This document shows positions 1 to 64,000 of a stretch of 64,000 nucleotides of DNA, piece by piece. The notes under the pieces are model-generated. The model was not told the DNA's origin and did not search any database. It was given only the letters and a program-made list of their open reading frames with translations. Positions within the stretch are counted from its first letter, which is position 1; every line of letters starts with the position of its first letter. The translations under genes and the position numbers were made by a program. Origin of the DNA: a virus; the IMG/VR virus record IMGVR_UViG_3300045988_019695, positions 39,492 through 103,491 of that record; one strand, written 5' to 3'.

Positions 1-905
1 GATACTGTTACGTATGTAGATATAGTATTGTCCTGATCAAGAGCCCTAATGAGACCTGTATGCTGATCAATTGTAATAACACCTGTCTTGGCTGCATGGA
101 AGTCAAGCTGCTCATAAGGCCAGTTATCTGGAGTATACTCAAGTACTGAACCATTCTCAAGCTCTACTTCAATATAGTACTGATGATCTCTTGTATCGAG
201 TTCACCGAGTCTAATAGATGTATTGCCATACATGTTAAGGTCACCCTTAACTCTAATGGCCAAGATATTCTTGTTCATAAGATCGTCCTTATCTACATCG
301 AGTGTAATGTCACCACTTGCACCAGACTTGTCATCTACAAGCTGAAGAACATCACCGTAGTCCATTGTATATGTATGGAGGTCGGTGCGACCCCAACCTG
401 GCTCATAAATCATAGCCTGTACAACGAGCTTGTATACACCACAGAACATCTGATCCTTTGCAGGGAAGTAGCACTGAATAGAGTTAGCCTTAGGCAGAAC
501 TCTAGAGTATGCCAAGTATGTAAAGTCCTCACAAGCGCAGCAATTTACAGCGTCGTATGGCTTATTATACTTTGGAGGCAGTATGCCTGGACCAGCTGCA
601 GGATTACAACCATGTGGATCAAGCATGCAGCAGAAGCTATGACTGTAACGATTACAATCATTGTGACAGCAATCGTAGTATCTACAATGTGGCAAAGCAT
701 GATACTTTGGATGACCACATCTGTCGTTCACACAACCACAACCATGAACATGCTTATTCCAGAAGCAATCGACTGGGAAATAGTCGAGCATTGATGTATT
801 AATCAAATAACACTTAAGCTGTTTGATATTAGCTTGATCGTACGTACGTGGACCACGAAGTGTAAGATTCAATCTTACATCGTTTCCAATTCTAATTCTT
901 TGCAT
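1..905 (-). CDS. structural-module protein with Cys/His-rich segment; C-terminus lies outside the window
   Basis: Absent from ORF track because it has no stop in the window. ATG at 905-903 (MQRIRIGNDVRLNLTLRG...) stays open to position 3 on manual translation, with no TAG/TAA/TGA. Contains ...HVHGCGCVNDRCGHPKYHALPHCRYYDCCHNDCNRYSHSFCC... Confidence 0.6.
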   Translation of the reverse strand, partial: MQRIRIGNDVRLNLTLRGPRTYDQANIKQLKCYLINTSMLDYFPVDCFWNKHVHGCGCVNDRCGHPKYHALPHCRYYDCCHNDCNRYSHSFCCMLDPHGCNPAAGPGILPPKYNKPYDAVNCCACEDFTYLAYSRVLPKANSIQCYFPAKDQMFCGVYKLVVQAMIYEPGWGRTDLHTYTMDYGDVLQLVDDKSGASGDITLDVDKDDLMNKNILAIRVKGDLNMYGNTSIRLGELDTRDHQYYIEVELENGSVLEYTPDNWPYEQLDFHAAKTGVITIDQHTGLIRALDQDNTISTYVTV

Positions 906-920
906 ATTATAATATGTATT

Positions 921-960
921 AAAAACAAATGCCGAGATAGGGCAAGTACCCCACCCCGGC
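921..960 (-). terminator. intrinsic terminator after the 967-2091 gene
   Basis: Imperfect GC hairpin (931-960: gccgagataggg/ccccaccccggc arms) followed on the minus strand by a T-run (plus aaaaacaaa, 921-929). Confidence 0.5.
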
Positions 961-966
961 AATTAA

Positions 967-2091
967 TTAAAAGTTTGCTTTATCGTAAGCAGCAGAGTTG
1001 TCAACTGGGTTAACAATGTTCTGACGAGAGGCGATCATAGCCTGGAGCTTAGCAACGAAGCCGCCTGCAATCTGATCAGCACCCATAGCCTCACCATTGT
1101 TAGAAGCGTAGATCTCAACTGTCTGCTTTGTTCTACGCCAGAGATCATCAGCTGTACGGTACTGGTTCTCAAACTCGATAGTAATACCGTCGTACTTGTT
1201 ATCGAGGTTTGTTACCATAGCTGGCTGAGGATCGTACCAGCAGCAACGATGCAAAACGCCCTGATAGTCAAATGTAGCACGCTCGCGATCACGTACCAAT
1301 TTAGCTGTTGCTGGGTATGTAACGCCTTCTTTCTTAGAGAAGACAACACCAAGGTCGTACTTGTTGTTTGAAGCCCAACCTGGAGCTGCAGGGTTCATCC
1401 AATACATGTTAGCATCGAAACGACCCTTCATGTAAACGTTCTCTGTTCTGTTAGACTCATCGTCATCATACTTCATCTGTGTAAGAACGAGCTTCTGACC
1501 ATTGATCTTAGCATATACACGCTGGCGCTTTGGAGCACGGATGATATCCTTTACCAAACCCGCCATGATCTCCTGTACAGTATCACCAACCTTAGTTACA
1601 TAGCTGTATGACTCTGTCCACTTGCGATATCGCATTGGCATATCCTTGAAAGTAAGACGAAGAACAACTGGGCAACCACCCTGAGCGAGGAGGTCCAATG
1701 TCTCAGGAGCAACATCACTGAAATCGATTGTAATCTCATCCTCTGAATCTTCCTTGTAATCAAGCTTAGTAACAGACTTAATGTCTGCTACATTAATAAT
1801 GTTAGACCACTTTACAACTGGTACGAATGTAACATTACCAAGCTTGTCAACCTTCTGGAAGCTATCAGATGTAATAACACCAATCTTAAAACGGTCAGCA
1901 GCTGCATCCATCTTATAAACATCATCAATAGCAGTACCATCCTGCTTAGCTGGATCACAGTTCATGAATACGAACTTACCAACCAATGGCTTAAGATCTT
2001 CTTTCTTAGCCTTACCCTTCAACTCCTCTGCGGTAGCAAGGGTCTCACCGTTCTTGTTAGAAACGAGAACTGAATTTACGTATGTAATCAT
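967..2091 (-). CDS. abundant virion protein (auxiliary capsid or tail/ring protein candidate)
   Basis: Intact 374-aa ORF with no TAG and strong G/C-ending codon bias like the capsid gene. Has its own terminator and sits in the head-tail module. Function is inferred from position only. Confidence 0.55.
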   Translation of the reverse strand: MITYVNSVLVSNKNGETLATAEELKGKAKKEDLKPLVGKFVFMNCDPAKQDGTAIDDVYKMDAAADRFKIGVITSDSFQKVDKLGNVTFVPVVKWSNIINVADIKSVTKLDYKEDSEDEITIDFSDVAPETLDLLAQGGCPVVLRLTFKDMPMRYRKWTESYSYVTKVGDTVQEIMAGLVKDIIRAPKRQRVYAKINGQKLVLTQMKYDDDESNRTENVYMKGRFDANMYWMNPAAPGWASNNKYDLGVVFSKKEGVTYPATAKLVRDRERATFDYQGVLHRCCWYDPQPAMVTNLDNKYDGITIEFENQYRTADDLWRRTKQTVEIYASNNGEAMGADQIAGGFVAKLQAMIASRQNIVNPVDNSAAYDKANF

Positions 2092-2166
2092 ATTGTTTAA
2101 TTTTTTCTACTCACCCTATAATGTTGATGCTAGACCTAACTAGCTGGGCTTTCCACGTTAAAATTA

Positions 2167-2862
2167 TTATTCTTGTGTATTTACTTCTTGAGTTATAGTC
2201 TAATAGCGCTCATCCTTCTTATTCTCGATGTACATCTGAGCAGCTATCTTTATAATCTCATTAAGTACTGTATCCTCGAACTCATCATATTCGTCATGAG
2301 GGTCGTCGAGAGATATTTCCTATGGCTTTCTTATATAACCAAGCTAATACTTATAGATTCTATAATTCTTATCTGTTAATAAATTGCAGCCATATTTTGT
2401 CCTAACTCTAAGAGGACGAGCTCTGTGATATCTGTAATGAAAGTCTGTAAGGCTATTGTTAACCCTATACATAAAACTATCTTGTGTACACTCAAAGACA
2501 CACGTGTTCAATTGATTCTTGTTGTTATTATCTGATATAACAACATCCTCGTTTGATGCGAATAGGAAATCTTCTGGATAGTGTATCTTATATACGTCAT
2601 ATGAAGGTTCCAATAGGTTTGTCTATATATCATCGTACCAGTAACTTTTGGTCTTGTACAGCTTAATTAAATCATGTCTACGCTTCTCTGTTTCCTCGTA
2701 CGATGTATCATGGACAAGATCACCATTAAATCTAGTCTTTACAAACTTATCAACAGCCTGGTTGAGCCAAAATAAAGATTCGTCCGTCGATGGTTTGTCG
2801 AGAGGACTATTAAACTTATTAATCTCTCTTTCGAAGTTCACCAATATGTCTATATATCTCAT
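2167..2862 (-). CDS. head-tail module protein (TAG read as sense)
   Basis: Track ORFs 2623-2862 and 2344-2613 share a frame and are separated only by TAG (2623). The frame continues through TAGs at 2344, 2320 and 2200 to TAA at 2167. ATG at 2862 is preceded by GGAGGGTGAGCA. Confidence 0.65.
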
Positions 2863-3605
2863 TGCTCACCCTCCTATTGTTTAGGCTGTTTCTTAGTATT
2901 ACCCTACGATAATTTAGCCTTATACTATGTAATGTACATATCTACAGCCCCAGAGACAAGCTCATCGAAGCACGAGTATGGGAGCTGGCAATAGCTATGA
3001 ACAGCGCCAGCAGAGTCGTCATTATCGTTGTACTTTAACACATTGAATGCATTAGGCTAACAACAATATGTAAGATCTACATAGTCTATAGTAGTGTAAG
3101 AATCTGTGATAACCCTTAAATAAGGACTATCGTAAGATGTACTCTCAAGTACTACCATAGGATTAGGGAGAATAGAATTCTGATTGTAAAAAGCATTGAT
3201 TACATTGTCTACATCATCCTACTTAATTAATGCGTTTGGGGTAACTACTGGTTTACTAAGAGCTTTAGGGCTCTTATAGTTCTTTGAAATGAAACTATCA
3301 GACCTAACATACATAGCATAATTGTCAGGTAAATCAAAATGGTCATTAGAGACAATGTCTGGTTTAATCTTTGCATGTCTTATCAAAGGTTTAATAGTAT
3401 CATGTATTCGTTTAGCTTTCCTAGTACCACGCTGCAGTTCATCTTCTACAGCATACAATGACCTAACATACTGTGACTAGAACTCGCTAAGGAATGAATA
3501 TATTGTATCTGTAGTAAGCTTTTCCGTAGTAGCAAACTGAGGATAAATCTCAAATAACCTACGTTCAAACTCTATACCTAGTTTTCTAGTTTCTTCTTTT
3601 GTCAT
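2859..3605 (-). CDS. head-tail module protein (TAG read as sense)
   Basis: ATG at 3605 overlaps the upstream TGA (ATGA). The frame contains track ORF 3219-3458 and six in-frame TAGs, and ends with TGA overlapping the next ATG (2861-2859). Confidence 0.6.
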
Positions 3606-4324
3606 GATTCAAGTGGTCTAGTATTTACTTTAGTAGTAAGCCTACTGGATTCTACAATCTCGGTAGACATTATAATAGCCAGATTAATAAGTTCCTCAGC
3701 CATAGAGTCTGACAGCTCAAACTTTGTAGATGTAAAGTCGTAGTCTGATTCAAAGTTACCTGGACCAACTGCGAACTTATTAGGATGTTTAAGATACAAG
3801 AATTGAGCAGTAGAAGTAGCTCCATTGTACTGTACAACCATTGGGTCTACATATGTTATAATGCTATTGTTTTCTATAACTGATGTAGGGTATTCAATCC
3901 ACGGCATATTATTAGTTGTAGCTTTATAGTTCTTAGCTTCTTCATGTGACACGAATCTCATTTCCTATATAGAGTGAGCCTTGCCATCAAATGAATTGAA
4001 GCTGTTATTAACAGTAAATTCTCCGTTCAAGATATACATATAGTCTAACTTGTCTGTAGGGAATCTATAGCTGTTATCTCCAACTAAATTACCGATTGTG
4101 TATACATTATTAATTAATGGCTTTAAATCTTCAATTGCTTTCATATCTGATTCAAACGCTGACCTTCTAGGATTGTTCCCTGTATATTTTTGAGCTATAA
4201 GAGCTAGGTAGGCTTTATCAAGTATTGTAGCAATCTCATATTTAGTTAGCGACGGATATGACGAAGTTATATTTGCCTTGTCATATTCAATCATAAACTT
4301 AGTATAAATATCACTATGCGTCAT
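3602..4324 (-). CDS. structural-module protein; two 119-aa ORFs in one frame joined by a single TAG
   Basis: ORFs 3965-4324 and 3602-3961 are in the same frame and separated only by TAG(3965)-GAA-ATG. They may be one fused product or two genes, depending on suppression. Confidence 0.5.
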
Positions 4325-4337
4325 ACGTCGTTCGTTA

Positions 4338-5090
4338 TTATTTATTTTCGACCTGATTAATAATCGAGATCTTTAAGTCTTGATTCTTCTTTGCGTCCAA
4401 GTATGCAATACAATCCTCAAGTGAGTCTGCAAGCATCTCAGAACCATAATAGTACTGTGTTCTATCCTTACGGATAATGCCCTTAGCAATAGCACTCTCG
4501 ATCAAGAACTCTGTTTCCTTTGTCTTATTATTAACCCACTTAGTAAAGAAGTTTTGTGGCTGCTTATCAACCAATGAGAACAATGTAGACTCTACAAGCT
4601 CATTAGACATTGTATCAGCGCTAACGCCGAACAATCTAAGACACTTGCGCATCTCTTCAAGAGAAAGCTTGCCAAAAGCAATGATAGCGTCTCTACGAAG
4701 CTTGTTGATCTTATTCTTCTCAATAGCCTCAGCCTGTCTATTAATAAGCAGATAGTCTTTACCAGCATTAAGCTTATCAAGTGATGTAGCTACTCTCTTA
4801 TGTCCCTCAAGGAACTTAATAATCATAGCCTAGCGTGGGAATGAGTCATCGAGGATTGTGCTCTTAGAGCCAACTTTAACACAGAATGTATTCCAGAATG
4901 GTGAATTCTTAGCGAGGTGGCCTTCTGGGTAGCCAAGCTCCTTTTCAAATTTCTTTTCGTCCTCAGGTGTTAAACCTGTGTATATCGACCCAGATCTGGT
5001 AAAGTAAGGTGCAATATAATCAAAGCAATGCTTGTACTTCAACAATCCAGCCCAGGGATTTTTCTTTCTGATCTTTAATTCAACTACCAT
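4338..5090 (-). CDS. structural-module protein; ORFs 4830-5090 and 4338-4826 in one frame joined by a single TAG
   Basis: Same frame; the junction reads ...DDSFPR-TAG(4830)-GCT-ATG-IIKFLEG; terminal stop is TAA at 4338. Confidence 0.5.
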
Positions 5091-5122
5091 AATTTTTCAA
5101 TTAGTTGTTGCAATGCCAAGCT

Positions 5123-5143
5123 CCCACCCGATTTTTGGGTGGG
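5123..5143 (-). terminator. hairpin downstream of the capsid gene (possible terminator)
   Basis: cccaccc (5123-5129) / gggtggg (5137-5143) with a 7-nt loop, 28 nt after the TAA at 5171. No clear U-run follows. Confidence 0.3.
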
Positions 5144-5170
5144 GTTGAACATTGTATATTATTTAATTAA

Positions 5171-6331
5171 TTAGAGCTCTGCTGCTCTGTTCTCAACTGA
5201 GATAGACTCCTGGTCTTCAGCATCACAGTACAAGATACCACATGACAATGGATTTCTCAACATGATACCCTCTTCACCGAGGAAGTGTACCTGGTAACCA
5301 TCACGGCTGTTAGAACGCATAGTGTTGATATTGTTTGCATAACCATTTGGCAATACAGAACCACCAGTACACCACTGTACGAACTCACGGCCCTTACGAC
5401 ATACCTTAACGATGTTAGCCTGACCATCACGACGACCAAGGTCAACGAACAAGAATGTGTAAGACATCAATGGCTTACCTGTCAATGGGTGAAGCTGACG
5501 GAACATCTCCATGTTATCGAACATAGCGCAACGCTTAACTGTCAACTCAATACCATTAGTCATAGTGTAAGTTGTGAACTGACCACCCAACTTCAAGTCC
5601 TGACCAGAACCTGTAATGAAGTGTGTATCAATCATATTGAAACTAGCTGCCTTCTCCTTCAAGATACGGTCGAATTCACGGATACCCATCTCACCAGTCA
5701 AAGCAACGAACTTACGCTCATTAGTACCAATAATGTTGTAGCAGAGATCGAACAAGTAATCCTCGAACAACTCTGTAGTCAGCTTTGTATAATAACGTAC
5801 ATTAGCTGGAGCAATCTGCTCAAACAAACCTGCAGAGATTGGAACGAAACGACCATTAGTACCCTTCAAATTGTAAGTACCATCTGCGTTACGGTTAGAG
5901 TGAGCGAACAGCAACTGCTTCTCCTCTCTCTTCTTCCACTCACGAAGAGCCTTCCAATACTGATAGTCAGACCACAAATAAGACTTCTTACCTGTCTCAG
6001 GATCAGTCAAAGCGATAGCCAATACTGTAGAATAAGCATCACCTGTGATATCGTAAGTAAGACGCATAGTCATCAAGCTATTACGCATCTTAAATGGAGT
6101 CTGATAGTTGATGATATCTGCCTCATCACTGTACTCCTCATATGCAGAACCGATACGGTCTACCTGACGGCCTGGGAGCAAATACTCGCAAGGAATATAA
6201 GAACCCTGGAAACCTTCTGCTACGTAGCACTCATATACCCATGTGCTACCATCCTGGTATGGAGTACCATTTACACGTACCTGGAAGTTTACATTGTCAA
6301 ATGCCAAAATAGCGCCTGGCTTTTTATTCAC
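5171..6331 (-). CDS. major capsid protein candidate, C-terminal exon
   Basis: 386-aa TAG-free ORF with a highly biased codon set. It has no ATG (the track start is GTG directly after an in-frame TAA at 6341). Combined with 7183-7584 it gives about 510 aa, an inferred size match to crAss-like HK97-fold capsid proteins. Confidence 0.55.
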   Translation of the reverse strand: MNKKPGAILAFDNVNFQVRVNGTPYQDGSTWVYECYVAEGFQGSYIPCEYLLPGRQVDRIGSAYEEYSDEADIINYQTPFKMRNSLMTMRLTYDITGDAYSTVLAIALTDPETGKKSYLWSDYQYWKALREWKKREEKQLLFAHSNRNADGTYNLKGTNGRFVPISAGLFEQIAPANVRYYTKLTTELFEDYLFDLCYNIIGTNERKFVALTGEMGIREFDRILKEKAASFNMIDTHFITGSGQDLKLGGQFTTYTMTNGIELTVKRCAMFDNMEMFRQLHPLTGKPLMSYTFLFVDLGRRDGQANIVKVCRKGREFVQWCTGGSVLPNGYANNINTMRSNSRDGYQVHFLGEEGIMLRNPLSCGILYCDAEDQESISVENRAAEL

Positions 6332-7182
6332 TCGGAGTCGTTAATTCCGAATCGCTAGCTATGGCATTCTCGCTAGCAGCTTCATCTTTCGATGAAGAAT
6401 TGACTATATCACAACCCTAAAGAAAGGGTTTCCAGTACTTCGGGTCACTTGACCCTACACCGTGGTTAGCGGTTAGTCGATGAACCTTCAAGTCTACTTT
6501 GTCAACACGAAGACCTTTAAGCAATCCAGCTTTAATATAGTCTCCTGTGTTCGCATGTTTTTGAATTAAACCATAAGTATAACCACTTATTCTAAATTGC
6601 TTTCTCAAAGCTTTAAACCCATATATGGTAAACTGCGCTCCATTGTAAACATTAGTAAATACATATGCAACCTGCGGACCATCTTTTGTATGTATTGGAT
6701 GGTTAAAGCAATGTCCTTTAAACAGTCCATGTTCCTTTCCGTGTTGTATATTATATTCTGGTGTGCACCATTCTAGATTAGATAGATAATTATTTAATTT
6801 ATTTCCATCTATATGGTTTACTTGTGGTAAATTGTTTGGATTATCTAGAAATGTCATAGCTACAAGTCTATTGACTCTATAGTCGTATCTTTTACCATCT
6901 TTAGTAAAAGTGACATGCAGATAACCTCTTTTATTTTTACTCGGCGATAAAAATTTATTACTTCTATGTGACCAAATATCACCATGTGTTGTACATGCGT
7001 AAAGACCTTCCCATCCCGGTATGTCTTTCATCTAGTAGCCTTGCTCGGCTGCTGATTGTCCATTTTTTATATTATTCATATATCTATAATTTTATTTATA
7101 ACTCTATGGTATAAAATTCTTTAGGAGTTTCCAGCAATTCTCTGGATTTTTCAATTTATATTACTATAAAAGGCGGCACAGG
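6332..7182 (-). mobile_element. group-I-like intron carrying an HNH homing endonuclease, splitting the capsid gene (boundaries approximate)
   Basis: An about 850-nt insert between the two capsid ORF halves. Flanks of the HNH ORF form GNRA-capped helices on the minus strand, e.g. cttcatc-GAAA-gatgaag (plus 6381-6398) and gctagc...gctagc (6354-6377). Confidence 0.5.
6417..7031 (-). CDS. HNH homing endonuclease (NUMOD4 + HNH_3 type)
   Basis: IPGWEGLYACTTHGDIWS (NUMOD4-like) and VNHIDGNKLNNYLSNLEWCTPEYNIQH (HNH). The ORF ends in TAG. Confidence 0.8.
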   Translation of the reverse strand: MKDIPGWEGLYACTTHGDIWSHRSNKFLSPSKNKRGYLHVTFTKDGKRYDYRVNRLVAMTFLDNPNNLPQVNHIDGNKLNNYLSNLEWCTPEYNIQHGKEHGLFKGHCFNHPIHTKDGPQVAYVFTNVYNGAQFTIYGFKALRKQFRISGYTYGLIQKHANTGDYIKAGLLKGLRVDKVDLKVHRLTANHGVGSSDPKYWKPFL

Positions 7183-7584
7183 TTATGCGCTATAGAACCT
7201 ACCGAACCACTTCTCTTCCAAGCCAAGATAAATAGGAGTGTTATTAATACCTGGAGTCAAACCATCTTTAATTGACTTAGGTGTAATTTCCTTACCATTC
7301 CACTTAGCGTAGCGGATATTAACAGCGTGATCAGCGTCAATCATTACAGACCACTCATACTCTCTATTTTCGATAGTCATGGTTGAACCAAGACCACCAG
7401 TTAGTAAGTCGATAGTAGTTGAAATACCATCATCCTTTGTACCAAAAACCAATGACAACAAGCCTGCTACCTCATGAGGCTTTGTAAGCATTGCGTTAGC
7501 AATCATGTTTTCGTCTACCAAGTCAGCAAAACGCTTACCACGATAGAGCTGAAGATTATTTAATAAAGAACTTGAATTATTCAT
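7183..7584 (-). CDS. major capsid protein candidate, N-terminal exon
   Basis: 133-aa TAG-free ORF directly upstream of the HNH insert. Its TAA at 7183 would lie inside the intron. It follows the scaffold-like gene. Confidence 0.5.
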   Translation of the reverse strand: MNNSSSLLNNLQLYRGKRFADLVDENMIANAMLTKPHEVAGLLSLVFGTKDDGISTTIDLLTGGLGSTMTIENREYEWSVMIDADHAVNIRYAKWNGKEITPKSIKDGLTPGINNTPIYLGLEEKWFGRFYSA

Positions 7585-7602
7585 AATATGTTAATTGTCT
7601 CA

Positions 7603-8799
7603 TCATAGGTATTTTGACGCGAGATCCCATGCCTGAGGTTGTTTTTCATGCCCAACATTGTATGATGTATGATTTTTTGTTTGGTGTTTGAGCATTTGTC
7701 TAAGTTTACTCGCAGCAGATGTCTGACCATTGCGCTGTGCTTCGCCCAGTAGAGCATCACCCTTCATTGTGAAGTAGGCTGATTCTATCAAATTGTTAAC
7801 AAGGTTATTATTAAAAGCCTTCTGATACTCTGTTAAACCGTCTACATCAGTTCTTGTAATATAATCGAACAACGCTTTTCTATCCTCCTTTGGGATATTG
7901 ATACCTCTAATATTAGTAAGACCGTTGATATTAGATGTAAGGTCATTCATGAACTGTGCAGCTTGCTGCTCCTGTTTCTGTCTTTGAGCTTCCTGTTGCT
8001 GAGCCATATACTCTTGCTGTTGCTGTTCGTACGCCTTAAGATAATTTACAGCATCAGCTGCTTCATCTTCCAGCATGTCAGCATCTTCATAGCGCTCAAT
8101 CTTGCGACTAATCTGTTCGTCATTCATTCCCTGTAATCTATAGAACTCACGAACAGCTGCTTTCTGATTAGATTCGTCCTCCAAATCTATGTTATCGTAA
8201 TACATAGATTTCTGTTGTGTCTGATAGAAGTCTTCAAATTTACCACCATTCTTTACGTACTGATCAAGTCTAGCAATACGATCATCAGCGTACTATGGTG
8301 TTGAATTCTCATCTACGACATCTTTGATATACTCCACGAGGTCCTCGACTGACTTAGGTTTCTCGTCTGCATCAACACTCCAACCATTAGCTTCAGCGAA
8401 TGCGTCAAAGAAAGCACCAATCTATTCTGCTTCTCCAGGATCTACGACGTCGGTGTCAGTCTGCTGATCATTATCATCATTGTCGCCATCCTATTCGTTG
8501 TCAACTGTAGTTGTGTCGGACGTATTATTATTTAAAATATTATCTGGGATCTGTGTATCATCATCATGAGCATTAGGATCACCAGTTACATTCTTATTAT
8601 CTTTATTATCCTCAGAAGACTTGTCGTCATCTGGATTGTCTAAATTATCAATATCATCATTAGGGTCATCTAACACCTGATTAACCACATCCTGGTTATC
8701 GATGTCTGTAACGCTGTCGCCACCTTCCTGGCCACCGAACCCTAGAGAGTTCAAAGCGTCTTCAAAATCACCTAATGGATTTTTCTTCTTTCTTGCCAT
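7603..8799 (-). CDS. acidic/Gln-rich protein, putative scaffolding protein (TAG read as sense)
   Basis: Track ORFs 8491-8799 and 7603-8205 share a frame. Codon-by-codon reading of 8206-8490 shows only TAGs at 8491, 8422 and 8293; the stop is TGA at 7603. Function comes from position upstream of the capsid gene and from composition. Confidence 0.6.
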
Positions 8800-8869
8800 A
8801 ATTTAAATTATAACTAAGTTAATATTTTTAATTGTCGTACGCTACACGGGATTCGAACCCGTATAATGT

Positions 8870-10480
8870 TCAATGTTTCCAACCTGCTGCATTATGTGCA
8901 AAGTTGGCTTTCTTTCTCATAGCTGCACTATACTTACTTGGATTACTTAAAACTCTATTAGCAAAACTTTGGATACTCATACCATGCTATTTAGCTGCTT
9001 TAGTAAATGTTCCACGCTTAGATTTCTTGATATGTATATCTTTACCAGAATTAAATTTTCTTTTATTTGTTGGTATTTTGTTTCGTTCTACGATACCAAC
9101 ACTTTCTCTAAATTGACTCTCTACTGGAGAAGCTGGATTATATACAACATTCTTATAATGCCCATCAAATAACTATCCTCTAGGCTATGCATTACTTAAT
9201 GCATCTAACAGATCTTCAGGAAGATTTTTTGAATTTAAAATATCAGTATCATGTACCTATGATGTATATTTCGGCCTAAGAACATAATCCATAAACTAAT
9301 AATCTTTTAGTCTTGGTCTATTAGCTTTTGCAGCCTCTTCTAGTAAAGCCTATTCAAACTCACTACCGTAATCTCTAGGTTTTTCTAAAAGAAAACGTCC
9401 AGATTTTCTTGAATCGGCATTTTTCTGCATTAATTCAAATGCTTTGCGAAGTTTCTGATTAGTGTTCTAATCAAATACCTAAATGTTCTTTGTTGGGACT
9501 TTTATGTTTTCTCCAAACGTAAAAGTGTCAGAAGGTCTAGTAGATATAACGTTTTTACCAAGTAAACTTTTACCAGGGAATCTAAGTATTGGTCTAGTAC
9601 TCCAATCTCCACCAGAATTTGGAAGAACTGGATAATCTGTAGTAAAGTTACTTATTAGCGGACTTACATCGCCAGAGTCATAAGCAAATCTACTATTTAT
9701 TGGAGATACTATAGTATATTTCTAGCTCATATCTGGTAAAATACTATACCTTCTATACAAGTCTGGAAACTATGCGTCGAACCCATATTTAATCTTTCCT
9801 CCAATATATCTAAGGTATTGAGCATTCGGATTGTCACTAAAGTATATTTGTTTTGCGACATTTTTTATTTCCGGTAAAGCCTTTCCTGCTACTGGAACCA
9901 TTCCGAGAACGCCATATGGATTACCATCTGATAACTCCTTTGCACCTTTTAATGCAAAATACATATCAGCAGCAGGCTATGTTATTGGATGTAAAGCAAG
10001 TGCAGTCATTCCACCATCTATAGCATCAGCTACTTCTCCTTGCCAAGTTTTCTAATACTGAGCATTCTATATATCTTTCTTCGTCTAAAGATCTGACATA
10101 TATTTATCAAATGCAGCATCACCCATATATTCTTTAAGATCCATAAGTTCTTTATTGCGTTCTGCAGCATCTACTTTGGAAATGTCTCGCTAATTAACAT
10201 TTACTTCCTGCAATCGTCTATTAACACGTTCTCCTGTTTTTAGTATATCTTGTCCTGTGTATGGATCGTGTCCAACAATGTCTCTAAGATAAACCATTCT
10301 AGCATCATCTCCAGTATCAAATTTAGGAATCTTAAGTTTCTTTCTAAGCTACTTCTCAGCTATCTACTAATCTGCTTCAGCCTATGCTTTTCTTCTACGT
10401 TTAATCTTACGAAAGAGCTTATGACGCTGATAGTCATTCTTCTTCTGCATCTTTCGCTTAGGACTTTCCATCTATGTCAT
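8870..10480 (-). CDS. 536-codon virion-module protein of unknown function (TAG read as sense)
   Basis: ATG at 10480 overlaps the upstream TGA. All frame triplets were checked: about 25 in-frame TAGs, no TAA/TGA until TGA at 8870. Includes track ORF 9770-9964. C-terminus reads ...GTFTKAAK-TAG-HGMSIQSFANRVLSNPSKYSAAMRKKANFAHNAAGWKH. Confidence 0.65.
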
Positions 10481-11505
10481 AATTGCATCAGTTTAAGATT
10501 ATTACCTCTTCTCTACCAGAACTTCTAGCCATAAGAATCTTTGCCAAAATTATTCTAAGGAAGTAGGTTAAGTATATTCGGAAGTGAAGGCTATGTTATT
10601 CTATCGTACATCTACTGTTTATACTAATCAAGATCGCGCTATTGCTAAGCTTTAATTTCTTCCTAAGTTGGACCAAGTAAAGCTGCTGGAACATCTGCTC
10701 TAATAGTACTAGGCTATCTTGTAGAAGGAGAGTTTATTATTATAGGACTAACATTCTTAGCGTCCTCATAGTCCTGTACGAGATCATTAAACTGTACATT
10801 ATAGTTATAGGCATCCTTATGTGCATTCCTATGATAATAAGCCGCCTTAACAAGGCTATCCATACCTCTAAGATTTCTAGAATAGTTCTCAAGAGAATCT
10901 TCATAATACCCTTTCTGCTTAAGCGCTCTTGCATAATCCTGTGTAGATTTAGCTCTAAGCGCTTCTCCATATCTAGTATGCATAAGTCTTACATAGTCCT
11001 TAACAAAATCTGCATCACTCTTGTATGTAGTATAGGTCTTACCATTCCAGCCTACGCCACCATAGTTGTGCTATTGCCTAGCAACTCTAGATCTACCGTA
11101 GTTAGATTCATATGCAAGCTGACGCATTACATTATAGTATGCAGCATCACCGTATCCGTATCTGCTTAGCTATTGTCCTACAAGAGGGCCCATTCTGTGA
11201 ACAAAAGTATTAATAGAATCATTCTTTCCTCCTTTGTATTTATGCAGTATTGGATGTTCTTCGTTTAATGGAGTATCAAAAGGTAATGGCTTAATAATGT
11301 CTTCAGCTATATTAACATCTTTACCTTCATTGTAAGCATTAAGTATAGACTATACATTCTAATCAATCTACTACTACTCTTCTGGACTAGGTTCATCAGC
11401 CTGGGTGTCTCCACCCAAGTTGATTCCTCTAATGTCTTTCCAGTAATCAGCGCCATTCTTCCACGCCTCATACTTCTACTAAAATGTCTTATTATCTAAC
11501 TTCAT
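10477..11505 (-). CDS. glucosaminidase-domain peptidoglycan hydrolase (virion lysin/endolysin candidate; TAG read as sense)
   Basis: Frame checked end to end: 19 in-frame TAGs, TGA at 10477. Core QLAYESNYGRSRVARQ-TAG-HNYGGVGWNGKTYTTYKSDADFVKDYVRLMHTRYGEALRA...ALKQKGYYEDSLENY resembles the FlgJ/LytD glucosaminidase motif pattern. Confidence 0.6.
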
Positions 11506-11900
11506 GCTATAGCCTCCTCATACTCTTCTTTAGAAATCTAAATAAATGTACAGTTAAGTTTTCCGCAGTATCCCTACTTTTGTTTAAAGCAATACTATAT
11601 AGCTCCTTTATCAATTCCTAACTATCTAGAAGCTTCTCTCAAAGACGGATAATACTTTACATCGTTAGAAAAAATAACTTTTAACCAATATCCTTTTGGT
11701 CGATTGCTATAATCTGAATATCGTTTTCTTACTGCAGAATGTTCACCATATTTATTCCATGCACTCTACAAGTGAGCGTTTACATGTTTGTTTGCCCTAA
11801 GGTTTCTAAGATGTTCTTTAAAACGTTGCTCTATATGAATAGAGCTACCAATATACCGTTTACCATTTACGGTATTATAAATCTAATAAACTCCACTCAT
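11502..11900 (-). CDS. GIY-YIG homing endonuclease (TAG read as sense)
   Basis: MSGVY-TAG-IYNTVNGKRYIGSSIHIEQRFKEHLRNLRANKHVNAHL-TAG-SAWNKYG..., plus a C-terminal NUMOD1-like SLREASR-TAG-LGIDKGAI. Seven in-frame TAGs; TGA at 11502 overlaps the next ATG. Confidence 0.8.
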
Positions 11901-11902
11901 AA

Positions 11903-14386
11903 TTATTTACTTCTAGCAGCTTCTGCATTCGTTTTATTGCGTATGGCCGTGCGAGCCTTAAGTTTCTCGCGTTCATAAGCAGCATCGTCTTTAGCCTTCT
12001 ACAGCTCTGTCTCATGCTTCATCTTATCCTTCTCAAGCTAAATCTTCTGATCTTCTATCTCACGCTTCTGCTTAGCTTCGTAACGCTTATTATAAGCCTC
12101 TTGATTAATCTTCTGCTGTTCAAGAGCCTGTTTGCCAAGTTCAGCGACATCAGGTATTCCGTTATCGTTTTGATCCATATCTTCTGTTCCACGATAAGCA
12201 TTAATCTGCGCTACAGCTATCTTAGTCTGATTATCTTGATCAATCTGATATCTCTGAAGATCCATCTGAGCTTCCTATAGCATAAGTTCTTGCTGCTTAG
12301 CTTCATTCTGCATCTGCTGTAACTGCTGTTGCTGTTGTGCTTCTGTCTCTTGCTGCTGTTGCTACATCTGCTCCTGTCTAGTCTACATATCCTTAAGTTT
12401 CTGCTTAATGATATTGAAGTTGTCGTTTGTAAGAATCTCTGCGGCTTCAAGTAAGCTAGCACCATTCTGCATAGCTGGCTGTATAAGCTGCTGAAGTTTC
12501 TGTATGTTCTCAAGGTCTTTAGATGTATCACTTACGAACACATCCATGTCCTCATAGTAAAACTTAGGAGTAATGTCCAAGAATGCTCTTTCTCCATTAT
12601 CAAAGATATACTGGAGCTTCTGTTTACCAGTCTCTTCCCAAGCACCCTTAGCTGTATTAAGGAGCATATTAAGTACTCTTCGCTTGCACTGGTTATGAAC
12701 CCAGAACAATGGTTCAGTAATATGTGAGCTCTGTACTACAGATCTTTCTACATTACCTACCATCTCAGATGAGCTTACTGCTCCTTCACGCTGCTATGTA
12801 ATACCAGATATTGTTCCAGCCAGTTCTTCTATCTTATCCATAAGCTGTATATATTCAGCTATTACGTTAGACATTGTAAGATCCAATGCTGTTATCTGAT
12901 TAAACTGAGCAGGCTTGCCACCCTCTCTTCCTGGAATATTCCATCCTTCTTCATATGGGTTAATAAAGTTAACACCAACACTAGACAGATAGTGCATCCA
13001 TTTAGCTGGGCTAATATTCATAGACTTAGGAATCTATGTAATATCCATGTTTACAACCTTACCTTTATCTCTAGCGATAGCCAATTCAAGTCTGTACCAT
13101 AATACAATATACATATACTGCAATGGTTTAAGAATGCTAACCAATGATCTAGGCTTACTATTTGTATTGCTATAAATAGCACCACAATAAGGAAGTTTCT
13201 GGCTATTAGGATTATCGATGCTTACATGCTGATATTCAATAGGCTGTATACCAAAGTATAAGTCACTACCAGCCCTGTATCCTTCCCATACCTCTACAAT
13301 CCAATCTGGTTCTACGCTAATCTCGTTACCAACAGGTTGATATGTCTCATCAACTATATTGATCTGAGGCTGTCCTGCATCATCTGTAGTAGTTACATAG
13401 AATATCTTTTTGAAAGACTTCCAGCAACAATGCCATACATTTACAAGAGACTTACCAGCTCCCTCGAATATAGGATTATCGTATATACGTAACTGTATAC
13501 CCATATCAACAGGACTTCTATCTCCAAGGTTTCTACCAGGAGTAGAGCCAATCATTTCTTCAAGCTTGTCAAGGTCTTTTTCTTCAAGCTTATCATAATA
13601 TCTATCGTATACTTCTGTAATAGGCATACGCATCTTTCTACAGCACCATGATCCATCTTCGATGAATTCTAAGTCTGGACTCTTATCGTAAGAGAAGTAT
13701 ATAGGATTAACTCTTTCGACATACGGTTCTGCATTAAGTACGCCAACATAATAAATTTCTCTACCTGAGATCAATCCATCCTTCCATCCTTTGATAAACT
13801 CGTTATCAAGATCAAGTCTTTCTCTTAGATAGGTAAGCGTATGATACGCCGTATTTTCTACAATATCTTTGTAATCCTTATCCATGTATTTAGCTATCTA
13901 TTCTGGAGGCATAACTTCACCAGACTTTAGCTATTCCTGAAACTACTGAGCTTCTTCTGGACTCATTCTAGCTGTGATAGATGCTTCTATATATTGTAGT
14001 ATCATCTACTTCTCTTTCTCCTGCATTTCTGATGTTGCCTCCTATGAAGTTCTGATAACTCTGAAGTTAAGAGGTCTTTTTGTCTCCTCGCCTATAAGCA
14101 AGTCTACTTTAGGTCTTATGATATTAAAGTCATGAGGAGTAGCAGGAAAACCATCCTCGACCTTGAATGGGTTTGTAATTGATTTAAAATCCTTCTCGTC
14201 GAAGATGCTGTTGTATAAATTATAATAGGTCTACAGCTCTCCGTAATATGATGTACTATTTCCTCCAGATGTTACGTTACCTTCACCTATAATATAGTTA
14301 ACGCAATCTTCCTGCCACTTCTTTCCTTTCTTTGAAAGAGGGAGCTTTTGTCTGGGGAAAGCTGAATTGTATAAGTTATCTTCCAT
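11903..14386 (-). CDS. portal protein (TAG read as sense)
   Basis: Track ORFs 13034-13885, 12794-13021, 12383-12763 and 12038-12265 are all in one frame. Manual reading joins them through TAGs only, from ATG 14386 (MEDNLYNSAFPRQK...) to TAA 11903. Size (827 codons), position after TerL and motifs such as NPFKVEDGFPATPHDFNIIRPKVDLLIGEE support the call. Confidence 0.75.
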
Positions 14387-14389
14387 GTA

Positions 14390-16453
14390 TTAAAATGTGA
14401 ATATCGGCATACCGTCTTCACTTGTGCTGCTATCTTCTTCAAACCATTGTTTGCTAAATAACGGCATCTCGAAGAGTTCAACCTATTTGTTTTGTTCTTT
14501 TGCAGACGACACCTTTACCTAATAGAGCTCCTCTCTGTATATCATTACCATACACAAAGCTATTACACGGTCTACATTTCGTACACCATCATTCTCTATA
14601 AGCTCTTCTATTAGAGGTTCGCTGTATACTCTTTCTACATTAGGGTGACCTTCTTCAAACTCATCTAACAGCCACTCTAATATTAATCCTTCGCCATACG
14701 CCCTAATCTATTTGGTCATGTGGCATCCTTTTCTTCTTTGTACTTTACTGTCTTTAAAGACTTCAGATATGATTTTATCCGGCTAATCAGCCAAGAGGTA
14801 ATCGCAGTGTTTATTCGTAAAGTAAGGGTAGATTCCTTTTCTTTCATTCTCAAATAATAATCTAGCATTGTAGAATGTAAGTAGCTTACGCACATTCTCA
14901 TAGTATTCTTCTGCCGTATCTGGTCTTCCAGAATACTCTGCTACTATCACATCTGTCCATGCTTCTCCAGCTCTTACTCTCTTAAATATAAATGTAGAAC
15001 CAAGAGAGTTTGTAAAGCTATCGTCGTGATCATATGGGTCGCATCCTCCTATGTATAAACCAAGTGGAGGATCCTTTACTGGGTATTCCCATATAACTAC
15101 AGAGCCATGAGGCTTATCTCCCTTCTTAAGAGGGTAGTTGGTTATATCCCCACTAGGCTTTTCTGTAGCCTTTACTTGGCCATTTCCATCCCATTCTAGA
15201 TCAACTATATGCTTCATGCTTTGAAGCTTCTTGTTGGTCCTTATTCTTGTTAACTGATCCATCAATAACTTTCTAGGGAATATATTCTTACCTAGCTCCA
15301 ATACAGCCTCTGCTGGTCTTATAGGACGCTCTGATATAAAACGGTCTATTGATTGCTAACTAGCACCTCCGTCCTTTACTTTATTTCTCTGATCTATAAG
15401 ATTCTGTATAGCTTTCTCTTTATAGCTATTTCCATCCTTATCCATGTAAACCTAATTGCCATCATCGTCGAATGACTCTAGGTTTGAATATGCTGGAACA
15501 AAGAATGCGCATTCAGTGTTCTCTCTACCTTCGTCCCATATATTAGGAAAGCTGAGAACATTGTAAGACTTAGGCTTGTAGAATAACTCTTTCAATCCTT
15601 CAAAGCTAGCACCTTCTGTACCACCGGTACCAAATGCTATCATCAATCCGAACGCTTTACCATCATCGGTTTCTACTGAAGGCTGCTCTATACGCCATGC
15701 ATCAAGAAGGCTAGGGAACTTACCTCCCTCCTCCCATAGTACAAGCTTAGCACGAGTACCACGCACACGCTCTGGGTCATTCTTAAGTGTTATACCTGTT
15801 ATACTGGACAGATATCCTTGCTCTGTCTACTTACCAAACTCATCTGTAATCTTATAACCTGATGTTCTCTCCATACGTGTAGACACAAGTCTTTGCTTAG
15901 CCCACGCTGTATGTTTATCAAGGAAGTCCATTATCTGCCAGGCTTTAGTTAACAAACCATCACCTATAAGGAATTTCTACTCTGACGCTATAGCAAAGTT
16001 CTTTGAGCCAGGTATAAGCATATAGTTTCTAACCAACATAGATCCTCCCTTAAATGAGTATCCTCTCTGTCTGCATTTAAGTACAGCCATATGTTTACCT
16101 TCAAGCTCTGCTTGTTCTATAGCGCAAAAATAATAGTAATCATAGTCCCAAAAACTAGGGAACTCAAGTATACGTTGTCTTCTCTTTCTTAGGTTACCCT
16201 CTCTATCTGTATACTCTTCTTCCTTAAGTCGCATGATTGGACTATAATTTAGATAGAAGTAGTTGTATCCGGTTATACCTTCGCCATCTGGAGCTGTATA
16301 ACCATTAAGGCATCTATCTGTTTCTTGCTCCCAATATTTGTTATAATCAGTAGTACCTCTAGGAGCTAAGGTATAGCATCCATGTTGCTGAAAGAATATA
16401 GCTGCCTATCTGAACTTATCAGTATCATGGAGCTTCTAATTAAAGTCTATCAT
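14390..16453 (-). CDS. terL: terminase large subunit (TAG read as sense)
   Basis: Track ORFs 15977-16234, 15452-15766 and 14783-15301 share one frame, and the gaps contain only TAG. Runs from ATG 16453 (MIDFN-TAG-KLHDTDKF...) to TAA 14390. Motifs: ITGYNYFYLNYSPI, VLKCRQRGYSFKG, GGCDPYDHDD. Confidence 0.8.
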
Positions 16454-16455
16454 AA

Positions 16456-16965
16456 TTATTCGTACATACCAATAACGCCACCACCCTTGACTCTACCGGT
16501 TTCTGCTTGTTCTGCCTTTGCCTACTTCATAGCCATGTCTAATGATTTGATAATACCGCTAACATCTTTCAATATTGCTGAAAGCTTCTTAGCTGTATCT
16601 ATATCAAGCTCTTCTTCAGCATAGCTATCCATCGTGTTCATAATGCCCTCTGCTGCGCTCTTAGAAGATTTAAGCAAGCGGGTAGCAGGAGTCTCTTGGA
16701 ACTCCTGGAACCTTTTTGCTAATTCTTTTATAACGTCATCAGGTTTATAATTCTCATCATTAAGTACATCTTTAGCCACTCTCCATGTGCGTTCTTTCTC
16801 TGGATATGCCTCATATGGGCTATTCCATTTATATCTCCACACTATGAATTCGATCTTCTTTAATGCGTCTTGTTTATCTTTAGCATTGTTATAGAAGTCT
16901 TTAAATGGTGGTATAGCTAAATCTTCTGTACTTAACTGTATTTTATTTTGTATGATGTCAAACAT
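16456..16965 (-). CDS. small protein upstream of terL (small terminase candidate by position)
   Basis: Track ORF 16522-16965 ends in TAG. The same frame continues 21 codons (AKAEQAETGRVKGGGVIGMYE) to TAA at 16456, 2 nt before the terL ATG. Confidence 0.4.
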
Positions 16966-16996
16966 TACTTAAATAATCTTTTAAGCCAGTTTATCT

Positions 16997-19900
16997 TTAT
17001 GGTAGAAAGTGTTCAGTAAGATTTTTATTTCTAATTTCGTATACGGCGTCAGAACTTCCTGTTCCATGATTAATAAACCAACCAGATAACGTAGATGACA
17101 AATTAGGGCTTTCTGTATCAGATGCAGACATTACATATATACCATTATTTGTATTATTATTAAATGTTACACTATCCTACTCAATGCGTGTATATGGAAT
17201 AGATCCTGATGATGAACCAGAAGTGCCTGCAATATAATAAGTAAATGATCCAGTAGGCTTGTCAACTTTTGAAATCTTAGCCCAAGACTTATTAGTTGTA
17301 ATAACATTCAATGTTCCACCAATTTCGCCAGATGGAGATTGAGATGGAATAGTCTAAACGTATACCGAGCCGGTAATAGCTACAGTTCCTTGCATATTCT
17401 TAGTACCATTTGTAAATGATGCTTTATTATAAACCTCTACACCAAATAAATATCCATATGTAAGGAATGTGTATATTCCAACCTAATACAATATTGTGCT
17501 ATTATCTACCTTCTTATAATATGTTCCACTAACAGGAGTCTTCATTGTAGCATCCGTATAGTACTTGTTATCTTTTATGGTAAATGTTCCTACCTGACTA
17601 AAGCTTAAGTTTGTATCAGATCCTCTCTTCTGATACCATGTTTCAGTACTATCTGCTGCATTACTATTAATCCAATCTGGTTTACCATTTGTTATTCCAA
17701 GATGCCATGTTGTACCATTTATTACAAAATATATAGTTCCGTTATCAAGTACTATTTTATTAGTAGTACCACTTGTAAGAACACCAGTATTAGTAACTGT
17801 AAATGGAGCTGTATCAAGGCTATTGCCATCTAATGGGCCTGCCCAAATTCTTACATCTCCCTTGTTTATATTAGGATCTAATTTTGAGCTAGTAACATTT
17901 CTGCTAGATGTCATACCAGCAACAATATCTTCACCATCAAATACCACTACTTCATTTGTAGATAATTCTTTAATAAAGCCTTGGTTTGCAATAATTCTCT
18001 ATGCTACAATATCTGGAGACAACGAGAATGCTGACCAATAAGAAGCAACGTCTGGATAGGTAGACCAATTGTTGTTTTCTCCAGCTTCTGTATTCACACA
18101 AGCGTAATATACATTATTATATAATACGACGTCCTGATAGAATACACCATCTTCGTCTGACGCTCTCTTGCCATCAAGGTATTTGGTGTTTATTACATGC
18201 GAACCTCTCATTCTCAAAGGACTTCCATTCATAGTCTAACCTGTAGAAGCATTGCCATCTTTACCAGCAGCTGAAATAGGAATAGTAATAGAGTCTATAA
18301 ATGCTCCGTTGCTATTATTTATGATTATCTAAATAGTGGCAGAGCTACTTGAAACTTCTCCGGATATAGAGCAATTCCATTGGTTATTACCTTTTGTTGG
18401 AGCAGTAACTGTAATACTAGGATTTGTACTTACGTTGCAGTTATAACCAGAAGTTTCCTATAAAGCATAATCAGCATTACCTTCTTTCTTATAGAGCTTA
18501 ACAGTAAATGTAGAAGAGATATTATATTTATTACTCTCATTGGCCTTATAATTAAGCGACATATCAGATACCTCTATCTTATATGTAACACCATTAATAC
18601 CATCTACTGCTGGAGCCTTTATAATAGGAACATATTCTTTGAAATCAAGATTACCATTTTGAGCTCTAAAGTACATTCCATTTTCTCCCTATGTCTATAT
18701 CTCTTTCTGTGATATAGGGTGCCAACTTGTACCTCCATCTTCAGAATACGAGAATGTCCAGTCTGATGTTTCGTTAGGGTAGATCTATGTTACCTTATTG
18801 CCATCACTCTTTGTAATGAAACAACTAATCGTACTAGGGTATAAAGAACCATCCTGATAGTTGATGGCGGAAGCATTAGTGTCAAGTCTGTACGAAACAG
18901 CATCTGTACCAGAACCATTTACAATCCCATAGAACTGAATATCAACGTATCTAATATTAGACTGTATTGCTGTATCTGTTGGCGTAAGCTTAACTCTAAG
19001 AGTCCAATACTTACCATCAGACATATTCAGACTACCTTCTGGAATAGTCATTGAAATTGTGTTATTATCATAGCTAAACCAAGTATTCCAGCCTGATATA
19101 GTTGAATTATCTGAACACTTAAAACTTTCAAACTTATGGTTAAAGCTAATCTCTGTACCACTATTATATAAATGCAATCCAGCTGTACCTGAGTATTCTT
19201 TGTTTGTACCATCGTCTAGCAAATATAAATATTTAGTCTCTCCGATTACGTCAGCAGTAATAGCATTTGACACACCATCTTTAGCATGATAAGCCCATAA
19301 TGTTGGGTTGCTATACTAGTGCCAATAAGCATCTTCTGTCTCAGAGCTACTTGGATTATCATCATTTCTCTTCTTTCTTACAGACACCCATGCTGTGCCA
19401 CCTTGAGGAACTTCCTATGGATCGTCAGTCCATGTACCTTTAGATTCTTCTTTTATATACTCGTCTTTATTGAATGACTCGTGATTTGTATCAGCTTTTG
19501 ATGCTGCATTGTCATACCAATCATGTGGATTGTCTGTAGGAGCTTGCTTTGTTTGAGATATAGCAAAGATATACTCTACGCCATCTCCGTCTGTACCATT
19601 GTCTCCATAATGAGACCAAAGAATAGGTTCTGACCAGATGCTCCATGTTTCTACATCTTTAACTCTTATTGAAACCCATTCGTTTACAAATTTCGAAGTT
19701 ACACCCTGTGGGTTATCTGTCCATCCAGAAGGATTATCACCCTATGGTCTTTCGAAAGTCTGCCCTTTTACACCCTATCTATAAATGAATTCTCTATTTG
19801 ACTAATCTGTTCCAGCACTAGTACCATCTTCTCCGGTAATACAAATAGGTGTAATATACTATCCATAATTACCATCAGAATCGATGAATACCTATGTCAT

Positions 19901-20794
19901 CCATACATGCTGATTAGGGGCTCTATTTATGCTATGCTCAGTCCATCCTGAACCGCCTCCAGGAGCTGCGCCTGCATTTGGAGTCTAGACGCTAGTAGTG
20001 TTCTTATCTACACATTTGAAGTAAACTTTATATCTACCACCATCTTTACCAGTACCAGAACCAGAAGAACCGCCATCAATTTTAATGACGCCATTTCCAT
20101 TTGGATCATACAGTGTATATTGATTACCATCAATCTGGAGTTTCTTAAGCTTGTTTATCTCAGCGTATTTAGTAAGCTCATTAGCAAGCTATTCTTTAGT
20201 GACAAGTTTGCTTGTATCAATGCCACCTGAAACGATAGATACTGTGAATTCTCCACCGTTCTTCTGCTTAAGAACAAGCTGACCATTAGCAGAATTATAG
20301 TTAAATGATTCAATGCTGTAGTCTTTACCGCCTGTTACCTTAATATTGTTTATCTCTGTTGTAAGATTATTGATCTTGTTCTGTATGTCATTCTTAATAG
20401 TATCAAGATCAGCCTTAAGAGCATACTTACTAAGATCTGCCGTATCATTCTTAATCTTAGCTACAAGCTCATTTACATATTCTATAGTAGCATATTTAGC
20501 TAATACATTGTCACCAAAGCCCAAATCGTAAAGAATGAGCTTAACCTTCTTATCAAGGTCTTCTTCAAGCTCGTCGAGCCTCTCTTCATGTTTATCTACC
20601 ATTGTCTTAATGAGATCAACAACATCCTGGTTAGCTTTATTATCCCACTTATCTTTATCTTCTTTAGATACTGGTTCGCTGTCAGCGTTCTTATTCATCA
20701 CCTTTGAAAGGAGAGACGAATACTACTGAGCAGCTTCTAAGTGACCATTATGATGACATGCACATTCATGGTCGCAATAATCAAAATCTACCAT
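16997..20794 (-). CDS. tail fibre / tail spike protein, 1,265 codons (TAG read as sense)
   Basis: Track ORFs 20189-20701, 18785-19273, 18458-18676, 17999-18232 and 17483-17947 are all in one frame. Every intervening triplet was checked: only TAG, about 40 in-frame in total across the gene. ATG 20794 (MVDFDYCDHECACHHNGH...), TAA at 16997. N-terminal coiled coil, Gly/Ser/Thr/Asn-rich beta-like remainder. Confidence 0.7.
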
Positions 20795-21038
20795 ATTAAT
20801 TTGTTTAAATTGTTAACAATTATAGTACTGTGGTGTCATTGAAGACCACGTCTAAAACGCCACAGTTATAGGTTAAATGAAATCGTTCTAATCTAGCGTA
20901 TTACTACGCAAGCCCTAGTATATTCCACCTAGGGGTGATAAAAGTCCTACCCTGGTACGCATTTGAAAAGAGGCGTGGTAGAATCTATTGTGCTAGGCGG
21001 GGCAGCGAACCCCGTCATGCTTTCATTAAGACCTAGCC
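20795..21038 (-). other. structured intergenic leader between the two fibre genes
   Basis: Minus-strand helices: cgggg/ccccg (20998-21014), ctacc...acgc/gcgt-ggtag (20947-20981), gcgta-GTAA-tacgc (20896-20909), actgtgg/ccacagt (20827-20866). Confidence 0.4.
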
Positions 21039-22334
21039 TTATGCAGCATCTTCTTGATGTTTAGCTTCAAGTGCTGCAATACGAGCTTCAAGTGCTGCAA
21101 TCTTTTCATAATATACAGACTTTGTAATAAACTCGCTATCATTAGTAAGCTGACTAACCTTTGTAGGAACAGTAGGAAGTTCAACCTTCTTAGCATACTC
21201 TTCAAGAGACTGATGTTCTGTAAGGTAATTACCTTTAGGCTGTTTTGTATCAATAGCAGAATTCAGTATACCAACCTGTTCATTAAGAGCTGTTGTAAGA
21301 ACATAATTACTAAGTGCTGTAGTATCAGCTTTAGCATTTATAAGGTTCTGGAGATACGATTCCTGACCATTAGCACGCTCAACTTCTGTTCTAATAGCTT
21401 CATTGATAGCTGTTTCTGCAGTTGTAGCTCTAGATGCTTCATTCTGAATAGCGAGAGCATTATCACCTTCAACTTCCTTAGCTCTAGCAGCCTCTGCTGC
21501 AATCTCAGCCTTATTCTATGCTTCTGCTGCCTTAGCTCTTGTAATCTCTTCATTAAGGGCAACTGTAGTAGCCTTAGTAGCAATAGCATCATTAATAGCT
21601 GTATGCAGATCATCATTACTATTAAGCTTATCTGCAATCTCCTTCAATGTATCATAAGCCTCTGGAGCTGCGCCAACTACATCAGCTATAGCTTTTCTGA
21701 ATGAACCTTCAGTTGTAGAGTCACCATTAATAATATCCACCTCTGCTTTGATCTCATTCTCCTTAGCAGTAGCACGTGTTACCTCAGCATTGAGGTTATC
21801 CTTAATTGTATTGTCGTCATTCTCACGCTTTGTAGCCTCAGCCTGTATGTCTGAAGAAAGAGCATTCTCACTAGCCTTAGCACGATTAACTTCAGCTGTA
21901 AGATCATTGCGAAGCTGAGTATCAGCGTTTACTCTTTCCTGCTTCTCTGTATCAATGTTCTACTGAAGTACATTATCTCTTTCATTTGACTCTATCTCCT
22001 TCTGATCAATCTTATCATCAAGAGTATTATCTCCCTAGATTCTATTAGCAGTCTCTTCCTCTGCCTTTTCTTGGAATACATCAAATCTATGATTTGTAGT
22101 ATCTCTAAAATTATGGATTTCATTTACAATCTCTTCAAGGGAATCATGATTATTATCAACATTGCCCTTAAGTTCATCAAACGCCTGGATTACTGCATTA
22201 GCATCCATGATATCACCACGTACGTACTCACCTGCATGCTCACCCATCAAGAGGTTAACTGTTCTTGTACCAACATCCTTGGCGCCATGTACCTATACAC
22301 CTACCAAAGGTGTCTTAATAAATTTCTTCTTCAT
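21039..22334 (-). CDS. coiled-coil fibre/collar protein (TAG read as sense)
   Basis: ATG 22334, TAA 21039. Includes track ORFs 22035-22250 and 21516-21740 in one frame with about 4 TAGs. Repetitive N-x-A-x-x-E-x-x-RA heptad-like sequence. The overlapping Leu-rich ORFs in other frames are shadows. Confidence 0.6.
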
Positions 22335-22365
22335 TATATATAATGTCTAATTTGATATGTGTCTA

Positions 22366-22399
22366 AACAGTAAAAGGGAACTACCTTTCGGTAATCCCC
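22366..22399 (-). terminator. intrinsic terminator after dUTPase gene
   Basis: Minus strand: GGGGATTACC-GAAA-GGTAGTTCCC (10 bp including 2 G-U) followed by TTTTACTGTTT. Confidence 0.6.
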
Positions 22400-22419
22400 T
22401 TTACGTAAGTGAATTAGGC

Positions 22420-22971
22420 CTATCCTTCACTTACCTCAGCACCTTCTTGTGCCGCCGCTGGCTCTGGTACGGACTCAACCTGTTCCTTAAGCTGTGACTG
22501 AGTTCCCGTAGCTGCGCTAGATTCATTCTCATTATCTGTGCCAGTAGAACCAAATCCACCCTCACCTCTCTCTGTAGGTGTAAGCTCTGAAACTTCTGTA
22601 ATTTCGTACTCTGGTACAGGAACTATGACTAACTGACAGAATCTCTCTCCCTTCTGATATACTGCAGGGATTGCATCTGTTGTTGCCTTCATGACAGCCA
22701 GGATCTCACCTCTGTAGTCACTGTCTATCACTCCGACATTATCTGTAAGCCATAATGATTTCTTCCAAATACTAGAGCGTGGTATAAGTAAACCAACATA
22801 TCCGGCAGGAATCTCAACTGCCAATCCTGTATGGTAAACCAACATTAGCTGATTTGCTTCATTAATAACTGTATCTATCTTAATGCAAGTCAAATCAATT
22901 CCTGCAGCACCTTTTGTGCCACGAATAGGAAGGATTGCTTTATCCTCAAGTCTCTTAAATTTTAACTCCAT
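22420..22971 (-). CDS. dut: dUTP diphosphatase with acidic C-terminal extension
   Basis: Trimeric dUTPase motifs AAGIDL, GLLIPRSS, GVIDSDYRGE, ERGEGGFGSTG. Confidence 0.85.
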   Translation of the reverse strand: MELKFKRLEDKAILPIRGTKGAAGIDLTCIKIDTVINEANQLMLVYHTGLAVEIPAGYVGLLIPRSSIWKKSLWLTDNVGVIDSDYRGEILAVMKATTDAIPAVYQKGERFCQLVIVPVPEYEITEVSELTPTERGEGGFGSTGTDNENESSAATGTQSQLKEQVESVPEPAAAQEGAEVSEG

Positions 22972-23040
22972 AGTATTTATAATATGTTTATTATTGTTAC
23001 CCCACTAGGATTCGAACCCAGACTAAACATAATCTTTTAA

Positions 23041-23469
23041 CTAGTCTATTGTAAGATTGTAGAAGTGAAGTTTTCTATGGCAATTTGCACATAGTACAAC
23101 ACATTTGTCAACTTCGTTTTTTATAGAAGCAACACCTTTGTCTCTACATTGGCTTCCTATGCTAAAAGACTTATCATGAAGATGATGAAAATCTAAGCAA
23201 GCTTGATCTTTTTCTCCACATATGATACAACCGTTAGATTTTAGTTGTCTCATATATTGTGTTAAAAATTTCTTATAAGATCTATGCTTTTTATATATAT
23301 CATTCTTGTTCTTTTTGTAATATTCCTCATAATATTTATGTTTGCATTCCTTGCATTGAGGTGATAGGCCATCAGGTTTGCTACTATTCTTCGCAAACTG
23401 ATCAAGTGGTTTTTCTATACCACATTTAGTGCATACTTTTGTTTTCATGTAAAAATATTTAATACGCAC
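23041..23469 (-). CDS. free-standing HNH endonuclease
   Basis: Cys-rich N-terminus (CTKCGIEK...CKECK) and CIICGEKDQACLDFHHLHDK...VVLCANCHRKLH. The ORF ends in TAG. Confidence 0.75.
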   Translation of the reverse strand: MRIKYFYMKTKVCTKCGIEKPLDQFAKNSSKPDGLSPQCKECKHKYYEEYYKKNKNDIYKKHRSYKKFLTQYMRQLKSNGCIICGEKDQACLDFHHLHDKSFSIGSQCRDKGVASIKNEVDKCVVLCANCHRKLHFYNLTID

Positions 23470-23491
23470 CTCTAACCTACGTATTTATTAG

Positions 23492-23564
23492 TAGCCCCAC
23501 TCCGTGTCCATCGGAGACCTACTGTTTTAGAGACAGTTGTGCACAGGCGGTACACCATAGGGCA
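23492..23564 (-). tRNA. amber suppressor tRNA, anticodon CUA (reads UAG)
   Basis: Manual cloverleaf: acceptor TGCCCTA/TGGGGCT (pos 1-72 is T-T), D stem GTGT/GCAC, perfect anticodon stem ACTGT/ACAGT with loop CT-CTA-AA, T stem CTCCG/CGGAG, discriminator A. Length 73 nt, no encoded CCA. Confidence 0.8.
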
Positions 23565-23570
23565 ATATAT

Positions 23571-23643
23571 GAGGACGCAGTGGAATCGAACCACTGTCTC
23601 TAAATCTTCAAATTTAGAAAGTTAACCATTACTACAACACCCT
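23571..23643 (-). tRNA. tRNA-like gene, Phe(GAA)-like with atypical anticodon loop
   Basis: Canonical T arm AGTGG-TTCGATT-CCACT and acceptor AGGGTGT/GCGTCCT. Anticodon stem CTAAA/TTTAG encloses 8 nt TTTGAAGA (or 6 bp plus a 6-nt loop) rather than 7. Confidence 0.55.
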
Positions 23644-23653
23644 CATTCTGTTG

Positions 23654-23725
23654 TTGCGGAGGACGGATTCGGACCGCCGACCTTTAGGTTATGAGCCTAA
23701 CGAGCCACCACTGCTCCACTCCGCG
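23654..23725 (-). tRNA. initiator-type tRNA-fMet (CAU)
   Basis: CGCGGAGTGGAGCAGTGGTGGCTCGTTAGGCTCATAACCTAAAGGTCGGCGGTCCGAATCCGTCCTCCGCAA. It has a C1-A72 mismatch, an A11-T24 pair and loop CT-CAT-AA, and closely parallels E. coli tRNA-fMet as I remember it. Confidence 0.8.
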
Positions 23726-23864
23726 ATAAGCACGTAACCTTTAGCTGGAGTTACGCAGAACCAGTATTGGGTCCATGTGTCAGCTTACCATGGTAGCCTT
23801 TTATTTATAGTGTACACACATGGATGCCACTTTATTAAACTATAAAATTTAATTCAAAAAGTCG

Positions 23865-23938
23865 GAGTCTATGCAGGAGTCGAACCTGCTAACTATTCCC
23901 TTTGTATCGGGCCGTCTTTACCGTTTGACTAATAGACT
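23865..23938 (-). tRNA. tRNA-like gene, isotype unresolved
   Basis: Perfect acceptor AGTCTAT/ATAGACT and T arm GCAGG-TTCGACT-CCTGC. The anticodon region GGCCC-GATACAAA-GGGAA gives only 3 Watson-Crick pairs and an 8-nt loop. Confidence 0.45.
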
Positions 23939-23948
23939 CTAAAGGTGA

Positions 23949-24272
23949 TTACTTAGTACGAGTAATCCAATTCCATGCTCGCTTATACCAAGGCTTCTTA
24001 ACCTTGTTCTCAACTCTAATAGCAGTACACTTTCTGTATACACCGCCATCATTTACGATTGCTGAACAATCCTCTGGCATAATATCCTTAAGTACAAGAT
24101 CTGTAACAATTGATGTAATTGTACAAATGTCATCATATGTAATCTTCATGCCATTCAAAATCTTCTGACCAACGAAGTTTCCTGCAATGTCTTCCATATT
24201 AACGGCATTAGTCATATCGATTGTATACTTAGGTCTCTTTACCTTGACTGTCTTCTTAATAGCTTTCTTCAT
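23949..24272 (-). CDS. hypothetical protein (107 aa)
   Basis: Intact ORF with TAA stop, basic termini. Confidence 0.6.
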   Translation of the reverse strand: MKKAIKKTVKVKRPKYTIDMTNAVNMEDIAGNFVGQKILNGMKITYDDICTITSIVTDLVLKDIMPEDCSAIVNDGGVYRKCTAIRVENKVKKPWYKRAWNWITRTK

Positions 24273-24282
24273 AACTTAAATA

Positions 24283-24672
24283 TTAACATGATTCACAACA
24301 AACGTCTCCACAACAAGCATCATCACAAACAAGGCTCTCAGACTTGCTCTTCTGCTTAGCTGCCCACTCTTCCTTTCTCTTCTGATCAGCAGCTTTAGCA
24401 TTATCAATAGCCTTTAACCAATCTTCAGACTTAACTATCACAAAGTCTGCGCCGAGATCTTTGTCATAGAATGTAACAAGAATGTCGTTCTTCTTTGCAT
24501 CTACTTCGATTATTTTATCAGGGAAGAATTTAGATTCCCACTCAATATGAGCGTCCTCTGGAATAACATAAATATCATCAATTCCTCGTGCAGATCTATT
24601 AATTGCCTTAACCTCAGCTGTATCAGTATCAACAACAATAGGCTTGCGTTCAATATTTATTATCTTTTTCAT
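24283..24672 (-). CDS. hypothetical protein with Cys-rich C-terminus (129 aa)
   Basis: Intact ORF ending ...LVCDDACCGDVCCESC. Confidence 0.6.
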   Translation of the reverse strand: MKKIINIERKPIVVDTDTAEVKAINRSARGIDDIYVIPEDAHIEWESKFFPDKIIEVDAKKNDILVTFYDKDLGADFVIVKSEDWLKAIDNAKAADQKRKEEWAAKQKSKSESLVCDDACCGDVCCESC

Positions 24673-24880
24673 ATGGGCTTAATGGTTTGCTTTTATTGTC
24701 TTTAAATCTATTCTTAAGCTTGAATCTAAATAGTTTGTTTATTAATACATCTCTAGTATCATCTTGATCTTTCATAACATCAACTACGAACTAGAACTAA
24801 TGCATAACTATCTGTTTTACAAGCTCCGGGTCTTCGTTTAGCTATTGTCCGATCTATCTACAAACTTTATCTATATTCAT
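24650..24880 (-). CDS. small hypothetical protein (TAG read as sense)
   Basis: ATG at 24880 overlaps the upstream TGA (ATGA). 76 codons with 4 in-frame TAGs; TGA at 24650. Confidence 0.4.
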
Positions 24881-25308
24881 CACTTATCTATTGTCTCAGT
24901 TGCTACAATATCGTAAAGCGATACAAGTTGAGAATCTTTAAGTAAGTCAAAATACATAGCTCCTCTAGATGATCTGTATATCACAATATCTCCAACCTTG
25001 ATAGGCATCTGCTGTATCTTTTCATCGTCATATGGGTGTGTGTACTCATATGGCAACTTAAGTACTACAGCTCTAGAGAAATCTGAATCAACTTCCTTAA
25101 TCTCTGTCTTTACTTCATCATAATCAACTGCTTCGATCCCATCCTTATCCTTCTTAGGCTTAGTGTCTTTAGCCACAGGTTCGGAGATCTTCTTTTTAAC
25201 TTTAACAGGCTCGAGTGGCTTTACCAAGAACATCTATCTGAACTCATACTTTATCTTTGAGCTCAAGTCTTCTGCCAACTGAGTCTGATCTATCATCTTC
25301 TCATCCAT
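24880..25308 (-). CDS. hypothetical protein, weak GroES/gp31-like C-terminal resemblance (one TAG read as sense)
   Basis: ATG 25308 (MDEKMIDQTQLAEDLSSKIKYEFR), TAG at 25234, then track ORF 24880-25233. C-terminus KVGDIVIYRSSRGAMYFDLLKDSQLVSLYDIVA is reminiscent of co-chaperonins. Confidence 0.4.
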
Positions 25309-25309
25309 A

Positions 25310-25726
25310 TTACTTCTTCAATCCTTTAAGGTACTCAAGTAACTTAATCATGTTTCTCAATACTGTTTCCTTCTCAACAAGCAAACACTGAGGTGTATTC
25401 TCATCAGACTTTTCCTTAATGGTGCAAAGCTCATTGTTGTATTCGTTGAGCTTATTATCTATCTCATCAAAGATATTTACAAATCTCTTTTTCTCATCAA
25501 CTTCCTCAACATATCCATTATCGAGAAGCATCTTGGCATATTCCTTTGAGATTCTATAAACAGAATTATAAGAAGAAACAACCGTTGAATTATCTTCATT
25601 TGAGCTGTTATGCTCTTCGTTATATACACTTTCGTACTGCTCAGTATCAGCGTTGTACTCAAATGTATCACCACTCTCCATTACGAAGAAAGGCTTAATA
25701 ACCTTTAAAATCTTTGTCATATCCAA
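25310..25726 (-). CDS. hypothetical protein (138 aa)
   Basis: Intact ORF; first gene of the minus-strand block. Confidence 0.6.
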   Translation of the reverse strand: MDMTKILKVIKPFFVMESGDTFEYNADTEQYESVYNEEHNSSNEDNSTVVSSYNSVYRISKEYAKMLLDNGYVEEVDEKKRFVNIFDEIDNKLNEYNNELCTIKEKSDENTPQCLLVEKETVLRNMIKLLEYLKGLKK

Positions 25727-26011
25727 TTGCTTTTATTGTTTTACGCTGCCATAACGAAATAATTTTCAAAAAGGTTGCAAATGTGGTATAAATTTTGTAA
25801 AAACAGCAATTTTCCTACAAATATGCAACTTTTTCAGCTTTTTTACGTTAGGGGGATAGTAGAGGGTTAGTCAGACTAAGAACCCTTTCTCTTATATATT
25901 CTCTTTAGGAGATCTACTTTAGTAGTACAGCTATTACAGTATAGTAAGACTATATAGTATAGTAGAGCTATATATAAGTTTAGTAAGAATAGTAAGACTA
26001 ATAAGAATAGT
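25727..26011. promoter_or_regulatory. divergent intergenic control region with AT-rich direct repeats
   Basis: Separates the minus and plus blocks. Repeated TAGTAAGA(C/A)TA / ATAGTA units lie between 25920 and 26010. A near -7-type box CATATTTG is on the minus strand around 25822-25829. Confidence 0.45.
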
Positions 26012-26407
26012 ATGGATAAAAAGAAGTGCATAATAGACGAATATAAAACAGTATACGGATTTAGTTTATTCGTTATAGTTAACCCAGATAAGTCTATAAT
26101 AGATAAAAGATTTAGCTTTAGAGATGATGATACATCTATAATTGATGATGAGTGGGCTAATTATACAGCATATACTACAAGAGGAGCGTATGATAAATTG
26201 GCTGACGAAGACTGTGAAATTATAGTAATAAACAAGTTAAAGAACACAAGTAACGATATAAATACCTTTGCACATGAGTCATTTCATGCAGCTGTAGACA
26301 TACTAGAAGCATGTCATATCAAGTTATCTGAGGATACAAATGAGGTATTTGCATACTTAATTGGGTACTTTACAGAGTGTGTAAACAAAACAGCAAGTAA
26401 GGTATGA
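26012..26407 (+). CDS. small HExxH-motif protein (possible metallopeptidase-like)
   Basis: 131-aa ORF with AHESFHAAVD. Confidence 0.45.
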   Translation: MDKKKCIIDEYKTVYGFSLFVIVNPDKSIIDKRFSFRDDDTSIIDDEWANYTAYTTRGAYDKLADEDCEIIVINKLKNTSNDINTFAHESFHAAVDILEACHIKLSEDTNEVFAYLIGYFTECVNKTASKV

Positions 26408-26418
26408 ACTAGTTTGAG

Positions 26419-26874
26419 ATGAGCGCTGTACTATATTATGCCGACTTCTTATCTCTACAATACTAGAATAAGCCATGTACAGAATAGTGCAAATACTTCT
26501 TTATACATGGAGCACCTGTAAATATAGCATATATTGTAGAGTAGGATCCAGTATATGATGTAGACAACCAATGGTTTTAGAAGAGCCTTAAAGAGTATAG
26601 TATGCTAAAGCATAAATTTGGCGAAGATGGTGCTATGAGCTTTATCAAGAACCTATGTAATCTTGGTGTGGCAGGGTCTGTAAATGCTACACAAATGATG
26701 AAGTACATACATAGATATGACGACAAATAGGAGCGAGATAAAGCATTTAGAGCGTTTAAATTTAACAGATCAAAGAAGAAATACACGCATTTAACACGTA
26801 ACGACGATGGTGAAATTATAGAGGAAGAGTGCACAAAATACGTAGCCCATGCTGAGCGAAATAGCAAAAGATAA
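26419..26874 (+). CDS. hypothetical protein encoded with five in-frame TAG codons (weak DUF4065/Panacea-like N-terminus)
   Basis: ATG 26419, TAA 26872. In-frame TAGs after ...FLSLQY, ...KPCTE, ...AYIVE, ...DNQWF and ...RYDDK. Otherwise a clean 151-codon frame. The opposite-strand track ORF 26577-26867 is a shadow. Confidence 0.55.
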
Positions 26875-27045
26875 AGAATATTTAAGAGCTGCTGAGATAA
26901 TACAGAGAGCTGAAAAACACGGCAGAATGTTAGGATTTTACGAACCAGATAAAGATGAATCCATTTGATATAATATTTATGTTTTTAATACTTCCAATGT
27001 CGGCCGTTACAGTCGGTTGGATAATACTTAAAGGAGCAAGTGACG

Positions 27046-27450
27046 ATGGGAAAAATTAGTAAATACAGCAATTTGTACGATAAAGATGGTAACTTCTTGC
27101 ATAAGCCAGGAAATTATTCAATTGAAGAACTTGAGAAGCTTGTAGACACACTTGACAAAAACTCTAGAGAGTTTGCAAGTGCTACAGCGATCCTTATGCA
27201 CATGTACGAGCAAAAAGGTAATCCTCATAGAGATAAACTTATACAAAAGCTTATTGAGCAGTCTAAAACAAAGACTACTAAAGCTGAGGTTATAAATGCT
27301 TTAAAAGATATAAACATTAAAGATGAAGAGACAGGAAAAAATGGATCCAGCACAGAGGGACGCATACCAGATACTTCTGAAAGAGCTGGAGAGCTGGGGA
27401 TAGGAAGCGGAACCAACGAGACAGATACTACAATTAGCACTGCAGCTTGA
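27046..27450 (+). CDS. hypothetical protein
   Basis: Track ORF 27040-27450; first ATG at 27046 (MGKISKYSN...). Confidence 0.55.
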   Translation: MGKISKYSNLYDKDGNFLHKPGNYSIEELEKLVDTLDKNSREFASATAILMHMYEQKGNPHRDKLIQKLIEQSKTKTTKAEVINALKDINIKDEETGKNGSSTEGRIPDTSERAGELGIGSGTNETDTTISTAA

Positions 27451-27538
27451 TGAAAAAGGAGAGTTCTACAAATTTATAGAAGTATTCGGGGATATAAGAA
27501 GTTATTGTCAATTAGATTAAAGATTGCTAATAAGGAAA

Positions 27539-27697
27539 ATGAAATACGAGTATAAAGGTAATGTCTACAATTATGTAGGAGTAGGAAAGTTTAAAGACTC
27601 TACTGGTAAGTGGATTGACGCTATAATATATGAGCGTGATAATCATATATATATGAGAGAAATAACAGACTTTATAGATAAGTTTAAGAAAGCATGA
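27539..27697 (+). CDS. small protein (52 aa), DUF1653-like pattern
   Basis: MKYEYKGNVYNYVGVGKFKDSTGKWIDAIIYERDNHIYMREITDFIDKFKKA; below the track cutoff; followed by a terminator. Confidence 0.45.
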   Translation: MKYEYKGNVYNYVGVGKFKDSTGKWIDAIIYERDNHIYMREITDFIDKFKKA

Positions 27698-27702
27698 GAA
27701 TA

Positions 27703-27733
27703 GCCGGGGCTTATAACCTCGGCTTTTTTATTT
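27703..27733 (+). terminator. intrinsic terminator
   Basis: gccgggg-cttataa-cctcggc followed by ttttttatttta. Confidence 0.7.
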
Positions 27734-27914
27734 TATAATTTTTTTTATTTTGTAAGTACAAAGATGCGAAACAGTAATAATTGGCTCCCCCGGCTCGCGT
27801 TTCGAATCTGACTACCCCCGGCATCTTAAATGACATCACTGATAGATTGCCAACCTGATCGCGGGAACATAAAGAACAATTCTGCACTATTAGTAACAAT
27901 AAAACATAATCAAT

Positions 27915-28157
27915 ATGGATAAATTCTGTTTAGTAGCTATCATGTTGTTTGCTATTCAACGTGATATGGTTGATTACCCAATTGTTGATGTAATCAATGC
28001 CATCGATCGTGAACGTGATATCTTACCACGTGTTGATTTTCTTGAGCTTGAGTTCTCAGACGCTTTGTATGATTATAATATACATGATGTATCATTCGGC
28101 GTATATGACAAGTACTTCGATAATCGGCAGTTTGTTGAGAGAGTATTGCCATTCTAA
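27915..28157 (+). CDS. hypothetical protein (80 aa)
   Basis: Intact ORF, acidic. Confidence 0.5.
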   Translation: MDKFCLVAIMLFAIQRDMVDYPIVDVINAIDRERDILPRVDFLELEFSDALYDYNIHDVSFGVYDKYFDNRQFVERVLPF

Positions 28158-28500
28158 TGGCGTACTCTCTTTATTCTTTAGCTTATGTTTAATCAATAAA
28201 TATTTACAGTTATGTAAGACACGAATTAGACCAGTCATTCAAATTAGCTTGAGATGTAAGGCTTTATGCCTTACTCTCTTGCCTATTCTTTGCTTGCGGG
28301 AACATAAAAAACACCTCTAGATTATTAGCAGAGGAAGAAGAGAAAGATATAAATGTGTGGATGATTGGATCATTTGGAACAGTATTCAAACCCATCCATT
28401 TATACATTTAATGTTGTTTGTTGTTACAACTCTTCCTTAATATATAGCTTTTTAGCTATTATCTTCATAAATGATTATTCACCATTAATTATATATAATT

Positions 28501-29172
28501 ATGTCAAAGTATCGTTTATTTAACATGTCGGTGCTGCAGGCAAAGCCTCAGCCAGGACAAACTGAAGGTAATTTCTATGTAGCTGGAACTCTCGAAAACC
28601 AGGAGTGTGTGTTTGAAGAGAATACAAACATTGTTATGTTTGGAGTTGATGGACTCATTGCAGCTATTCGTCCATATTTGGATGCAGCTCATGGAGGTAC
28701 AGCTCAAACATCTAACGAAGACAATATTCCAGAACGCTATCGCTTCTTGAATGGCATCTTTGTACGCCAGAAGCTTGAGCATGGAATGAGTTATTTGTTG
28801 GATAACAATGGAAGTCCAAGATTGGACAAATCATCAAATCAGCCTATAACTATGGACTCTGTTCTTGTATTCTGCATCCTCATCAGTGAGACACCAAAGG
28901 TTGATGGCACACCAAACTATGCCAAAAACTGGGACCCTGTTTCAAGAGTTCGCTCTATTGAACGTCAGTTCTTCAGACCTGTATCAAACCAGCCAGCTAC
29001 ACAGGCAGGTGTTGCAGCTCCACAGCCAGCTCCTGACCCATTAGCAGCAGCTATGGGAGCTCCTCAACAGCAGCCAGCTCCTCAGCCTAATGTAGCACAA
29101 CCTGCTCCACAGCAGCCAGCTCCAGGCAGCGTGCCTCCAGCACCAGGAGCAGTGCCACCAGCATCCTTCTAA
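28501..29172 (+). CDS. hypothetical protein with Pro/Gln/Ala-rich C-terminal tail
   Basis: 223-aa ORF with biased codons; tail APQPAPDPLAAAMGAPQQQPAPQPNVAQPAPQQPAPGSVPPAPGAVPPASF. Confidence 0.6.
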   Translation: MSKYRLFNMSVLQAKPQPGQTEGNFYVAGTLENQECVFEENTNIVMFGVDGLIAAIRPYLDAAHGGTAQTSNEDNIPERYRFLNGIFVRQKLEHGMSYLLDNNGSPRLDKSSNQPITMDSVLVFCILISETPKVDGTPNYAKNWDPVSRVRSIERQFFRPVSNQPATQAGVAAPQPAPDPLAAAMGAPQQQPAPQPNVAQPAPQQPAPGSVPPAPGAVPPASF

Positions 29173-29184
29173 CTAGCTTGCATC

Positions 29185-29216
29185 GTAGCGCCCTCGTGGC
29201 GCTACCTTGCTTCTTT
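29185..29216 (+). terminator. intrinsic terminator
   Basis: gtagcgcc-ctcgt-ggcgctac followed by cttgcttcttt. Confidence 0.6.
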
Positions 29217-30035
29217 GACAAATGCAACTCGCTTCGCTCAGACATCAGCTTAAAGCTTGCTTAGAGCTTGCCAAAGAAAGGAGATGGCAAGATACACAGG
29301 TGAAATTTCAGATAGAACAGATAGATAATATAAAACATAATAAAGAAGTAATCCTTGATTGAAAATTCAATATATGATTGCACAATATGCTCATTAATTT
29401 AGGGTTATTTAATTGCTAAGCGTAGCACAATAAGCGTGGATACATATCACAGTCTGTGAAGATAGTGGTATGTTTATTTTAAACTCAGCTAGGGAGAGTC
29501 TAACATAATCACTGATGAGACCTAGGCGAAACTACACGTTGCATCATAGTGTAGTCTGATTAATTACTCAAAAGCGCAAATAGACCTCACAATACAATGG
29601 TCTGTGAAGATAGTTGTATTGAACCGTTATCTCATGCGGTATATAAACTAGGATGACGGAGCGCCTACGCTAACGTGATAAATCGTAGGCAGTAATGTGG
29701 CAAGACATGGTCCCAAGCCCATGCACTACAACACGTGCTTATGGTACTTGCAAAGCTATAAGAGGTTCGCTTGTAGGACACAGAGGGTTAAATAGTAGTA
29801 TTACATGTATGCTGAGAAGAGACGTACAGCCTGCTTGCAAGAGGTGCTTCGTGAAATGCAATCTCTTCTCTATGACAATCCGAAGAGACGGATAGTGGTT
29901 ATTATACGCTTACTGAAGTAAGAGGGTATACTATGCACGAATTCATATAAGGATATTGTGCTTGGCTATATAAAGTGCACACATAGCGACGGTTCGAGTC
30001 CAGTAACCACTCTACCCTATCATGTTTTTTAGTTA
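29217..30035 (+). ncRNA. ORF-free structured island 1 (candidate non-coding RNA; ends approximate)
   Basis: No credible ORF on either strand. Many helices (listed in findings). Closing helix AGTGGTTA (29894-29901) / TAACCACT (30005-30012), then catgtttttt at about 30022. Confidence 0.45.
29506..29562 (+). ncRNA. hammerhead ribozyme candidate (stem I open, type I topology)
   Basis: Stem I TAATCA (29506-11) / TGATTA (29557-62). Core CTGATGA (29512-18). Short stem II GAC-cta-GGC (29519-27). GAA (29528-30). Stem III ACTACAC (29531-37) / GTGTAGT (29549-55). Cleavage-site C at 29556. Confidence 0.6.
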
Positions 30036-30121
30036 CAATTTTAGTCCATTTGGCATGGGTACATTGGTTCGTGAGAATAGATGTACCATTTTGATGATTA
30101 TTAATCAAACTAATATATATT

Positions 30122-30412
30122 ATGAATGACGAAAAACATTCTTTCATGGACCAATTAAACTTATTCCTAGTAGGATTAATTGTTGGAGCATTTGTTGGAG
30201 CCTGTTTTAGTGCTAATGTCGTAAAAGGCAAGAACATTAAGACAGAGAATAAGCTTAAAGCGTATGAACAGTACTATAATTGTACTGAAACGCTTTTGGA
30301 TTCTCTTGATGGTACACATAATCTTGATCTGATGGATACAGATCTTGCAACAGATTATGGTGCAAATTATTTAGATGCAAAATCTAAGGTAGACAACTTA
30401 ATTGACAAGTAA
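30122..30412 (+). CDS. small membrane protein (one TM)
   Basis: 96-aa ORF; LNLFLVGLIVGAFVGACFSANVV. Confidence 0.55.
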   Translation: MNDEKHSFMDQLNLFLVGLIVGAFVGACFSANVVKGKNIKTENKLKAYEQYYNCTETLLDSLDGTHNLDLMDTDLATDYGANYLDAKSKVDNLIDK

Positions 30413-30421
30413 GTGTTATGA

Positions 30422-30646
30422 ATGGATTCGACAAAGAAGACCACACAGAAGACATCTGGTACTCATAAAAAATATAAGCCAGGTCAATTAGTTACAATTA
30501 ATCATCGTGTATTTAGAATTGTAAAAAAATATTGGTGCATGGATGATTGTTTATGTTGTTATGATAGAAATTATAAAAAATATGATTTCTGCATGAACCT
30601 ACCATTAGGTTTAAAGATTAAACCAATATTAAAACATAAGGGTTGA
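30422..30646 (+). CDS. small basic Cys-containing protein
   Basis: 74-aa ORF. Confidence 0.5.
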   Translation: MDSTKKTTQKTSGTHKKYKPGQLVTINHRVFRIVKKYWCMDDCLCCYDRNYKKYDFCMNLPLGLKIKPILKHKG

Positions 30647-30788
30647 GTTGCATCAACCCTAAGTGTTTAATGTAGCCGTAGGGAGTCCAAAGCCTCCAAA
30701 GGGAAACCGAATTACAGATGGAACACAAAGCTCAAGTATAGGTGAGAAGTAGTCCTATACAAGTAAATAATGTTTAATTATCAAAATT

Positions 30789-31205
30789 ATGAACATTTTA
30801 GAGAAGTTAATGGGCAAAGATTACCCAAAGTTTGAAACAGCTATTTATGCTGACGGTATCACAACAATTGTAACAGTGTCTCGTACATTGTCTCCTACAC
30901 ACGTTGACTTGGATTCTCCAGGTTACATTGAGAACAAGTTCAAGAAGCTTGTTCCAATTCTCAAGGAAATTGGGGTTACTAAGAATCAGGAGACTGATGA
31001 GCAGACTATCAACGTAACAGTTGAAGTAGACGGGAAGTTCAATGGTATCACTCATTTGAATCATCTTGTGCATATCGCTACAGGTATCAGCGAGATTGCA
31101 GAAGATAGACTCAGTGAGTCTGAGGTTATCAAGAACATTGGTCTGGATTGCAAACCATTCATTTGTGCAGGCAATGAATCAGAAGAAACGCAAGCAGACG
31201 CATAA
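30789..31205 (+). CDS. hypothetical protein (138 aa)
   Basis: Intact ORF preceded by an ATTATCAAAATT leader. Confidence 0.55.
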   Translation: MNILEKLMGKDYPKFETAIYADGITTIVTVSRTLSPTHVDLDSPGYIENKFKKLVPILKEIGVTKNQETDEQTINVTVEVDGKFNGITHLNHLVHIATGISEIAEDRLSESEVIKNIGLDCKPFICAGNESEETQADA

Positions 31206-31424
31206 TCAAGCAGTTAAGCCGCAATCAGCAAAAGGGAAACCTGATGCTGAGTATCTTAATTACAAGGTTATTGCTAAGGAGGGAGTATCTACAATGATAC
31301 TCTCTTCTGGATTAAGTAAATGTAATGCCAAATCTTTGGAAAATACTTTGAATAGTTATATTAATAACAAGCACTCAAATATTCCAGGAGCTGGCAAGAC
31401 AAGTGTTAAATTCATAACAATTCA

Positions 31425-31805
31425 TTGATGGCTGTAAAATTATACGAGAAGCCAGATCACAGTCCTGGCCCATTAATAGCGTTGGTTGTAATAATAATAT
31501 TATTACTCCTAACATCGAAGTGTCATGCACAGCAAAAAGAAGCAATCGACACAATGGTTTGTAAGGTTGAGTGTATCAAACAAATAGTACAACAACCTAG
31601 TTCTAACGGCAAAACCGTTAAGTATATGGCTGTATATGTTGATAAATCAGCAGGATTCTCAGAGATTATTCCAGTTTCTAAGAGTGTTGTTGACTATATT
31701 AATGTGTGCAAGCAGTTCTCTGTTGAACCAACACTTGGTATTAGATTAAGAAATGGTGTAATTACATCAATAGTGCGTTATAAAATTAAATTTGTACACA
31801 AATGA
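31425..31805 (+). CDS. membrane/secreted protein
   Basis: 126-aa ORF; hydrophobic PLIALVVIIILLLLTS segment. Confidence 0.55.
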   Translation: MMAVKLYEKPDHSPGPLIALVVIIILLLLTSKCHAQQKEAIDTMVCKVECIKQIVQQPSSNGKTVKYMAVYVDKSAGFSEIIPVSKSVVDYINVCKQFSVEPTLGIRLRNGVITSIVRYKIKFVHK

Positions 31806-32257
31806 AATTTCAACCACATGATATAGTGCGCCGAGTCTTACCAAGTGGAATAATGGTAGGTGGTTTAATGGTTGTTATCTCTAGCTCGCATGATAAATGC
31901 ACAGCTGTCAGAGATGTATCAACTGGAAAATGTTATATATACAAGTCGAGTAGCTTGGAAAAAGCTGGAGAAACTACAAAGATTATGGTTAGCGAAAGTG
32001 ATATGAATAAAATCGATGTAATGAAAGGCATTGGTTCGTTCTATCATAGCATATCTACAGTATATGATAAGCTGTATGCTAATCCATCAAGATTTGTATG
32101 CTTCATACTAATTACCAAGAACGAGACTATACGTAGAACATTCCAACTTGGAAAAATATCTAGAGTACTTCGAAAAGTAGATGAGACTCGTAAAGGATAT
32201 GAAATAATTCCAGTCAAACAACCAATGTACAAGCTACAGTTAATTGGTGAACTATGA
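31802..32257 (+). CDS. hypothetical protein (151 aa)
   Basis: ATGA overlap with the upstream ORF. Confidence 0.55.
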   Translation: MKFQPHDIVRRVLPSGIMVGGLMVVISSSHDKCTAVRDVSTGKCYIYKSSSLEKAGETTKIMVSESDMNKIDVMKGIGSFYHSISTVYDKLYANPSRFVCFILITKNETIRRTFQLGKISRVLRKVDETRKGYEIIPVKQPMYKLQLIGEL

Positions 32258-32439
32258 GTAAAAAACTTAGTCCTGGCAGAATATACAAGGTAAATGGCAT
32301 TGTTGTTAGGGCTAAACGTCAAGCGACATGTGAAGGTTGTATCTTCAATAATCTATTCTCTTGCCCAAGAGTTGTAGATGTAAAAAGAGAAATAACCTGC
32401 ACATGTCGTGAAGATGGTATAATATTTATTGATCCATAA
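32254..32439 (+). CDS. small Cys-rich protein (61 aa)
   Basis: ATGA overlap; CEGC...C...C.C pattern. Confidence 0.45.
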   Translation: MSKKLSPGRIYKVNGIVVRAKRQATCEGCIFNNLFSCPRVVDVKREITCTCREDGIIFIDP

Positions 32440-32443
32440 CAAC

Positions 32444-32716
32444 ATGGCAAAACGTAGAAAGAATGGACAGATGTCTGATAGCGAATTAGAGACCAGACGT
32501 CATCACGCATCATTGCGTAGACTTAAAGTGTATTGTAATGATGTAAATGTAGAGTTAAAAGACTACAAATCTGCAGATCCTGATGATATGTGTATATTAT
32601 CATTAGATGATGTAGATCTTGGATCTAGAAAGAATTATTTAACAGTAGATAATGATTCATGGTTCGTTAGTGAAGACGACTATGATGAAATATCTCAAAC
32701 AGCATTATATATATGA
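32444..32716 (+). CDS. hypothetical protein
   Basis: Track ORF 32429-32716; first ATG at 32444 (MAKRRKNGQ...). Confidence 0.5.
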   Translation: MAKRRKNGQMSDSELETRRHHASLRRLKVYCNDVNVELKDYKSADPDDMCILSLDDVDLGSRKNYLTVDNDSWFVSEDDYDEISQTALYI

Positions 32717-32916
32717 AACGAGATTGTGAAGAATTGATTATCTCGATAATGTTGATATTCTTTTCTGGATTCCCTCTTATTGAGATACTCTCAAAAAGCT
32801 TAGTTATTGATCAGGTTAGTAACTTCTCATTGATAGTTATTGTAATTTGGTTAGTAATAATTCTGATCTCCAGTATAATATATTTCGTAACTTACTGGAT
32901 GGAAAAATTTGATTAG
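32713..32916 (+). CDS. small two-TM membrane protein; ends in TAG
   Basis: 67-aa ORF followed by hairpin gggggcagt-ttat-actgtcccc (32928-32949). Confidence 0.5.
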   Translation: MKRDCEELIISIMLIFFSGFPLIEILSKSLVIDQVSNFSLIVIVIWLVIILISSIIYFVTYWMEKFD

Positions 32917-33091
32917 TTGCATTTCAAGGGGGCAGTTTATACTGTCCCCGAGATTTATTAGGTTAGAGGCCTACATAACAGTTCAAGTCTGTATAAAATC
33001 ACAAGCTGGAGAGCTTCGTACTTCGTTATCGTCACAGATCTTTTAACAGTTTTCTAAGGTTGACGTAAAACACAACATGAAACTGTTATTT

Positions 33092-33165
33092 GGACTTGTA
33101 GCTCAGTAGGTTAGAGCAACAGACTCATAATCTGGAGGTCCTAGGTTCAAACCCTAGCTGGTCCA
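33092..33165 (+). tRNA. tRNA with CAU anticodon (elongator Met or Ile2)
   Basis: GGACTTGTAGCTCAGTAGGTTAGAGCAACAGACTCATAATCTGGAGGTCCTAGGTTCAAACCCTAGCTGGTCCA. Canonical D and T arms, loop CT-CAT-AA. Confidence 0.85.
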
Positions 33166-33236
33166 CAAAAGATGATTCCGTGAATCTTTAAAACCCGGAT
33201 AGTTAACATTTGTTGAATCTCTAATAAATTATCAAA

Positions 33237-33728
33237 ATGAAGAGATTATTTGAAAAGCTTAGCATGTGCTTAATCATGCTTATTGCAGCTATCGCAGTGT
33301 CATCATGTGACTATGTGAAGCAGACAAAGAGTGAAATCAGACACGATGATTCACTCATGGTATCCAAGATGATGCAGGAAATTAGCAATCCTGCGTTCAA
33401 TAACTATGCTGATGCTTTGGTGTATCAGAAAGCAGAAGGCAAGTGGAGACATCAAGACTCAGTGTTCTTAAGCATACCTGAAAAGGTTATGCGTGATGTA
33501 GTATCAGTCTTAGAGAAATCTGGGAAACCGGTTACTAAGATAGATATAGCTAATGAGTTTGAGATGAACAAGCGTGTATATTTGAATCTGCCTGACAAGC
33601 CGGATTTATATCAAGCTATTACTCCTCCTGATGTCCCGAACACAGAAGTCGTTGACACAATTATTGATGGCAAGCATGTGCAGGTGATACAGTCCTCCAG
33701 TACTAACATAATGCCAAAGGAGGATTAG
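33237..33728 (+). CDS. lipoprotein; ORF ends in TAG
   Basis: Signal peptide with lipobox-like IAVSSC. Confidence 0.6.
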   Translation: MKRLFEKLSMCLIMLIAAIAVSSCDYVKQTKSEIRHDDSLMVSKMMQEISNPAFNNYADALVYQKAEGKWRHQDSVFLSIPEKVMRDVVSVLEKSGKPVTKIDIANEFEMNKRVYLNLPDKPDLYQAITPPDVPNTEVVDTIIDGKHVQVIQSSSTNIMPKED

Positions 33729-33730
33729 CT

Positions 33731-34150
33731 ATGAAGCGATTTATCATTATTTCTTACGATGGTTCAAATTTGAATTCATCCGAAGTTTTGGCAATAGCTT
33801 CACAGCTGAAGACTATTAAGCCTAATGTTGAAAATATCCATGCATCTACAATGGATGAAACAGAAGTAAATTCTGTTATTGTAAAGCATGCAGAAAGTAA
33901 GAATGCTACAGAATTATCTGTCGTAGAATCTGCATGTATCTATGTAAAAGAGAAATTTGGCAAGTATTTCAACTCCAAGATGAAGTTGTTGCTTGCATTG
34001 TCAGAGGCTATAAATGACGAGCCTAACAACGAGTCTCTTACAAATGCTATTAAGGTTATATCTTGTGGTGTAAGTAAAAGAATGCGTGATTCTTACGGTA
34101 TTTCTACCGATGTTGTTTATGTATTTAAAACAGTTCAAGATAACATGTAA
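33731..34150 (+). CDS. hypothetical protein (139 aa)
   Basis: Intact ORF. Confidence 0.55.
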   Translation: MKRFIIISYDGSNLNSSEVLAIASQLKTIKPNVENIHASTMDETEVNSVIVKHAESKNATELSVVESACIYVKEKFGKYFNSKMKLLLALSEAINDEPNNESLTNAIKVISCGVSKRMRDSYGISTDVVYVFKTVQDNM

Positions 34151-34264
34151 TTATGTGCAGAACACAACGTAATACTAAGAAAGTGTATCGTCAACGTCAC
34201 GCAGAAGCCAAAGCAAAGGCTTATAAGCGTGACAAGTTTCAGAACAAATTAAATCCTCTCGATT

Positions 34265-34498
34265 ATGTGGAAGATTCCAGTGTATACGACTAAAAAGGTA
34301 AAGGGTAAGAATGTAAAAACATTGGCATTCGAGTCCAAGTATCCTGATGAGGGTCAAGCTAAAGAAGCTAGATTAGCACTCATTCATTTGGCTAACTGCG
34401 CTCATAAAGCTCCATGCGATATCACCGTTAATAGTGACGGTGAGGTGTTCGTTAAGAATCCATCCTGGAGTGTGGGTGAAGTAACATATGTTAATTAA
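34265..34498 (+). CDS. hypothetical protein (77 aa)
   Basis: Intact ORF. A 46-codon basic ORF (34153-34293) overlaps its start and could be an additional gene. Confidence 0.45.
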   Translation: MWKIPVYTTKKVKGKNVKTLAFESKYPDEGQAKEARLALIHLANCAHKAPCDITVNSDGEVFVKNPSWSVGEVTYVN

Positions 34499-34531
34499 TT
34501 TTATTTACAAACATTTTAAATCATTATCAAA

Positions 34532-35026
34532 ATGGCAAAAGCAGAAACAAAAGGTGCTGCTAAAGAGCAGCAGAATGCGTCAGTAGACAACGTAGTAGAG
34601 AAGTTGGTTAAGGGTAACCTCGTAACCGACATCGCAGACAAGGCGGCAGAAGAGATCCGCCAGGATGAGGAGAAGCGTAAGATCTCCCAGGTCAAAGAGA
34701 TCGTTAAGTGTGCTGACTTCCTCCGTATTAAGGAGCTTCTCAATGTCCGTAAGGACCGTGCGAAGGCAAAGATTACTCTCGATATTCTGAAGAAGCGTAC
34801 AGAGTTGATGGCCCGTCTTCTGGGCAAGGACGAGAATGGTACCGCCGTTCCTGATGACCAGAAGATTACGCCAAATCAGTTCCGTGACCTCTCGAAGAAG
34901 ATCGATGAGGATCAGCGTAAGCAGATGACCGAACTTAACCAGGAGTACGATAAGCACGACCGTGAGTTGCGCGACAAGTATCCTAACAGTTGGTGTTATG
35001 CCACCTATCAGTTCGATCGCTTCTAA
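34532..35026 (+). CDS. highly expressed charged coiled-coil protein
   Basis: 164-aa ORF with strong G/C-ending codon bias. Its leader TTTTAAATCATTATCAAAATGGCAAAA is nearly identical to that of 37796. Confidence 0.65.
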   Translation: MAKAETKGAAKEQQNASVDNVVEKLVKGNLVTDIADKAAEEIRQDEEKRKISQVKEIVKCADFLRIKELLNVRKDRAKAKITLDILKKRTELMARLLGKDENGTAVPDDQKITPNQFRDLSKKIDEDQRKQMTELNQEYDKHDRELRDKYPNSWCYATYQFDRF

Positions 35027-35041
35027 TTCTTTTTCCAGTGC

Positions 35042-35324
35042 AAGTATCTTCGTATCACGCATGTAGGTTCTCATACATTACAGGAGGACTATTGTAGTCG
35101 GCTAATGAAGGAACCTAGGAATGAATTAACATTCCTATCAAGTATCTTCGTATCACGATAGGGAAAAGAGATGTGAACCAACACAATAAATTGGGACAGT
35201 AGATCAAATAATATGTTTTGTGCGTATCTTTGTATCGGGGAGACTCAGTTAGCAAGAACTAATTTGAACCCTGCAAAATATATCAAAAATGCTGAATATA
35301 GCCCTCTAAGTATCTTCGTATCAT
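35042..35324 (+). repeat. four tandem copies of the 17-nt motif (A/G)AGTATCTTCGTATCA
   Basis: Copies at 35042-35058, 35140-35156, 35222-35237 (degenerate: gcgtatctttgtatcg) and 35308-35324. Core is a GTATC-N3-GTATC direct repeat. Confidence 0.8.
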
Positions 35325-35334
35325 GAGGATTTCT

Positions 35335-35542
35335 ATATATTTTTAGCCATATTCTAAGCGTTCTGAGGCGTCATAGGAGATAAGTGGAGTAATTAACCAC
35401 GATGCTTCCGAAAGCTCCTTAGAACGCATCTAAAGTGGCTTAAATCGAATGTTCTGACTGATCATCAGGACATTTACAAAAAGAATGTACAGTGTGTATG
35501 AAATAATCTGGCAAGACCGCGGTTCGAATCCGCGCATGTCCA
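35335..35542 (+). ncRNA. candidate structured RNA ending in a tRNA-like acceptor/T-arm module
   Basis: Nested helices ttagcca/tggcttaa (35343-49 / 35436-43) and gcgttctgagg/ccttagaacgc (35358-68 / 35417-27), plus inner hairpins. 35469-35542 has acceptor GGACAT/ATGTCC and T arm CGCGG-TTCGAAT-CCGCG but no canonical anticodon arm. Confidence 0.4.
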
Positions 35543-35791
35543 CATCCCTAATAAAGGGTCTGCTAAGAACAAACAGACAACCTAAGTATGTTGTAAAACT
35601 GCTTATATGGGCATGTTTTGGCTTTGATTGTCAGAGGAGATAAATACGTTAAGCACTATACTATAAATTAAACGACAATGTAAACAACATTGTAGACTAT
35701 ACTAACGTAGCGTAAGTTTAGTCTAGGTGTTTCCTACCAAAGTGGAGAGAAGGATTTTGGGGTTCGACTCCCCATTTCCTTCCTATTAGTT

Positions 35792-36313
35792 ATGACAAAG
35801 GGATATAAAGCGATGATAAAGGACAGGTGTCCTTATGTCGTCAACCTAGCATTTAAATGGTGTACAGAGTTTGGAAGATTATCTAATATAGGTAAGAAAC
35901 CACACGAAAGAATTAAGTACGCTGTAAAAACGCGATGGATAGACCGTGTATATCAAGAAAATATAGCAATCTACAACACTGGACGAGGAATACCTCGAAC
36001 AGATGAGAAGGATGCTTCATTAAGAAAAGCTCTTGGGATACACGAGGGGTCTCAAAACTTTAATTTTGCAGACTCTATAAACTTAGAATGTATTAACAAG
36101 ACTTTCAATGCTGGAGAATACGCATTTTGGATATGGGTAAATAGCTGGGTAGTATGGTTTCAAGATAACTATAAATTCCTAGAGAACTATTACAAAATAT
36201 CATGTAAATGTGGCAACATGGCTCTATTTGATAATTATTTATCAGAAAAAGCTGGATTCCTAGATAATTATCTTGAAGATTTCTCTAAGTTTATTAAGAA
36301 AACATTTAATTAA
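35792..36313 (+). CDS. hypothetical protein (173 aa)
   Basis: Intact ORF. Confidence 0.55.
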   Translation: MTKGYKAMIKDRCPYVVNLAFKWCTEFGRLSNIGKKPHERIKYAVKTRWIDRVYQENIAIYNTGRGIPRTDEKDASLRKALGIHEGSQNFNFADSINLECINKTFNAGEYAFWIWVNSWVVWFQDNYKFLENYYKISCKCGNMALFDNYLSEKAGFLDNYLEDFSKFIKKTFN

Positions 36314-36324
36314 ACAAAATAAAA

Positions 36325-36741
36325 ATGGAGTATTTCCCTAAAATGCTAATTTACAGAGCTAGTCTGTTAGGCTACAAAAATGAAAGTATAGAAAACGTGG
36401 TTAACTGGTTCCATAACAATCTTAAAAAAGGATTTGCCTATGAGCCTCACATATTCTGTGCTGGAGATAGCCTAGACGAAAATTGTTTGTACGAATATGC
36501 ACGCAATGAGCATTTGCGTAGAGTTGGTGATTGGATTATGAAAACAATAATCCTCAGTAATCCTATGAAGTTTAAAACGCTTACAACACGCATGCGTATC
36601 GGTTCAGGACTACTTGAACAAGTAGAAATGAAAACAGGAGGAAAAAATCTTAAGATTATTCTCTTTAACAATTTCGTCAACAATGTTTGGTCATTATATC
36701 GTCAAAAGATGGTATATGATCTTCCATTTTATCAGGAGTAG
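36325..36741 (+). CDS. hypothetical protein (138 aa); ends in TAG
   Basis: Intact ORF. Confidence 0.55.
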   Translation: MEYFPKMLIYRASLLGYKNESIENVVNWFHNNLKKGFAYEPHIFCAGDSLDENCLYEYARNEHLRRVGDWIMKTIILSNPMKFKTLTTRMRIGSGLLEQVEMKTGGKNLKIILFNNFVNNVWSLYRQKMVYDLPFYQE

Positions 36742-36770
36742 GGTGAGAGAGATCTCCCCTACCCCACAAT

Positions 36771-37328
36771 ATGGAGTATCAGCGTATCACTCAATCTGAA
36801 ATTGAGACCATAAAAGAAGCTCAAAAGGGAAATGAGCTAGCGTTTAATAAATTGTTTAACCGTTATAAAGAGTTTATCGACAATGTACTCTTTTATTACG
36901 TGAATGACATGGATGAAGCTAAAGATCTTACTAATGTAGTATTTCTTAAGGTTCACCAGAAACTCTCGACATTCACAGACTATTCGTCTTTTGGCGGATG
37001 GCTGAGAATTATAGCTAATAGAACAGCTATAGATTATCTACGAAAAGTAAAGGAAAAATCTATGGAATTAGGAGAAGATACAGGCCGACTACCTGTTGAA
37101 TTAACTAATTCTTCAGAAGAAGAAGATCTTGTCAATCTTCTTGAGTATGAATCTCTTCTAAAGGAGTTTGAAAAACTCCCAAAGAAGACACAGAAGATAT
37201 TTAATTTATTCTACGTAGAAGATCTGTCAGTTGATGAAATTAGCAAAGTGCTAAAAACTCCTACAGGCACTATAAAAGCTGCGTTAAGTCGCACTCGTAG
37301 GAAAATTAGAAATAACTTAAAAGTTTAA
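36771..37328 (+). CDS. ECF-type sigma-70 family factor
   Basis: Region 2: DLTNVVFLKVHQKL...FGGWLRIIANRTAIDYLRK. Region 4: LPKKTQKIFNLFYVEDLSVDEISKVLKTPTGTIKAALSRTRRKIRN. Confidence 0.8.
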   Translation: MEYQRITQSEIETIKEAQKGNELAFNKLFNRYKEFIDNVLFYYVNDMDEAKDLTNVVFLKVHQKLSTFTDYSSFGGWLRIIANRTAIDYLRKVKEKSMELGEDTGRLPVELTNSSEEEDLVNLLEYESLLKEFEKLPKKTQKIFNLFYVEDLSVDEISKVLKTPTGTIKAALSRTRRKIRNNLKV

Positions 37329-37332
37329 CAAA

Positions 37333-37728
37333 ATGACTTCACTTTTATTATTGATTCTCTCGATTTTTGTAGCTCTTGGTTTCGCAAGATACAATAAGAG
37401 CAACAAGTTGTTCTGGATCATTCTCGTAAGTCTCTTGCTTGGTTTTACTGGTAAGAGCATGGTCAACTATGCCTTTGTTGACCATGAAAGTGAAGCCAGT
37501 ACAGTTAAATCTTCCACAACTCCCATGCTGGCACCGACGTGCTCATTTCAGGCTTTGGAACCCTCAGAGGGCGCTGGTACATGTGCTGAGACAAAACCAG
37601 CAGGTAAGGATACAGTTGTGGTAGATACTGTTACTGTGCTTAACTTGGGTGAAGACGAGCATATCAATGTGCTCACTAAACCTCCACGAGATTGGTTAAA
37701 AACGAACTTTATATTCGACACAAGTTGA
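37333..37728 (+). CDS. two-TM membrane protein downstream of the sigma factor (anti-sigma candidate by position only)
   Basis: MTSLLLLILSIFVALGF...LFWIILVSLLLGFTG. Confidence 0.4.
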   Translation: MTSLLLLILSIFVALGFARYNKSNKLFWIILVSLLLGFTGKSMVNYAFVDHESEASTVKSSTTPMLAPTCSFQALEPSEGAGTCAETKPAGKDTVVVDTVTVLNLGEDEHINVLTKPPRDWLKTNFIFDTS

Positions 37729-37795
37729 ATTTAAGTTAGTTGCCCAGGACTTTATTAATTAATTTTAGTATTAACATTTTAAAAACATTATCAAA

Positions 37796-39310
37796 ATGGC
37801 AAAAAAGAATAACAAAGGCAATGTAAAAATTGCTCAGAATAATAACAATGGTGGTGATAACGGTGTAAATTCAGCTGTTGAGGCTGCAGCTATGCTCACA
37901 ACAGCAGGTGGAGCAAGTATGGACCGTAACCACCAGGTAGACTTGTTGAAGATGGCTCATGAGCGTTTCTTCTTGGATGAGAACGCTGCTGAGCATACTG
38001 GTTTCCCGCAGGGAACTATCGACAAGCTCAATCATATCAATGCCCTCGGCATCGCTGTATGCGTATGCAATGAGGTCAAGTATGGTACTAGTGACTTTGC
38101 GGTTGTAATCCGTAAGTCTGCACTCCCAGAGCTTACTGAAGCTTTGAAGGAGATTGGTGTAAAATTCGATGATACTAAGCTCTTGCCTTCGAATGATGAT
38201 GCTGAAGCAGTTGAGGTGACAGGTGCAGCTGTGACAGTATCTGAAGAGACTTCTAAGAAGCTCGAAGAGGATGCTGAGGCTCGTGCAGCTACAGCAGGTA
38301 AGGTATTTGATCCTACAAAGATCAAGGATGAAGAAGAGCTTAAGAAGGCGCTCTCTGGCTTCCTAGCTATGAACCGTGATTCCAAGCTTATGGATAGCAT
38401 TATGCAGTGCGTGAACTTCTATAAGGCATATCGCTCTATTGAAGCTAAGCGTGCTATCGAGTCTGCTGAGAAGACACTCAAGGAGACTAAGGATAAGGAG
38501 TATAAGGCTAACGCTGAGAAGGCTCTTGCTTCTGCAAAGAATGATCTTGAGCGCATCAAGAACATGAGCTTCCATGACGTGTTTCGTGAGGTTGTTAACT
38601 TTACAGGTCGTGTCGGAACGCTTACTTATGGAATTGGTTCTCACCTTTTCAACGTTACCGCTACGTCAGGATCTCCTGTATCTGCGTTCTGTGAGCTTCG
38701 CGACCATTCTACAGACAAGAATACCGGCATCTGTAAGTATACCGATAATCAGATTGCGGATGCTGTAAGGTGTCTCGTAATCATCGGTGCAGATGATGTT
38801 CGCTCTAAGGGTACAGCTTTGCTTGAAGCAGAGAACAAGCTTCCTGAGAAGGATCGTGTTAAGGATCATATCGATACAGCTAACAAGAATATTGCATTTG
38901 CGGATAAGGCCACCGCAGCAGTTCTTGCGGCTCCAGGTAGCTTCGTTGAGAACTTGAAGCAGAACTTCTTGGACGGTAACAACTTTGCTAAGAAGACTGT
39001 TCTCGCTATTAAGCGTGCATACTATCGTGATGTAGTTCCTGAGATGATGGCTAAGGTTAAGCCTGATTCTATGTTGGATAATGCCACCCAGTATGCAGGT
39101 ATCATTTCTAATCTGTTCCGTAATCCTTCTGATCCGCTCGTAGGTTATGCTAAGGAGAACATTGTCGACTTGGCATTCAAGACCGATGAGGAGATTAAGG
39201 CTGAGGAAGAGACTGTAGCTAAGGCCGCTAAGGAGACTGCTGAAAAGAAGGCAGCTGAGGATAAGAAGAAGGAAGTTAAGGGTAAAGCCAAGGCTCAGGT
39301 AAAAAAATAA
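37796..39310 (+). CDS. abundant Ala/Lys/Glu-rich protein of unknown function (504 aa)
   Basis: Strong codon bias, Lys-rich termini. The overlapping ORFs in other frames are shadows. Confidence 0.65.
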   Translation: MAKKNNKGNVKIAQNNNNGGDNGVNSAVEAAAMLTTAGGASMDRNHQVDLLKMAHERFFLDENAAEHTGFPQGTIDKLNHINALGIAVCVCNEVKYGTSDFAVVIRKSALPELTEALKEIGVKFDDTKLLPSNDDAEAVEVTGAAVTVSEETSKKLEEDAEARAATAGKVFDPTKIKDEEELKKALSGFLAMNRDSKLMDSIMQCVNFYKAYRSIEAKRAIESAEKTLKETKDKEYKANAEKALASAKNDLERIKNMSFHDVFREVVNFTGRVGTLTYGIGSHLFNVTATSGSPVSAFCELRDHSTDKNTGICKYTDNQIADAVRCLVIIGADDVRSKGTALLEAENKLPEKDRVKDHIDTANKNIAFADKATAAVLAAPGSFVENLKQNFLDGNNFAKKTVLAIKRAYYRDVVPEMMAKVKPDSMLDNATQYAGIISNLFRNPSDPLVGYAKENIVDLAFKTDEEIKAEEETVAKAAKETAEKKAAEDKKKEVKGKAKAQVKK

Positions 39311-39411
39311 TACGGCCAATTAAGAGAGCTAGTTCACAACTAGTTGGTCGTGTTAAGAAAGCCTTTGATATCCAGTGGCAAAGTGAACGCAAATAATTTA
39401 ACTATCAAAGT

Positions 39412-39813
39412 ATGAAAAAATTAGTAATTACGTTGCTAGGAGCAGCATTTCTTGTTGTTGGCATGAATATTGCTGATCTTAAGAATGTTCCCCTTCCAAC
39501 GACAGTGCAAACAGTAGCAGCATCTACTGTACAGCAACCAATGGATCATTTATTTGATCAAGTGAAACATGCTAATCCTGATACAGTGCGTGATACCGTT
39601 AAGGTAGAAGTGCCTGTACCTTGTAAACATAAACAGTTGCCTGCAAAGACAATTGTTAAGCACACCATAATTAAGAAGACAGATACGTCGTATGTACCAC
39701 TTCTGTATATTATGGAACCTGGAGAAAAGGTCGACTCCACTAATCATGACTTTACCATTCGTAAGGGAGAGCTCCGTGATTATATTCAAATCGCCTCTAA
39801 TGTACACAAGTAA
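39412..39813 (+). CDS. secreted/membrane-anchored protein
   Basis: N-terminal MKKLVITLLGAAFLVVGMNIA signal-like segment. Confidence 0.55.
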   Translation: MKKLVITLLGAAFLVVGMNIADLKNVPLPTTVQTVAASTVQQPMDHLFDQVKHANPDTVRDTVKVEVPVPCKHKQLPAKTIVKHTIIKKTDTSYVPLLYIMEPGEKVDSTNHDFTIRKGELRDYIQIASNVHK

Positions 39814-41916
39814 ACATAAGAACCCTGTGTACTATAATTAGGTAAGTACATATAGTAGATCCCATTAGTCTACGTACGAACATTGACTGGATCCGAGAAT
39901 ATGTTAACCCTGTCTTGCAGGGCGAGATCACTCAAAAGGTAGGATGAAATGTATCAAACATTGAAACAGTTTGATATAGGTAGGAGAAGCGTTGTATCAA
40001 CTCCTAGAGATTACGCAGCTGGACTTGTGAGAACCGTCTGGAGACAAGCTGGATGAGGCTGTGTAATCTAAAAACGCATAAGTCCCAAGAAGGGCATAAT
40101 GAACCGTATCGGAATTGTATGTGATAATACTAAACATACACGAACGTTACACGAGATGAACTATATTGGTCCCCAGTAGGTGAACAGAATTGCATACATG
40201 GTATGGTGCATGATGCTGGAAGAACCGAGGATATCCCAAACAATATAGAAGTATTATTAGCCGTAGGTAGTGTTTCTAGTGTCCAAAGCTAGTATAAAGG
40301 CCGAAAAACTACATCAATACTGTGGGAGTAATACCACACAGAGTAAACTAAATGAGTTTGCTGACTATACCAAAACCTTACTGTTCGATTCAGTACAACT
40401 CCGTTGAAGGGGTGCCAGGGATGGGGTAGAAGTGTCTGATTGTGACCGCTAGGCTTTTCTTGTTTATGCGGTATATAAAAGTAAAACAAGCGCAAGGGTT
40501 GGGCAGCCCCTTAATCGAAGCTCTACGGGAGTATCGTACGCGGGTGAAGATCGCGGTGAAAATCTATTCCAGTTGTATTATTAGGATGTTAGGCAATCCG
40601 AACTTACAGCCAATTTCCATGAAAATTAAATCGTTCATGAGATTATGATCGATGACTTCGTTACAGTCAAAGAAAATTGATGGAGCGCTATCCTAGAATA
40701 GTAAATAGCAAAGCAAGGTAGAAAGTTGATTCGATATATGTCCATCCAGGACCGTTTGACCTCCACTTTCATCCAAAACAATCTAGACTAATAGTTTATT
40801 TGTACTATAATATACAATATTATATAGTCTCTACAGAGTAGTAAGCTGGTATATTATGTATGCGTATGTTGTATGCAAGAGATATAAACTATGAAAATTT
40901 AGAAAGTTTAAAATTAACATGTCTAACAAAAATTGATGTCCCTTTATAGAGTGTATCTTACGTTGTAAGTAAGGACTTGAGGTAAAGAAATCGAGTGCCA
41001 ACCGATATGCCAACCATGCTAAAGTATACTGCGCAACAGTATATGTAAACATAAAGGTTCAAAGCAATACAGGAAATTGATGGGCAGCTTATATCTATGT
41101 TGTAAAACGACTGTGTATATTATATGTGTATACTGTCTCTATACATGTATATTACGTTATAAGTGGGTGACAAGATGAAATGTATGGGTTGAATTCCCAA
41201 TATTCGTGCACTATAAATAGGAGGTAGTAATACCGGTACAGAAAAATTGCAAACATCAGCAAAGATGAAAAAGCCGTAAAGTCTGTGATGGGTTTGATCC
41301 TGAGACATTCCGATAACCAACCGCTGGGTACATGCCATAAGCCGAGTACCGCAGTAAGGAGACCTAGCTGACAGTCGCTTCTAAGTTAGCAGTAGAGACA
41401 ATCTGCTTTAATAACAATCATGTAGTAAGATCTTGTAAGTATAGTAAGGGAAATACGACCGAGATTCTACATATTTTCGTGGGTTATAAGAATTCTAAGA
41501 TTCTATGAGTGTTAGTTGCTCTGCAAAATTTCACCAACGAAGATTAGAATAGTTAAGTTAGAAAAAACGTGAACAAAATAGCAGAAAATAGTTCAGCATT
41601 TGATTATGCAAAGAAAGCATTCAAAGCTTTAGACGACGGGCCTGGATAATCCAGTAAATGTTAATTGTATCTCATGTATACAATTCCTGTCACAAGCCTA
41701 TTACCCTATTGTTGTAATAGGAAGAGTGTGACTAAGTCTGTAACAAAGCGTCTACAATAGTAGAACTTTCTTTAGGAAACTAAGTAAGCAAAATAGTAAC
41801 CGAGTATCTTCGTATCAGCGTTGCTTTATTCAATAAACAACGGCAACGGTGTAGCCAAAATACACCATATTTAAAAATCATATCGTTAGTTAATCAATAA
41901 CGATATCAAAAAGGAT
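39814..41916 (+). ncRNA. ORF-free structured island 3 (2.1 kb; candidate large non-coding RNA(s); strand and ends uncertain)
   Basis: Only four short overlapping 68-73-aa track ORFs with implausible sequence. Numerous local and long-range helices, e.g. 39908-22, 39952-76, 40117-39, 40406-16 with 40502-12, and 40459-65 with 40484-90. Confidence 0.45.
41802..41818 (+). promoter_or_regulatory. fifth copy of the AGTATCTTCGTATCA motif, about 100 nt upstream of gene 41917
   Basis: gagtatcttcgtatcag matches the 35.0-35.3 kb copies in 16 of 17 positions. Confidence 0.5.
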
Positions 41917-42510
41917 ATGATTATGTCAGAAATTAATGTAAACATCGTGGAAACAACTATTAAGTCAAATCGTACCCCACTGAGCATGCTCGGTGCTAAA
42001 ATGTTTGGTCAGGACGTATTTACTCCTCAGACCCGTATGTTCAACCCAGATCATGACAAGGTTTTGGAGCAGGCTAAGCAGAGCTCTAATGTAAATCTTG
42101 TTCTCAATCGTTCGCCTCGCCGTTTTGCGATCGGTTATATCACGATTGAGTCTATGGCAACCAAGCAGAATGCAATCGGTGATGTCGTTTGTCGTCTCAA
42201 TGAGGGCACCGAACATCAGATTGATATCCCTCTCGGTGAGAATAGCGCCAAGTTTGGTGAGACTACCGAGGAGGCAGTTCAGAACGCTCTTAAGGACAAG
42301 AACTCTAAGGCCGTGTTCTCAGATCCTAAGGATTTGAGTGGTATTCTTAACGACCTTAACCGTGGCGAGATTGCTCGTCTCGATGCAATCATTGAGCAGG
42401 CTCAGAAGGCTAAGGCTCAGTGTCTGTCTGCTATTGCAGCAAATGAGAAGGTTGTCTCTGACTATGAGCGTCAGAAGGCAGATTCAAAACCAGCTGATAA
42501 GATCGCATAA
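41917..42510 (+). CDS. highly expressed protein of unknown function
   Basis: 197-aa ORF (alternative ATG at 41923), strong codon bias. Confidence 0.6.
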   Translation: MIMSEINVNIVETTIKSNRTPLSMLGAKMFGQDVFTPQTRMFNPDHDKVLEQAKQSSNVNLVLNRSPRRFAIGYITIESMATKQNAIGDVVCRLNEGTEHQIDIPLGENSAKFGETTEEAVQNALKDKNSKAVFSDPKDLSGILNDLNRGEIARLDAIIEQAQKAKAQCLSAIAANEKVVSDYERQKADSKPADKIA

Positions 42511-42515
42511 AATTC

Positions 42516-43100
42516 ATGGAGGCTGTTTTAACTGAGAAGAGTGTTAAGCTTATTGCAGTAATGCTCTCCGAACCGAAAATTAAGGCAGCCGTTTATGAAA
42601 AGTTGGACCATACAGAGAAGTACAAGATCTATACCATTAACGATGATGGTAGTATTACTCTAGGTTCAACTAAATTCCATTTCTGGAACAAGATAATCGG
42701 CTGCGAGCAAACCTTACCATTTGAGAGTTTTGCTCTTAAGGTATGGGATGCACTAGTGAGTCTTTCCACAGGGCTTAACCAAAAAGCTATTATGGAAGGG
42801 TTATCACAAGAAATTGTGATGAAGGGAGTTAAAGATAAAAACTTTAACTGGGTCGTAGAACGACTGTATGATGTTGCGACAAAAGTATGTCAGAATTCTA
42901 GCATTGCTGATGGCGTAGGAGCGGACCCTGCGGGGTCCCGGGTGTCAGGGCCAAGGCTTAACGCTCAGCAAGAGTATCCTGAGAAAATTGTTATCAATAT
43001 CAACGGACGTAAAGAAGTTTTGCAGGTTAAAGACTGCATTGGTAAACCAATGATTGAGTTGGAGTATGGAATTGTAAACGCTAAACGTGTAATGCCATAA
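42516..43100 (+). CDS. hypothetical protein (194 aa)
   Basis: Intact ORF. Contains the GC hairpin ggaccc-tgc-ggggtccc around 42930-42950. Confidence 0.55.
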   Translation: MEAVLTEKSVKLIAVMLSEPKIKAAVYEKLDHTEKYKIYTINDDGSITLGSTKFHFWNKIIGCEQTLPFESFALKVWDALVSLSTGLNQKAIMEGLSQEIVMKGVKDKNFNWVVERLYDVATKVCQNSSIADGVGADPAGSRVSGPRLNAQQEYPEKIVININGRKEVLQVKDCIGKPMIELEYGIVNAKRVMP

Positions 43101-43220
43101 ACAGAAACATTCCTGCGGGAGTGGTGTACAAACTGTGCGCAGAAGAGTACACATTCATGTATGACATTACCGTTATTGTGTTGCAAAGAAGTACAATAAC
43201 AATATTATTAGTTTATATTA

Positions 43221-43295
43221 AAGGGTATCCTTAAAAGTTCTCTGCGGAGAATAGGTAATCCGCCCTGCGGGGTAGGATTACCAATGGATACCCTT
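43221..43295 (+). terminator. compound nested hairpin followed by a T-rich tract
   Basis: Outer aagggtatcc/ggataccctt (43221-30 / 43286-95), inner ggtaatcc/ggattacc (43254-61 / 43275-82), then ttttatcctttatt. Confidence 0.5.
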
Positions 43296-43378
43296 TTATC
43301 CTTTATTACAGTAATATGTAGTATAGGAGCTAGGTAAATGGCTGATTCAAGTAAATTGTTTAATTTTAATCAAACTAT

Positions 43379-43927
43379 ATGAATAAGAAATCAATTAAAT
43401 TGAACTCAGCAAATATTATTACAATTCGTAAGAATATTGATATTACTATCAATAAGTATTGGCGAATTATTCGAGCAGAGAACCTGATGTCTAAGAAAGC
43501 AATTGCAGCAAAGCAGGGTTCTGGCTTAGATCTCAAGAGCTTGTATAATCAGATTGTACAACTTAGTGAGAAGCGTATTATGATTAAGGGTATTTTGGTA
43601 GCTCTTAATACAGGTACTACTACATTCTCTTACGAGGATTTTAAGAAGACAAACAACTATAGTATTTTCGCAGCATGTGAAGCGAAGGAGGCTATAGCTC
43701 AGCTCAAGATGATCAAGACACTTGATCCATCAACTAAGGCAAAGAAGGGATTGAAGGCTATGCCTAAGCGTGAGGTATTCTCATCAGCTAAGATTGCACA
43801 GCTTATTCACGAGCAGCAGCTACTAGCAAATAAGTTTGACGCTAATCTCGAGAAGTTTAATAATGAGACTTCTATTGAGATTAAGGATACTATTGCAGAT
43901 AAATTCGAGATGGATCTCGCAGTTTAA
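43379..43927 (+). CDS. hypothetical protein (182 aa)
   Basis: Intact ORF. Confidence 0.55.
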   Translation: MNKKSIKLNSANIITIRKNIDITINKYWRIIRAENLMSKKAIAAKQGSGLDLKSLYNQIVQLSEKRIMIKGILVALNTGTTTFSYEDFKKTNNYSIFAACEAKEAIAQLKMIKTLDPSTKAKKGLKAMPKREVFSSAKIAQLIHEQQLLANKFDANLEKFNNETSIEIKDTIADKFEMDLAV

Positions 43928-44052
43928 ATGCTATAGGTTCGAGACAAATACAAGGGTCGCCGAAAGGAGTAAGATCGAGGCTTACACGAACCACAAATAA
44001 GGAATCCCTTGCCTTAAAAATAACATTATTAACACATTAAATTATCAAGATT

Positions 44053-45039
44053 ATGTCAAAGAAGAATAAGAAGAACCTCAAGAAGGTTCAGGCTAAGATA
44101 GGAAATACACCAGTTAAGGCTGAGGCAGCTAAGAAGGAAGAGTCTAATGCTGCTAATAAGACAATAGAGAACATTAAGAAACGTCGTGCTGCTGATGCAG
44201 AGAAGGCTAAGAAGAACGCCGAACTCAAGGCAGCTAAGAAGAAGGCTAAGGCCGAGAAGGAGGAGGCTAAATATGCTGCCTCTAAGGCTCGCGCAGAGGC
44301 CCGTCAGGCGCGTAAAAAGAGCATCATGGATAAGTTAATCGACTCTAAGAAGATAAAGGCTTCAGGGCCTGTTAAAATCACTTTGGAGGAGCGTTTGAAG
44401 AAGCAGGAAGAGCGTCGTAATGTCGCTATGGCTCGTCATATCGCATCAATTACCCGTCGATGCAAGCGAATGCATCTCAATGATGCCGACACCAAGAAAG
44501 TGGTAGACATCGCGAAGAAACAGTGGGACAACGCTACTGTATATAATATAACAGTTGTATGCGACTCCGTTCTGAAGAAGAAGGGAGAGCTTGAGAAGCT
44601 GGTTAAAGACTGCGGAATTAAGTCCGCGTGTATCACCAATTCTACAGCATTCTTTAAGGATGTACCAGCAAACGTGGTAGAGAAGCTGCGTGACCTTGTG
44701 GGTAACGCTACATTCTATCAGTATCGTTCTGATAGCAAGTCTCCATTTGAGGAGGCTGGTATAGACGTATCTGCAAGTAACCACAACAAGCATAAGAAGG
44801 GAGGAGATCCTCATACTATCGAGTGCTCTAAGAATGCTAGTGTTAACTTCTACAATCTCCGCAGAGCTAAGAAAAAGGCTAAGGAGACGCTTGAGAAAAA
44901 TACGTATACATTCCGTCATGGTAGTAAGGCGGAAGGACGCAAGCTTCGTCGTGGGCTCAAAGTTAAGGCTAAGGCTGTAAATAAAAAGCCTACTCAGGTC
45001 AAGGAAGTTAAACAAAAGTCAGTTAAACAGGCAGCTTAA
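44053..45039 (+). CDS. Lys/Ala-rich basic protein (possible DNA-binding)
   Basis: 328-aa ORF; the N-terminal 100 aa are about 40 percent K/A/E/R; Lys-rich C-terminus. Confidence 0.55.
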   Translation: MSKKNKKNLKKVQAKIGNTPVKAEAAKKEESNAANKTIENIKKRRAADAEKAKKNAELKAAKKKAKAEKEEAKYAASKARAEARQARKKSIMDKLIDSKKIKASGPVKITLEERLKKQEERRNVAMARHIASITRRCKRMHLNDADTKKVVDIAKKQWDNATVYNITVVCDSVLKKKGELEKLVKDCGIKSACITNSTAFFKDVPANVVEKLRDLVGNATFYQYRSDSKSPFEEAGIDVSASNHNKHKKGGDPHTIECSKNASVNFYNLRRAKKKAKETLEKNTYTFRHGSKAEGRKLRRGLKVKAKAVNKKPTQVKEVKQKSVKQAA

Positions 45040-45056
45040 TTATAGGAGATAACGTT

Positions 45057-45719
45057 ATGAATACCCAGAATAATCAATATTTGGATGATTGTGTTGAAGC
45101 TTATCGTGATATTAAGGAGAAGTGGCTTAAGGACTTTAACAAATCTCACGGAACTACTTCTAAGTTCTGTAAAGAACATGGTATCCATGGTCTTCGTCGA
45201 AAGAGACCTTGGTTCATACTGCTTAAGCGTGATTCAGTTAAAATTGAATCTCGCAGAAAGGTTACGAAGTTTAACCGTATAGAGCTCATGGAAGGATATG
45301 TTCAACACAAGCTGCAGAAATGGGAGCGAAAGCACCCATGCCCAGTCAAGAAAGACGACTTGTTCTATGCGCAGCAGTTCCCAATTTGGGAATCTGAAAA
45401 GAATGCCGCAGAAGAACATATTAGAGACTTAGTTGTCGCTAAATATGACAAATTACAACTTGTAGGACGATTCCAGCATTCGGACGACAAGTTTACTGAG
45501 CAGGAAGTTGCTCAGATAAAAGACAATGGCGAAACTGTTAAACACGGAGGAGTAAACAATCTTCCTGAGAACAGTAAAGTAATCAAGATGGCTCGTAAGG
45601 AGACAAATAAGGTAAAAGCAAAGCGAAGTAACCTTGTTTGTACAAACCTTAAAGACCATCGCAAGAAGACAGGACGTATCCTGCTACCAAACGCAAATAA
45701 GATGCGAATGGCAGCATAA
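45057..45719 (+). CDS. hypothetical protein (220 aa)
   Basis: Intact ORF. Confidence 0.55.
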   Translation: MNTQNNQYLDDCVEAYRDIKEKWLKDFNKSHGTTSKFCKEHGIHGLRRKRPWFILLKRDSVKIESRRKVTKFNRIELMEGYVQHKLQKWERKHPCPVKKDDLFYAQQFPIWESEKNAAEEHIRDLVVAKYDKLQLVGRFQHSDDKFTEQEVAQIKDNGETVKHGGVNNLPENSKVIKMARKETNKVKAKRSNLVCTNLKDHRKKTGRILLPNANKMRMAA

Positions 45720-45765
45720 GCGTTAGTTTTCTAAAATCGACCAGGACACCACTGGTTACCCTAGT

Positions 45766-47724
45766 GTGCTCCGAAAGGATATGACTGCGAGGTGCAAACC
45801 CTCACTAGGGACTATGATAGTAAAGGAAAGACCAGTAGTTCTATATGACATAGAAGTTTTTCCAAACTGTTTTCATTGTACTTGTAAAGATTCAGAGAGT
45901 CATAAACTATATAAATTCGAGATATCCTGTCGTAAAAATCAACTAGAAGAACTAGTTGACTTCTTCTATATACACAGAACTGATCACATAATGTGCGGTT
46001 ACAACAATAAACATTATGACGATATAGTCATAAGCTACATTATACATTTCTATAATAGAATGAAGCGACTAGGATACTCGAGAATTTGTGGTTCTCTGTA
46101 CTATCTTAGTAAAGAAATAATAAGTTCGGAAAAAACAGACAATATTGATAAGATTAAAGAGTATAAGTATGCGAATTACTTTTATTCTTTTGATCTTATG
46201 TTGATGCTCTATAGCGCTAAACAGCAGAAAAGCTTAAAAGAAATAGAAATACTCTTACATATGCCAAATGTGCAAGAGTATGAAGGAAGCTTTGATTTGC
46301 ATATCCAGGAATGTGATATTGACGCTATGATAGAGTATAATGTGAATGACGTAGAAGCTACTGAAACTTTGCTTAACAAAGTAAAAGAAGATGTAGAGCT
46401 ACGTCTTGAAGTTGAAAAAGAATGGGGGTTTGATGCACTGTCAATGAGTGGTGTACGATTTGGAGAGGAAATGCTATTGCGAACAATTTTAGACATTACC
46501 AACACAACAAAAGACGAGCTAAAAACTCGAACTCGAAAAGTCGGAGACATTCATTTAGGTGATATCATACTCCCATTCATACAATATTCTAATCCAAAGT
46601 TGAAAGAAGTCTTATTGGATGTAAAGAATGCTACTTGCAATGCAAGTAAGTCTGATAAGAAACAAGAAAACTATGAGAAGAAGTTTGTTCTCTCAAACAT
46701 TTGCTACTCTATAGGCGAAGGTGGTATACACACCATCAACGAACCTAGAGTCTACAAACCTACAGATGAACAGTTTATAGGACACTCCGACGTTACGTCT
46801 ATGTATCCTTCGCTAGCTATTATAAACCATTGGCTTCCGGTTCACTTAGGAGAAGATTTTTGGAATGTGTATAGCACTCTATACAAGGAGCGCTTAACTG
46901 CCAAACGTAATGGAGAGTTATTGAAGTCTAAGGCATTTAAACAGGCTCTCAATGCTCTTACAGGAAAGATGCAACAAGAAAGTAGCTGGGCATATGATCC
47001 ACTTAACGTATACAAGATACGTATAAATGGGCAACTTATACTACTTATGTTAGTGGATAGGCTTCTGGAATTGAATTGTAAGATTGTACAAGTCAATACA
47101 GATGGTGTCGTCTACATTGCTGACAAATCCGCCCGCTTCGCAATAGCCGATGCAATTAAGGAGGTCGAGCAATTAACCCAGTTGACATTCGAGTCCGATG
47201 ATTACGAGTCGTTTTATCAGTACGACGTGAACAATTACTTTGGTGTTCGCAAAGGATACTCTCAATCTGGAGATCCGAGACTGATAGAAAAGAAAGGCAG
47301 GTTTATCACAGAAATTGGTCTTAACAACAGCATGACACCAGTTGTTATCTCTAAAGCTGTGATAAACTATTTTTTGAACAACGAACCGATAGACAAGTTT
47401 ATTAAGAAGGATAAAGATATCCGTGATTTCTTAATGTCACAAAGCGTAAATAAGGAATCAAAAGTTGAATATGGAGGCAAACAGATTCAACGTATTAATA
47501 GATACTACGCATCGAATAGTGGCTACTATCTTATACGTATTAAGGATAAAATGTATGAAAAGCGCTCTGAAACAAGAATAACAGAGTACGGTGTACGAAT
47601 TCTTAACAAGATAGATGCCACACCAATAGAAAACCGTCACCTGGATTACCAGTACTACATTAGCAAAGCAAAAAAGATAGCTAGTGAGTTTGTTAACCGC
47701 CAGTTGACAATCTTCGATGATTAA
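45766..47724 (+). CDS. family B DNA polymerase (start probably ATG 45814)
   Basis: Exo I DIEVFPN, Exo II YNNKHYDD, Exo III YNVNDVEAT, motif A SDVTSMYPS, motif B KQALNALTGK, motif C VNTDGV. The track start is GTG. A hairpin ccctagtg/cactaggg precedes ATG 45814. Confidence 0.85.
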   Translation: MLRKDMTARCKPSLGTMIVKERPVVLYDIEVFPNCFHCTCKDSESHKLYKFEISCRKNQLEELVDFFYIHRTDHIMCGYNNKHYDDIVISYIIHFYNRMKRLGYSRICGSLYYLSKEIISSEKTDNIDKIKEYKYANYFYSFDLMLMLYSAKQQKSLKEIEILLHMPNVQEYEGSFDLHIQECDIDAMIEYNVNDVEATETLLNKVKEDVELRLEVEKEWGFDALSMSGVRFGEEMLLRTILDITNTTKDELKTRTRKVGDIHLGDIILPFIQYSNPKLKEVLLDVKNATCNASKSDKKQENYEKKFVLSNICYSIGEGGIHTINEPRVYKPTDEQFIGHSDVTSMYPSLAIINHWLPVHLGEDFWNVYSTLYKERLTAKRNGELLKSKAFKQALNALTGKMQQESSWAYDPLNVYKIRINGQLILLMLVDRLLELNCKIVQVNTDGVVYIADKSARFAIADAIKEVEQLTQLTFESDDYESFYQYDVNNYFGVRKGYSQSGDPRLIEKKGRFITEIGLNNSMTPVVISKAVINYFLNNEPIDKFIKKDKDIRDFLMSQSVNKESKVEYGGKQIQRINRYYASNSGYYLIRIKDKMYEKRSETRITEYGVRILNKIDATPIENRHLDYQYYISKAKKIASEFVNRQLTIFDD

Positions 47725-47745
47725 TCGTTTATCAACGTATATAAG

Positions 47746-48312
47746 ATGATTATTGAACTAAACACAAAACTCCTGGATATCCCAGGATTAAATTCAAATC
47801 AATTAATATTCCTAAGTTTGGTATTGGATAAGAATCAAAAAACTTATAATCAAGACGTCCGCAAAATTGTCAGCCTAGTTAGCGACGAAGAAATATCAAA
47901 CTTAATTTCTCAGGGACTTATTACCTCGATCGAGAGAGGTAAGTCAATTACATATCATGCAACAGATGCGCTTAAGGATGTAGTCCGCCCTAAACAGGAC
48001 TATTTCGATCTGTTCTATGAAATGTACCCAATATACGTTCTACGACCAGATGGTACTAAAAACTATCTAAGAGCCAACGTTAACAAATGTAGACATTTAT
48101 TTAATGTCTATGCAGGCCAAAGCGAGGCTATGGCTCAACATCTTATTCAGTGTCTTGACTTCGAAATGAAGAAAAAGACTAACGAAGGTAAACTAAGTTA
48201 TATGAAGACGATGTGGAGATGGCTCGTAGATCATCAATGGGAAGAATCTGAGGAAGAAATGCAAGACAACTCTAAAATTGAGGAATCGACTTATGGAACA
48301 GAACTTATCTAA
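47746..48312 (+). CDS. hypothetical replication-module protein (helicase loader/organiser candidate by position)
   Basis: 188-aa ORF directly upstream of, and overlapping, the helicase gene. Confidence 0.4.
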   Translation: MIIELNTKLLDIPGLNSNQLIFLSLVLDKNQKTYNQDVRKIVSLVSDEEISNLISQGLITSIERGKSITYHATDALKDVVRPKQDYFDLFYEMYPIYVLRPDGTKNYLRANVNKCRHLFNVYAGQSEAMAQHLIQCLDFEMKKKTNEGKLSYMKTMWRWLVDHQWEESEEEMQDNSKIEESTYGTELI

Positions 48313-49219
48313 TCTTATACGACCAATGTCAGTTGTAGCACAAGAGGCTATAAACTATATATCTGGTCGAAGAGAGCACTCTATAACTTCTCTTAAGACT
48401 AGATGGGCTAAGTTTAATAAGCAGTGTATGGGAGGTATTGAACCTAATACCGTTTACACCATAGCTGGTATTTCAGGAAGTGGAAAGAGCTCGTTTGCAA
48501 ACGAGATCTCAACCGATATTGTTGATTTGAATCCTGGTGAAGAAATAGTAATTCTGATTTTCTCGTTAGAGATGGTTGGATTTAGGCAAGTTGGAAGAAC
48601 GCTTTCTAGTAAGCTTAGGAAAACGACTTCGACTTTGTATAGTTCGGAAACGGACCTGGATGACGATACCTTCAGAAAAGTCATCTCAGTATCTAATCAA
48701 CTAAAGGAGTATCCTATATGGTTTGTAGATAATCCTACAACTCCCAAGGAAGCAGAAGATATTATTAGGTATTTCTATAATACATATGTAAAAGGTACTA
48801 ATAAACACTTTATAATAATATACGACCATGCTCTATTGACGAAGCCTATAGGCAGCGTTATAGAAACCATGCAGGAACTCGAAAGAGTTTTCATAAGTGC
48901 TAAAAAGTATCCTATGACATCAGTGTTACAACTAGCACAGATGAATAGAAATATCGAATCACCAGAAAGAATAAACAATTTTTTGTCGCATTATCCTATG
49001 AGAAGCGACATTTCATCTGCTGATGCTTTATTTCAAGCTAGCGATTATGTTATAGTTATTCATAGGCCTGAAATTCTTGGAATACAAGAATACGGTCCAA
49101 GCCATTTACCTACTCAGAACAAGGTGTATCTACACATCTTGAAGAATCGAGACGCAGGAAAGCCCTGCATACTTGAATTCAAGAATGACTTAGCATATAA
49201 CAACTTGATAGAAAGTTAA
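48293..49219 (+). CDS. DnaB-family replicative helicase (RecA-like domain)
   Basis: Walker A GISGSGKSS, Walker B IIIYDHALL, LQLAQMNRNIE, SDISSADALFQASDYVIVIHRPE. The ATG at 48293 lies inside track ORF 48278-49219. Confidence 0.75.
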   Translation: MEQNLSNLIRPMSVVAQEAINYISGRREHSITSLKTRWAKFNKQCMGGIEPNTVYTIAGISGSGKSSFANEISTDIVDLNPGEEIVILIFSLEMVGFRQVGRTLSSKLRKTTSTLYSSETDLDDDTFRKVISVSNQLKEYPIWFVDNPTTPKEAEDIIRYFYNTYVKGTNKHFIIIYDHALLTKPIGSVIETMQELERVFISAKKYPMTSVLQLAQMNRNIESPERINNFLSHYPMRSDISSADALFQASDYVIVIHRPEILGIQEYGPSHLPTQNKVYLHILKNRDAGKPCILEFKNDLAYNNLIES

Positions 49220-49241
49220 GCAATTAAATTTAGGCTGAATT

Positions 49242-49697
49242 ATGACAACATACGATATTAAGTTTACTGATAACAACATTAAGAACACTAACAATGGTAA
49301 CATTTATTCTCAGATTCTCGATGATATTATTCTTTCTACTGTAAAGAAAAACAACTCTTATTTGTTTAACACAAAGAAGAAGGACGATGATCTGATTGAT
49401 GCCATGTTCAATGAGTTGGATCATACTTATATCTACAAGCCTCTGAAGGGCGACACTTTGTTCGCAAAGGCTTGTGATATTCTTGCTAACTATGGCAAGA
49501 AGAAGAATACTATGAAGGGTATTAAGCTCGGTAAGATTTACCGTCTTGAGAATGGTCTTCCTATCATTTTCTACAATGATGAGATCCAGATTGGTACCGA
49601 TATTTATAGCTATTCTGATTTTGGTGATTACAACTTTATCTCTTCACTTAGTCCAGAGATTAAGAAGACAATCATTAATATTAACATTAAGCTTTAA
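49242..49697 (+). CDS. hypothetical protein, codon-biased (151 aa)
   Basis: Intact ORF. Confidence 0.55.
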   Translation: MTTYDIKFTDNNIKNTNNGNIYSQILDDIILSTVKKNNSYLFNTKKKDDDLIDAMFNELDHTYIYKPLKGDTLFAKACDILANYGKKKNTMKGIKLGKIYRLENGLPIIFYNDEIQIGTDIYSYSDFGDYNFISSLSPEIKKTIININIKL

Positions 49698-49722
49698 TTA
49701 AAACTTTTAGTATCATTGTATC

Positions 49723-50040
49723 ATGAGTTTAACATTACCTACTAGTAAAATTCCTGCAGTTTCTGAAAACCCTAGATATCTTATACTCTATGGTCTTCCA
49801 AAGGCTGGTAAGACATCTTGCCTTGCACAGCTGGATAATAACCTTATCATAGACCTTGAGGGAGGCTCTGTCTTCGTTGATGCGATGGCCATCCAGTGTC
49901 GTACGATCAATGATTTAGGAGAAGCAGCAAGTGCCATTCGTGCCAAGAATAAAGAAGTAGGTCATAATTTCTATAAGCATATCACTATCGATAATGCTAC
50001 ACGACTCGAAGATATTTGTATGAGCTATGCTTGTACACTC
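49723..50040 (+). CDS. Sak4-like (AAA_24) recombination ATPase, exon 1 (3' boundary approximate)
   Basis: YLILYGLPKAGKTSCLAQL (Walker A) and NLIIDLEGG. Homology-like sequence ends near ...EDICMSYACTL, after which the track ORF reads junk to a stop at 50169. Confidence 0.6.
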
Positions 50041-50890
50041 TGTGAAAATGGAGCTATAGATAGAAATATCTACAGAAAATTCCGTGAATTGCTGAAACCT
50101 CTTTCCCATTTGTATCGTTATAGCAATATAAGGTATAATAGGAAAGAAAATCAGCAGCATTTATTATGAAACAAGAGACTTTAGAAAAGTATATTGGTAA
50201 AACGTGGGGAGTCTTAACTTGTATTGGTATAGATCACGAAGACTATGATAAAGAAAAGCAATCGAAAAGGACATATTTTAAGGTAAAGTGTTCGAGATGT
50301 GGATCTGAATCTGTAGTTAGAAGTGATAGATTTTTTAACAAGAAATATATACCAAAATCATGCACTAACTGTGTAGATGATTTGCAAGTTGAAACAGCTA
50401 ATAAAAAGTATCCGAAAGAAAGAAGATTGCTAAATATGCAAATATCAAAATATACACATAATAGCAACAGAAAAGGAAAGATCGTTAAATCTTTTCTATC
50501 TAAAGAAGAAGCAGAAAAAATGTTAACTTCGAAATGTTTTTATTGCGGAAAAGAAAACGCAATGGGAATAGATAGGATAGATTCATCTAAAGATTATACT
50601 TTAGATAATTGCGTTCCTTGCTGCGGAATGTGTAATATTATGAAAAATAAATTTAACATAGATAAGTGGTTTTCTAAAATTGGAGAAATTTATAGAACTC
50701 ACGTTGATAGGTGTTCAACGACTATCCCGAAAGGGAGTACATCACAAGCTAATGGTGATGGAAGTGCGGAACTCCTGACTGCCGCATAAAGTAAAAGGAG
50801 ATGATATAGTCTATTCTGTACGGTGACGTACAGCAGTTCACAAAAGAACGTATATAGATTTGCGAACTATATAGAATGCAAAAGATCGCC
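50041..50890 (+). mobile_element. group-I-like intron carrying an HNH endonuclease, splitting the Sak4-like gene (boundaries approximate)
   Basis: GNRA-capped helices tagata-GAAA-tatcta (about 50058-73) and ctgtacg-GTGA-cgtacag (about 50816-33), plus tatatag...ctatata (about 50852-74). An HNH ORF lies inside. Confidence 0.55.
50166..50789 (+). CDS. HNH homing endonuclease
   Basis: Zn-ribbon-like CSRCG...CTNC and YCGKENAMGIDRIDSSKDYTLDNCVPCCGMCNIMKNKF. Confidence 0.8.
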   Translation: MKQETLEKYIGKTWGVLTCIGIDHEDYDKEKQSKRTYFKVKCSRCGSESVVRSDRFFNKKYIPKSCTNCVDDLQVETANKKYPKERRLLNMQISKYTHNSNRKGKIVKSFLSKEEAEKMLTSKCFYCGKENAMGIDRIDSSKDYTLDNCVPCCGMCNIMKNKFNIDKWFSKIGEIYRTHVDRCSTTIPKGSTSQANGDGSAELLTAA

Positions 50891-50898
50891 AAACTCCA

Positions 50899-51306
50899 AT
50901 GGGTAAGAAATGGGACGGTACAGACGTAACAACCTTACCTAACGGTGCCGGCTATAAGTATCTTAGAGACGCAGTAAAGAAGGTGGTTGATATGTTCCGA
51001 GATTTGTGTGACGAATTTATTCTTGTAGGTCACGTTAAAGACACCGTAACTGAAAAGGACGGTGTTGAAATTTCTGCAAAAGAGCTCGACTTAGTTGGTA
51101 AGCTGAGTAAGATTGTGTGTGGATTAGCTGATGCGGTAGGTTATGTATATCGCAAAGGAAATGAAACGCACATATCCTTTAAGGGTGGTACATCTGATAC
51201 CATCATGGAGGCTCGTGCAAGACACATAGCCGGAAAGGATATTATCATTGCAGAAGGTAATGAAGATGGGACACTTATAACACATTGGGATAGAATATTT
51301 AAGTAA
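50899..51306 (+). CDS. Sak4-like (AAA_24) ATPase, exon 2 (frame open from 50875)
   Basis: TTLPNGAGYKYL...DEFILVGHVKD...LVGKL...; typical C-terminal half of AAA_24 proteins. Confidence 0.6.
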   Translation: MGKKWDGTDVTTLPNGAGYKYLRDAVKKVVDMFRDLCDEFILVGHVKDTVTEKDGVEISAKELDLVGKLSKIVCGLADAVGYVYRKGNETHISFKGGTSDTIMEARARHIAGKDIIIAEGNEDGTLITHWDRIFK

Positions 51307-51396
51307 ATTGATATATCGGTTCATTCGATCAACAGCATACTATGCTGAGAATAAACTAGATATGTTAGCATTACGTATATTAAAATAATAGAAATT

Positions 51397-52002
51397 ATGT
51401 TTAGTACAAAGACAGCCGCAATTAACAACGAAGAATTTAGTAATAGTAGTTATATGCCAGTAGGCATAAACCAGAATATCACTCTTAAAGAGGTAAACTG
51501 TAACAAGTCTCCTCAGGGTCTCGATTTCCTCGAGATAGTATTTGAGAATGAGAACGGTCAGACAGCTACTATGACAGAGTGGAAGAATACAAAGGGAATG
51601 TACATTAAGACAGACGAAGACTTGCAGAAGCGCGACAACGCTCAGTTTGGACGAGTTTGTCAGATTCTCGATTGTTTTTATCCACAGAGACCAGATGCAG
51701 AGCTTTCTACATTCAAGGAGATGATCGACTGGACAAAGCAAATGCTTGATCCTATGATAGCTACTAAGAAAAAGCTTCGCTTGAAGGTTATTTACGACAA
51801 GAAGGGCTATACTCAGGTAAGTAAGCTCGGAATCTTCGTTGAAGACATGTCTAACACAAATTCGCAGATTAAGCTCTTTAAGAACGATCTTATGGAGCGA
51901 CCAGTTGTTGCCGATAAGGAGAACAACGATCCGCTTAACGTACCACCAACCGTTACTCCGGAAACTGCGGATGCAGCAGGCGCATCAGATCTTCCGTTTT
52001 AA
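51397..52002 (+). CDS. ssb: single-stranded DNA-binding protein candidate
   Basis: Follows the Sak4-like gene. Flexible acidic tail ending ...ETADAAGASDLPF (SSB-type D-x-P-F tip). Codon-biased. Confidence 0.5.
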   Translation: MFSTKTAAINNEEFSNSSYMPVGINQNITLKEVNCNKSPQGLDFLEIVFENENGQTATMTEWKNTKGMYIKTDEDLQKRDNAQFGRVCQILDCFYPQRPDAELSTFKEMIDWTKQMLDPMIATKKKLRLKVIYDKKGYTQVSKLGIFVEDMSNTNSQIKLFKNDLMERPVVADKENNDPLNVPPTVTPETADAAGASDLPF

Positions 52003-52627
52003 GGGATTTACGCCTGATGAAATAGAAATACTACTTGATTGTATGAAATCCGGTAGATGGTTCTTATACTGTCTACATAGCAGGAGTGCCAAACTATACA
52101 ACAAGTGGATACGCCCCAGGGAGGTAATACTGCCATGAAAGGGCGTTGGTGGAGCTAGGTAATTCAGTTACCCTTTGGAGGTGAAATGCCTCCAATAAGG
52201 CTCGCAAGGGTGTCGTGAGACACAAGCATGGACATATGCGAAAACAGATCCAAATCGGCGTTTTTTATTATGTTTTATTGTATATACAAATAGTCCAGTA
52301 GGGTTCGATTCCCTACAGAGCCACTTTCATTGTTGAGACAAGTAGGATTATAGCTTGTGAAAGTAATGATCCTGCCCACCTGTGAAGGTCGGCATTTTGT
52401 CTAGGCGTCAGGTTTTCCTGGCACCAGATTTCATACCGTGTACGCTACGTAAGTGCGGGTTGGATACCCTTAATCCCGACCTGGATATGTCCGTAAACTA
52501 TCCGTCCGTCGCGACCTGAGCATGTCATTAAACTGCTCATTTTTATAAGGGCGTGAGGAAGGAAAGCTCTAATATAGAAATATATAGCCATGGTTCGAGA
52601 CCGTGGACGCCCACTAACTTATAAGTT
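52003..52627 (+). ncRNA. ORF-free structured island 4 with two T-arm/acceptor minihelices and an internal terminator
   Basis: Hairpins ggagg/cctcc (52177-93) and gtgtc-GTGA-gacac (52210-23). T-arm modules at 52299-52323 and 52549-52613. Terminator gagca...tgctc-attttt (52518-45). Confidence 0.4.
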
Positions 52628-53599
52628 ATGTATAGTACTAGAACAGCGGTTACTATGTCCTTGAGGGATATCTTGGACAAAGTAAATGATTTAGACATCT
52701 ATACGTATTGTTTAGGACAATTCAAAGTTGGAAAGCTTATGAATAGCCCTTTAAGGTCTGGAGATAAAAACCCGTCATTTGGAATATTCCATTCCAAAAC
52801 AGGAGGACTGCTATGGAAAGATCTTGGAACCGGAGAGTGTGGAAATGCTCTGAAGTTCCTAAAAGAATACAAAGGCATAACGACTAGAGAAGAACTTGAA
52901 CGAGAATTATTGAGAATCGTACGCAGAATAAATCCTAATACAACCGTAAGGACAAATACGTACGATACACCGAAAGGAGATACTGATATCGGGATAGTTC
53001 GACAGCCGTTTACTAATGTAGACAAACAATACTGGAAACAGTTTGGAATACATATTGATACCCTAAAAAAGTTCAATGTGTTCAGCATTAAATACTTTCT
53101 TTGTAATAGTATCGTCCGGAGTATCTACAAAGAAAATAGTCCTATGTATGCATATAAAGTGTATGATAAGTTTAAGATTTATCGTCCGCTTGCTTCCAAG
53201 TTTACTAAATGGCGTACCAATTTGACGAATCGGCACGTACAGGGATTATCCGAATTGCCTAAGGAAGGAGGCGACCTACTCATAATAACAAAGTCATTGA
53301 AAGATGTCATGTGTTGCTACGAGATGGGTTTTAATGCAATAGCTGCTGCTAGTGAAACTGTATTTATACCTGAAGACATACTCAGATCTCTACGTTCTAA
53401 ATGGAAACATATAGTTATACTGTATGATAGAGATAAAACAGGTATGCTTAAGGCTAGGCAATATAGTAAACAATACAATATAGATGCTTTTTTCATTAAT
53501 AAGAAATTTAAAGCCAAAGATCTATCAGATGCTGTTCGTGACAACGGATTTAGCACCATGAAAGACTGGTTAACAAAAACGTTACAGAAATATGATTGA
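52628..53599 (+). CDS. DNA primase (TOPRIM type)
   Basis: N-terminal RSGDKNPSFGIF (DnaG EKTPSF-like). TOPRIM: LIITKSLKDVMCCYEMGFNAIAAASE and ILYDRDKTG. Confidence 0.7.
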   Translation: MYSTRTAVTMSLRDILDKVNDLDIYTYCLGQFKVGKLMNSPLRSGDKNPSFGIFHSKTGGLLWKDLGTGECGNALKFLKEYKGITTREELERELLRIVRRINPNTTVRTNTYDTPKGDTDIGIVRQPFTNVDKQYWKQFGIHIDTLKKFNVFSIKYFLCNSIVRSIYKENSPMYAYKVYDKFKIYRPLASKFTKWRTNLTNRHVQGLSELPKEGGDLLIITKSLKDVMCCYEMGFNAIAAASETVFIPEDILRSLRSKWKHIVILYDRDKTGMLKARQYSKQYNIDAFFINKKFKAKDLSDAVRDNGFSTMKDWLTKTLQKYD

Positions 53600-53906
53600 T
53601 GTAGTAATAGGATGCCTATTAGGTGTGCTGGGAGGTGCAGTAATGTCTCCTCTATTGCATAAATGGCTTACAAAAAAGCTGACTAAGAAAATTCATCTTG
53701 ATAAAGGTGGATTTATGCGTATTTGTCTTCCAAATAAATTGCAGATGACTATCTGGGATAGTTATAGTGATGATGGATGTATATGCGCATGTGTCCATCA
53801 TAAAGATGAACAAAAAGTAACTGTTGGCGAAATTGTCTATTTTAATAAAACTTCTGTATCCAAAATAAGAGGAAAGAACTTTTATTATGATAGGCAAGAA
53901 ATCTAA
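53592..53906 (+). CDS. small membrane-anchored protein
   Basis: 104-aa ORF; N-terminal VVIGCLLGVLGGAVMSPLL. Confidence 0.45.
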   Translation: MIDVVIGCLLGVLGGAVMSPLLHKWLTKKLTKKIHLDKGGFMRICLPNKLQMTIWDSYSDDGCICACVHHKDEQKVTVGEIVYFNKTSVSKIRGKNFYYDRQEI

Positions 53907-54273
53907 AGGCAGAGTACGGAACGCAACTAAGGTTGATAAGTATGGTATCCATTTTAGGAGTAAGCTCGAATGCTATACTTATGAAGCTTTTATGAAAGCT
54001 GGAATACCAGTTAAATATGAGCCAAAGCATTTCGTATTACTGGACAAATTCGAGTATTTAGGCGAAAAAATAAGACCTCTAACATATCTACCTGACTTCA
54101 TAGGAAATGGGTTTGTAGTAGAATGTAAAGGCCTTATGGGAGATTCATTCCCTCTTAGATGGAAATTGTTTAAGCATTATCTTAAGCGACATCGAAGTAA
54201 AATGAAATGTTATCTCGTACGTAACCATAAACAGGTAGACGAGATGATAGAAGAGATAAAAACCAATATTTGA
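53887..54273 (+). CDS. endonuclease-I-like (PD-(D/E)xK) junction-resolving nuclease candidate
   Basis: FRSKLECYTYEAF...YLPDF...VVECKG pattern. Confidence 0.55.
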   Translation: MIGKKSKGRVRNATKVDKYGIHFRSKLECYTYEAFMKAGIPVKYEPKHFVLLDKFEYLGEKIRPLTYLPDFIGNGFVVECKGLMGDSFPLRWKLFKHYLKRHRSKMKCYLVRNHKQVDEMIEEIKTNI

Positions 54274-54293
54274 GTATTATAATATCAGTAAAT

Positions 54294-55160
54294 ATGGAAA
54301 AGAAATTTTTGAAAGTAGGTAAGAGTATAAACTTTAAGTTTAACACAGAAGGTCTTGAGTGCGATTTAACCCCAGGAATTGTTTACGATATTAACGTAGA
54401 CCGTTATACTGACGCAATCTCACTCGAAGAGACTAGCGGCTTATCTTTACCTTCTAAGGTATATTGTACACAGCGTGACGAACGCTTTATAGACAAGGTT
54501 ATTAATAGCTATAATCTGTCTGAAAGCGGATTTACTGGTGTAATGCTTGCAGGATTAAAAGGTTCTGGAAAGACTGTGATGGCTAAGGTAATTGCCAATA
54601 AGAGCGGTCTTCCAATTATAAATATAGACAAAAACATACGTCCATATATCCTTAGAAATCTTGTAGAGAAACTTGGTGATACAAGCGTTTGTTTCTTGTT
54701 TGATGAACTTGATAAGGTTCTTGAAGATTACGATGACTCTGTATTGTTACAGGTATTGGATGGTTCTGATACTAAGGGTAAGCATATGATTCTGTTTACT
54801 TGTAATGATGACAATGAAATATCAGAGTATTTGATAGATCGTTGTTCTCGTATTCGTTATTGGCGTGAATTTGATGAGATGTCTCCATCTCTTATAATGG
54901 AGGTATTGAATGACAAGCTTAACGACAAGAAAGAGGTTAAATCTTTAACCGATTTTATCAAGGATAACTTCGAAGTATGCAGTTTTGATAACATAGCATC
55001 TTTTGTAAAGGAAGCTAACGATTATCCTACTGTTACATACGAAGAGTTATTTGAGGATATGAACCTTTCGTCTAAGGGTTCTATAAAGCCTCATCCAAGA
55101 AGAAAATCTAACGCAAAGTGCCTTAAAGAGAAATTTGATAACGTTTGCGCAGGTTGCTAA
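54294..55160 (+). CDS. AAA+ ATPase
   Basis: Walker A LAGLKGSGKTVMA, Walker B CFLFDELDKV. The ATG at 54294 lies inside a TTG-initiated track ORF. Confidence 0.7.
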   Translation: MEKKFLKVGKSINFKFNTEGLECDLTPGIVYDINVDRYTDAISLEETSGLSLPSKVYCTQRDERFIDKVINSYNLSESGFTGVMLAGLKGSGKTVMAKVIANKSGLPIINIDKNIRPYILRNLVEKLGDTSVCFLFDELDKVLEDYDDSVLLQVLDGSDTKGKHMILFTCNDDNEISEYLIDRCSRIRYWREFDEMSPSLIMEVLNDKLNDKKEVKSLTDFIKDNFEVCSFDNIASFVKEANDYPTVTYEELFEDMNLSSKGSIKPHPRRKSNAKCLKEKFDNVCAGC

Positions 55161-56200
55161 TGATTACACCAGAGTACAAAATACCAGAATACGATATTCC
55201 ATACTACGAAGATAACACACGCATTAGTAATAGTGCAATAGGCTGGTTCTTGAATAAAGGACCGGCCTATTTTCGTAATATGTTGGATGGTAAAGAAAAA
55301 GGCTTAGATTTGCCACAGTTACGTAAAGGAACCATGATACATGAGTTTCTACTTCAACCAGATCAATTCTGGAATGATTACGTTCTGTTCGATGGCGAAA
55401 AGCCTAAAAGTGCACAAGCACAAAAGTTCTGTGAAAACTTAATAAATACCGTTGAAATAGAGCTAAATAAACAGCTCTCAGAGGCTTATCGCAAGTCTTA
55501 TAGTATAGTTGGTAAGAGTGAAGATAAAATCCTCTCAGAAGCGCTTAAAATAAGCGTAGAGTATAAAGATTATATTGAAGCTATTAAGTCTAAGAAAATA
55601 CTTATATCTCAGTATGACTTAGACCAACTTATGAATATTCAGCATAACGTTGAAGAACATAAGTTAGCAAAACAATTACTACAAAAGGCTGGCGATTATA
55701 GTAATATACACGTATACCATGAGTTCCAAATAAACTGGGATTATTTGGTTGAAGACGAATTGAATCATGGAGCACTTACTCCTATTGCATGTAAATCATT
55801 GCTTGATAGTTGTACATTTAACTTTGACACGAGGACATGTACAATTATGGATATCAAAACTACAGCTAAACTGTGGCATTTTGAAGACAGTATGAAAGAA
55901 TTTGATTACTGTAGACAATTGTGCTTTTACCAGGAAGCAGTATATTGGTATCTGACTAATGTATTAGAATTAAGCAATGGTGAAATCGATAAATGGAGAT
56001 TTGAATTCTACATCATAGCTATCGATACAACAGGTAGTAATGAGATAAGAGTATTCAGATTAGATACACCTCAAGTTATTTCTAGAGGCGTAACTATACA
56101 TGATTTCATGAGAGTGTATTTATGGCATTTGGGAACAGAAAACTGGGACCATAGCTATGATTACTATACTGGAGACGGTAGTGAAACCTTAAACCTATGA
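55160..56200 (+). CDS. RecB/Cas4-like PD-(D/E)xK exonuclease
   Basis: GTMIHEFLL, IMDIKTTAKL, QLCFYQEA. The ATG at 55160 lies inside track ORF 55145-56200. Confidence 0.65.
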   Translation: MITPEYKIPEYDIPYYEDNTRISNSAIGWFLNKGPAYFRNMLDGKEKGLDLPQLRKGTMIHEFLLQPDQFWNDYVLFDGEKPKSAQAQKFCENLINTVEIELNKQLSEAYRKSYSIVGKSEDKILSEALKISVEYKDYIEAIKSKKILISQYDLDQLMNIQHNVEEHKLAKQLLQKAGDYSNIHVYHEFQINWDYLVEDELNHGALTPIACKSLLDSCTFNFDTRTCTIMDIKTTAKLWHFEDSMKEFDYCRQLCFYQEAVYWYLTNVLELSNGEIDKWRFEFYIIAIDTTGSNEIRVFRLDTPQVISRGVTIHDFMRVYLWHLGTENWDHSYDYYTGDGSETLNL

Positions 56201-56730
56201 CAGATTTCGATAAAGTAGTAATTCCGCTACTTGATGAAAATATACTGCCGTCAGATATTGATGAGCAGTTCGTTGGATGCTTTACAGAAGATATGGATCA
56301 TCCAACAGATATTCCTATAATTTACATGTTATTCAAGTGTGATAAAGTTACGCAAAATTCTATCAACCGTATCAATCGTATTGAGAAGTGTAAGAACTTA
56401 CATACGACTAGATACAAAATGATTGATAGTACAAATTGTGTAGCTTATGGATTTATTCTGACGGGAAAACGGAAAAGTCTTATTACAGGTAACTGTGATT
56501 TAGATTTAAAAGATTGCTTGAAAATAGCATCTTTTTGGGGCTATAATGATAATATCATAAACGTGATTAATCATATGCCTTGTGTATTAATGGTGAATAA
56601 AGAAATGCCGTTGGAAGATTTCCAATATACAATTGATGACATATTTACAGGTAAAGCAAAAGGGGAAGGATTGCAATTGAGCAGTCCCTCCCCTTATTTT
56701 TTTTCAAAAGAGTCGTCGATAATTCGGTGA
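56197..56730 (+). CDS. hypothetical protein (177 aa); last gene of the plus block
   Basis: ATGA overlap with the upstream gene. Confidence 0.55.
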   Translation: MTDFDKVVIPLLDENILPSDIDEQFVGCFTEDMDHPTDIPIIYMLFKCDKVTQNSINRINRIEKCKNLHTTRYKMIDSTNCVAYGFILTGKRKSLITGNCDLDLKDCLKIASFWGYNDNIINVINHMPCVLMVNKEMPLEDFQYTIDDIFTGKAKGEGLQLSSPSPYFFSKESSIIR

Positions 56731-56746
56731 ATTTCAGATAGAGTTA

Positions 56747-59700
56747 TTATGGCTGGAAACTTCCACCTGAATCAAATGATCCGCCACCAAAATCCTATCC
56801 GGAATCAAACGAATCTCCACCAAAAGAATCGTTGTCATTATAATCGTTAGGCATTACAGGTTCTCCTGAAGAACTTCCTGTAGAATCGTTCCCGAACAAA
56901 TGCAAATACCAATATTTGTTTCTGTAATAATTCTATTTAGATCTTAATGTATTATAGTTAGCATCTTCGTACAAATTACTAAATGGAACCATCTTCATTG
57001 CATCTCTAAACCATCTGCTAGACCCTTTATACGCACCAGACTTTACGGTGTCAGTAGGATTGTGACCAGTAAGACCCATTGCGTCAAGCATGTAAGTGAA
57101 TCCTGTTCCAAAGTCATTCCATACAGACTACAACGTTGTAATAGATCCAACAAAGTCAGCAACAGTTGTTGGGTCAAGGTTTGTACCTCTAGCCTCTGCA
57201 AGACGGAGTGATATCAAGTATAGATACTGTATCCACCACGACTTATCATTATCAGCTTTCATCTTTAAGAAGATAGAGGCCAATGTAGCTGCTACGCAGA
57301 TAGCTATATCGGCAGACACTGCTTTAACGCCTTCTATTTCAAGCTGTGTTATACCTTTTAACTTTTCTCTCTTTTCGTTGTATTCCTATTTCTTTTCTTG
57401 GTCTCTAGACAGCAACGCACGTAATCCGTAAATCCAATTAGTTACGTATCTTCTTGATAAATTTGCTATAGATGTATAATGTCCTCTTTCAATCTCTCCT
57501 GTTTCATAATTATAGTATCCGTAGCTCTAAGCTTCTTCTGTTGTCTTAGGATTCTTTACAGGAACTCCGTTTTCATCTAATTCCTTTACAATATAATCGT
57601 TTGCATTTTGCATTCTTTCATATATATTGCCTACGATAAAGTTACGCATCATAAACATAATGGCAGTATACAGATTTTGTCTAGCTTTAGATACTTCTGT
57701 TGCCGGCATAACACCATTATAAAAGGCAGTTCTTTGAGCAATTTTGTTCTTTACATTCTTAGCTACCTTATTGTTTAGGTATTTTGCAAACGCCTTATTT
57801 ACGGTTGGTAAATAATCACCAGGCTCCCAATCATATGCATCGTATAATGTTGTATGTAAGTCAGAATATACAGCCTTAGCCTACTTTTTTGTATACCCAG
57901 AGTCAGTAAATGCTTTTATAAGTTGATTACGAGTATAGAATCCAGGCTTAACTCCAGCATATGATGTATCTTCAAAAAGTCTAGTGTGATGATAGAACGA
58001 CATCATTACTATAGAATTATTCATATAATCACCGAGAGTATAACCTCCCATCATAATGTATTTAAGACAAAATCTTCTGAACCAACCTTTATGTAAGCCT
58101 TCAAATATTTCAGAATTATTCTTACTTATTTGATTCATCTACATTAGAGCTCCTTCTTTTGTTGTTGGCTAAGCTTTTCCCAATCCTCTAAAATTATTTA
58201 CAATTGTTTTCGGATTTAGCAATTTTCCTAAAGCCCATCTAAAGTCTTTCATAGTAAGATATTTACCTACGAGAGAATCCTTAAATATCTGTAAGTTTGC
58301 ATCTAATGCACCAACAGTCATAGAAGCTGTGTTAAGACCAAGCATATGGATAGAACCATATCTTTTTGCTCTAGATATCAAAGCTCTTGCAGTATCGCTC
58401 TTCTCGTTATTCTTAGTAAGACCTGATACTACATTCTTACCATAGAACTATGTTTCAAGAAGTGTATTTATTGCCTCTTCGCTTCTCTGGCTACTATACT
58501 TATCCATTTTCCTGAAATGTTTGTAAACATTTCCTGATCTAGAGCTTTTATATTTATCTTCTCTATATTCTGGATTAAGCTGTTTTTGTATAGCAAGAAT
58601 TTCAGGAAGCAATTCCATTTTTCCTTCATAATTCTTAGCCATATCTACAAACTGTATAACATTGCTACAGATAGATGAGCTTATATATTCTGGATTATCT
58701 AATCTCTTTACAAATCTAATAGGAACAGTACTTTCGTCTTCTCCGCTAGGTGTAACTCTTTGTTTTACGCCCTTTACTTCGACATCTGTATCACTAGGCA
58801 TTATGCTTACCATAGATTTGCAGATATATCCAAATGTATCTTTAGCTGAATTAGGTCCTTTAGCTACTCTTGATAATAGCATGGCTGTAGTACCTTCTAT
58901 CTAAGGAAGCGCATTGTTATAACCAGACTTAATGGCTGGTATTTTCTCATACATCTACTTCATTGTGCTAGTAAGCATATCATAAAGCGCTCTAATATCT
59001 GAGTTCTAATTTATCTCCTAGTCGAAGTATTTGTCTTTATATTTATCTGTAAGCTAATATCCTGGTTCTTTTCTTTTAAAATCATATCTATCGTCATAAA
59101 TTCTATTTGGAGTAGCGTTACTTCTCTTAGAGAATCTTCCAATAGGTTTTAATATAATAGAATTGTATGTATATCCATTATAAACGAACGTACTACTCTT
59201 TGGTGTTATTTCATAGAAGCAATCAAGAGGCTACGGACCTTTCTTAGTATTCTTAAAGAAGAATCTATTGTCAATAAGATATCTTAAATCAGCATCAGAA
59301 AACGTTGTTATATCTTGACCAAAGAATTGATTAAGCTCTCCATTCTTAGCTCTATAAAGATATTTATCTCTAAAGAAGTCTAATTTACTTTTGTTTAAAC
59401 CAGGCTACATTGCAAGTCTATAATTAAAGTACTTTCTAAAATCAGACTTTGTTCCATTTTTACCAGAATCCTCTATATCTTGCTCAATCTGCTATGCATT
59501 AGCAAAGAACGCTTCTGAATCGTGTGGTAATCTAGAGAAATCTTTAGATATACTTCTGTTGTCTTTTGTCAAAGTAAGAAGACCACTCTACAGATACTTT
59601 AATATAGGATCGTTATACTAAGACTGATCAACATTTGCAAGCTTATATAACAAAGGATTTATAGCTACTGTAGAATTAAGTCTTATAAACTAATCTCTCT

Positions 59701-62227
59701 TTACAGGATCTGTAATTGCGTTAAGCTCTTGTACAAAAGCAGCATTATCCTAATCGTAATCAGTCTAATCAGATACCCATTGATTGAATGATCTTAACTC
59801 TATAGCCATTCTATACTTATCGTCTTCCTTCTTTTCTCCATTAGGATAGAATGGATTAGATAACTACTCAGCTTCTTCTTTTGCCAGCAAATAAGCTTTC
59901 TACTACTCTGGAGATAGATCTTCGTAATGTACTGTTCCGTCTTTTCTTGTAGCCTGTTTTGCATAATATCTAAGGTCCTCGTCTATTCTTTGTTTTTCTC
60001 TTATAGTGTCTGGAGATAAACCATGACCATGAGGATTAGCAGGTATAGGATCATTCTTGGTTTTAGGATAATATATAGGAACCGAACGCATCTCTTGGTA
60101 GTATTTTCTAGTGTACTACTTTATTCTTCTACCATCATCAAATGCATCCATCTCGTCAAGATAATCATAATATTTCGGTCTCTACCAACCAGATGAAGTA
60201 TACTTCCATCTTTCCTAATATACACTACAACCAGTCTTCTTGTCTATAAGTTCTCCAGTATCTTCGTCCTATTCGTAGCCATATTTTTCCATTAAGCGCT
60301 CCTGCTCTTTGCGCCTATCCTGTTCGTACTATCCTTGGTTGTACTCGGTTCTAAAATTACCTGTAGCTTTACCATCTCTGTCAAATTCCATCAAAACCAT
60401 CTCTGGATTTCCCGGAACAAGCTTACTCATAGTTTTCCAAGCATTACGTCTAAGTGCATCTATTTTGTGACCAATATTGTTTACGAACACCTGCCTGTCG
60501 TAGTCAATATCATTAACTTTGTTATACAATATTCTAAGTATAGGAGAACTAGATCTTCCATACATTCCTGCCCACATCTCTAGCCAGTTAATGTCTCCAT
60601 ACATAGCCTGTCTAAGAAGCCAGTCCTCTGCAACAATCTTAGCATTCTCTATATTACCAAGGCCCATATTATCATCTATGTATTGGTCTACAATATTAGT
60701 TGTAAGCGCATGTAACGCATTTCTATACAATACTGAAATATCCTACATAGATGCATTTATCTAATCTATATGAGTCTTTAATATAGCAGGGAAGCTACCG
60801 AACACCTTAGCTGAATTTATTTGATTTAACACCTCTTTAAAGAAGCCTATAGAGTTCTTGTCTATATCTATGAGCTATTGAGCTGTAATACCTTTAAAGT
60901 CATTCTTTCTAGCGTTCTCTAAGAACTTATATATAGAGCCATCTGTTATATTTCCATTTTGGTCCATATATCCAATTCTATCTACAACGTAATTTACAAA
61001 TGTACAGATAGCATCATCATCAGACTGTCTCTACATTTTTTGCATAGTCTAGAATAGCTTGTCCTATATCTTTATCTATGATGGTGTTTTTGAAACAATA
61101 TGGTCATAGGTATCAAATAGGTCCTACAATCTCTGTATAGCCTCATCTTTGCTAAGTGTATTATCAGCCATAAGCTAGAACTTAGCTTTATTTTCAAGTC
61201 TTACTTTATTAAATTCTGCTGATACTTTAACCTAGTTAATATCTATATTAAGCAAGAATGACTACGCCAAATACTCGTGTAACATTTCTTTATTAGATTC
61301 ATCTATAACCAAGTCTTTAAATGCGTCTCTAACCTACGTATTAAACTGCTCCCATATATCAGCTGCCTTTGTACGCTCAGCAATATCATTAGCTTTATTA
61401 ACAAGTATATCTACAAGCTTTTCCTCTGCTTCTGTTATATTTTTTATCTTGTACTGACTCATAATGTCAGATAGAGCCTTTTGTACCATCTGTGAGTTCT
61501 AGAACATATCAAGATAATGATGGCAGATCTCATGAGATTCAGTGTTAAGTTTTGCAGAACTTCTTCCAAATGCTACTTTAATCACATTTCCTATAGCGCT
61601 AAGCTTATTAGATATGTACTAGCCAGAAGCTTTTGCAATATCTTTTAATGATGTATTACGTATATAGTCTACGAACTATATCTGCAAATCTTTAGAAGAT
61701 AAGAGTATATTGCCTTCCTTATCTACTGATTTTGTAAGACCAAATGATTTCTCCAATCTATCTGCCAAAGTAGTGTGCAAACGTTCGTATTCTGCCTAAT
61801 TCCAGGCCTCTGTAGCCTCTCTAACAGTCTTGCCTTCCTACTACTAGGCAAGGATAAAATTATCCTTTCTAGAGCCATAATTTTGAGCCATAGAGCTAAA
61901 TGATTTAGCGTCAAACTATAATGCTCCATTATAGTTATCTAAGTCATCTATTGTAGGCTCTACTCTATCCTATGTCCAGTCATAGTGATCTTCTATGAAC
62001 TTTGACGTAAATATAGTAGCCTTCTCCAATATGGCTTTTTCTCTACTACCTCCATTACGCTGTAATAAATCTTTATACAGTGCGGAGTCTTTACCATTTA
62101 AATCCTTATCTAAAGGATATCCGTTGTTCTATGATAAGGCATAATAGGCAGCCTCTCGGCTACCTAAAATACCCTCATATTCATTTAACAACGCTTCGTT
62201 TTCTTTATTTCTTAACAAACACGTCAT
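56747..62227 (-). CDS. giant virion-associated protein candidate, 1,826 codons (TAG read as sense)
   Basis: ATG 62227, TAA 56747. Six track ORFs between 57527 and 60730 share this frame. I checked the frame triplets for 56747-57529, 58861-60331 and 60721-62227: only TAG interrupts, dozens of times. The short gaps 57710-57880, 58139-58168 and 58382-58447 were not checked triplet by triplet. Confidence 0.7.
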
Positions 62228-62232
62228 AATAA

Positions 62233-64000
62233 TTATTTATTACAGTCGTCCTATCTTCTCTTTCCGAGCTCTTTAAGATCGTCTTTTATTTCTTGTTCGT
62301 TCTTTACCTTGTAGTCATTTTTAGAGAATGTCTTCTAGTATACAGCCTTTATAGCATTAGCAGCCTTCAAAGCTTTATCGTATCCTACATAACCTTCTCT
62401 ATCAACCCACTATCCGTTTTTATTAACTTTATAGTTCTATATATTTCTAGTACCAACTCCAGCAAAAGATTTTGTTAATACAGGTGTGTCTTCTACTTCG
62501 AATTTACCTGTAGATTGATTATACTAATACCAGCTTTCTGTGTTCAAGTCGTATACATGTACAGGTTTACCCTATTTAATACCAACTTGTACAGCCATAT
62601 TAGTACCACCTTCTACAGCTTTCTGTGAGCTAGTTATATTAGCTATAGCAAATACTCCGTCAGACTTATCTACCTGATAAAAGTCTCTTGCAAGTAATTC
62701 TCCAGCAAGTGTATAAGGAAGCTCTCTTCCAGTTAACTGCTTTATCTATTCTCTTGCATAGTTAGATTGTTCATGAGTAATTGAGAAAGGTTTAACATTT
62801 TTATCCCTAAGAGTTTTAGACATATTCTAATTATCTATAGGTCTAAAATGATTTATCTTTGTTAAACCAAACTACCTACCTATAACATCCCAATATGTAT
62901 CACCACCATAAGCTCCACCAGAGTTCATTGTATAATCTTGCGGATTATTATTATGCTTTTGCTATGTTACCTATTTTTCGTCTGTTCTAGTAAATGCGTT
63001 ATCCTTTAATGTTCCATCTTCGTTGTAGTAGTTAAGCATCTTATCACTATTATGATGCGCATAACAATACATACAACTAGACGCACAATTACTATTGTAT
63101 CTAAGGATATCAACCTTACCACCATAACAAGTACAAAGCTATCTTTGTCTATTATTTGCTTCAGCCTTATCTTCTATATGTGTTCCAAGAATATTATTTA
63201 TCTACTGTACTGACAAACATCCTTGTTTGCTTATGCCTGGTATAATACCTGGTTCTGCACACGTAGATAATTTTACTCCATATTTATTTGCTATCTTAAG
63301 CATCTCTTCGGATATTCTTTTAACCTTTTCTGGACTTGCATTAGGTTTAAATTCTCCATTAGCAAGTTTTTCGTATCCATTCTTTTCATAATCATATCCA
63401 AGATTCTTCATAAAGATTGATGTTGTACGGTAATAATCCATTACAGAGAATTTAACGTTCTTTATGCCAAATTCAGATGCTCTTTTTATAAGCTATTCTA
63501 CATCTGGAATCTATGTAACACCTGGTACAATTGGATCGATTCTAAGTGTAACCATTTTTGGATCAAGGCCTTGTTTTATAAACTTGCCAACACGTTCAAT
63601 CATATCTTGCCACTTCATTACACCAGGCTCCCACTTTGTTCCGCCAAGAGTAGTTATACTAAAATGTATAATCTTAGGCTTTTGTATACTAAGTATTCTT
63701 CTCATTGGAAGCCCATCGTGCTTTGTGATAATGTATAAAGCATCCATGTCATTAGCTGTAAGAGTATTACCACGATAATCTTGTACTGTTGTTTTTCCAC
63801 TAAAGAAATCTTCAAGCTATTTAGCAAAGAATGCTGGGTCTGTCTTTTCTGAAGCTACAGCTATTCTAGGATGAGTATCGCTACCAGTAAACGGATGTAA
63901 TGCAAGAATTTCTTCGTTTGTAAGAATAGTATTAGGAGAACTTATTGTCTTCTAAGCCTATTCATAAGAAACATTATGAGTATCCTTGTGTTCTGTACTA
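62233..64000 (-). CDS. DUF1848-like domain fused to a Rossmann/SLOG-like domain; N-terminus outside the window (TAG read as sense)
   Basis: Frame checked over 62221-63540 and 63721-64000: only TAGs; TAA at 62233. Motifs: ITTLGGTKWEPGV, TLRIDPIVPGVT, STCAEPG, LCTCYGGKVDILRYNSNCASSCMYCYAH, then NSGGAYGGDTYWDVIGR...GGTNMAVQVGIK. Confidence 0.55.

Follow-up and report, generated by a model that had tools for sequence, protein, structure and literature searches.

[quoted passage not shown] 2021, PMC7886860), and proteomics of two crAss-like phages yielded peptides spanning TAG positions read as Q (Peters et al. 2022, PMC9523058). A model in which recoding regulates lytic genes has been put forward by Borges et al. 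(bioRxiv 10.1101/2021.08.26.457843), and Yutin et al. postulated extremely divergent suppressor tRNAs that evade detection (PMC7886860). The phage DNA that we analyzed, a stretch of 64 kb out of ~103 kb (hereafter the window), resembles the published cases (PMC7886860, PMC9523058) in having TAG in conserved late genes, equivalence of TAG with Gln, TAA and TGA as stops, TAG-free early genes, and a phage suppressor tRNA, here a candidate. Because TAG-to-Gln recoding has been published for the Delta group (PMC7886860) and is backed by proteomics elsewhere (PMC9523058), the recoding itself is already known. Nothing essential differs from the published cases. Recoded genomes that have no detectable suppressor are noted in these papers; here such a suppressor was located and is backed by covariation. 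The unreported detail is an amber-suppressor tRNA odd enough to evade standard tRNA finders.

By its sequence, the window comes from a crAss-like phage of ~100 kb (Crassvirales, Suoliviridae or "Delta group", Oafivirinae; genus Burzaovirus or near). It encodes a Crass-type capsid, portal and terminase large subunit (TerL) and has close nucleotide identity to classified members, including 93% to Burzaovirus faecalis cr124_1 (NC_055899.1) across portal and terL. This is a gut phage. The gene order is that of cr124_1 and cr7_1 (NC_055895.1), both Suoliviridae/Oafivirinae, in which the portal, terL and other late genes with TAGs are annotated at full length, matching the merged frames of the window. 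As in the window, these two relatives have a tRNA(CUA), annotated as tRNA-Gln, upstream of the dUTPase gene; a tmRNA is also shared. By contrast, an HNH-containing capsid-gene insert and a GIY-YIG gene after the portal are found only in the window, a small ORF is extended there by 1.46 kb, and the fibre genes differ. The tRNA locus of the window has been replaced and contains a tRNA-Met, an odd tRNA, a non-canonical tRNA(CUA), an HNH gene and then a cr124-type 3' remnant. The features are as follows.

2167..2862, minus strand: late gene, 4 TAG, stop TAA; ortholog of cr124_1 gp23
2859..3605, minus strand: late gene with 6 TAG and a TGA stop, overlapping the next gene by 4 nt
3602..4324, minus strand: late gene, 1 TAG
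4338..5090, minus strand: late gene, 1 TAG; 98% amino acid identity to cr124_1 gp26
5171..6319, minus strand: exon 2 of the major capsid gene, no TAG; Pfam Crass_capsid, profile positions 199-495, E 2e-131
6320..7200, minus strand: capsid-gene insert of 881 nt with an HNH/NUMOD4 ORF inside; absent from cr124_1
7201..7584, minus strand: exon 1 of the major capsid gene, no TAG; spliced translation collinear with the cr124_1 major capsid protein (MCP)
7603..8799, minus strand: late gene, 3 TAG (8491-8493, 8422-8424, 8293-8295); 96.7% amino acid identity to cr124_1 gp28
8870..10480, minus strand: 536-aa ORF, 20 TAG, or 62% of TAG+CAA+CAG
10477..11505, minus strand: 342-aa gene with a glucosaminidase domain, 19 TAG
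11502..11900, minus strand: GIY-YIG homing endonuclease, 6 TAG; absent from cr124_1
11903..14386, minus strand: portal protein, 13 TAG; PHROG 6547 over residues 6-799 in one stretch, E 2e-158
14390..16453, minus strand: TerL, 10 TAG; PHROG 6681 over residues 25-659 in one stretch, E 1.5e-144
16456..16965, minus strand: small late gene adjoining terL, 1 TAG
16997..20794, minus strand: 1,265-aa ORF, putative "fibre", 20 TAG, no TAA or TGA
21039..22334, minus strand: 431-aa coiled-coil, tail-fibre-like gene, 4 TAG
22414..22971, minus strand: dUTPase, one TAG as the penultimate codon
22990..23026, minus strand: 3'-half remnant of a cr124_1-type suppressor tRNA gene
23046..23448, minus strand: free-standing HNH endonuclease ORF, apparently ending at TAG
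23490..23562, minus strand: candidate amber-suppressor tRNA, anticodon CUA, non-canonical D and T loops
24650-24880 and 24880-25308, minus strand: two small genes upstream of the tRNAs, 4 TAG and 1 TAG
26404..26874, plus strand: the sole plus-strand gene with internal TAG (6); homolog of cr124_1 gp45
56747..62227, minus strand: 1,826-aa ORF in a second recoded block, 52 TAG
62233..64000, minus strand: ORF leaving the window, DUF1848 domain, 18 TAG

A search of PHROG profiles gave no match for 2167-2862, 2859-3605, 8870-10480, 16997-20794 and 56747-62227, among others.

The preliminary description of this DNA had proposed that TAG is a sense codon throughout the late block and that the late genes are shredded under the standard code. 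Both statements held. Reading through TAG produced tiled minus-strand ORFs from 967 to 23484, and the 15 minus-strand genes between 2167 and 22334 (6,266 codons) contained 108 in-frame TAGs and no overlooked internal TAA or TGA, where ~480 TAA/TGA would be expected by chance (off-frame TAA+TGA density, 77 per 1000 triplets). The merged genes end at TAA (n=8) or TGA (n=6), and start/stop coupling was seen as 4-nt overlaps at 2859-2862, 3602-3605, 10477-10480 and 11502-11505. In the suggested comparison of genetic codes, the fraction covered by ATG-ORFs on the same strand (minimum length 100 aa) rose from 0.35 with code 11 to 0.96 with TAG as sense; a control reassignment with TGA as sense gave just 0.39, and coverage of the plus-strand block was little altered by TAG as sense (0.71 to 0.75). 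Homology also continues across the TAGs, as had been predicted: portal and TerL each match their PHROG profile as a single stretch over 13 and 10 TAGs, respectively, and align at full length with eight relatives. The cr124_1 portal coding sequence contains 15 TAGs, and RefSeq annotates the same full-length genes. In 8870..10480, the first 50 aa match a small cr124_1 ORF that is unannotated and has TAGs at the same sites, and the last 55 aa share 69% identity with cr10_1 gp63, again across one TAG.

Some details of the earlier description changed. The TAGs given for 7603-8799 (8293, 8422 and 8491) were exact and the count of 19 in 10477-11505 was reproduced; about 40 had been reported for the fibre ORF (16997-20794) and about 25 for 8870-10480, and we counted 20 in each. 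The range of 2167-22334 is indeed recoded but incomplete, for recoding also occurs at 24650-25308 and at 56747-64000, where TAG makes up 54% of TAG+CAA+CAG. The sole TAG of the dUTPase gene is its penultimate codon, so that it could be either a stop or a Gln codon. The capsid gene and the gene at 967-2091 contain no in-frame TAG.

The claim that TAGs are the only interruptions failed for the major capsid gene, which is split by the 881-nt insert at 6320-7200. This insert lies in phase 0 after codon 128, an exact codon-boundary interruption relative to cr124_1, and exon 2 maps to nt 385-1530 of the cr124_1 MCP gene. An ORF within it (6417-7031) has Pfam NUMOD4 and HNH_3 domains and TAG at both boundaries. 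In a local search, the Rfam Intron_gpI model scored 29.3 bits on the insert (E 2.8e-5), under its gathering score of 50. The insert is probably a group I intron with an HNH/NUMOD4 endonuclease ORF and is predicted to be spliced. Published Delta-group genomes have capsid genes with group I introns (PMC7886860, PMC9523058). An intein was rejected since the three segments fall in three different frames.

The plus-strand replication block had been described as free of internal TAG with one exception, and we found none in 38 tiled genes (7,285 codons), where the late-gene rate would predict ~125. The exception is 26404-26874, which with 6 TAGs at the start of the "early" block is a poor fit to a simple early/late split. 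A division into two coding regimes had also been proposed. The asymmetry between strands and blocks is as described for crAss-like phages, but the early genes can be read under either code, and the sequence alone fits either two regimes or a single code-15 genome in which TAG is kept out of early genes. We consider it unlikely that a single code 15 operates genome-wide at all times, with early genes that simply have no TAG (for example, from codon bias), no temporal switch and no use of TAG as a stop. Such a code would agree with the TAA or TGA ends of all 38 tiled plus-strand genes, none of which needs a TAG stop, with the plus-strand gene that has 6 TAGs, and with the RefSeq annotation of cr124_1, which reads through everywhere, including at the gp63/gp64 overlap. 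However, early Gln positions are TAG in 0 of 221 cases compared to 33-54% in late genes, which is far past ordinary codon bias, and non-recoding relatives terminate genes at TAG. On the plus strand, a TAG close to the 3' end that could be a true stop is seen in only ~5 ORFs; the best candidate, at 36739-36741, is directly followed by a hairpin, with the next ATG well spaced at 36771. Two HNH homing-endonuclease ORFs in the minus-strand block (6417-7031 and 23046-23448) also seem to end naturally at TAG. A Pfam scan of ten large plus-strand ORFs detected neither a release factor nor an aminoacyl-tRNA synthetase.

The candidate suppressor at 23490-23562 (minus strand) folds into a complete cloverleaf with the anticodon CUA in a CUCUAAA loop. 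ARAGORN finds nothing here in a tRNA search and Rfam RF00005 gives no match at E<=1; the gene lies outside the limits of a canonical tRNA both in gathering threshold and in its G18G19 and T54-Psi55-C56 loops, with a D loop of ACCGCCUGU and a T loop of AUGGACA rather than UUCRANY. The same sequence occurs in at least 13 other contigs, with 4 close variants. In the tRNA alignment, 98.1% of cells pair and slid controls collapse, and compensatory changes on both sides occur at five pairs (2:71, 4:69, 7:66, 27:43 and the tertiary pair 19:56). The universal tRNA elbow pair is G19:C56; across three sister lineages, 19:56 reads G:C, A:U or C:G, and in the tRNA of the window the pair is swapped. With no canonical T loop and no Rfam match, it is from covariation only that we infer a suppressor function. 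Likeness to phage tRNA-Gln(UUG) is weak: this tRNA ranked first among the matches at one locus but not at a second.

It is quite improbable that 23490-23562 is a decaying pseudogene and that the suppressor is a host tRNA or a phage tRNA encoded outside the window. The unusual T loop and the silence of both search tools would suit decay, the window covers only 64 kb of the genome, and recoded genomes with no detectable suppressor were noted by Yutin et al. (PMC7886860). Against this, the sequence is conserved across contigs, and its acceptor-stem changes are compensatory, not random, as are those of the elbow pair. In addition, in four other genomes (L051, L068, L072 and L073) the variant tRNA is found immediately upstream of the dUTPase gene, which is the site of the canonical tRNA(CUA) of cr124_1, with no canonical tRNA(CUA) beside it.

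Free-standing homing endonucleases occur in phage tRNA clusters, one example being the GIY-YIG enzyme SegB of T4. The window resembles such systems in that an HNH gene adjoins the tRNA gene and a recipient tRNA gene was apparently cut and replaced, with a 3' remnant kept; it differs in that its endonuclease is HNH and its tRNA is a code-changing suppressor. We tentatively propose a non-canonical suppressor in which G19:C56 was inverted to C19:G56 (A19:U56 in a sister lineage) and the T-Psi-C consensus was lost, whose alleles travel with the adjacent HNH endonuclease; this enzyme may have cut and replaced a cr124-like canonical suppressor-tRNA gene, leaving the 3' half behind. The inverted pair and lost consensus would explain why such genomes are scored as having "no suppressor" by standard tools. 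Related loci contained no counterpart of the odd tRNA, whose anticodon loop has 8 nt.

Two other arrangements of the locus were rejected. A tRNA spliced from a 5' part at 23562 and the remnant at 23026 over an HNH intron is at odds with the complete local cloverleaf, in which the anticodon and T stems are perfect; joining the parts would put a mismatch into the anticodon stem, 22900-23600 gave no Intron_gpI signal, and other genomes have the same tRNA beside the dUTPase gene with no HNH gene. An HNH-dUTPase fusion by read-through of three TAGs (22414-23448) would have remnant tRNA sequence as its linker, and the dUTPase gene starts with an ATG of its own, like that of cr124_1.

Comparison with relatives supports glutamine as the predicted meaning of TAG in late/virion genes. 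The merged frames had been said to read sensibly across TAG, and TAG positions do correspond to Gln in homologs, with portal TAGs lying within poly-Q runs. At 93% nucleotide identity, the window and cr124_1 have 26 TAGs in common and 31 swaps between TAG and another codon; CAG or CAA accounts for 21 of the 31 swaps, and for 13 of 14 in genes with more than 96% amino acid identity. Swaps between TAG and CAA/CAG distinguish 2859..3605 from cr124_1 gp24, and 'MTxME'/'MTQME'-type swaps are also present in the small ORF shared with cr124_1. We also compared portal and terL TAG columns in up to seven Suoliviridae beyond cr124_1, including the non-recoders cr10_1 and cr1_1 (portals end at TAG) and an Azobacteroides phage (portal without TAG). 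Gln occupied 63 of 152 cells, followed by Glu (25) and Lys (21), and several columns were invariant for Gln. Decoding as pyrrolysine, Glu, Lys or Tyr is highly improbable: ARAGORN labels tRNA(cta) 'Pyl', Glu and Lys are the commonest residues after Gln and the candidate's likeness to tRNA-Gln is indecisive, but the swaps favor CAG and even the two-step neighbor CAA over the one-step AAG, GAG, TAT and TAC, which are rare, no pyl genes are annotated in cr124_1, and proteomics of related phages gave Q at TAG (PMC9523058).

Together, we regard it as very probable that this is a crAss-like phage whose minus-strand virion, packaging and giant-protein genes use code 15 (TAG as Gln; TAA and TGA as stops), decoded via the phage tRNA(CUA) at 23490-23562. 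This tRNA gene, co-directional with the late block and just upstream of it, would supply TAG decoding. A host enzyme would presumably charge the tRNA with Gln, and the charged tRNA would compete with host RF1, so that TAG-rich genes would yield full-length product only once the suppressor is present. Plus-strand replication genes, having no internal TAG, could be translated before the suppressor accumulates, and translation of the TAG-rich genes would be tied to the late phase by their need for it. We infer the Gln charging, the time at which the tRNA is expressed and the purpose of the regulation.

For annotation, the minus-strand blocks need code 15, as otherwise ~60% of the late region goes missing or is called in a wrong frame. 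The phage is one more member of a well-documented class and alters no concept. The modest gain is the suppressor tRNA, a concrete case of the detection-evading divergent suppressor of Yutin et al., in which the 19:56 elbow pair covaries naturally and which is linked to a homing endonuclease. A divergent suppressor of this kind could account for some of the recoded phage genomes reported without one. If the proposed replacement is true, homing-endonuclease conflict would be driving diversification of a code-changing tRNA.

The minus strand from about 967 to 23484 gives only fragments under the standard code and tiled long ORFs when TAA and TGA alone are counted as stops. Likewise, long ORFs emerge on this strand from 56747 up to the window's end once TAG is no longer counted as a stop. 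The 15 minus-strand genes at 2167-22334 (6,266 codons) hold 108 in-frame TAG codons and no internal TAA or TGA; read in its other two frames, this DNA has 77 TAA or TGA per 1000 triplets. Gene stops in this region are TAA (eight) or TGA (six), and four gene junctions are 4-base overlaps. Using same-strand ORFs 100 aa or longer, we found that ORF coverage of the late block was 0.35 with TAG as a stop (code 11) versus 0.96 with TAG as sense (code 15, where TAG is read as Gln). A control with TGA as the sense codon gave 0.39. Coverage rose from 0.11 to 1.00 at 56747-63747, and was 0.71 versus 0.75 in the plus-strand block. The preliminary description had claimed that TAG is a sense codon in the late block, that the merged genes end at TAA or TGA, and that neighboring genes show start/stop coupling; all of this held, both when density was re-called per block and when the merged frames were searched for missed TAA or TGA. 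Its three TAG coordinates in the gene at 7603-8799 are exact and its count of 19 at 10477-11505 is right. It overcounted the TAGs of the gene it called a fibre (about 40) and of 8870-10480 (about 25), each of which has 20.

We entered TAG as X in profile searches of the merged translations. The portal (11903-14386) matched PHROG 6547 over residues 6-799 (E 2e-158) and the large terminase (14390-16453) matched PHROG 6681 over residues 25-659 (E 1.5e-144), each as a single stretch running across the TAGs, as expected if homology continues through these positions. The window shares 93% DNA identity with the RefSeq crAss-like phages cr124_1 (NC_055899.1; Burzaovirus faecalis, Suoliviridae, Oafivirinae) and cr7_1 (NC_055895.1). 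In both records the corresponding genes are annotated at full length, as they are in the window when TAG is sense, and the portal CDS of cr124_1 has 15 TAGs. The TAG-dense 536-aa ORF at 8870-10480 (minus strand) has little homology among GenBank phages. Codons 1-50 correspond to an unannotated cr124_1 ORF of 57 codons, in which TAGs fall at matching sites, and are followed by about 1.46 kb of extra sequence relative to cr124_1. The last 55 residues of the 536-aa ORF, which correspond in other crAss-like phages to a small stand-alone gene labelled "transcriptional regulator", are 69% identical across one TAG to such a protein from the more distant cr10_1.

Comparison of ten orthologous gene pairs between the window and cr124_1 revealed 26 TAGs common to both and 31 sites where TAG in one faces a sense codon in the other. 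The sense codon was CAG or CAA at 21 of these 31 sites, and at 13 of 14 in genes with more than 96% amino-acid identity. A codon-level alignment of portal and terL also took in up to seven Suoliviridae that are more distantly related. Among them are cr10_1 and cr1_1, in which TAG ends the portal gene, and an Azobacteroides phage, whose portal has no TAG. Columns with TAG in the window or cr124_1 held Gln in 63 of 152 cells, followed by Glu (25) and Lys (21), and several were invariant Gln. Poly-Q runs in the portal tail also contain TAGs. Based on the CAG/CAA swaps, the Gln-holding columns and these poly-Q runs, the predicted reading of TAG as Gln is well supported. Peptide evidence from other crAss-like phages agrees with it (PMC9523058).

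The 38 plus-strand ORFs tiling 26012-56730 (7,285 codons, 221 of them for Gln) contain no internal TAG, whereas the late-gene rate predicts about 125. This block encodes a DnaB-like helicase, a primase-like protein and an AAA ATPase. The sole plus-strand gene with internal TAGs, as had been noted, is 26404-26874, a homolog of cr124_1 gp45 with six TAGs, the first at codon 3, and no PHROG match. It lies right at the beginning of the "early" block and is at odds with a plain early/late division. In about five plus-strand ORFs, a TAG close to the 3' end is a candidate real stop. In the clearest case, a GTAGGG...CCCTAC hairpin comes straight after the TAG at 36739-36741, with the start of the next gene at 36771. 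Conservation does not decide whether this TAG is a stop because cr124_1 carries the same sequence. Of the two coding regimes proposed in the preliminary description, the asymmetry between the blocks stands and the early block can be read in either code; termination at TAG in this block is plausible but unproven.

The plus block also contains a permuted tmRNA at 35483-35715 (Rfam RF04321, 56.5 bits; ARAGORN tag peptide DNVNNIVDYTNVA) that is annotated in cr124_1 too and might be linked to ribosome rescue upon read-through of host TAG stops. An intergenic RAGATH-1 hammerhead ribozyme lies at 29482-29561 (plus strand; Rfam RF03152, 71.8 bits, above gathering). The approximately 2.1 kb at 39813-41917 have all three kinds of stop in all six frames and no Rfam match, and the cr124_1 counterpart (28218-30381) is also unannotated; this stretch may represent a long non-coding region or an RNA. 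Upstream of the primase-like gene, the non-coding stretch at 52000-52625 (plus strand) has tRNA-like T-arm fragments and no ARAGORN tRNA call, and its cr124_1 counterpart has two annotated tRNAs.

Contrary to the preliminary description, TAG is not the only kind of interruption in the late block. The capsid gene is broken by an 881-nt insert (6320-7200, minus strand), which in comparison with cr124_1 falls precisely behind codon 128. The insert holds an HNH/NUMOD4 ORF (6417-7031) with TAGs at both bounds and a sub-threshold Rfam match to a group I intron (6380-6588, 29.3 bits); such introns in this gene are typical of the Delta group (Yutin et al., PMC7886860). A GIY-YIG homing endonuclease gene (11502-11900, minus strand), absent from cr124_1, lies as an insertion between the portal gene and its neighbor. 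It has six in-frame TAGs and, unlike the two HNH ORFs, needs TAG read-through.

The share of TAG among TAG, CAA and CAG codons was 0% in the capsid gene (5171-7584; 0/16, P ~0.002 at the block average) and in the gene at 967-2091 (minus strand; 0/14), 8-20% in 7603-8799 and the portal, and 53-63% in 8870-11505 and the two giant ORFs at 56747-64000. The capsid gene and 967-2091 are free of TAG while neighboring late genes range from 8 to 63%, which suggests that a codon dependent on the suppressor is avoided in the most abundant virion proteins.

Searches of the window with ARAGORN and Rfam reported no CUA-anticodon tRNA. The dUTPase gene of cr124_1 is closely preceded by a canonical tRNA(CUA), annotated as tRNA-Gln; the equivalent site of the window is arranged differently.

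Elements at the suppressor tRNA site, in order along the minus strand and followed by the dUTPase gene
23654-23725, minus strand: tRNA-Met
23571-23643, minus strand: tRNA with an 8-nt anticodon loop, UUUGAAGA (Rfam 36.4 bits; ARAGORN 4-base anticodon "tgaa")
23490-23562, minus strand: 73-nt element with anticodon CUA and a cloverleaf fold
23046-23448, minus strand: HNH endonuclease ORF ending at TAG
22990-23026, minus strand: remnant, the 3' half of a cr124-type suppressor tRNA

The tRNA with the 8-nt anticodon loop is absent from all related loci fetched. A further tRNA at 23865-23938 (minus strand) is detected by Rfam (37.6 bits), missed by ARAGORN, and kept but unannotated in cr124_1.

The cloverleaf at 23490-23562 has the anticodon loop CUCUAAA, a D loop (ACCGCCUGU) without GG and the T loop AUGGACA. 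By pattern scanning, at least 13 more contigs, about 100 kb long, proved to carry exactly this sequence; four close variants and two sister forms were also detected. One sister form, with D loop ...GG... and T loop UUCGACC, is still recognized by ARAGORN; the other has D loop ...GA... and T loop GUUGGCA. Across an alignment of seven distinct suppressor tRNA sequences, 98% of cells are paired, and pairing collapses when the partners are slid. There are compensatory double changes at 2:71 (G:C/C:G), 4:69 (C:G/U:A), 7:66 (A:U/G:C) and 27:43 (A:U/U:A), and the tertiary elbow pair 19:56 is G:C, A:U or C:G across the three forms. In several genomes this type of tRNA is directly upstream of the dUTPase gene without an HNH gene, which is the site of the canonical tRNA(CUA) of cr124_1. 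We conclude from these sequence comparisons that 23490-23562 is the amber suppressor of the phage and is predicted to be functional. It exemplifies the "extremely divergent suppressor that escapes detection" proposed by Yutin et al. (PMC7886860). The codon data point to Gln as the amino acid it would accept, and its resemblance to phage tRNA-Gln(UUG) is only suggestive. The order of tRNA(CUA), HNH ORF and 3' half of a cr124-type tRNA (22990-23562) recurs in the related phage loci L060, L063, L065, L067 and L074, and an HNH homolog follows the sister "variant3" tRNA in every locus that reaches far enough downstream. This region looks like the replacement of a suppressor tRNA allele via a homing endonuclease.

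The published model is the best supported for the window. Early genes would be readable by host ribosomes in either code; the phage suppressor tRNA would then compete with RF1 at UAG, leading to full-length TAG-containing late proteins and leaving TAA and TGA as the only reliable stops. The frames, Gln equivalence, block asymmetry and tRNA are shown by this analysis, and the timing, charging and regulatory role of the suppressor tRNA are inferred (Borges et al. preprint; discussion of PMC9523058). All testable defining features of amber-recoded Delta-group crAss-like phages are present, and RefSeq already includes near-identical genomes translated with code 15. The finding of TAG recoding is both correct and already known. 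The literature searched did not contain a non-canonical suppressor tRNA with a covarying 19:56 pair or its association with an HNH gene and tRNA remnant, and these two features are a modest, hypothesis-level addition.

Follow-up and report, generated by a model that had tools for sequence, protein, structure and literature searches.

The window analysed here, a stretch of 64,000 nucleotides taken as a whole, is that of a Burzaovirus-like crAss phage. Its suppressor tRNA gene lies in a short cassette of tRNA and endonuclease genes upstream of the dUTPase gene. The features of the locus are as follows.

22414–22971, minus strand: dUTPase gene (annotation of cr124_1, cr7_1 and cr131_1; tblastn)
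22997–23026, minus strand: remnant (positions 42–71, UUAGUCUGGGUUCGAAUCCUAGUGGGGUAA) of the canonical suppressor tRNA of the ancestor (covariance-model match, 23.6 bits; blastn breakpoints against cr124_1)
23041–23448, minus strand: free-standing HNH endonuclease gene, 135 aa, with a TAG stop (phrog_2255, E = 1.4e-32)
23464–23482, minus strand: hairpin ACGUA-GGUUAGAGG-UGCGU in the gap between the suppressor tRNA and the HNH start (conserved motif; 5' edge of the HNH module)
23492–23564, minus strand: suppressor tRNA(CUA), apparently tRNA-Gln-derived (sequence, minimum free energy cloverleaf, covariance model, covariation, at least 11 genomic contexts)
23570–23644, minus strand: neighbouring cassette tRNA with an 8-nt anticodon loop, UUUGAAGA (ARAGORN 'tgaa'; Rfam tRNA, 36.4 bits)
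23653–23725, minus strand: tRNA-Met(CAU), the first gene of the cassette, with T loop UCCGAAU (C55) (ARAGORN and Rfam, 58.6 bits)

In related phages the dUTPase gene directly follows the suppressor tRNA, and it therefore serves as a synteny anchor. Downstream of the suppressor tRNA, the HNH gene begins at a distance of 44 nt; a Pfam search left this ORF unrecognised, and PHROGs recognised it. The hairpin motif between the two is also found after window-type, L185-type, L029 and L017 tRNAs at other loci, and shows compensatory changes in L003.

The minus strand of 23492–23564 reads UGCCCUA UG GUGU ACCGCCUGU GCAC A ACUGU CUCUAAA ACAGU AGGU CUCCG AUGGACA CGGAG UGGGGCU A, giving acceptor, D, anticodon and T stems of 7, 4, 5 and 5 bp with standard spacers and a 3' end at A73, with CCA not encoded. 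A preliminary description of this DNA had folded the 73 nt by hand into a cloverleaf, and the unconstrained minimum free energy fold is likewise a cloverleaf (-24.5 kcal/mol), in which the D arm can be extended to 6 bp with a possible 5-nt D loop. The sequence also bears out the details of that description, namely the 5-bp anticodon stem ACUGU/ACAGU, the anticodon CUA within a 7-nt loop (C32 U33 C34 U35 A36 A37 A38, with U33 and a purine at 37 present), the U.U mismatch at 1:72, a T loop, AUGGACA, that lacks UUC, and a D loop that lacks GG. Taken by itself, the fold energy does not differ significantly from that of shuffled sequences (z = -1.32), so the case for a tRNA was built on homology and covariation.

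A covariance model (R1) was trained on seven canonical crAss-like phage suppressor tRNAs, with zero sequences of the window type. When both strands of the whole 64 kb were searched with it, the best match was exactly 23492–23564 on the minus strand, at full length (61.2 bits, E = 3.7e-16). As had been anticipated, the gene scores poorly in standard finders: ARAGORN with default settings is silent, as is Rfam RF00005 at its gathering threshold of 29 bits, and in an Rfam RF00005 search of a 601-nt stretch the tRNA was unmatched even at E <= 10. ARAGORN calls it only in mitochondrial mode or with the relaxed option (-ps), which reports tRNA(cta) and made zero calls on 1.28 Mb of shuffled window sequence. 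The variant was not found among 50,697 GenBank phage records. We conclude that 23492–23564 is a real phage tRNA gene.

The gene has homologues among the suppressor tRNAs annotated in related crAss-like phages. When 14 distinct family members were aligned, 98.1% of cells were paired and 14 pairs carried double changes, a value reached by none of 500 shuffles. Compensatory changes are present in all four stems (in the acceptor stem, C2-G71 in L037 and U4-A69 in L051), and the CUA anticodon is kept in the homologues' fold, with the CUCUAAA loop invariant in 14 of 14 aligned types. The body of the window tRNA is 100% identical across at least 11 different upstream genomic contexts, including among phages whose dUTPases are only 52–57% identical; such perfect identity may stem from a recent horizontal spread in company with the endonuclease instead of long purifying selection. 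The contigs that carry the window type include ERZ1034678.14 and OGEX01000001.1. At three loci (L036, L052 and the TAG-recoded L049), a window-type tRNA sits directly upstream of dUTPase, at the place of the canonical gene and without an endonuclease.

Judged by its sequence, the suppressor family of crAss-like phages derives from bacterial tRNA-Gln. Among the matches listed, the tRNA-Gln of many bacterial phyla share the scaffold U1..UAUGGUGUAA.GG.AGCAC...GUCUAGGUUCGAAUCCUAG. A genome scan for a host tRNA-Gln whose 5' half is identical to that of the phage tRNA gave no match, and a looser tRNA-Gln pattern gave, among the matches listed, no clear gut Bacteroides tRNA-Gln.

Closer inspection of the elbow reveals several departures from the canonical set (G18 G19, U54 U55 C56 R57 A58, G53:C61). 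The window tRNA keeps G18, U55, G57, A58 and G53:C61, while position 19 is C, 56 is G and 54 is A. The 19:56 pair is retained in flipped form (G19:C56 to C19:G56), U54.A58 has become A54.A58, and G18.U55 is retained. The preliminary description had proposed that the elbow contacts are swapped, with CC in the D loop and GG in the T loop; alignment to relatives upholds the flip at 19:56, but not a CC/GG double swap, as G18 and U55 are kept. Across 47 distinct tRNAs from these loci the 19:56 pair is G:C in 39, A:U in four (the sister variants) and C:G in four, and is never unpaired. At 54:58 the variants in the family are A54.A58 and G54.G58, and all elbow changes observed are isosteric or compensated. 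The elbow is thus rewired yet geometrically conserved, so the L-shape should persist. The motifs needed by tRNA finders (GG and TTC) are lost, and it is because the elbow pair is flipped that standard finders miss the gene. In the literature we did not find a natural non-organellar C19:G56 tRNA described, which is absence of evidence only.

The closest complete genome is cr124_1, whose TerL is 97.5% identical to that of the window. It has exactly one suppressor tRNA(CUA), at the same locus and with none elsewhere in the genome, and of this canonical type of gene the window retains only the 30-nt remnant. Homology to cr124_1 stops at window position 23723, which corresponds to position 3 of the cr124_1 suppressor tRNA and to the 5' end of tRNA-Met. 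These breakpoints indicate that a cassette, comprising tRNA-Met, the tRNA with the 8-nt loop, the window suppressor and the HNH gene, took the place of the 5' 41 nt of the canonical suppressor gene present in the ancestor. The cassette would then be mobile, and the resident gene would have lost its 5' two-thirds to it. The position upstream of dUTPase that is conserved in the Oafivirinae is still recognisable, as only the HNH insert and the remnant intervene. The window covers ~64 kb of a ~100-kb genome, so a second suppressor could lie elsewhere; cr124_1 has none outside the locus.

The failure of both default ARAGORN and Rfam, the loss of GG, UUC and the 1:72 pair, and the location in a mobile cassette beside two further odd tRNAs could all be expected of a decaying pseudo-tRNA or a non-decoding tRNA-like element, with UAG read instead by a host suppressor, by a phage tRNA encoded outside the window or through release-factor interference. 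We consider this very unlikely, given the perfectly conserved anticodon loop and the compensatory changes in all four stems. Moreover, all that is left of the canonical suppressor gene here is a remnant, there is no second tRNA(CUA) in the whole genome of the relative cr124_1, and the phage lineage is abundant, with TerL clusters on hundreds of contigs.

In-frame TAGs occur only in the minus-strand late blocks of the window, where genes are rich in them (for example, 52 in one ORF of 1830 codons). We read the meaning of TAG by codon-level comparison with GenBank relatives. TerL homologues from protein databases were rejected as evidence, as they are already translated with TAG as sense and are near-identical to the query, and hence are not independent. 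Where a window TAG is aligned with a codon other than TAG, that codon is Gln at 14 of 37 positions in cr124_1 and at 12 of 28 in cr131_1, against a background Gln frequency of ~4%. This is roughly ten-fold above expectation, and the reverse comparison agrees. Metaproteomic confirmation of TAG-to-Gln recoding in crAss-like phages is reported in PMC9523058.

The proposal that this tRNA decodes the in-frame TAGs is supported by homology, covariation, the recoded late genes and the destruction of the canonical gene here. Its charging identity had been described as unreadable from the sequence; that view needs revision, since Gln can be inferred from the tRNA-Gln scaffold together with the alignment of TAG with Gln in relatives, and the tRNA most likely reads UAG as glutamine. 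With high confidence, we propose a functional phage amber-suppressor tRNA that would insert Gln at UAG and so enable translation of the late genes, which are written in genetic code 15, in a Bacteroidales host with the standard code. It would be transcribed together with the neighbouring tRNAs; the host would supply RNase P and 3' nucleases for end trimming, the enzymes that add CCA, and a GlnRS for charging. GlnRS tends to be permissive towards tRNAs that combine U35 with a weak 1:72 pair. A37 would probably be isopentenylated, because the loop has the A36-A37-A38 motif.

Amber suppressors are readily glutaminylated, and the bacterial Gln identity set includes U1:A72, G2-C71, G10, U35 and A37 (reviewed in PMC9976931). 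The window tRNA deviates from this set, which is that of E. coli and may differ from the rules of Bacteroides GlnRS, at U1.U72, C3-G70, A73 and A38. These differing identity positions are one argument for charging with another amino acid (Lys, Glu, Tyr or Trp), and K is frequent at TAG-aligned positions of distant TerL homologues. A tRNA-Pyl might also be considered, as ARAGORN labels all CUA tRNAs 'Pyl' and the window tRNA, like tRNA-Pyl, lacks G18G19 and TpsiC and may have a 5-nt D loop. A tRNA-Pyl is recognised by an anticodon stem of 6 bp, a variable loop of 3 nt and just one base separating the acceptor stem from the D stem; the window tRNA instead has a 5-bp anticodon stem, a 4-nt variable loop (AGGU) and a 2-nt spacer (U8 G9). 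This architecture, together with the Gln signal, ruled out the tRNA-Pyl and tRNA-Sec-like readings that the small D loop and the 6-bp D stem of the minimum free energy fold had raised. In close relatives no residue comes near Gln in its enrichment opposite TAG, whichever direction the comparison takes, and the scaffold is that of tRNA-Gln; any identity other than Gln is therefore highly improbable.

The association between the endonuclease and the suppressor extends beyond the window. HNH homologues occur at the matching position behind other variant suppressor tRNAs; the gene is absent from the locus in cr124_1 and cr7_1, and present in L041, L042, L044, L046, L048 and L053. Behind the window-type tRNA it begins at a distance of 41–52 nt in 7 of the 16 loci that have downstream sequence (of the nine without HNH, three have <800 nt of it). 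The same spacing is seen for the L185 type (9/9 loci), L029 (1/1), the L003 type (2/2) and the L005 type (1/8), and no HNH gene was found behind fully canonical tRNA types in 17 loci representing eight types. In cr131_1, it is a GIY-YIG endonuclease that follows the cr131-type tRNA (A19:U56). An endonuclease accompanies six of the eight types whose T arm is irregular and none of the eight regular types (hypergeometric p ~0.004, with shared ancestry ignored). A connection of the rewired elbow with homing endonucleases is suggestive but unproven.

One possible cause, which we advance tentatively, is that the elbow was rewired as an adaptation to homing endonucleases encoded beside the suppressor gene, an HNH enzyme in the window and a GIY-YIG one in cr131_1. 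The endonuclease would target DNA conserved in the T arm or anticodon arm of canonical suppressor genes, and the allele travelling with it would be immune to cleavage, with changes at C56 and U54 becoming fixed and a D-loop change at G19 making up for them. Such a history would account for the oddness of the tRNA and is compatible with its function as a Gln suppressor. It finds support in the occurrence of HNH behind variant types and never behind fully canonical ones, in the replacement of the resident gene in the window with a remnant at the junction, and in the precedent of T4 SegB, which adjoins tRNA genes in a cluster and whose 27-bp site contains GGTTCRANTCC, the TpsiC stem-loop motif (PMC2330249). 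This support is correlative, however, and the endonuclease-linked types share ancestry and hence represent few independent events. Irregular T arms also occur without an endonuclease (L058, L008 at 370–441, and the window type in L036, L049 and L052). In addition, the remnant and the tRNA with the 8-nt loop, both beside the HNH gene, keep the canonical GGTTCGA(A/T)TCC; as these motifs persist there, we keep the immunity idea as a hypothesis only.

The same association counts would be expected if slightly defective alleles had spread by hitch-hiking with a linked selfish endonuclease, followed by drift and compensatory fixes and with no role for immunity. The identical tRNA body in phages with such divergent dUTPases suggests recent horizontal spread, and the T stems of several sister types contain bulges or mismatches that look mildly deleterious. 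Against this, the window type is the only suppressor of the locus in the endonuclease-free L036, L049 and L052, where linkage would confer no advantage, and each elbow change observed is isosteric or compensated. We judge hitch-hiking to be rather unlikely. A broader formulation of the immunity idea is that endonuclease conflict selects cleavage-immune suppressor alleles and repeatedly forces compensated rewiring of the elbow, in which C19:G56 or A19:U56 takes the place of G19:C56, and A54.A58 or G54.G58 that of U54.A58. If so, conflict at the DNA level would produce, as a by-product, functional tRNAs that are invisible to standard finders, and these might explain part of the missing suppressors; we think this doubtful.

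[quoted passage not shown] The window locus provides a concrete, evolutionarily validated example of such a 'missing' suppressor in recoded gut phages, and the conflict reading, if true, may explain part of the ~60% of TAG-recoded phages with no detected suppressor. Extending tRNA models with variants of this kind would improve the annotation of recoded phages. The family also constitutes a natural covariation series at 19:56 (G:C, A:U, C:G) and at 54:58, displaying elbow solutions that a bacterial translation apparatus appears to tolerate in vivo, and the window-type suppressor is a possible starting scaffold for orthogonal tRNAs in Bacteroides.

The nearest known counterparts are the crAss-like suppressor tRNAs annotated as tRNA-Gln, such as KNV57_gt04 of cr124_1 and KNV53_gt01 of cr7_1 (Yutin 2021, Borges 2022, Peters 2022). 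They share with the window tRNA the 5' acceptor/D-stem strand UGCCCUAUGGUGU, the CUCUAAA loop, the position upstream of dUTPase and the TAG-to-Gln recoding of late genes. The window tRNA differs from the canonical members in its D loop (ACCGCCUGU versus AACGGCA), its T loop (AUGGACA versus UUCGAAU), C19:G56, A54.A58 and U1.U72, and in anticodon and T stems altered by compensatory substitutions. With bacterial tRNA-Gln (UUG/CUG) it has in common U1 with a weak 1:72 pair, U8, G10, the D stem GUGU/GCAC and a 4-nt variable region ending in GU, as well as A73 in the Bacteroidota tRNA-Gln sequences retrieved, while the CUA anticodon, the rewired elbow and a longer D arm set it apart.

Eukaryotic cytoplasmic initiator tRNA naturally carries the A54.A58 purine-purine Hoogsteen pair, together with A60 (PMC7912444), although it keeps G19:C56 and is unrelated in sequence and function, making this an analogy only. 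Engineered G19C/C56G tRNAs have the identical flipped Watson-Crick elbow pair and are reported to retain aminoacylation activity (PMC3602588); these are laboratory constructs, whereas the flip described here is natural, fixed and conserved in many phage genomes.

As a mobile unit, the window cassette resembles the homing-endonuclease loci of T4 SegB and T5 F-Tfl, in which a free-standing endonuclease gene likewise lies within a tRNA array, its presence varies between close relatives and resident tRNA genes are replaced. SegB recognises a DNA motif of the TpsiC arm (PMC2330249), and a corresponding immunity role for the window variant is a hypothesis only. The window nuclease belongs to the HNH family, not to GIY-YIG, and the tRNA linked to it differs from theirs in being a suppressor that the recoded late genes apparently require.

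The candidate suppressor tRNA(CUA) of the window closes a minus-strand array, 5 nt past a tRNA whose anticodon loop has 8 nt. The array, in order, and a remnant of the ancestral canonical suppressor gene are as follows.

23865-23938, minus strand: tRNA-like gene, 37.6 bits with the Rfam tRNA model, called by ARAGORN only with lowered thresholds (-ps)
23726-23835, minus strand: conserved, structured non-coding spacer of about 110 nt, also at the retrieved loci L001 (1666-1780) and L002 (1666-1950)
23653-23725, minus strand: tRNA-Met(CAU), part of an inserted cassette; T loop UCCGAAU, giving C55 where U55 is almost universal
23570-23644, minus strand: 8-nt-anticodon-loop tRNA (loop UUUGAAGA; anticodon 'tgaa' in ARAGORN), immediately preceding the suppressor
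23564-23492, minus strand: suppressor tRNA(CUA), UGCCCUA UG GUGU ACCGCCUGU GCAC A ACUGU CUCUAAA ACAGU AGGU CUCCG AUGGACA CGGAG UGGGGCU A
22997-23026, minus strand: 3′ remnant of the canonical gene (30 nt, UUAGUCUGGGUUCGAAUCCUAGUGGGGUAA), untouched, just before the dUTPase start

The suppressor forms a 73-nt cloverleaf with a U1·U72 mismatch, a perfect 5-bp anticodon stem, CUA and U33 in the 7-nt anticodon loop, no GG in the D loop and no UUC in the T loop, all as the preliminary description had read by eye. Unconstrained minimum-energy folding (ViennaRNA) gives the same cloverleaf at −24.5 kcal/mol, an energy ordinary for its composition (z = −1.32). Poor scoring in standard finders had also been predicted, correctly: default ARAGORN called four genes in the window, this one not among them, and the Rfam tRNA model left it unmatched both at the gathering threshold and at E ≤ 10 over a 601-nt stretch. 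ARAGORN with -ps did call a tRNA(cta) here, and gave no calls in 1.28 Mb of shuffled window sequence. We regard the observation of this tRNA as confirmed.

The related crAss-like phage genomes cr124_1 and cr7_1 carry a canonical tRNA(CUA), annotated as tRNA-Gln, at the homologous site directly upstream of dUTPase. Its 5′ strand (UGCCCUAUGGUGU) and anticodon loop (CUCUAAA) are identical to those of the window tRNA, while the D loop (AACGGCA vs ACCGCCUGU) and T loop (UUCGAAU vs AUGGACA) differ. The sequences of the anticodon stem (GGAGU/ACUCU vs ACUGU/ACAGU) and T stem (CUGGG/CCUAG vs CUCCG/CGGAG) show that these differ only by compensated changes. Many further family members came from pattern scans of IMG/VR and metagenome contigs. 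The covariance comparison with related phage suppressors that had been proposed, using a model from seven canonical members only, matched the window gene at 61.2 bits (E = 3.7e-16); the top match on both window strands was this tRNA, at precisely 23492-23564. Pairing of the cloverleaf amounts to 98.1% over 14 distinct family sequences, a level reached by 0 of 500 shuffles, with compensatory changes at 14 of the 22 pairs. The exact window-type body recurs at 17 loci, whose upstream flanks are of at least 11 different kinds, and variation is confined to the acceptor stem, where it is compensated (G2-C71 to C2-G71 in L037, C4-G69 to U4-A69 in L051), position 1:72 being U·U or U·G. The window-type tRNA had no match in 50,697 GenBank phage records. 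In the suppressor tRNA(CUA) genes of two other loci, L004 (303-390) and L009 (8759-8846), about 16 nt are inserted immediately past the anticodon loop, perhaps as an extended variable arm or a short intron. L038 carries a tRNA-Gln-like gene (1880-1949, plus strand) whose anticodon loop, GUUUAAA, contains the anticodon UUA; it lies 440 nt upstream of the window-type tRNA(CUA) there and may be an ochre suppressor.

The window comes from a crAss-like phage, its large terminase (TerL) being 97.5% identical to that of cr124_1 (Burzaovirus faecalis, Suoliviridae, Oafivirinae), and the lineage is abundant, with near-identical TerL clusters on hundreds of contigs. Reading through TAG converts the minus-strand blocks 967-23484 and 56747-64000 into long ORFs with many in-frame TAGs (for example 52 in one of 1830 codons and 20 in one of 1272 codons), and in-frame TAGs are almost absent from the plus-strand genes at 25880-56730. 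Such late-gene recoding is a known pattern in these phages (PMC7886860; Borges et al.). The plus strand also holds a RAGATH-1 hammerhead ribozyme (29482-29561; Rfam 71.8 bits, above the gathering score) and a phage-encoded permuted tmRNA (35453-35806; ARAGORN tag peptide DNVNNIVDYTNVA; Rfam tmRNA_permuted 56.5 bits) with an annotated homologue in cr124_1.

The complete cr124_1 genome holds a single member of the family and a single tRNA(CUA), at this locus. Homology between cr124_1 and the window reaches the 5′ end of the canonical suppressor gene and restarts at gene position 42. Roughly 700 bp separate the breakpoints, comprising the tRNA-Met, the 8-nt-loop tRNA, the variant suppressor and an HNH endonuclease (135 aa, phrog_2255, E = 1.4e-32). 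This break, the remnant and the insertion indicate that the resident suppressor was destroyed and that the variant stands in for it, which supports the proposal that this tRNA decodes the in-frame TAGs. At L036, L049 and L052, in other phages, the variant lies directly upstream of dUTPase, with neither endonuclease nor remnant, and L049 is clearly TAG-recoded. A non-functional window gene would be hard to reconcile with these features of the locus and with the abundance of the lineage. In the region 22971-23448 (minus strand), the HNH ORF stops at a TAG and shares its frame with dUTPase via three closely spaced TAGs, two of them within the remnant; an HNH-dUTPase read-through product is conceivable if the suppressor is active.

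MAFFT and model-based alignments agree in placing the G-C of the window D loop under canonical G18-G19. The elbow swap of CC and GG proposed earlier therefore holds in part: one Watson-Crick tertiary pair (19:56) is flipped and U54 is replaced by A, with no double exchange.

Elbow positions in canonical and variant suppressor tRNAs (L numbers denote loci)
Type; position 18; 19:56; 54·58; other
Canonical; G; G:C; U·A; U55, purine 57, 53:61 G:C
Window-type; G; C:G; A·A; U55, G57, 53:61 G:C
cr131-type; G; A:U; U·A
L185-type; G; A:U; G·G
L029; A; G:C; G·G
L005-type; G; G:C; canonical loops, T stem with a bulged A

Position 19:56 is G:C in 39, A:U in four, C:G in four and unpaired in none of 47 distinct tRNAs of these loci. 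The L185-type suppressor (L185 5155-5228 and eight further loci; D loop AGCGACUCU, T loop GUUGGCA, bulged T stem) was missed by ARAGORN, -ps included. A phage tRNA-Gln(UUG) at L016 10527-10598 (D loop AAUGAUUA, T loop UUUGAAU) also has A19:U56, so the A:U variant is not restricted to suppressors. The window solution is plausible given that eukaryotic initiator tRNA has an A54-A58 Hoogsteen pair (PMC7912444) and that an engineered G19C/C56G swap reportedly keeps aminoacylation (PMC3602588). In the minimum-energy fold of the window tRNA the D stem lengthens to 6 bp (A14-U21, C15-G20b), leaving a 5-nt loop; a 6-bp stem is possible in all three long-D-arm types, with no covariation at the added pairs.

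The charging identity, first described as unreadable from the sequence, can be read as glutamine. Among the matches listed, the scaffold (U1, UAUGGUGUAA.GG.AGCAC, a GU-terminated variable region of 4 nt, and CUAGGUUCGAAUCCUAG) is common to bacterial tRNA-Gln from many phyla, and the Bacteroidota tRNA-Gln among them have A73. Some of the phages also carry a tRNA-Gln(UUG) with this scaffold. The suppressor family therefore derives from tRNA-Gln. We compared late proteins codon by codon, counting Gln at non-TAG aligned positions. Window TAGs align with Gln at 14/37 positions in cr124_1 and 12/28 in the related cr131_1, and their TAGs align with window Gln at 17/39 and 12/27, respectively, each against a background of about 4%. 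The best-conserved TerL TAG positions correspond to Gln in homologues that are distant and not recoded. The 1:72 pair is opened by GlnRS, and a loop with A36-A37-A38 is a MiaA substrate typical of UNN readers. The bacterial Gln identity set comprises U1-A72, G2-C71, G3-C70, G10, U35, A37 and G73, and glutaminylation of amber suppressors is known (PMC9976931). Of these, the window tRNA shares U1 (its 1:72 being weaker still), G2-C71, G10, U35 and A37, and it departs from the set at 3:70, 38 and 73. Together, scaffold, alignments and identity elements make glutamine a well-supported reading of UAG, with the host GlnRS probably charging the tRNA. The amber-suppressor interpretation is thus supported, with the elbow reduced to a single-pair flip and the identity assigned to Gln.

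An HNH homologue starts 41-52 nt past the tRNA in 7 of 16 window-type loci with any downstream sequence, in 9/9 L185-type, 2/2 L003-type and 1/8 L005-type loci, and at L029; none follows the fully canonical types, of which eight were covered over 17 loci. Downstream of the cr131-type (A19:U56) lies a GIY-YIG endonuclease. In T4, the homing endonuclease SegB, itself part of a tRNA cluster, has its site around GGTTCRANTCC, the TΨC-arm motif (PMC2330249). It is therefore tempting to suppose that the endonucleases target the canonical suppressor gene and that the linked allele was selected for immunity to cleavage, then compensated in the D loop. We nevertheless think this rather unlikely, as the endonuclease-linked types share ancestry, canonical T-arm motifs are retained in the remnant and the neighbouring 8-nt-loop tRNA, and irregular T arms also exist without an endonuclease. 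Hitch-hiking, with mildly defective alleles spreading and then being compensated, is equally viable. A conserved hairpin, ACGUA-GGUUAGAGG-UGCGU (window 23464-23482, minus strand; also L003, L017, L029 and L185), precedes the HNH start codon, downstream of the variant tRNAs. It shows compensatory changes in L003 (AUGCA/UGCAU) and may help to control the endonuclease.

Elsewhere in the array, the anticodon arm of the tRNA-like gene has a 3-bp stem and an 8-nt loop (GAUACAAA), the loop being kept in cr124_1 and cr7_1. Counterparts occur at L001 1562-1636 and L062 about 1675-1745, and cr131_1 has a diverged copy with the same loop on a different stem. None of the other loci examined showed the 8-nt-loop tRNA (23570-23644) upstream of the suppressor; it may have degenerated, or may serve as a quadruplet or frameshift decoder. 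The spacer, unmatched in Rfam, forms a long hairpin with one compensatory pair and a second hairpin; in cr7_1 it has an insertion of about 170 nt between duplicated CCAATACTGG segments.

Three elements are already known: phage suppressor tRNA(CUA), the TAG-to-Gln recoding of crAss-like phage late genes, and endonucleases within phage tRNA clusters. Both major recoding surveys (Yutin, PMC7886860; Borges et al.) explicitly suspected that suppressors escape routine detection, and Borges et al. found them in only 40% of TAG-recoded genomes, with 'noncanonical sequences or secondary structures' as a possible cause. New here are a natural and conserved C19:G56/A54 elbow, a series of related elbow variants, and the demonstration that a suppressor of this type does escape routine detection.

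Follow-up and report, generated by a model that had tools for sequence, protein, structure and literature searches.

Positions 29482-29562 (+) of the window, i.e. of the whole 64,000 nt stretch of viral DNA analysed here, very probably encode a self-cleaving ribozyme, namely a type I hammerhead of the RAGATH-1 variant. The element matches the RAGATH-1 hammerhead family RF03152 at 29482-29561 (+) with 71.8 bits (E 3.7e-10) over the complete model (1-77 of 77), against a gathering score of 56.3 bits, in a Rfam 15 cmscan of the whole 64-kb window with 4227 families. Such a scan had been proposed as a check by an earlier, sequence-only reading of the window, and it returns the family above its curated threshold. 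Hammerheads of this kind are already known, because the element belongs to a curated, described family and has all of its defining features; RF03152 stems from the survey of Weinberg et al. 2017 (PMC5737381), and RAGATH hammerhead variants are reported as self-cleaving ribozymes (PMC11061315). The analysis establishes family membership, fold, conservation and context of the hammerhead.

The hammerhead element

All invariant nucleotides of the hammerhead core are present, i.e. C3 U4 G5 A6 N7 G8 A9, GAA, the pair A29531-U29555 and an H at position 17 (C29556), and the cleavage triplet is GUC, of the NUH type (Table 1). The sequence-only reading had located the core elements and stems I and III at these positions, and every coordinate it gave for them is correct when read from the sequence; its predicted cut, 29556/29557, is also the one predicted by hammerhead numbering on the Rfam alignment. 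The element has the orientation of all neighbouring ORFs. The Rfam model Hammerhead_3 gives the region only 14.7 bits. The thermodynamic fold of the region is not significant alone (z = -1.28), as is usual for small ribozymes; that fold chose the pseudoknot helix.

Table 1. Features of the hammerhead locus, in window coordinates.
Feature	Positions	Strand	Details	Basis
Hairpin H1	29442-29473	+	9-bp outer stem, A/A mismatch, apical GUCU-GUGA-AGAU, then UUUAUUUU (U-tract)	Sequence, fold
Pseudoknot hairpin	29483-29499	+	Stem ACUC 29483-86/GAGU 29496-99, loop AGCUAGGGA	Rfam alignment
Stem I, 5' strand	29506-29511	+	UAAUCA	Sequence, Rfam alignment
Catalytic core	29512-29518	+	CUGAUGA (C3-A9)	Sequence
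Stem II	29519-29527	+	Single pair G10.1-C11.1 (29519/29527) and 7-nt loop ACCUAGG	Rfam alignment, comparison
Core GAA	29528-29530	+	G12 A13 A14	Sequence, Rfam alignment
Stem III	29531-29555	+	7 bp, ACUACAC (29531-37)/GUGUAGU (29549-55), first pair A15.1-U16.1, 11-nt loop	Sequence
Predicted hammerhead cleavage site	29556-29557	+	C17 (29556)/U1.1 (29557)	Hammerhead numbering on Rfam alignment
Stem I, 3' strand	29557-29562	+	UGAUUA; predicted 5' end of downstream product	Sequence, Rfam alignment, covariation
Inter-ribozyme RNA	29557-29693	+	137 nt	Consensus fold, 5 compensated pairs
Candidate twister 1	29693-29787	+	No conventional P1; predicted cut U29693/A29694	Manual mapping to twister consensus
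Conserved structured RNA	29788-30014	+	~225 nt, no known class	RNAalifold: 62 pairs, 12 compensatory
GUGA-family hairpin	30058-30087	+	Apical GUUC-GUGA-GAAU, then AUUUUGAUGA (U-tract)	Sequence comparison
Twister 2	30664-30725	+	Type P1; predicted cut U30668/A30669	RF03160 scores of relatives' alleles

The Rfam model begins 24 nt upstream of the coordinates of the sequence-only reading, at a small hairpin. The loop of this hairpin pairs with the loop of stem II over 5 bp (CUAGG 29489-93 with CCUAG 29521-25). This pseudoknot is the RAGATH-1 signature and takes the place of a normal stem II, which is very short because it is completed by the intramolecular pseudoknot with the upstream hairpin. 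Where the earlier reading had assembled stem II from a G-C pair, an A/G mismatch and a C-G pair, there is only the single pair G29519-C29527, and the 7-nt loop lies in the pseudoknot. The palindrome CCUAGG that it noticed in stem II arises solely because position 29526, usually an A, is a G in the window. Relatives read CCUAGA, and therefore the pairing between two molecules that it considered is neither needed nor conserved. Dimerisation through the palindrome is rejected on these grounds, as the loop finds its partner in the upstream hairpin of the same molecule and the two strands always co-vary across IMG/VR loci, where they read CUUGG/CCAAG, CCUAG/CUAGG, CUAAG/CUUAG, CCAGG/CCUGG, CCCGG/CCGGG and CCAAG/CUUGG. 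G29526 replaces a conserved A and is shared, among the aligned sequences, only with the otherwise intact-looking locus L037.

Covariation, distribution and genome setting

Searching IMG/VR for the pattern CTGATGAGACNNNGNCGAAAC gave 47 loci, and 44 of 48 pattern instances close into a proper hammerhead with differing stem I and stem III sequences. The core CUGAUGA is invariant in the loci collected in this way because the pattern search demanded it; the first hammerhead in L046, a copy found by model, reads CCGAUGA. An independent covariance model, based on five other phage sequences with the window excluded, has 47 matches and gives the window 65.9 bits (E 4.5e-10). Pairs were counted in 42 distinct viral-contig sequences, in an alignment from the independent model to which the pseudoknot was added by hand. 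Over all hammerhead helices 93.8% of the cells are paired, versus 68.0% in shuffles and 24-36% with slid partners, and 19 of the 24 pairs show double-sided changes. The stem of the upstream hairpin is paired in 97.3% (4/4 pairs with changes on both sides), the pseudoknot in 98.2% (3/5 pairs double-changed, with variants UA/CG, AU/UA/CG and GC/AU), stem I in 88.6% (5/5) and stem III in 92.4% (7/9), while stem II consists in this comparison of one invariant G-C pair plus the pseudoknot. Covariation is found in the three helices of the hammerhead, and its fold is evidently under selection. The sequence-only reading had named loss of the core nucleotides in homologous loci as the outcome that would speak against a ribozyme; in more than 40 related loci both the core and the helices, the latter with compensatory changes, have been preserved.

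In BLAST searches against phage records the window is ~80% identical to crAssphage cr7_1 and 78% to cr124_1, both of which belong to Crassvirales, Suoliviridae, Oafivirinae, Burzaovirus. The host genome can be assigned to a Burzaovirus-like crAss phage; crAss-like phages belong to the commonest viruses of the human gut. The hammerhead of cr7_1 scores 68.6 bits with RF03152. Of a 3.5-kb query, only the hammerhead can still be aligned with cr130_1 (genus Chuhaivirus), where it scores 74.7 bits and has the cleavage triplet GUA instead of GUC. The GenBank records of cr7_1 and cr130_1 do not list the hammerhead. The Rfam scan did not find it in cr124_1, which, like L051 and L057, is devoid of both the hammerhead and the 137-nt RNA downstream of it; furthermore, a deletion runs through the hammerhead module in L052, and L038 has lost the 3' half of the module. 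The module is accessory, since it is absent from close relatives. At least 12 relatives carry a ~30-nt mini-element (ATTAC-hairpin-TCCAA) inserted in the linker or in loop III of the hammerhead; this mini-element is absent from the window.

When TAG is read as a sense codon, the long ORFs add up to about twice the length. On the minus strand, fragments at 1-23.5 kb and 56.7-64 kb then fuse into long genes; nothing changes in the plus-strand block at ~24-56 kb. In the late genes of the minus strand TAG is a sense codon; the ribozyme belongs to the plus-strand block, which uses the standard code. The sequence-only reading had placed it in the early region of a recoded phage: the TAG recoding is real, and the block around the ribozyme is an early/replication block in standard code that encodes a DnaB-like helicase and a Toprim protein. 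Among the tRNAs at 23570-23938 a CUA (suppressor) anticodon is not confidently readable. The six ORFs flanking the ribozyme have no PHROG or Pfam match; the annotation 'Lipopolysaccharide assembly protein' in cr7_1 is merely the depositor's label. A sigma-70 promoter scan, which does not cover Bacteroidota-type promoters, placed no promoter, and there is no exact TAnnTTTG box upstream.

The non-coding island and its twister candidates

The hammerhead lies in a non-coding island (29173-30121) between the ORFs 28501-29172 and 30122-30412, conserved from 29384 onward in ~22 related loci. It contains, in this order, H1, the hammerhead, the 137-nt RNA, twister 1, the ~225-nt RNA and a third GUGA-type hairpin. 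The sequence-only reading had spoken of a non-coding island amid other structured RNA, which agrees with an island full of covarying helices.

H1 is terminator-like, ends 8 nt before the start of the ribozyme model and is found at the same place in ~20 related loci. Its apical module also caps terminator-like hairpins in Bacteroidales chromosomes, where the GUGA-capped hairpin is a widespread module; within the window no copy occurs outside the island. The third hairpin of this type (30058-30087) sits 35 nt upstream of ORF 30122-30412.

The RNA between the predicted cuts of hammerhead and twister 1 begins with a variable single-stranded 5' tail of ~33 nt. This is followed by hairpin H2 with the same GUGA module as H1 (29590-29621), a helix of CCGUUAUCU (29624-32) with AGGAUGACGG (29650-59) and a hairpin GCCUACG/CGUAGGC (29663-69/29684-90). 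Across 22 distinct loci it measures 136-141 nt, and it would be released as a discrete RNA. Two assignments to known RNAs were rejected. As Bacteroides-1 (RF01694) the stretch 29574-29656 reaches 30.7 bits versus a cut-off of 43, with a likeness that lies mainly in the GUGA-capped hairpin. As a BTnc201/MasB homologue it stays below threshold (16.8 bits), and the match to BTnc201 is the GUGA hairpin only.

The ~225-nt RNA (29788-30014) comprises a helix 29814-22/29862-70, a hairpin 29878-93 and a four-way, cloverleaf-like domain with a closing 10-bp helix (29894-903/30002-11). It has no match in Rfam, lax filters included, and is non-coding, since its homologues have indels of 10 and 19 nt. The motif GGUUCGAGUCC inside it is confined to the phage clade of the window; it was considered as a tRNA T-loop and discarded, as the consensus fold pairs it otherwise. 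ORF 29695-29895 (66 aa) was likewise rejected as a gene, since it overlies covarying helices and the indels of its homologues are not multiples of three.

Twister 1 possesses the consensus nucleotides of twisters, i.e. U-AA, GC after P2, the P4 loop GUCCCAAGCC and GAGGG, and P2, P4, T1 and T2 can form. P2 consists of UGUG 29696-99 and CACA 29779-82, T2 of GC 29700-01 and GC 29717-18, P4 of 29706-10 and 29719-23 with the loop UCCCAAGC, and T1 of CCC 29712-14 and the GGG 29785-87 of GAGGG; P5 is long (29726-76). In 14 distinct sequences, all of one clade and the same ones from which the structure was derived, 99% of the cells are paired, 5 pairs are double-changed, and P4 and P5 are compensated. 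The stretch ACACAGAGGGU (29778-88) is identical in 18 of 18 aligned sequences (14 distinct). P1 comprises at most 2 bp (G-U and A-U, 29691-92/29788-89), and the hairpin 29663-90 abuts the cleavage site. The element is called a candidate because its structure is derived from these same one-clade sequences and a conventional P1 is absent. Rfam gives 25.0 bits for Twister-P5 versus a threshold of 37.6, with the alignment at 29655-29722 and in a different register, which takes the upstream GACG-GAGCG strand GACGGAGCG as P2'/T1 and closes P1. This register was rejected in favour of the downstream CACA-GAGGG, because the downstream strand is invariant, whereas the upstream strand differs among relatives (GUAGCG, GCCGG, GAGAG) and has other predicted partners; cr124_1, L051 and L057 do not possess it at all, yet keep twister 1.

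Twister 2 follows two small ORFs and is preceded by a stable hairpin (30639-60). It would form P1 from UGUU/AACA, P2 from UGUA/UACA, a P4 loop UCCAAAGC and a T1 strand GAUGG. The Rfam scan of the window did not report its allele, which is common to at least 10 loci; the alleles of cr7_1 and cr124_1 reach 52.6 bits (E 3e-9) versus the RF03160 cut-off of 67.2.

Possible role and likeness to known systems

From the sequence we infer catalysis by the window's hammerhead, transcription of the island and all functional consequences. Transcribed from the plus strand, the island would fold with stems I and III formed and the one-bp stem II locked by the pseudoknot. The 2'-OH of C29556 would then attack its own 3' phosphate. 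The upstream product would retain the ribozyme body and end in a 2',3'-cyclic phosphate, and the downstream product would begin with a 5'-OH at U29557. A protein-free cut right after a terminator-like hairpin would uncouple the upstream part (ORF 28501-29172 and terminators) from the downstream part. Efficient termination at H1 would leave few transcripts that extend into the ribozyme. A second cut by twister 1, 137 nt further at 29693/94, would together with the first free a structured RNA of fixed length, and would set the 5'-OH end of a ~320-nt structured RNA or of an RNA running into ORF 30122-30412. Twister 2 would cut at 30668/69, after the gene pair that includes this ORF.

Placement in other loci points in a similar direction. 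In 10 of the 25 instances examined, an ATG follows the predicted hammerhead cut at a distance of 14-31 nt, and the stretches upstream of hammerheads often form a hairpin with a U-tract. The 45 nt directly upstream belong to the most stable 10% of locus windows in 10 of 21 loci (binomial p ~1e-5), in a comparison with all windows of each locus, intergenic and other, where intergenic regions are terminator-rich anyway and the loci are not fully independent. Distance to the ATG and upstream hairpins would fit intercistronic processing. A role in processing polycistronic transcripts into parts with different fates has been proposed for hammerheads and twisters in bacteria and phages, where the function of self-cleaving ribozymes is described as largely unknown (PMC6765202). 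The earlier suggestion that the hammerhead serves a regulatory or non-coding RNA system may apply here. A more far-reaching reading, which we put forward tentatively and regard as rather unlikely, is a non-coding RNA cassette of crAss-like phages that is delimited by ribozymes, with the hammerhead as its 5' gate. Together with the P1-less twister the hammerhead would excise a phage small RNA of 136-141 nt with a host-type GUGA hairpin, which an RtcB-type ligase of the host might circularise; the twister would also set the 5' end of the ~320-nt RNA of undescribed class, and RAGATH-1 hammerheads after leaky terminators would act as protein-free insulators.

Chance occurrence of hammerhead-like motifs in AT-rich non-coding DNA would agree with the weak z-score and with short core motifs that are each common. 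Its likelihood is practically nil given an E-value of 3.7e-10 versus the whole Rfam library, a nearly equal one from the independent model, extensive covariation and an island of similarity preserved in a different genus (cr130_1); the Rfam match, the independent model and the covariation already refute it. The copy in the window could, on the other hand, be a true RAGATH-1 member that is decaying, inactive or neutral, carried in a cassette that is accessory or selfish, comes and goes among these phage genomes and contributes nothing to the expression of phage genes. This is improbable. Presence and absence do vary in close relatives (cr124_1, L051, L057, L052, L038), a conserved A is changed to G at 29526, and mini-elements have been inserted in many relatives. 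However, the core is intact, compensatory changes maintain all helices in the lineage and beyond, L037 looks otherwise intact with the same G, the inter-ribozyme spacing is kept, and the insertions occur only where a hammerhead tolerates them (linker, loop III), as purifying selection on activity would leave them.

It is conceivable, if on the whole doubtful, that the hammerhead acts alone and trims or separates mRNAs as in other phages, with a non-catalytic twister 1 and no discrete 137-nt RNA. The sub-threshold score of twister 1, obtained in the rejected register, its P1 of at most 2 bp and the many other loci where an ORF follows straight after the hammerhead and a second ribozyme is lacking would all be expected then. 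Against this stand the twister consensus nucleotides together with P2, P4, T1 and T2, invariant or compensated in 14 distinct sequences, the identity of ACACAGAGGGU throughout the alignment and the retention of twister 1 by relatives that have no hammerhead; moreover, a published high-throughput test reports that structural imperfections are tolerated by natural twisters (PMC11662667). The reading with two cuts is retained here, and for the locus as a whole we infer the arrangement terminator-like hairpin, hammerhead, fixed-length RNA, atypical twister, unclassified RNA and second twister.

A literature search yielded no description of hammerhead or twister ribozymes from Burzaovirus or any other Suoliviridae. 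One preprint reports hatchet ribozymes as largely confined to Crassvirales, so that ribozymes in this order are no surprise. The hammerhead alone adds nothing new, as a routine Rfam scan annotates it; its value lies in the setting. With three ribozymes, i.e. the hammerhead, candidate twister 1 and twister 2, within 1.2 kb of one presumed transcription unit, the locus is a compact natural test case, to which the natural deletion variants without the hammerhead module add. The recurrent placement after terminator-like hairpins and, in other phages, 14-31 nt before the next start codon raises the hypotheses that the ribozyme insulates read-through transcripts and that such ribozymes yield phage non-coding RNAs.

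With RAGATH-1 (RF03152) the element shares the full-length match above threshold, the type I topology, the one-pair stem II with a 7-nt loop, the upstream hairpin (4 bp, 9-nt loop) whose loop joins that of stem II in a 5-bp pseudoknot, a 7-nt linker rich in A/U and a NUH triplet (GUC). It differs in the G at the last position of the stem II loop (29526), where the consensus has A, and in the stem III loop of 11 nt versus 4 nt; there is no further difference. Canonical hammerheads (clan CL00010, types I-III) have in common with it the catalytic core, the three-way junction, the predicted cleavage chemistry and the site 3' of position 17, but in the window stem II has no helix-loop and makes no loop-loop contact with stem I, and the tertiary brace is a pseudoknot with an external hairpin.

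Twister 1 shares with known twisters (RF03160 P1, RF02684 P5) the conserved nucleotides, P2, P4, both pseudoknots and the predicted U-A cleavage step. In contrast to these it lacks a P1 between its flanks, with the local hairpin 29663-90 lying at the cleavage site instead, and it has a P5 of ~50 nt and scores below the Rfam thresholds. Its proximity to a hammerhead in phage-like DNA is again a common feature; the RAGATH motifs are named after this association.

Ribozyme-flanked RNAs are known from plant retrozymes and viroid-like circular RNAs (PMC6765202, PMC5680766). The unit in the window differs from these in that its two ribozymes belong to different classes, it is present in a single copy in a dsDNA phage genome, and it possesses neither repeats nor a reverse transcriptase nor end complementarity. 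It shares with them a short structured RNA bracketed by two predicted self-cleaving ribozymes, whose 5'-OH and 2',3'-cyclic phosphate ends would be joinable by RtcB-type ligases.

Hairpins shared with Bacteroidales

Three hairpins in the window are topped by the apical module GGUCUGUGAAGAUAG (see table). The same module tops hairpins in genomes of Bacteroides, Prevotella/Segatella, Alistipes and Parabacteroides (loci among L059-L137), examples being L135 (Bacteroides xylanisolvens XB1A, NC_021017), L119, L126, L066, L087, L101 and L133. The outer stems of the Bacteroidales hairpins vary in sequence with their complementarity kept, with 5 bp or more in some 22 of the 32 matches, and most are followed 3' by a T-tract. 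Matches outside Bacteroidales do not exceed chance level. The module appears to be a terminator hairpin that is widespread among Bacteroidales, possibly undescribed so far, and shared by the phage. Weak Rfam matches to Prevotella-2 and BTnc201 (MasB) are confined in their alignment to this GUGA-type hairpin, from which the weak Rfam likeness to Bacteroides-1 also mainly derives.

The complete-length Burzaovirus-like phage contig L096 (JAJWOH010000001.1, 101,563 bp) contains the upstream hairpin (29442-29473 in the window) together with a hammerhead core motif and a twister core motif. Its assignment to the bin of a Segatella copri MAG is a weak hint at the host, binning not being proof.

RNA features in the window, and mini-element copies at compared loci (L numbers)
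Feature	Location	Strand	Remarks
Group I intron match	6380-6588	-	29.3 bits, below cut-off of 50
Cluster of three tRNA genes	23570-23938	-	adjoins TAG-recoded late block
Hairpins with GGUCUGUGAAGAUAG	29442-29473, 29590-29621, 30058-30087
Conserved structured RNA, ~225 nt	29788-30014	+	directly 3' of candidate twister
Second twister ribozyme, type P1	30664-30725	+	predicted cut U30668/A30669
Permuted (two-piece type) tmRNA gene	35453-35806	+	Rfam RF04321, 56.5 bits, cut-off 47
Group I intron match	50605-50833	+	33.4 bits, below cut-off of 50
Mini-element in hammerhead linker	L016, L018, L020, L038, L041, L047, L050, L012, L027
Mini-element in hammerhead loop III	L020, L022, L045
Mini-element, further copies	L001 2478; L002 427 and 3936; L028 7964 and 10538

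Second twister and structured RNA

The second twister, preceded by a stable hairpin (30639-60), lacks P3 in the window allele and carries a small additional hairpin 3' of P4. It is not reported by the Rfam scan of the window; the P3-bearing allele of the related crAss phages cr7_1 and cr124_1 scores 52.6 bits with Rfam.

The conserved structured RNA has no match in Rfam. Its predicted fold comprises 62 pairs, 12 of them compensated, and contains a four-way, cloverleaf-like domain with a predicted closing helix of 10 bp (29894-903 / 30002-11). Its motif GACGGTTCGAGTCCAGT is confined to the phage clade of the window (26 IMG/VR loci).

Mini-element and ribozyme pairs in other sequences

Related phage genomes possess, at several sites, a mini-element of about 30 nt with the arrangement CATTAC-G-hairpin-C-TCCAA, in which the flanks are constant and the centre is variable and self-complementary. 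Insertions within the hammerhead occur solely at positions that the ribozyme tolerates, and one copy lies at the junction where cr124_1 is without the hammerhead module. No copy is present in the window. Possible identities of the mini-element are promoter, terminator and mobile element.

The unrelated 167 kb viral contig L046 contains two RAGATH-1 hammerheads (9819-9897 and 10128-10203, spaced 310 nt), each with an ATG 26-29 nt downstream and the first with CCGAUGA in place of CUGAUGA. L037 combines a hammerhead and a twister with 1.7 kb between them.

tmRNA, tRNAs and introns

The tag peptide of the tmRNA is predicted by ARAGORN as DNVNNIVDYTNVA. Among the three clustered tRNAs, the anticodon loop of one is unusual in having 8 nt ('tgaa' according to ARAGORN), that at 23865-23938 is detected by Rfam only, and no CUA suppressor anticodon is identified with confidence. 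The two sub-threshold group I intron matches agree with the high density of such introns reported for core genes of Suoliviridae (PMC10136315).

Follow-up and report, generated by a model that had tools for sequence, protein, structure and literature searches.

Genomic setting of the island

The window, by which we mean the whole 64,000-nucleotide stretch of DNA that was analysed, comes from a Burzaovirus (Suoliviridae, "delta" crAss-like phage). Its longest ORF-free gap is an island of 2,103 nt at 39814-41916, the runner-up measuring 949 nt. A sequence-only reading of the window had singled out this island as its longest non-coding stretch, with only short ORFs inside, and on these points it was right: the island is bounded by the stop of the ORF at 39412-39813 and the ATG of the ORF at 41917-42510, contains only ORFs of ≤73 aa, and has a longest stop-to-stop frame of 86 codons. 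The upstream ORF terminates in TAA at 39813, and a ribosome-binding site of its own serves the downstream ORF, whose ATG is at 41917. Two general statements of that reading needed revision. The surroundings had been called about 95 percent coding, but the crude coding fraction of the window is 84%; and the first kilobase, described as rich in G+C, has 40.8% G+C compared with 43.6% and 40.3% in the flanking 2 kb.

The island is situated within the replication-gene block. The nearest tRNA gene (33092-33166) is 6.6 kb away and the tmRNA gene lies at 35453-35806; neither adjoins the island. Among ten neighbouring proteins, the Pfam matches were to sigma-70/ECF sigma domains only, all in the ORF at 36771-37328, which additionally gave two sub-threshold helix-turn-helix matches. 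Apart from this ECF sigma factor, no relatives of the neighbouring proteins were found in Pfam, PHROG or PDB, and the homologues of the 504-aa neighbour are all close and unannotated.

Protein-coding potential

Late genes of the source phage are translated through TAG. The island is ORF-free under the standard code and under TAG or TGA readthrough alike, and so are its counterparts in the relatives examined. We sought a reading frame shared with 18 Oafivirinae relatives (47-93% identical) under three codes and found none; readthrough of TAG, TGA and TAA, singly and paired and on both strands, yielded scattered frames only, none common to the relatives. A conserved ORF under another genetic code, named beforehand as the result that would speak against a non-coding RNA, was sought directly and did not emerge. 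In the relatives' alignment, column entropy was the same at all three codon positions, with no codon periodicity, and indel lengths modulo 3 were 220/91/88, i.e., not multiples of three. The gap of the other subfamilies likewise lacks annotated or long ORFs. No protein-coding signal was detected, and we take the island to be non-coding.

On the minus strand, ORFs 110-200 codons long turn up repeatedly at ~B+30 to B+560 (B being the first position of the invariant loop motif TGAGAACCGT, window 40028); two carry a hypothetical-protein annotation, in cr7_1 and Bohxovirus. We rejected them as genes: frame and extent vary, there is no third-position excess, the indels are not multiples of three, and the translations align only where the nucleotides are conserved. 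The two opposite-strand annotations are spurious and due for correction. A small ORF at the conserved ACACGAGAUGAA was also rejected, being 2-8 codons long in Oafivirinae and not keeping its start codon. Hidden protein coding, through another code or frameshifting, could draw on the recurrent minus-strand ORFs and on the TAG readthrough of the late genes; set against the inconstant frames and the absence of coding periodicity, we regard it as exceedingly improbable.

Conservation and synteny of the gap in Suoliviridae

In each of the five Suoliviridae subfamilies, synteny places an ORF-free gap of 1.9-2.5 kb at the same point. The gene order is ECF sigma factor, ~125-aa gene, ~500-aa gene, ~130-aa gene, gap and two ~190-aa genes, with a further ~140-aa ORF between the ~130-aa gene and the gap in Loutivirinae-type genomes. 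In every subfamily the flanking genes are complete and separate, each with its own stop and start. Conserved blocks follow one another in fixed order across genera, and RNA blocks stay invariant even where identity of the flanking proteins between genera is down to 24-36%; the island is more tightly conserved than its neighbouring proteins. The least conserved part is ~41770-41875, the 100 nt before the hairpin at the next gene's start.

Matches in bacterial genomes were mainly to ~100-kb phage-like contigs binned into MAGs; the binning with Segatella/Prevotella gives a lead to the host. One further 4-kb contig was confirmed by a covariance model of the 5' core (R1, described below), and one other match, which the model does not confirm, was set aside as chance. 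In crAss001 (Steigviridae), we found no gap of comparable size and no significant model match. As far as tested, the element is confined to one phage family.

Covariation across the island

We assessed base pairing against slid controls, in which the 3' partners were shifted by 1-3 columns. About 40 helices with compensatory changes are spread over 39840-41770 (Table 1), and 86-90% of cells are paired in each quarter of the island vs 31-48% in slid controls. Alignment A4 gave 95.2% paired cells vs 35-48% in slid controls, with compensatory changes at 30/43 pairs, and none of 500 shuffles was as high; in alignment A5, 39/58 pairs were compensatory. Observed values lie above all shuffled and all slid controls. 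MAFFT alignments of the divergent subfamilies were too poor for structure prediction, and covariance models were therefore used for the two most conserved cores.

All helices listed in the sequence-only reading exist at the coordinates it gave, and covariation backs ccctg/caggg, tatcaaac/gtttgata, gtatgt/acatac and cttgttt/aaacaag. The density of helices that it had emphasized is, for a single sequence, not clearly above chance: folding-energy z-scores were -0.9 for 39840-40839 and -2.2 for 40840-41800. The real evidence for structure is comparative, single-sequence folding energy being unremarkable.

Table 1. Features of the island (window coordinates)
Feature	Position	Strand	Description
Conserved structured non-coding region, proposed giant RNA	39840..41770	+	~1.9 kb; ends approximate
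First hairpin	39846..39877	+	Outer stem GUAC/GUAC, inner stem 39856-60/39868-72, conserved loop CYCAUUA
5' core domain	39886..40054	+	Closing stem around one hairpin, then three more hairpins
Hairpin module	40106..40161	+	Stem 40116-22/40134-40, then invariant block ACACGAGNUGAA; 7/7 stem pairs covary
Two-tier hairpin	40266..40303	+	Surrounds conserved UAGUGUU
Hairpin cluster	40320..40422	+	40320-39, 40340-58, T-arm-like 40379-95 (loop UUCGAUU), 40396-414
Domain	40450..40566	+	Closed by 40450-58/40558-66; covariation
Opening hairpin of 3' half	40821..40860	+	7/8 pairs covary; directly after AT-rich spacer
3' core domain	40923..41059	+	AACAAAAAUUGAUGUCCC; stem 40943-47/40982-86 around hairpin 40957-61/40969-73
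Conserved blocks and hairpins	41127..41330	+	Hairpins 41127-45, 41182-203, 41280-307
3' hairpin cluster	41596..41769	+	Surrounds conserved GCAUUCAAAGCUUU; 2-6 covarying pairs per helix
Hairpin at next gene's start	41878..41920	+	Encloses ribosome-binding site and ATG (41917)

The pairing points to a + strand RNA. For pairs predicted on both strands, G-U combinations outnumbered A-C combinations on the + strand (113 vs 55), and the alignment folding energy was -263 for the + strand vs -217 for the - strand. These values bear on an alternative already raised from the sequence, an origin or packaging region. If the island were a DNA-level element of this kind, its hairpins would be incidental or form in single-stranded DNA. 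Its position in the replication-gene block and its AT-rich centre would fit such an element. Against it stand the ~40 helices kept by compensatory changes, with G-U exceptions twice as frequent as A-C, and the lack of iterons or direct repeats: a search of the island for repeats turned up no tandem or dispersed units and nothing beyond a 14-nt match in two copies plus two trivial micro-repeats. The GC skew of the window moreover has its minimum at ~25-26 kb, turning near 26 kb. We judge a DNA-level element highly improbable.

Domains of the 5' half

The first hairpin marks the 5' limit of structure. Its inner stem has 5/5 covarying pairs by our own count on the global alignment and 4/5 by the tool count, and its outer stem, read directly from alignment A3, occurs as GUAC/GUAC, GCAC/GUGC, GCGC/GCGC and GUUCC/GGAAC. 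The 5' core includes one hairpin with a UGAAA(A) loop and one with the invariant loop UGAGAACCGUYUGGNGA. The covariance model of this core (R1) found one match per locus at 53 loci, on the + strand only, and matches also Bearivirinae and Uncouvirinae. Over 52 distinct sequences, 31/34 of its pairs are compensatory, and 87.5% of cells are paired vs 36-45% in slid controls. A downstream partner for the loop of hairpin 3 was sought and rejected; complements fall at inconsistent positions and are probably due to chance.

Further downstream, the inner stem of the two-tier hairpin covaries at 5/5 pairs, with 98.9% of cells paired, and each hairpin of the following cluster has 5-7 covarying pairs. 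As we read its sequence, GUUCGAUUC in this cluster resembles a tRNA T-arm. The domain at the end of the 5' half holds 40459-69/40481-90 (cttgttt/aaacaag), 40496-99/40507-10 and 40539-42/40552-55. A 10-bp long-range pairing of 40406-16 with 40502-12, proposed from the sequence as enclosing part of this domain, is found in the present sequence only. When its TGCC/GGCA half was tested in register, the four pairs held in 7-16 of 18 relatives, and the pairing competes with the local hairpin 40396-400/40410-14, which covaries.

Domains of the 3' half

The 3' core further contains the invariant GAGUGCCAACCG and a hairpin at 41024-30/41038-44. Its covariance model (R2) gave one + strand match per locus at 38 loci, Loutivirinae and Boorivirinae included; over 37 distinct sequences, 16/17 pairs are compensatory, with 96.9% of cells paired vs 22-67% in slid controls. 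The middle of the island had been described as AT-rich with CTTAC-N3-GTAAG hairpins. The composition holds (30.2% G+C at 40790-41160), but there is no 3-nt loop: CTTAC pairs with the second GTAAG (40969-73) across a 7-nt loop.

Further conserved blocks are GAUGGGCAGC, upstream, then GUGGGUGACAA, AUUCGUGCACUAUAAAUA, GCCGUAG and UUCGAUAA. In three Loutivirinae-type relatives (L135, L101 and L055), nhmmer matches from the 3' core reach through 41127-41225. Over the region 41340-41800, 86.5% of cells are paired vs 33-46% in slid controls. The hairpin at the next gene's start, conserved in all subfamilies examined, has nine pairs, six of them covarying, with 96% of cells paired; it probably belongs to the translation control of the downstream gene and not to the RNA itself.

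One RNA or two

With no coding frame, covariation throughout the island and no Rfam match, the original suggestion of a large and possibly new non-coding RNA has held up, and the island is very probably a structured RNA gene, or genes. Two or more separate structured RNAs could lie side by side, each with its own ends and function, because a poorly conserved AT-rich spacer (~40690-40820) separates the halves; a 5' RNA at ~39840-40690 and a 3' RNA at ~40820-41770 would be an example of such a split. The two cores can be modelled separately, and the cross-half pairings predicted by RNAalifold are without covariation support, their three compensatory pairs equalling the slid controls. A sigma-70-like hexamer pair also lies at 40784-40811. 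However, this pair is lost in the closest relatives, where TATAAT is changed to CATGAT (cr124_1 and cr7_1), and promoter-like sites occur at chance number (11 found, 10.1 expected). No + strand terminator-like site was found between the halves. Every locus with both R1 and R2 matches has them in fixed order, R2 960-1,220 nt after R1, and core order, this spacing and total length are kept in every subfamily. A division into separate RNAs is, on balance, rather unlikely, although it is the kind of arrangement that the spacer would permit.

We favour, at a probability of roughly 55%, a gene for one ~1.9-kb multi-domain structured non-coding RNA that is Suoliviridae-wide and acts as a scaffold. 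Such an RNA would be transcribed to the right (+ strand), either along with the early/middle replication-module genes or immediately before them, from a transcription start predicted within ~30 nt past the stop codon of the upstream gene. It would form a compact body of many short hairpins with conserved loops (UGAAA-type and T-loop-like) and would act through its fold; a role as messenger, intron, repeat array or DNA site is not expected. Its most likely role may be that of a scaffold for an RNA-protein particle or an RNA-only assembly needed during infection; by analogy with known large RNAs, a scaffold or particle role is our best guess.

The same stretch could instead serve as an exceptionally large structured 5' leader to the operon that follows (genes 41917 and 42516), controlling its transcription or translation in cis. 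The RNA is on the same strand as these genes, we found no convincing terminator between it and gene 41917, and the conserved hairpin at the start of that gene encloses the ribosome-binding site and ATG. By contrast, the most conserved cores are 0.9-2 kb from the start codon, the segment just before the start hairpin is the least conserved of all, and an element of 1.9 kb with ~40 conserved helices outsizes known cis-regulatory leaders; we know of none that approaches it. A leader function is accordingly unlikely in our estimate.

Significance of a possible single 1.9-kb RNA

Large structured RNAs are rare; new RNA biochemistry or architecture came to light with each of RNase P, group II introns, OLE, GOLLD and ROOL. 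If the island encodes one 1.9-kb molecule, it would be the largest structured RNA known to us outside the ribosome in bacteria or their viruses. Its length is two to three times that of the largest non-ribosomal, non-intron classes, and it is over twice as large as the bacterial and phage RNAs to which it is closest. That the whole 1.9 kb is one molecule, and with it a new RNA machine indispensable to Suoliviridae and the largest non-ribosomal structured RNA known, we put forward tentatively, at somewhat less than even odds. Such a machine might be a ribozyme, an RNA body that assembles itself, or an RNA-protein particle to which the orphan proteins on either side contribute.

Suoliviridae are among the most abundant human gut viruses. 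In human gut samples, 13-18% of the reads that map to putative virus genomes are theirs (PMC7886860). The RNA is universal in this abundant family and offers a way into the biology of crAss-like phages within Bacteroidota cells, about which little is known, since most of their genes are orphans. As a clonable natural RNA of 1.9 kb, it is also a concrete object for structural work by cryo-EM.

Comparison with known RNA classes

A full search of Rfam 15 at gathering thresholds, covering the window and eight relatives, gave no match in the island, HEARO included, in agreement with the earlier impression that it resembles no known family. Relaxing the cut-off to E up to 10 added only four matches, at chance level; they concern small families of no relation, and their scores lie below a third to two-thirds of the respective gathering scores. 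We found no paper describing this RNA. Judged from these searches, it matches no known family.

Among the well-known structured RNAs of bacteria, rRNAs alone are of similar length (1.5-2.9 kb). The island RNA shares with them many short helices with conserved loops, but at E up to 10 it matches neither SSU nor LSU models, and it has no block recognisable as rRNA.

Group I and group II introns are multi-domain RNAs of 0.3-2.5 kb, a range that includes the length of the island RNA, and are found in crAss-like phages. Group I introns are carried by delta-group crAss-like phages (PMC7886860), which lends some plausibility to a self-splicing intron with a decayed endonuclease gene. Unlike an intron, however, the island interrupts no gene, has no intron-encoded protein and occupies one site in every family member, universal rather than sporadic, between flanking genes that are complete in every subfamily. 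Even with E allowed to reach 10, nothing matched Intron_gpI, Intron_gpII or group-II-D1D4; this counts for less than the missing interrupted gene, since a divergent intron may escape such models. We rate an intron, like hidden coding, as exceedingly improbable.

Arrays of UG27 reverse-transcriptase ncRNAs occur in Bacteroidota phages (PMC9226505; bioRxiv 10.64898/2026.09.22.753630). Like the island, they are long non-coding stretches with conserved hairpins in gut Bacteroidota phages, but the island has no repeated units, its domains being unique and ordered, and neither a reverse transcriptase nor the two accessory ORFs that go with UG27 were found among the ten neighbouring proteins. A CRISPR array was rejected on the same lack of repeated units.

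OLE RNA is ~600 nt long, has a Firmicute host and works with proteins encoded beside it. The island RNA resembles it as a large structured RNA that shares its operon with small conserved genes on both sides, themselves of unknown function, a setting that suggests an RNA-protein particle. It differs in being phage-borne and three times longer, with no Rfam match and with neighbour proteins unrelated to known families.

GOLLD and ROOL, roughly 0.6-0.8 kb in size, are often phage- or prophage-borne and typically lie beside tRNA genes. Both form RNA-only multimeric cages (PMC12286853). The island RNA, at ~1.9 kb, matches neither Rfam model, is not tRNA-adjacent and, as far as tested, belongs to one phage family. 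They are alike in that all are phage-encoded RNAs without an ORF, with many conserved helices and no known function at discovery, that far exceed typical regulatory RNAs in size.

A long gap without genes is conserved across Suoliviridae

The island and its flanks share 92% and 90% DNA identity with the crAss-like phages cr124_1 and cr7_1, respectively (Suoliviridae, Oafivirinae, Burzaovirus). The island is bounded by the stop codon of ORF 39412–39813 and the ATG of ORF 41917–42510. As the sequence-only reading had claimed, it is free of ORFs (the largest inside 39814–41916 are 73 aa or less) and is the longest such gap in the window (2,103 nt, compared with 949 nt for the runner-up). All of the helices listed in that reading were found, and the AT-rich center (30.2% G+C) is real and is the sole compositional outlier of the island. 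The first kilobase, described as rich in G+C, is not (40.8%, compared with 43.6% and 40.3% in the flanking genes). Single-sequence folding energy was not clearly below that of shuffled sequences (z = −0.9 for 39840–40839 and z = −2.2 for 40840–41800). Therefore, the helix density emphasized at first is not evidence by itself, and the case for an RNA depends on relatives.

Gene order around the gap is shared: an ECF sigma factor gene, genes of ~125, ~500, and ~130 aa, the gap, and two genes of ~190 aa, with an extra ~140-aa ORF between the ~130-aa gene and the gap in Loutivirinae-type genomes. The gap, in which the transcribed strand carries no gene annotation, spans 2.0–2.2 kb in Oafivirinae (cr7_1, cr124_1, cr131_1, cr130_1, Bohxovirus, and cr273_1), 2.1 kb in Loutivirinae (cr53_1), 2.5 kb in Boorivirinae (cr50_1 and cr55_1), 1.9 and 2.2 kb in Uncouvirinae (cr118_1 and cr115_1), and 2.1 kb in Bearivirinae (cr6_1). 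Dulem virus 42, a record without family assignment, has the locus in common with Oafivirinae and is grouped with them. Within Oafivirinae, a dozen invariant blocks occur in constant order and at constant spacing across about 1.7 kb; the flanking proteins of those genomes are only 24–36% identical. A profile of the Oafivirinae alignment matched two regions in the other subfamilies, a 5′ domain followed by a 3′ domain.

The island lacks coding signal

From IMG/VR and GenBank we gathered 72 full copies, which were reduced to 18 representatives (47–93% identical). These 18 have no reading frame in common, either in the standard code or when TAG or TGA is read through, and the longest frames vary in position, strand, and length. 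A conserved ORF under another genetic code, which the sequence-only reading had named as the finding that would count against an RNA, is thus absent from this set. An ORF starting at the ATG in the invariant block ACACGAGAUGAA was rejected, as it opens only 2–8 codons and lacks a conserved start codon. Some genomes share a recurrent ORF on the minus strand, which the cr7_1 and Bohxovirus records list as a hypothetical protein. This ORF carries no codon signal: variability is equal over the three codon positions, and indel lengths modulo 3 were 220/91/88. Judged by this lack of signal, both annotations (cr7_1 gp52 and Bohxovirus ECCNAKDA_00150) are probably false gene calls.

The plus-strand block at 26–56.7 kb, where the island sits, uses the standard code. 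Long ORFs (up to 1,829 codons) appear in the minus-strand late-gene blocks (3600–23500 and 56750–64000) only with TAG readthrough. The tRNA-like genes at 23571–23938 include no visible CTA-anticodon tRNA; one of them has an odd 8-nt anticodon loop given by ARAGORN as 'tgaa'. Two long ORFs on opposite strands overlap almost totally (5171–6331, minus, 386 aa; 5285–6358, plus, 357 aa). A tmRNA, present in the window, is likewise annotated in cr7_1, cr124_1, cr131_1, and cr115_1.

Base pairing is conserved along the island

RNAalifold predicted 258 pairs from the 18-sequence alignment, with several pairs changed on both sides in about 40 helices. As a control, we moved the 3′ partners of predicted pairs by 1–3 columns and recounted. 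Standard pairs fill 86–90% of cells in every quarter of the island, compared with 31–48% in these slid controls, and compensatory changes occur in three to five times as many cells as in the controls. In independent MAFFT alignments, 95.2% of cells were paired at 39840–40320 (against 35–48%; 30 of 43 pairs compensatory), values reached by none of 500 shuffles, and 39 of 58 pairs were compensatory at 40250–40800.

Covariance models were built for the 5′ core (R1; 39886–40054, 156 positions, 34 pairs) and the 3′ core (R2; 40923–41059, 17 pairs). R1 matched 53 loci at 44–154 bits, once per locus and without exception in the orientation of the flanking genes, with 31 of 34 pairs compensatory and 87.5% of cells paired (against 36–45%). 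In Bearivirinae and Uncouvirinae, it also matched where the gap begins (E 7e-7 to 3e-4). R2 matched 38 loci of Oafivirinae, Loutivirinae, and Boorivirinae, once each and always 960–1220 nt 3′ of the R1 match; 16 of 17 pairs were compensatory and 96.9% of cells paired (against 22–67%). A weak R2 match in cr6_1 (E = 0.012) lies 1126 nt downstream of its R1 match. Neither model matched elsewhere in the 64-kb window.

Collectively, these results show that the island is a long, conserved sequence without coding function in which selection maintains base pairing. We put the probability that it comprises one or more structured RNA genes at about 90%.

Features of the island, the window, and related loci
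Feature	Position	Strand	Remarks
Helix	40116–22/40134–40		7/7 pairs changed on both sides
Helix	41024–30/41038–44		7/7 pairs changed on both sides
Helix	40821–28/40853–60		7/8 pairs changed on both sides
T-arm-sequence hairpin	40379–95		GUUCGAUUC; G-UUCGAUU-C; not called as tRNA
T-loop-like hairpin	41186–41200		UUGAAUU; not called as tRNA
Separate conserved hairpin	41878–41920		Encloses ribosome-binding site and ATG of gene 41917
ECF-type sigma factor, phage-encoded	36771–37328	+	Three genes upstream of RNA (four in Loutivirinae-type) in all Suoliviridae genomes examined
Permuted tmRNA	35453–35806	+	Rfam and ARAGORN; tag peptide DNVNNIVDYTNVA
RAGATH-1 hammerhead ribozyme	29482–29561	+	71.8 bits (threshold 56.3); inside second-longest ORF-free gap of window, 29173–30121
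Hypothetical protein, cr7_1 gp52	6378–6860 of cr7_1 locus L001	Opposite to RNA	Database record
Hypothetical protein, Bohxovirus ECCNAKDA_00150	4068–4574 of Bohxovirus locus L005	Opposite to RNA	Database record

Strand, ends, and number of transcripts

Pairs predicted on both strands included 113 G-U compared with 55 A-C, and alignment folding energy was −263 kcal/mol for the plus strand compared with −217 for the minus strand. The plus-strand signal agrees with the orientation of the neighboring genes. The first conserved helix begins at 39846, 33 nt past the upstream stop codon, and conservation declines beyond about 41770. In Loutivirinae, a look-alike of the start-codon hairpin motif (…AUCAAAAAGGGAUAU…ACACGAUG; L055, about 3660–3710) lies within the RNA immediately 3′ of the 5′ core, with 6–10 codons after it (MTKQGQYGS*, MLKQGQRVLG*).

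An AT-rich, poorly conserved spacer (about 40690–40820) divides the island, and covariation does not support the pairings predicted to span it; both observations speak for two transcripts. However, sigma-70-like hexamers ahead of the 3′ half are already lost among members of the genus, the number of promoter-like sites does not exceed chance expectation, and the two halves are not separated by any plus-strand terminator-like site. Therefore, we favor a single transcript, with two as the less likely reading.

The predicted RNA matches no known family

The Rfam check suggested by the sequence-only reading was run, and no Rfam 15 family reached threshold in the island, either in the window or in eight relatives. 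Relaxing the cutoff to E = 10 gave just four matches, at chance level, to small unrelated families. An intron was rejected, as the genes on either side are intact and distinct in every subfamily and the element occurs throughout the family, not sporadically. The replication origin raised earlier as an alternative fits neither the RNA-type base pairing nor the turn in window GC skew near 26 kb. A repeat array was also rejected, as the island has no repeats; nor do its neighbors include a reverse transcriptase, in contrast to the UG27 ncRNA arrays found in other Bacteroidota phages (PMC9226505; bioRxiv 10.64898/2026.09.22.753630).

A bacterial gene was rejected too: when 185,579 genomes of bacteria and archaea were searched, the 5′-core pattern was found chiefly on phage-like contigs of ~100 kb that had been binned into MAGs, besides one 4-kb contig confirmed by R1 and one chance match rejected by R1. 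Two RNA-carrying contigs of about 101 kb (L166, JAJWOH010000001; L171, JAJXAL010000002) sit in Segatella copri MAGs, which may hint at the host or be a binning artifact. Nor is the RNA a general crAss feature, as crAss001 (Steigviridae) has no comparable gap and no significant model match. A ~900-nt unannotated gap in crAss001 (95964–96870; 43285–44191 of locus L176) adjoins a gene for a TROVE-domain (Ro60-like) protein. The usual partners of Ro60 proteins are Y RNAs.

Full-text searches of the freely accessible literature turned up no earlier account of the RNA. Yutin et al. (PMC7886860) noted crAss-like genome regions without recognizable genes, mainly in the Zeta group, and gave no RNA interpretation. 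Motifs reported from a large virus screen by Fremin et al. (PMC10690425) span only 29–151 nt, and single hairpins of the island may be in that study's catalogue. The lack of coding signal, the covariation, and the absence of an Rfam family uphold the original proposal of a large, possibly new non-coding RNA. Since it failed each test that was run for membership in known families, we rate it a new class, though "large ornate RNAs of unknown function" are already recognized as a broad category.

Comparison with known large RNAs

The RNA would be transcribed together with early/middle genes and would work by means of its fold. Its architecture, with many 4–8-bp hairpins, conserved 7-nt or UGAAA-type loops, a hairpin bearing the T-arm sequence, and two invariant cores, is typical of compact, tertiary-structured RNAs and unlike that of antisense or sponge RNAs. 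Throughout the family it is closely linked to small orphan genes on either side, an arrangement reminiscent of OLE RNA and its partner proteins, and the phage setting resembles that of GOLLD and ROOL, which build RNA-only cages (PMC12286853). From this architecture, linkage, and setting, we tentatively propose that the predicted RNA could scaffold an RNA-protein particle or an RNA-only assembly; this would be the most likely single role, even if the analogy to OLE, GOLLD, and ROOL leaves it rather doubtful.
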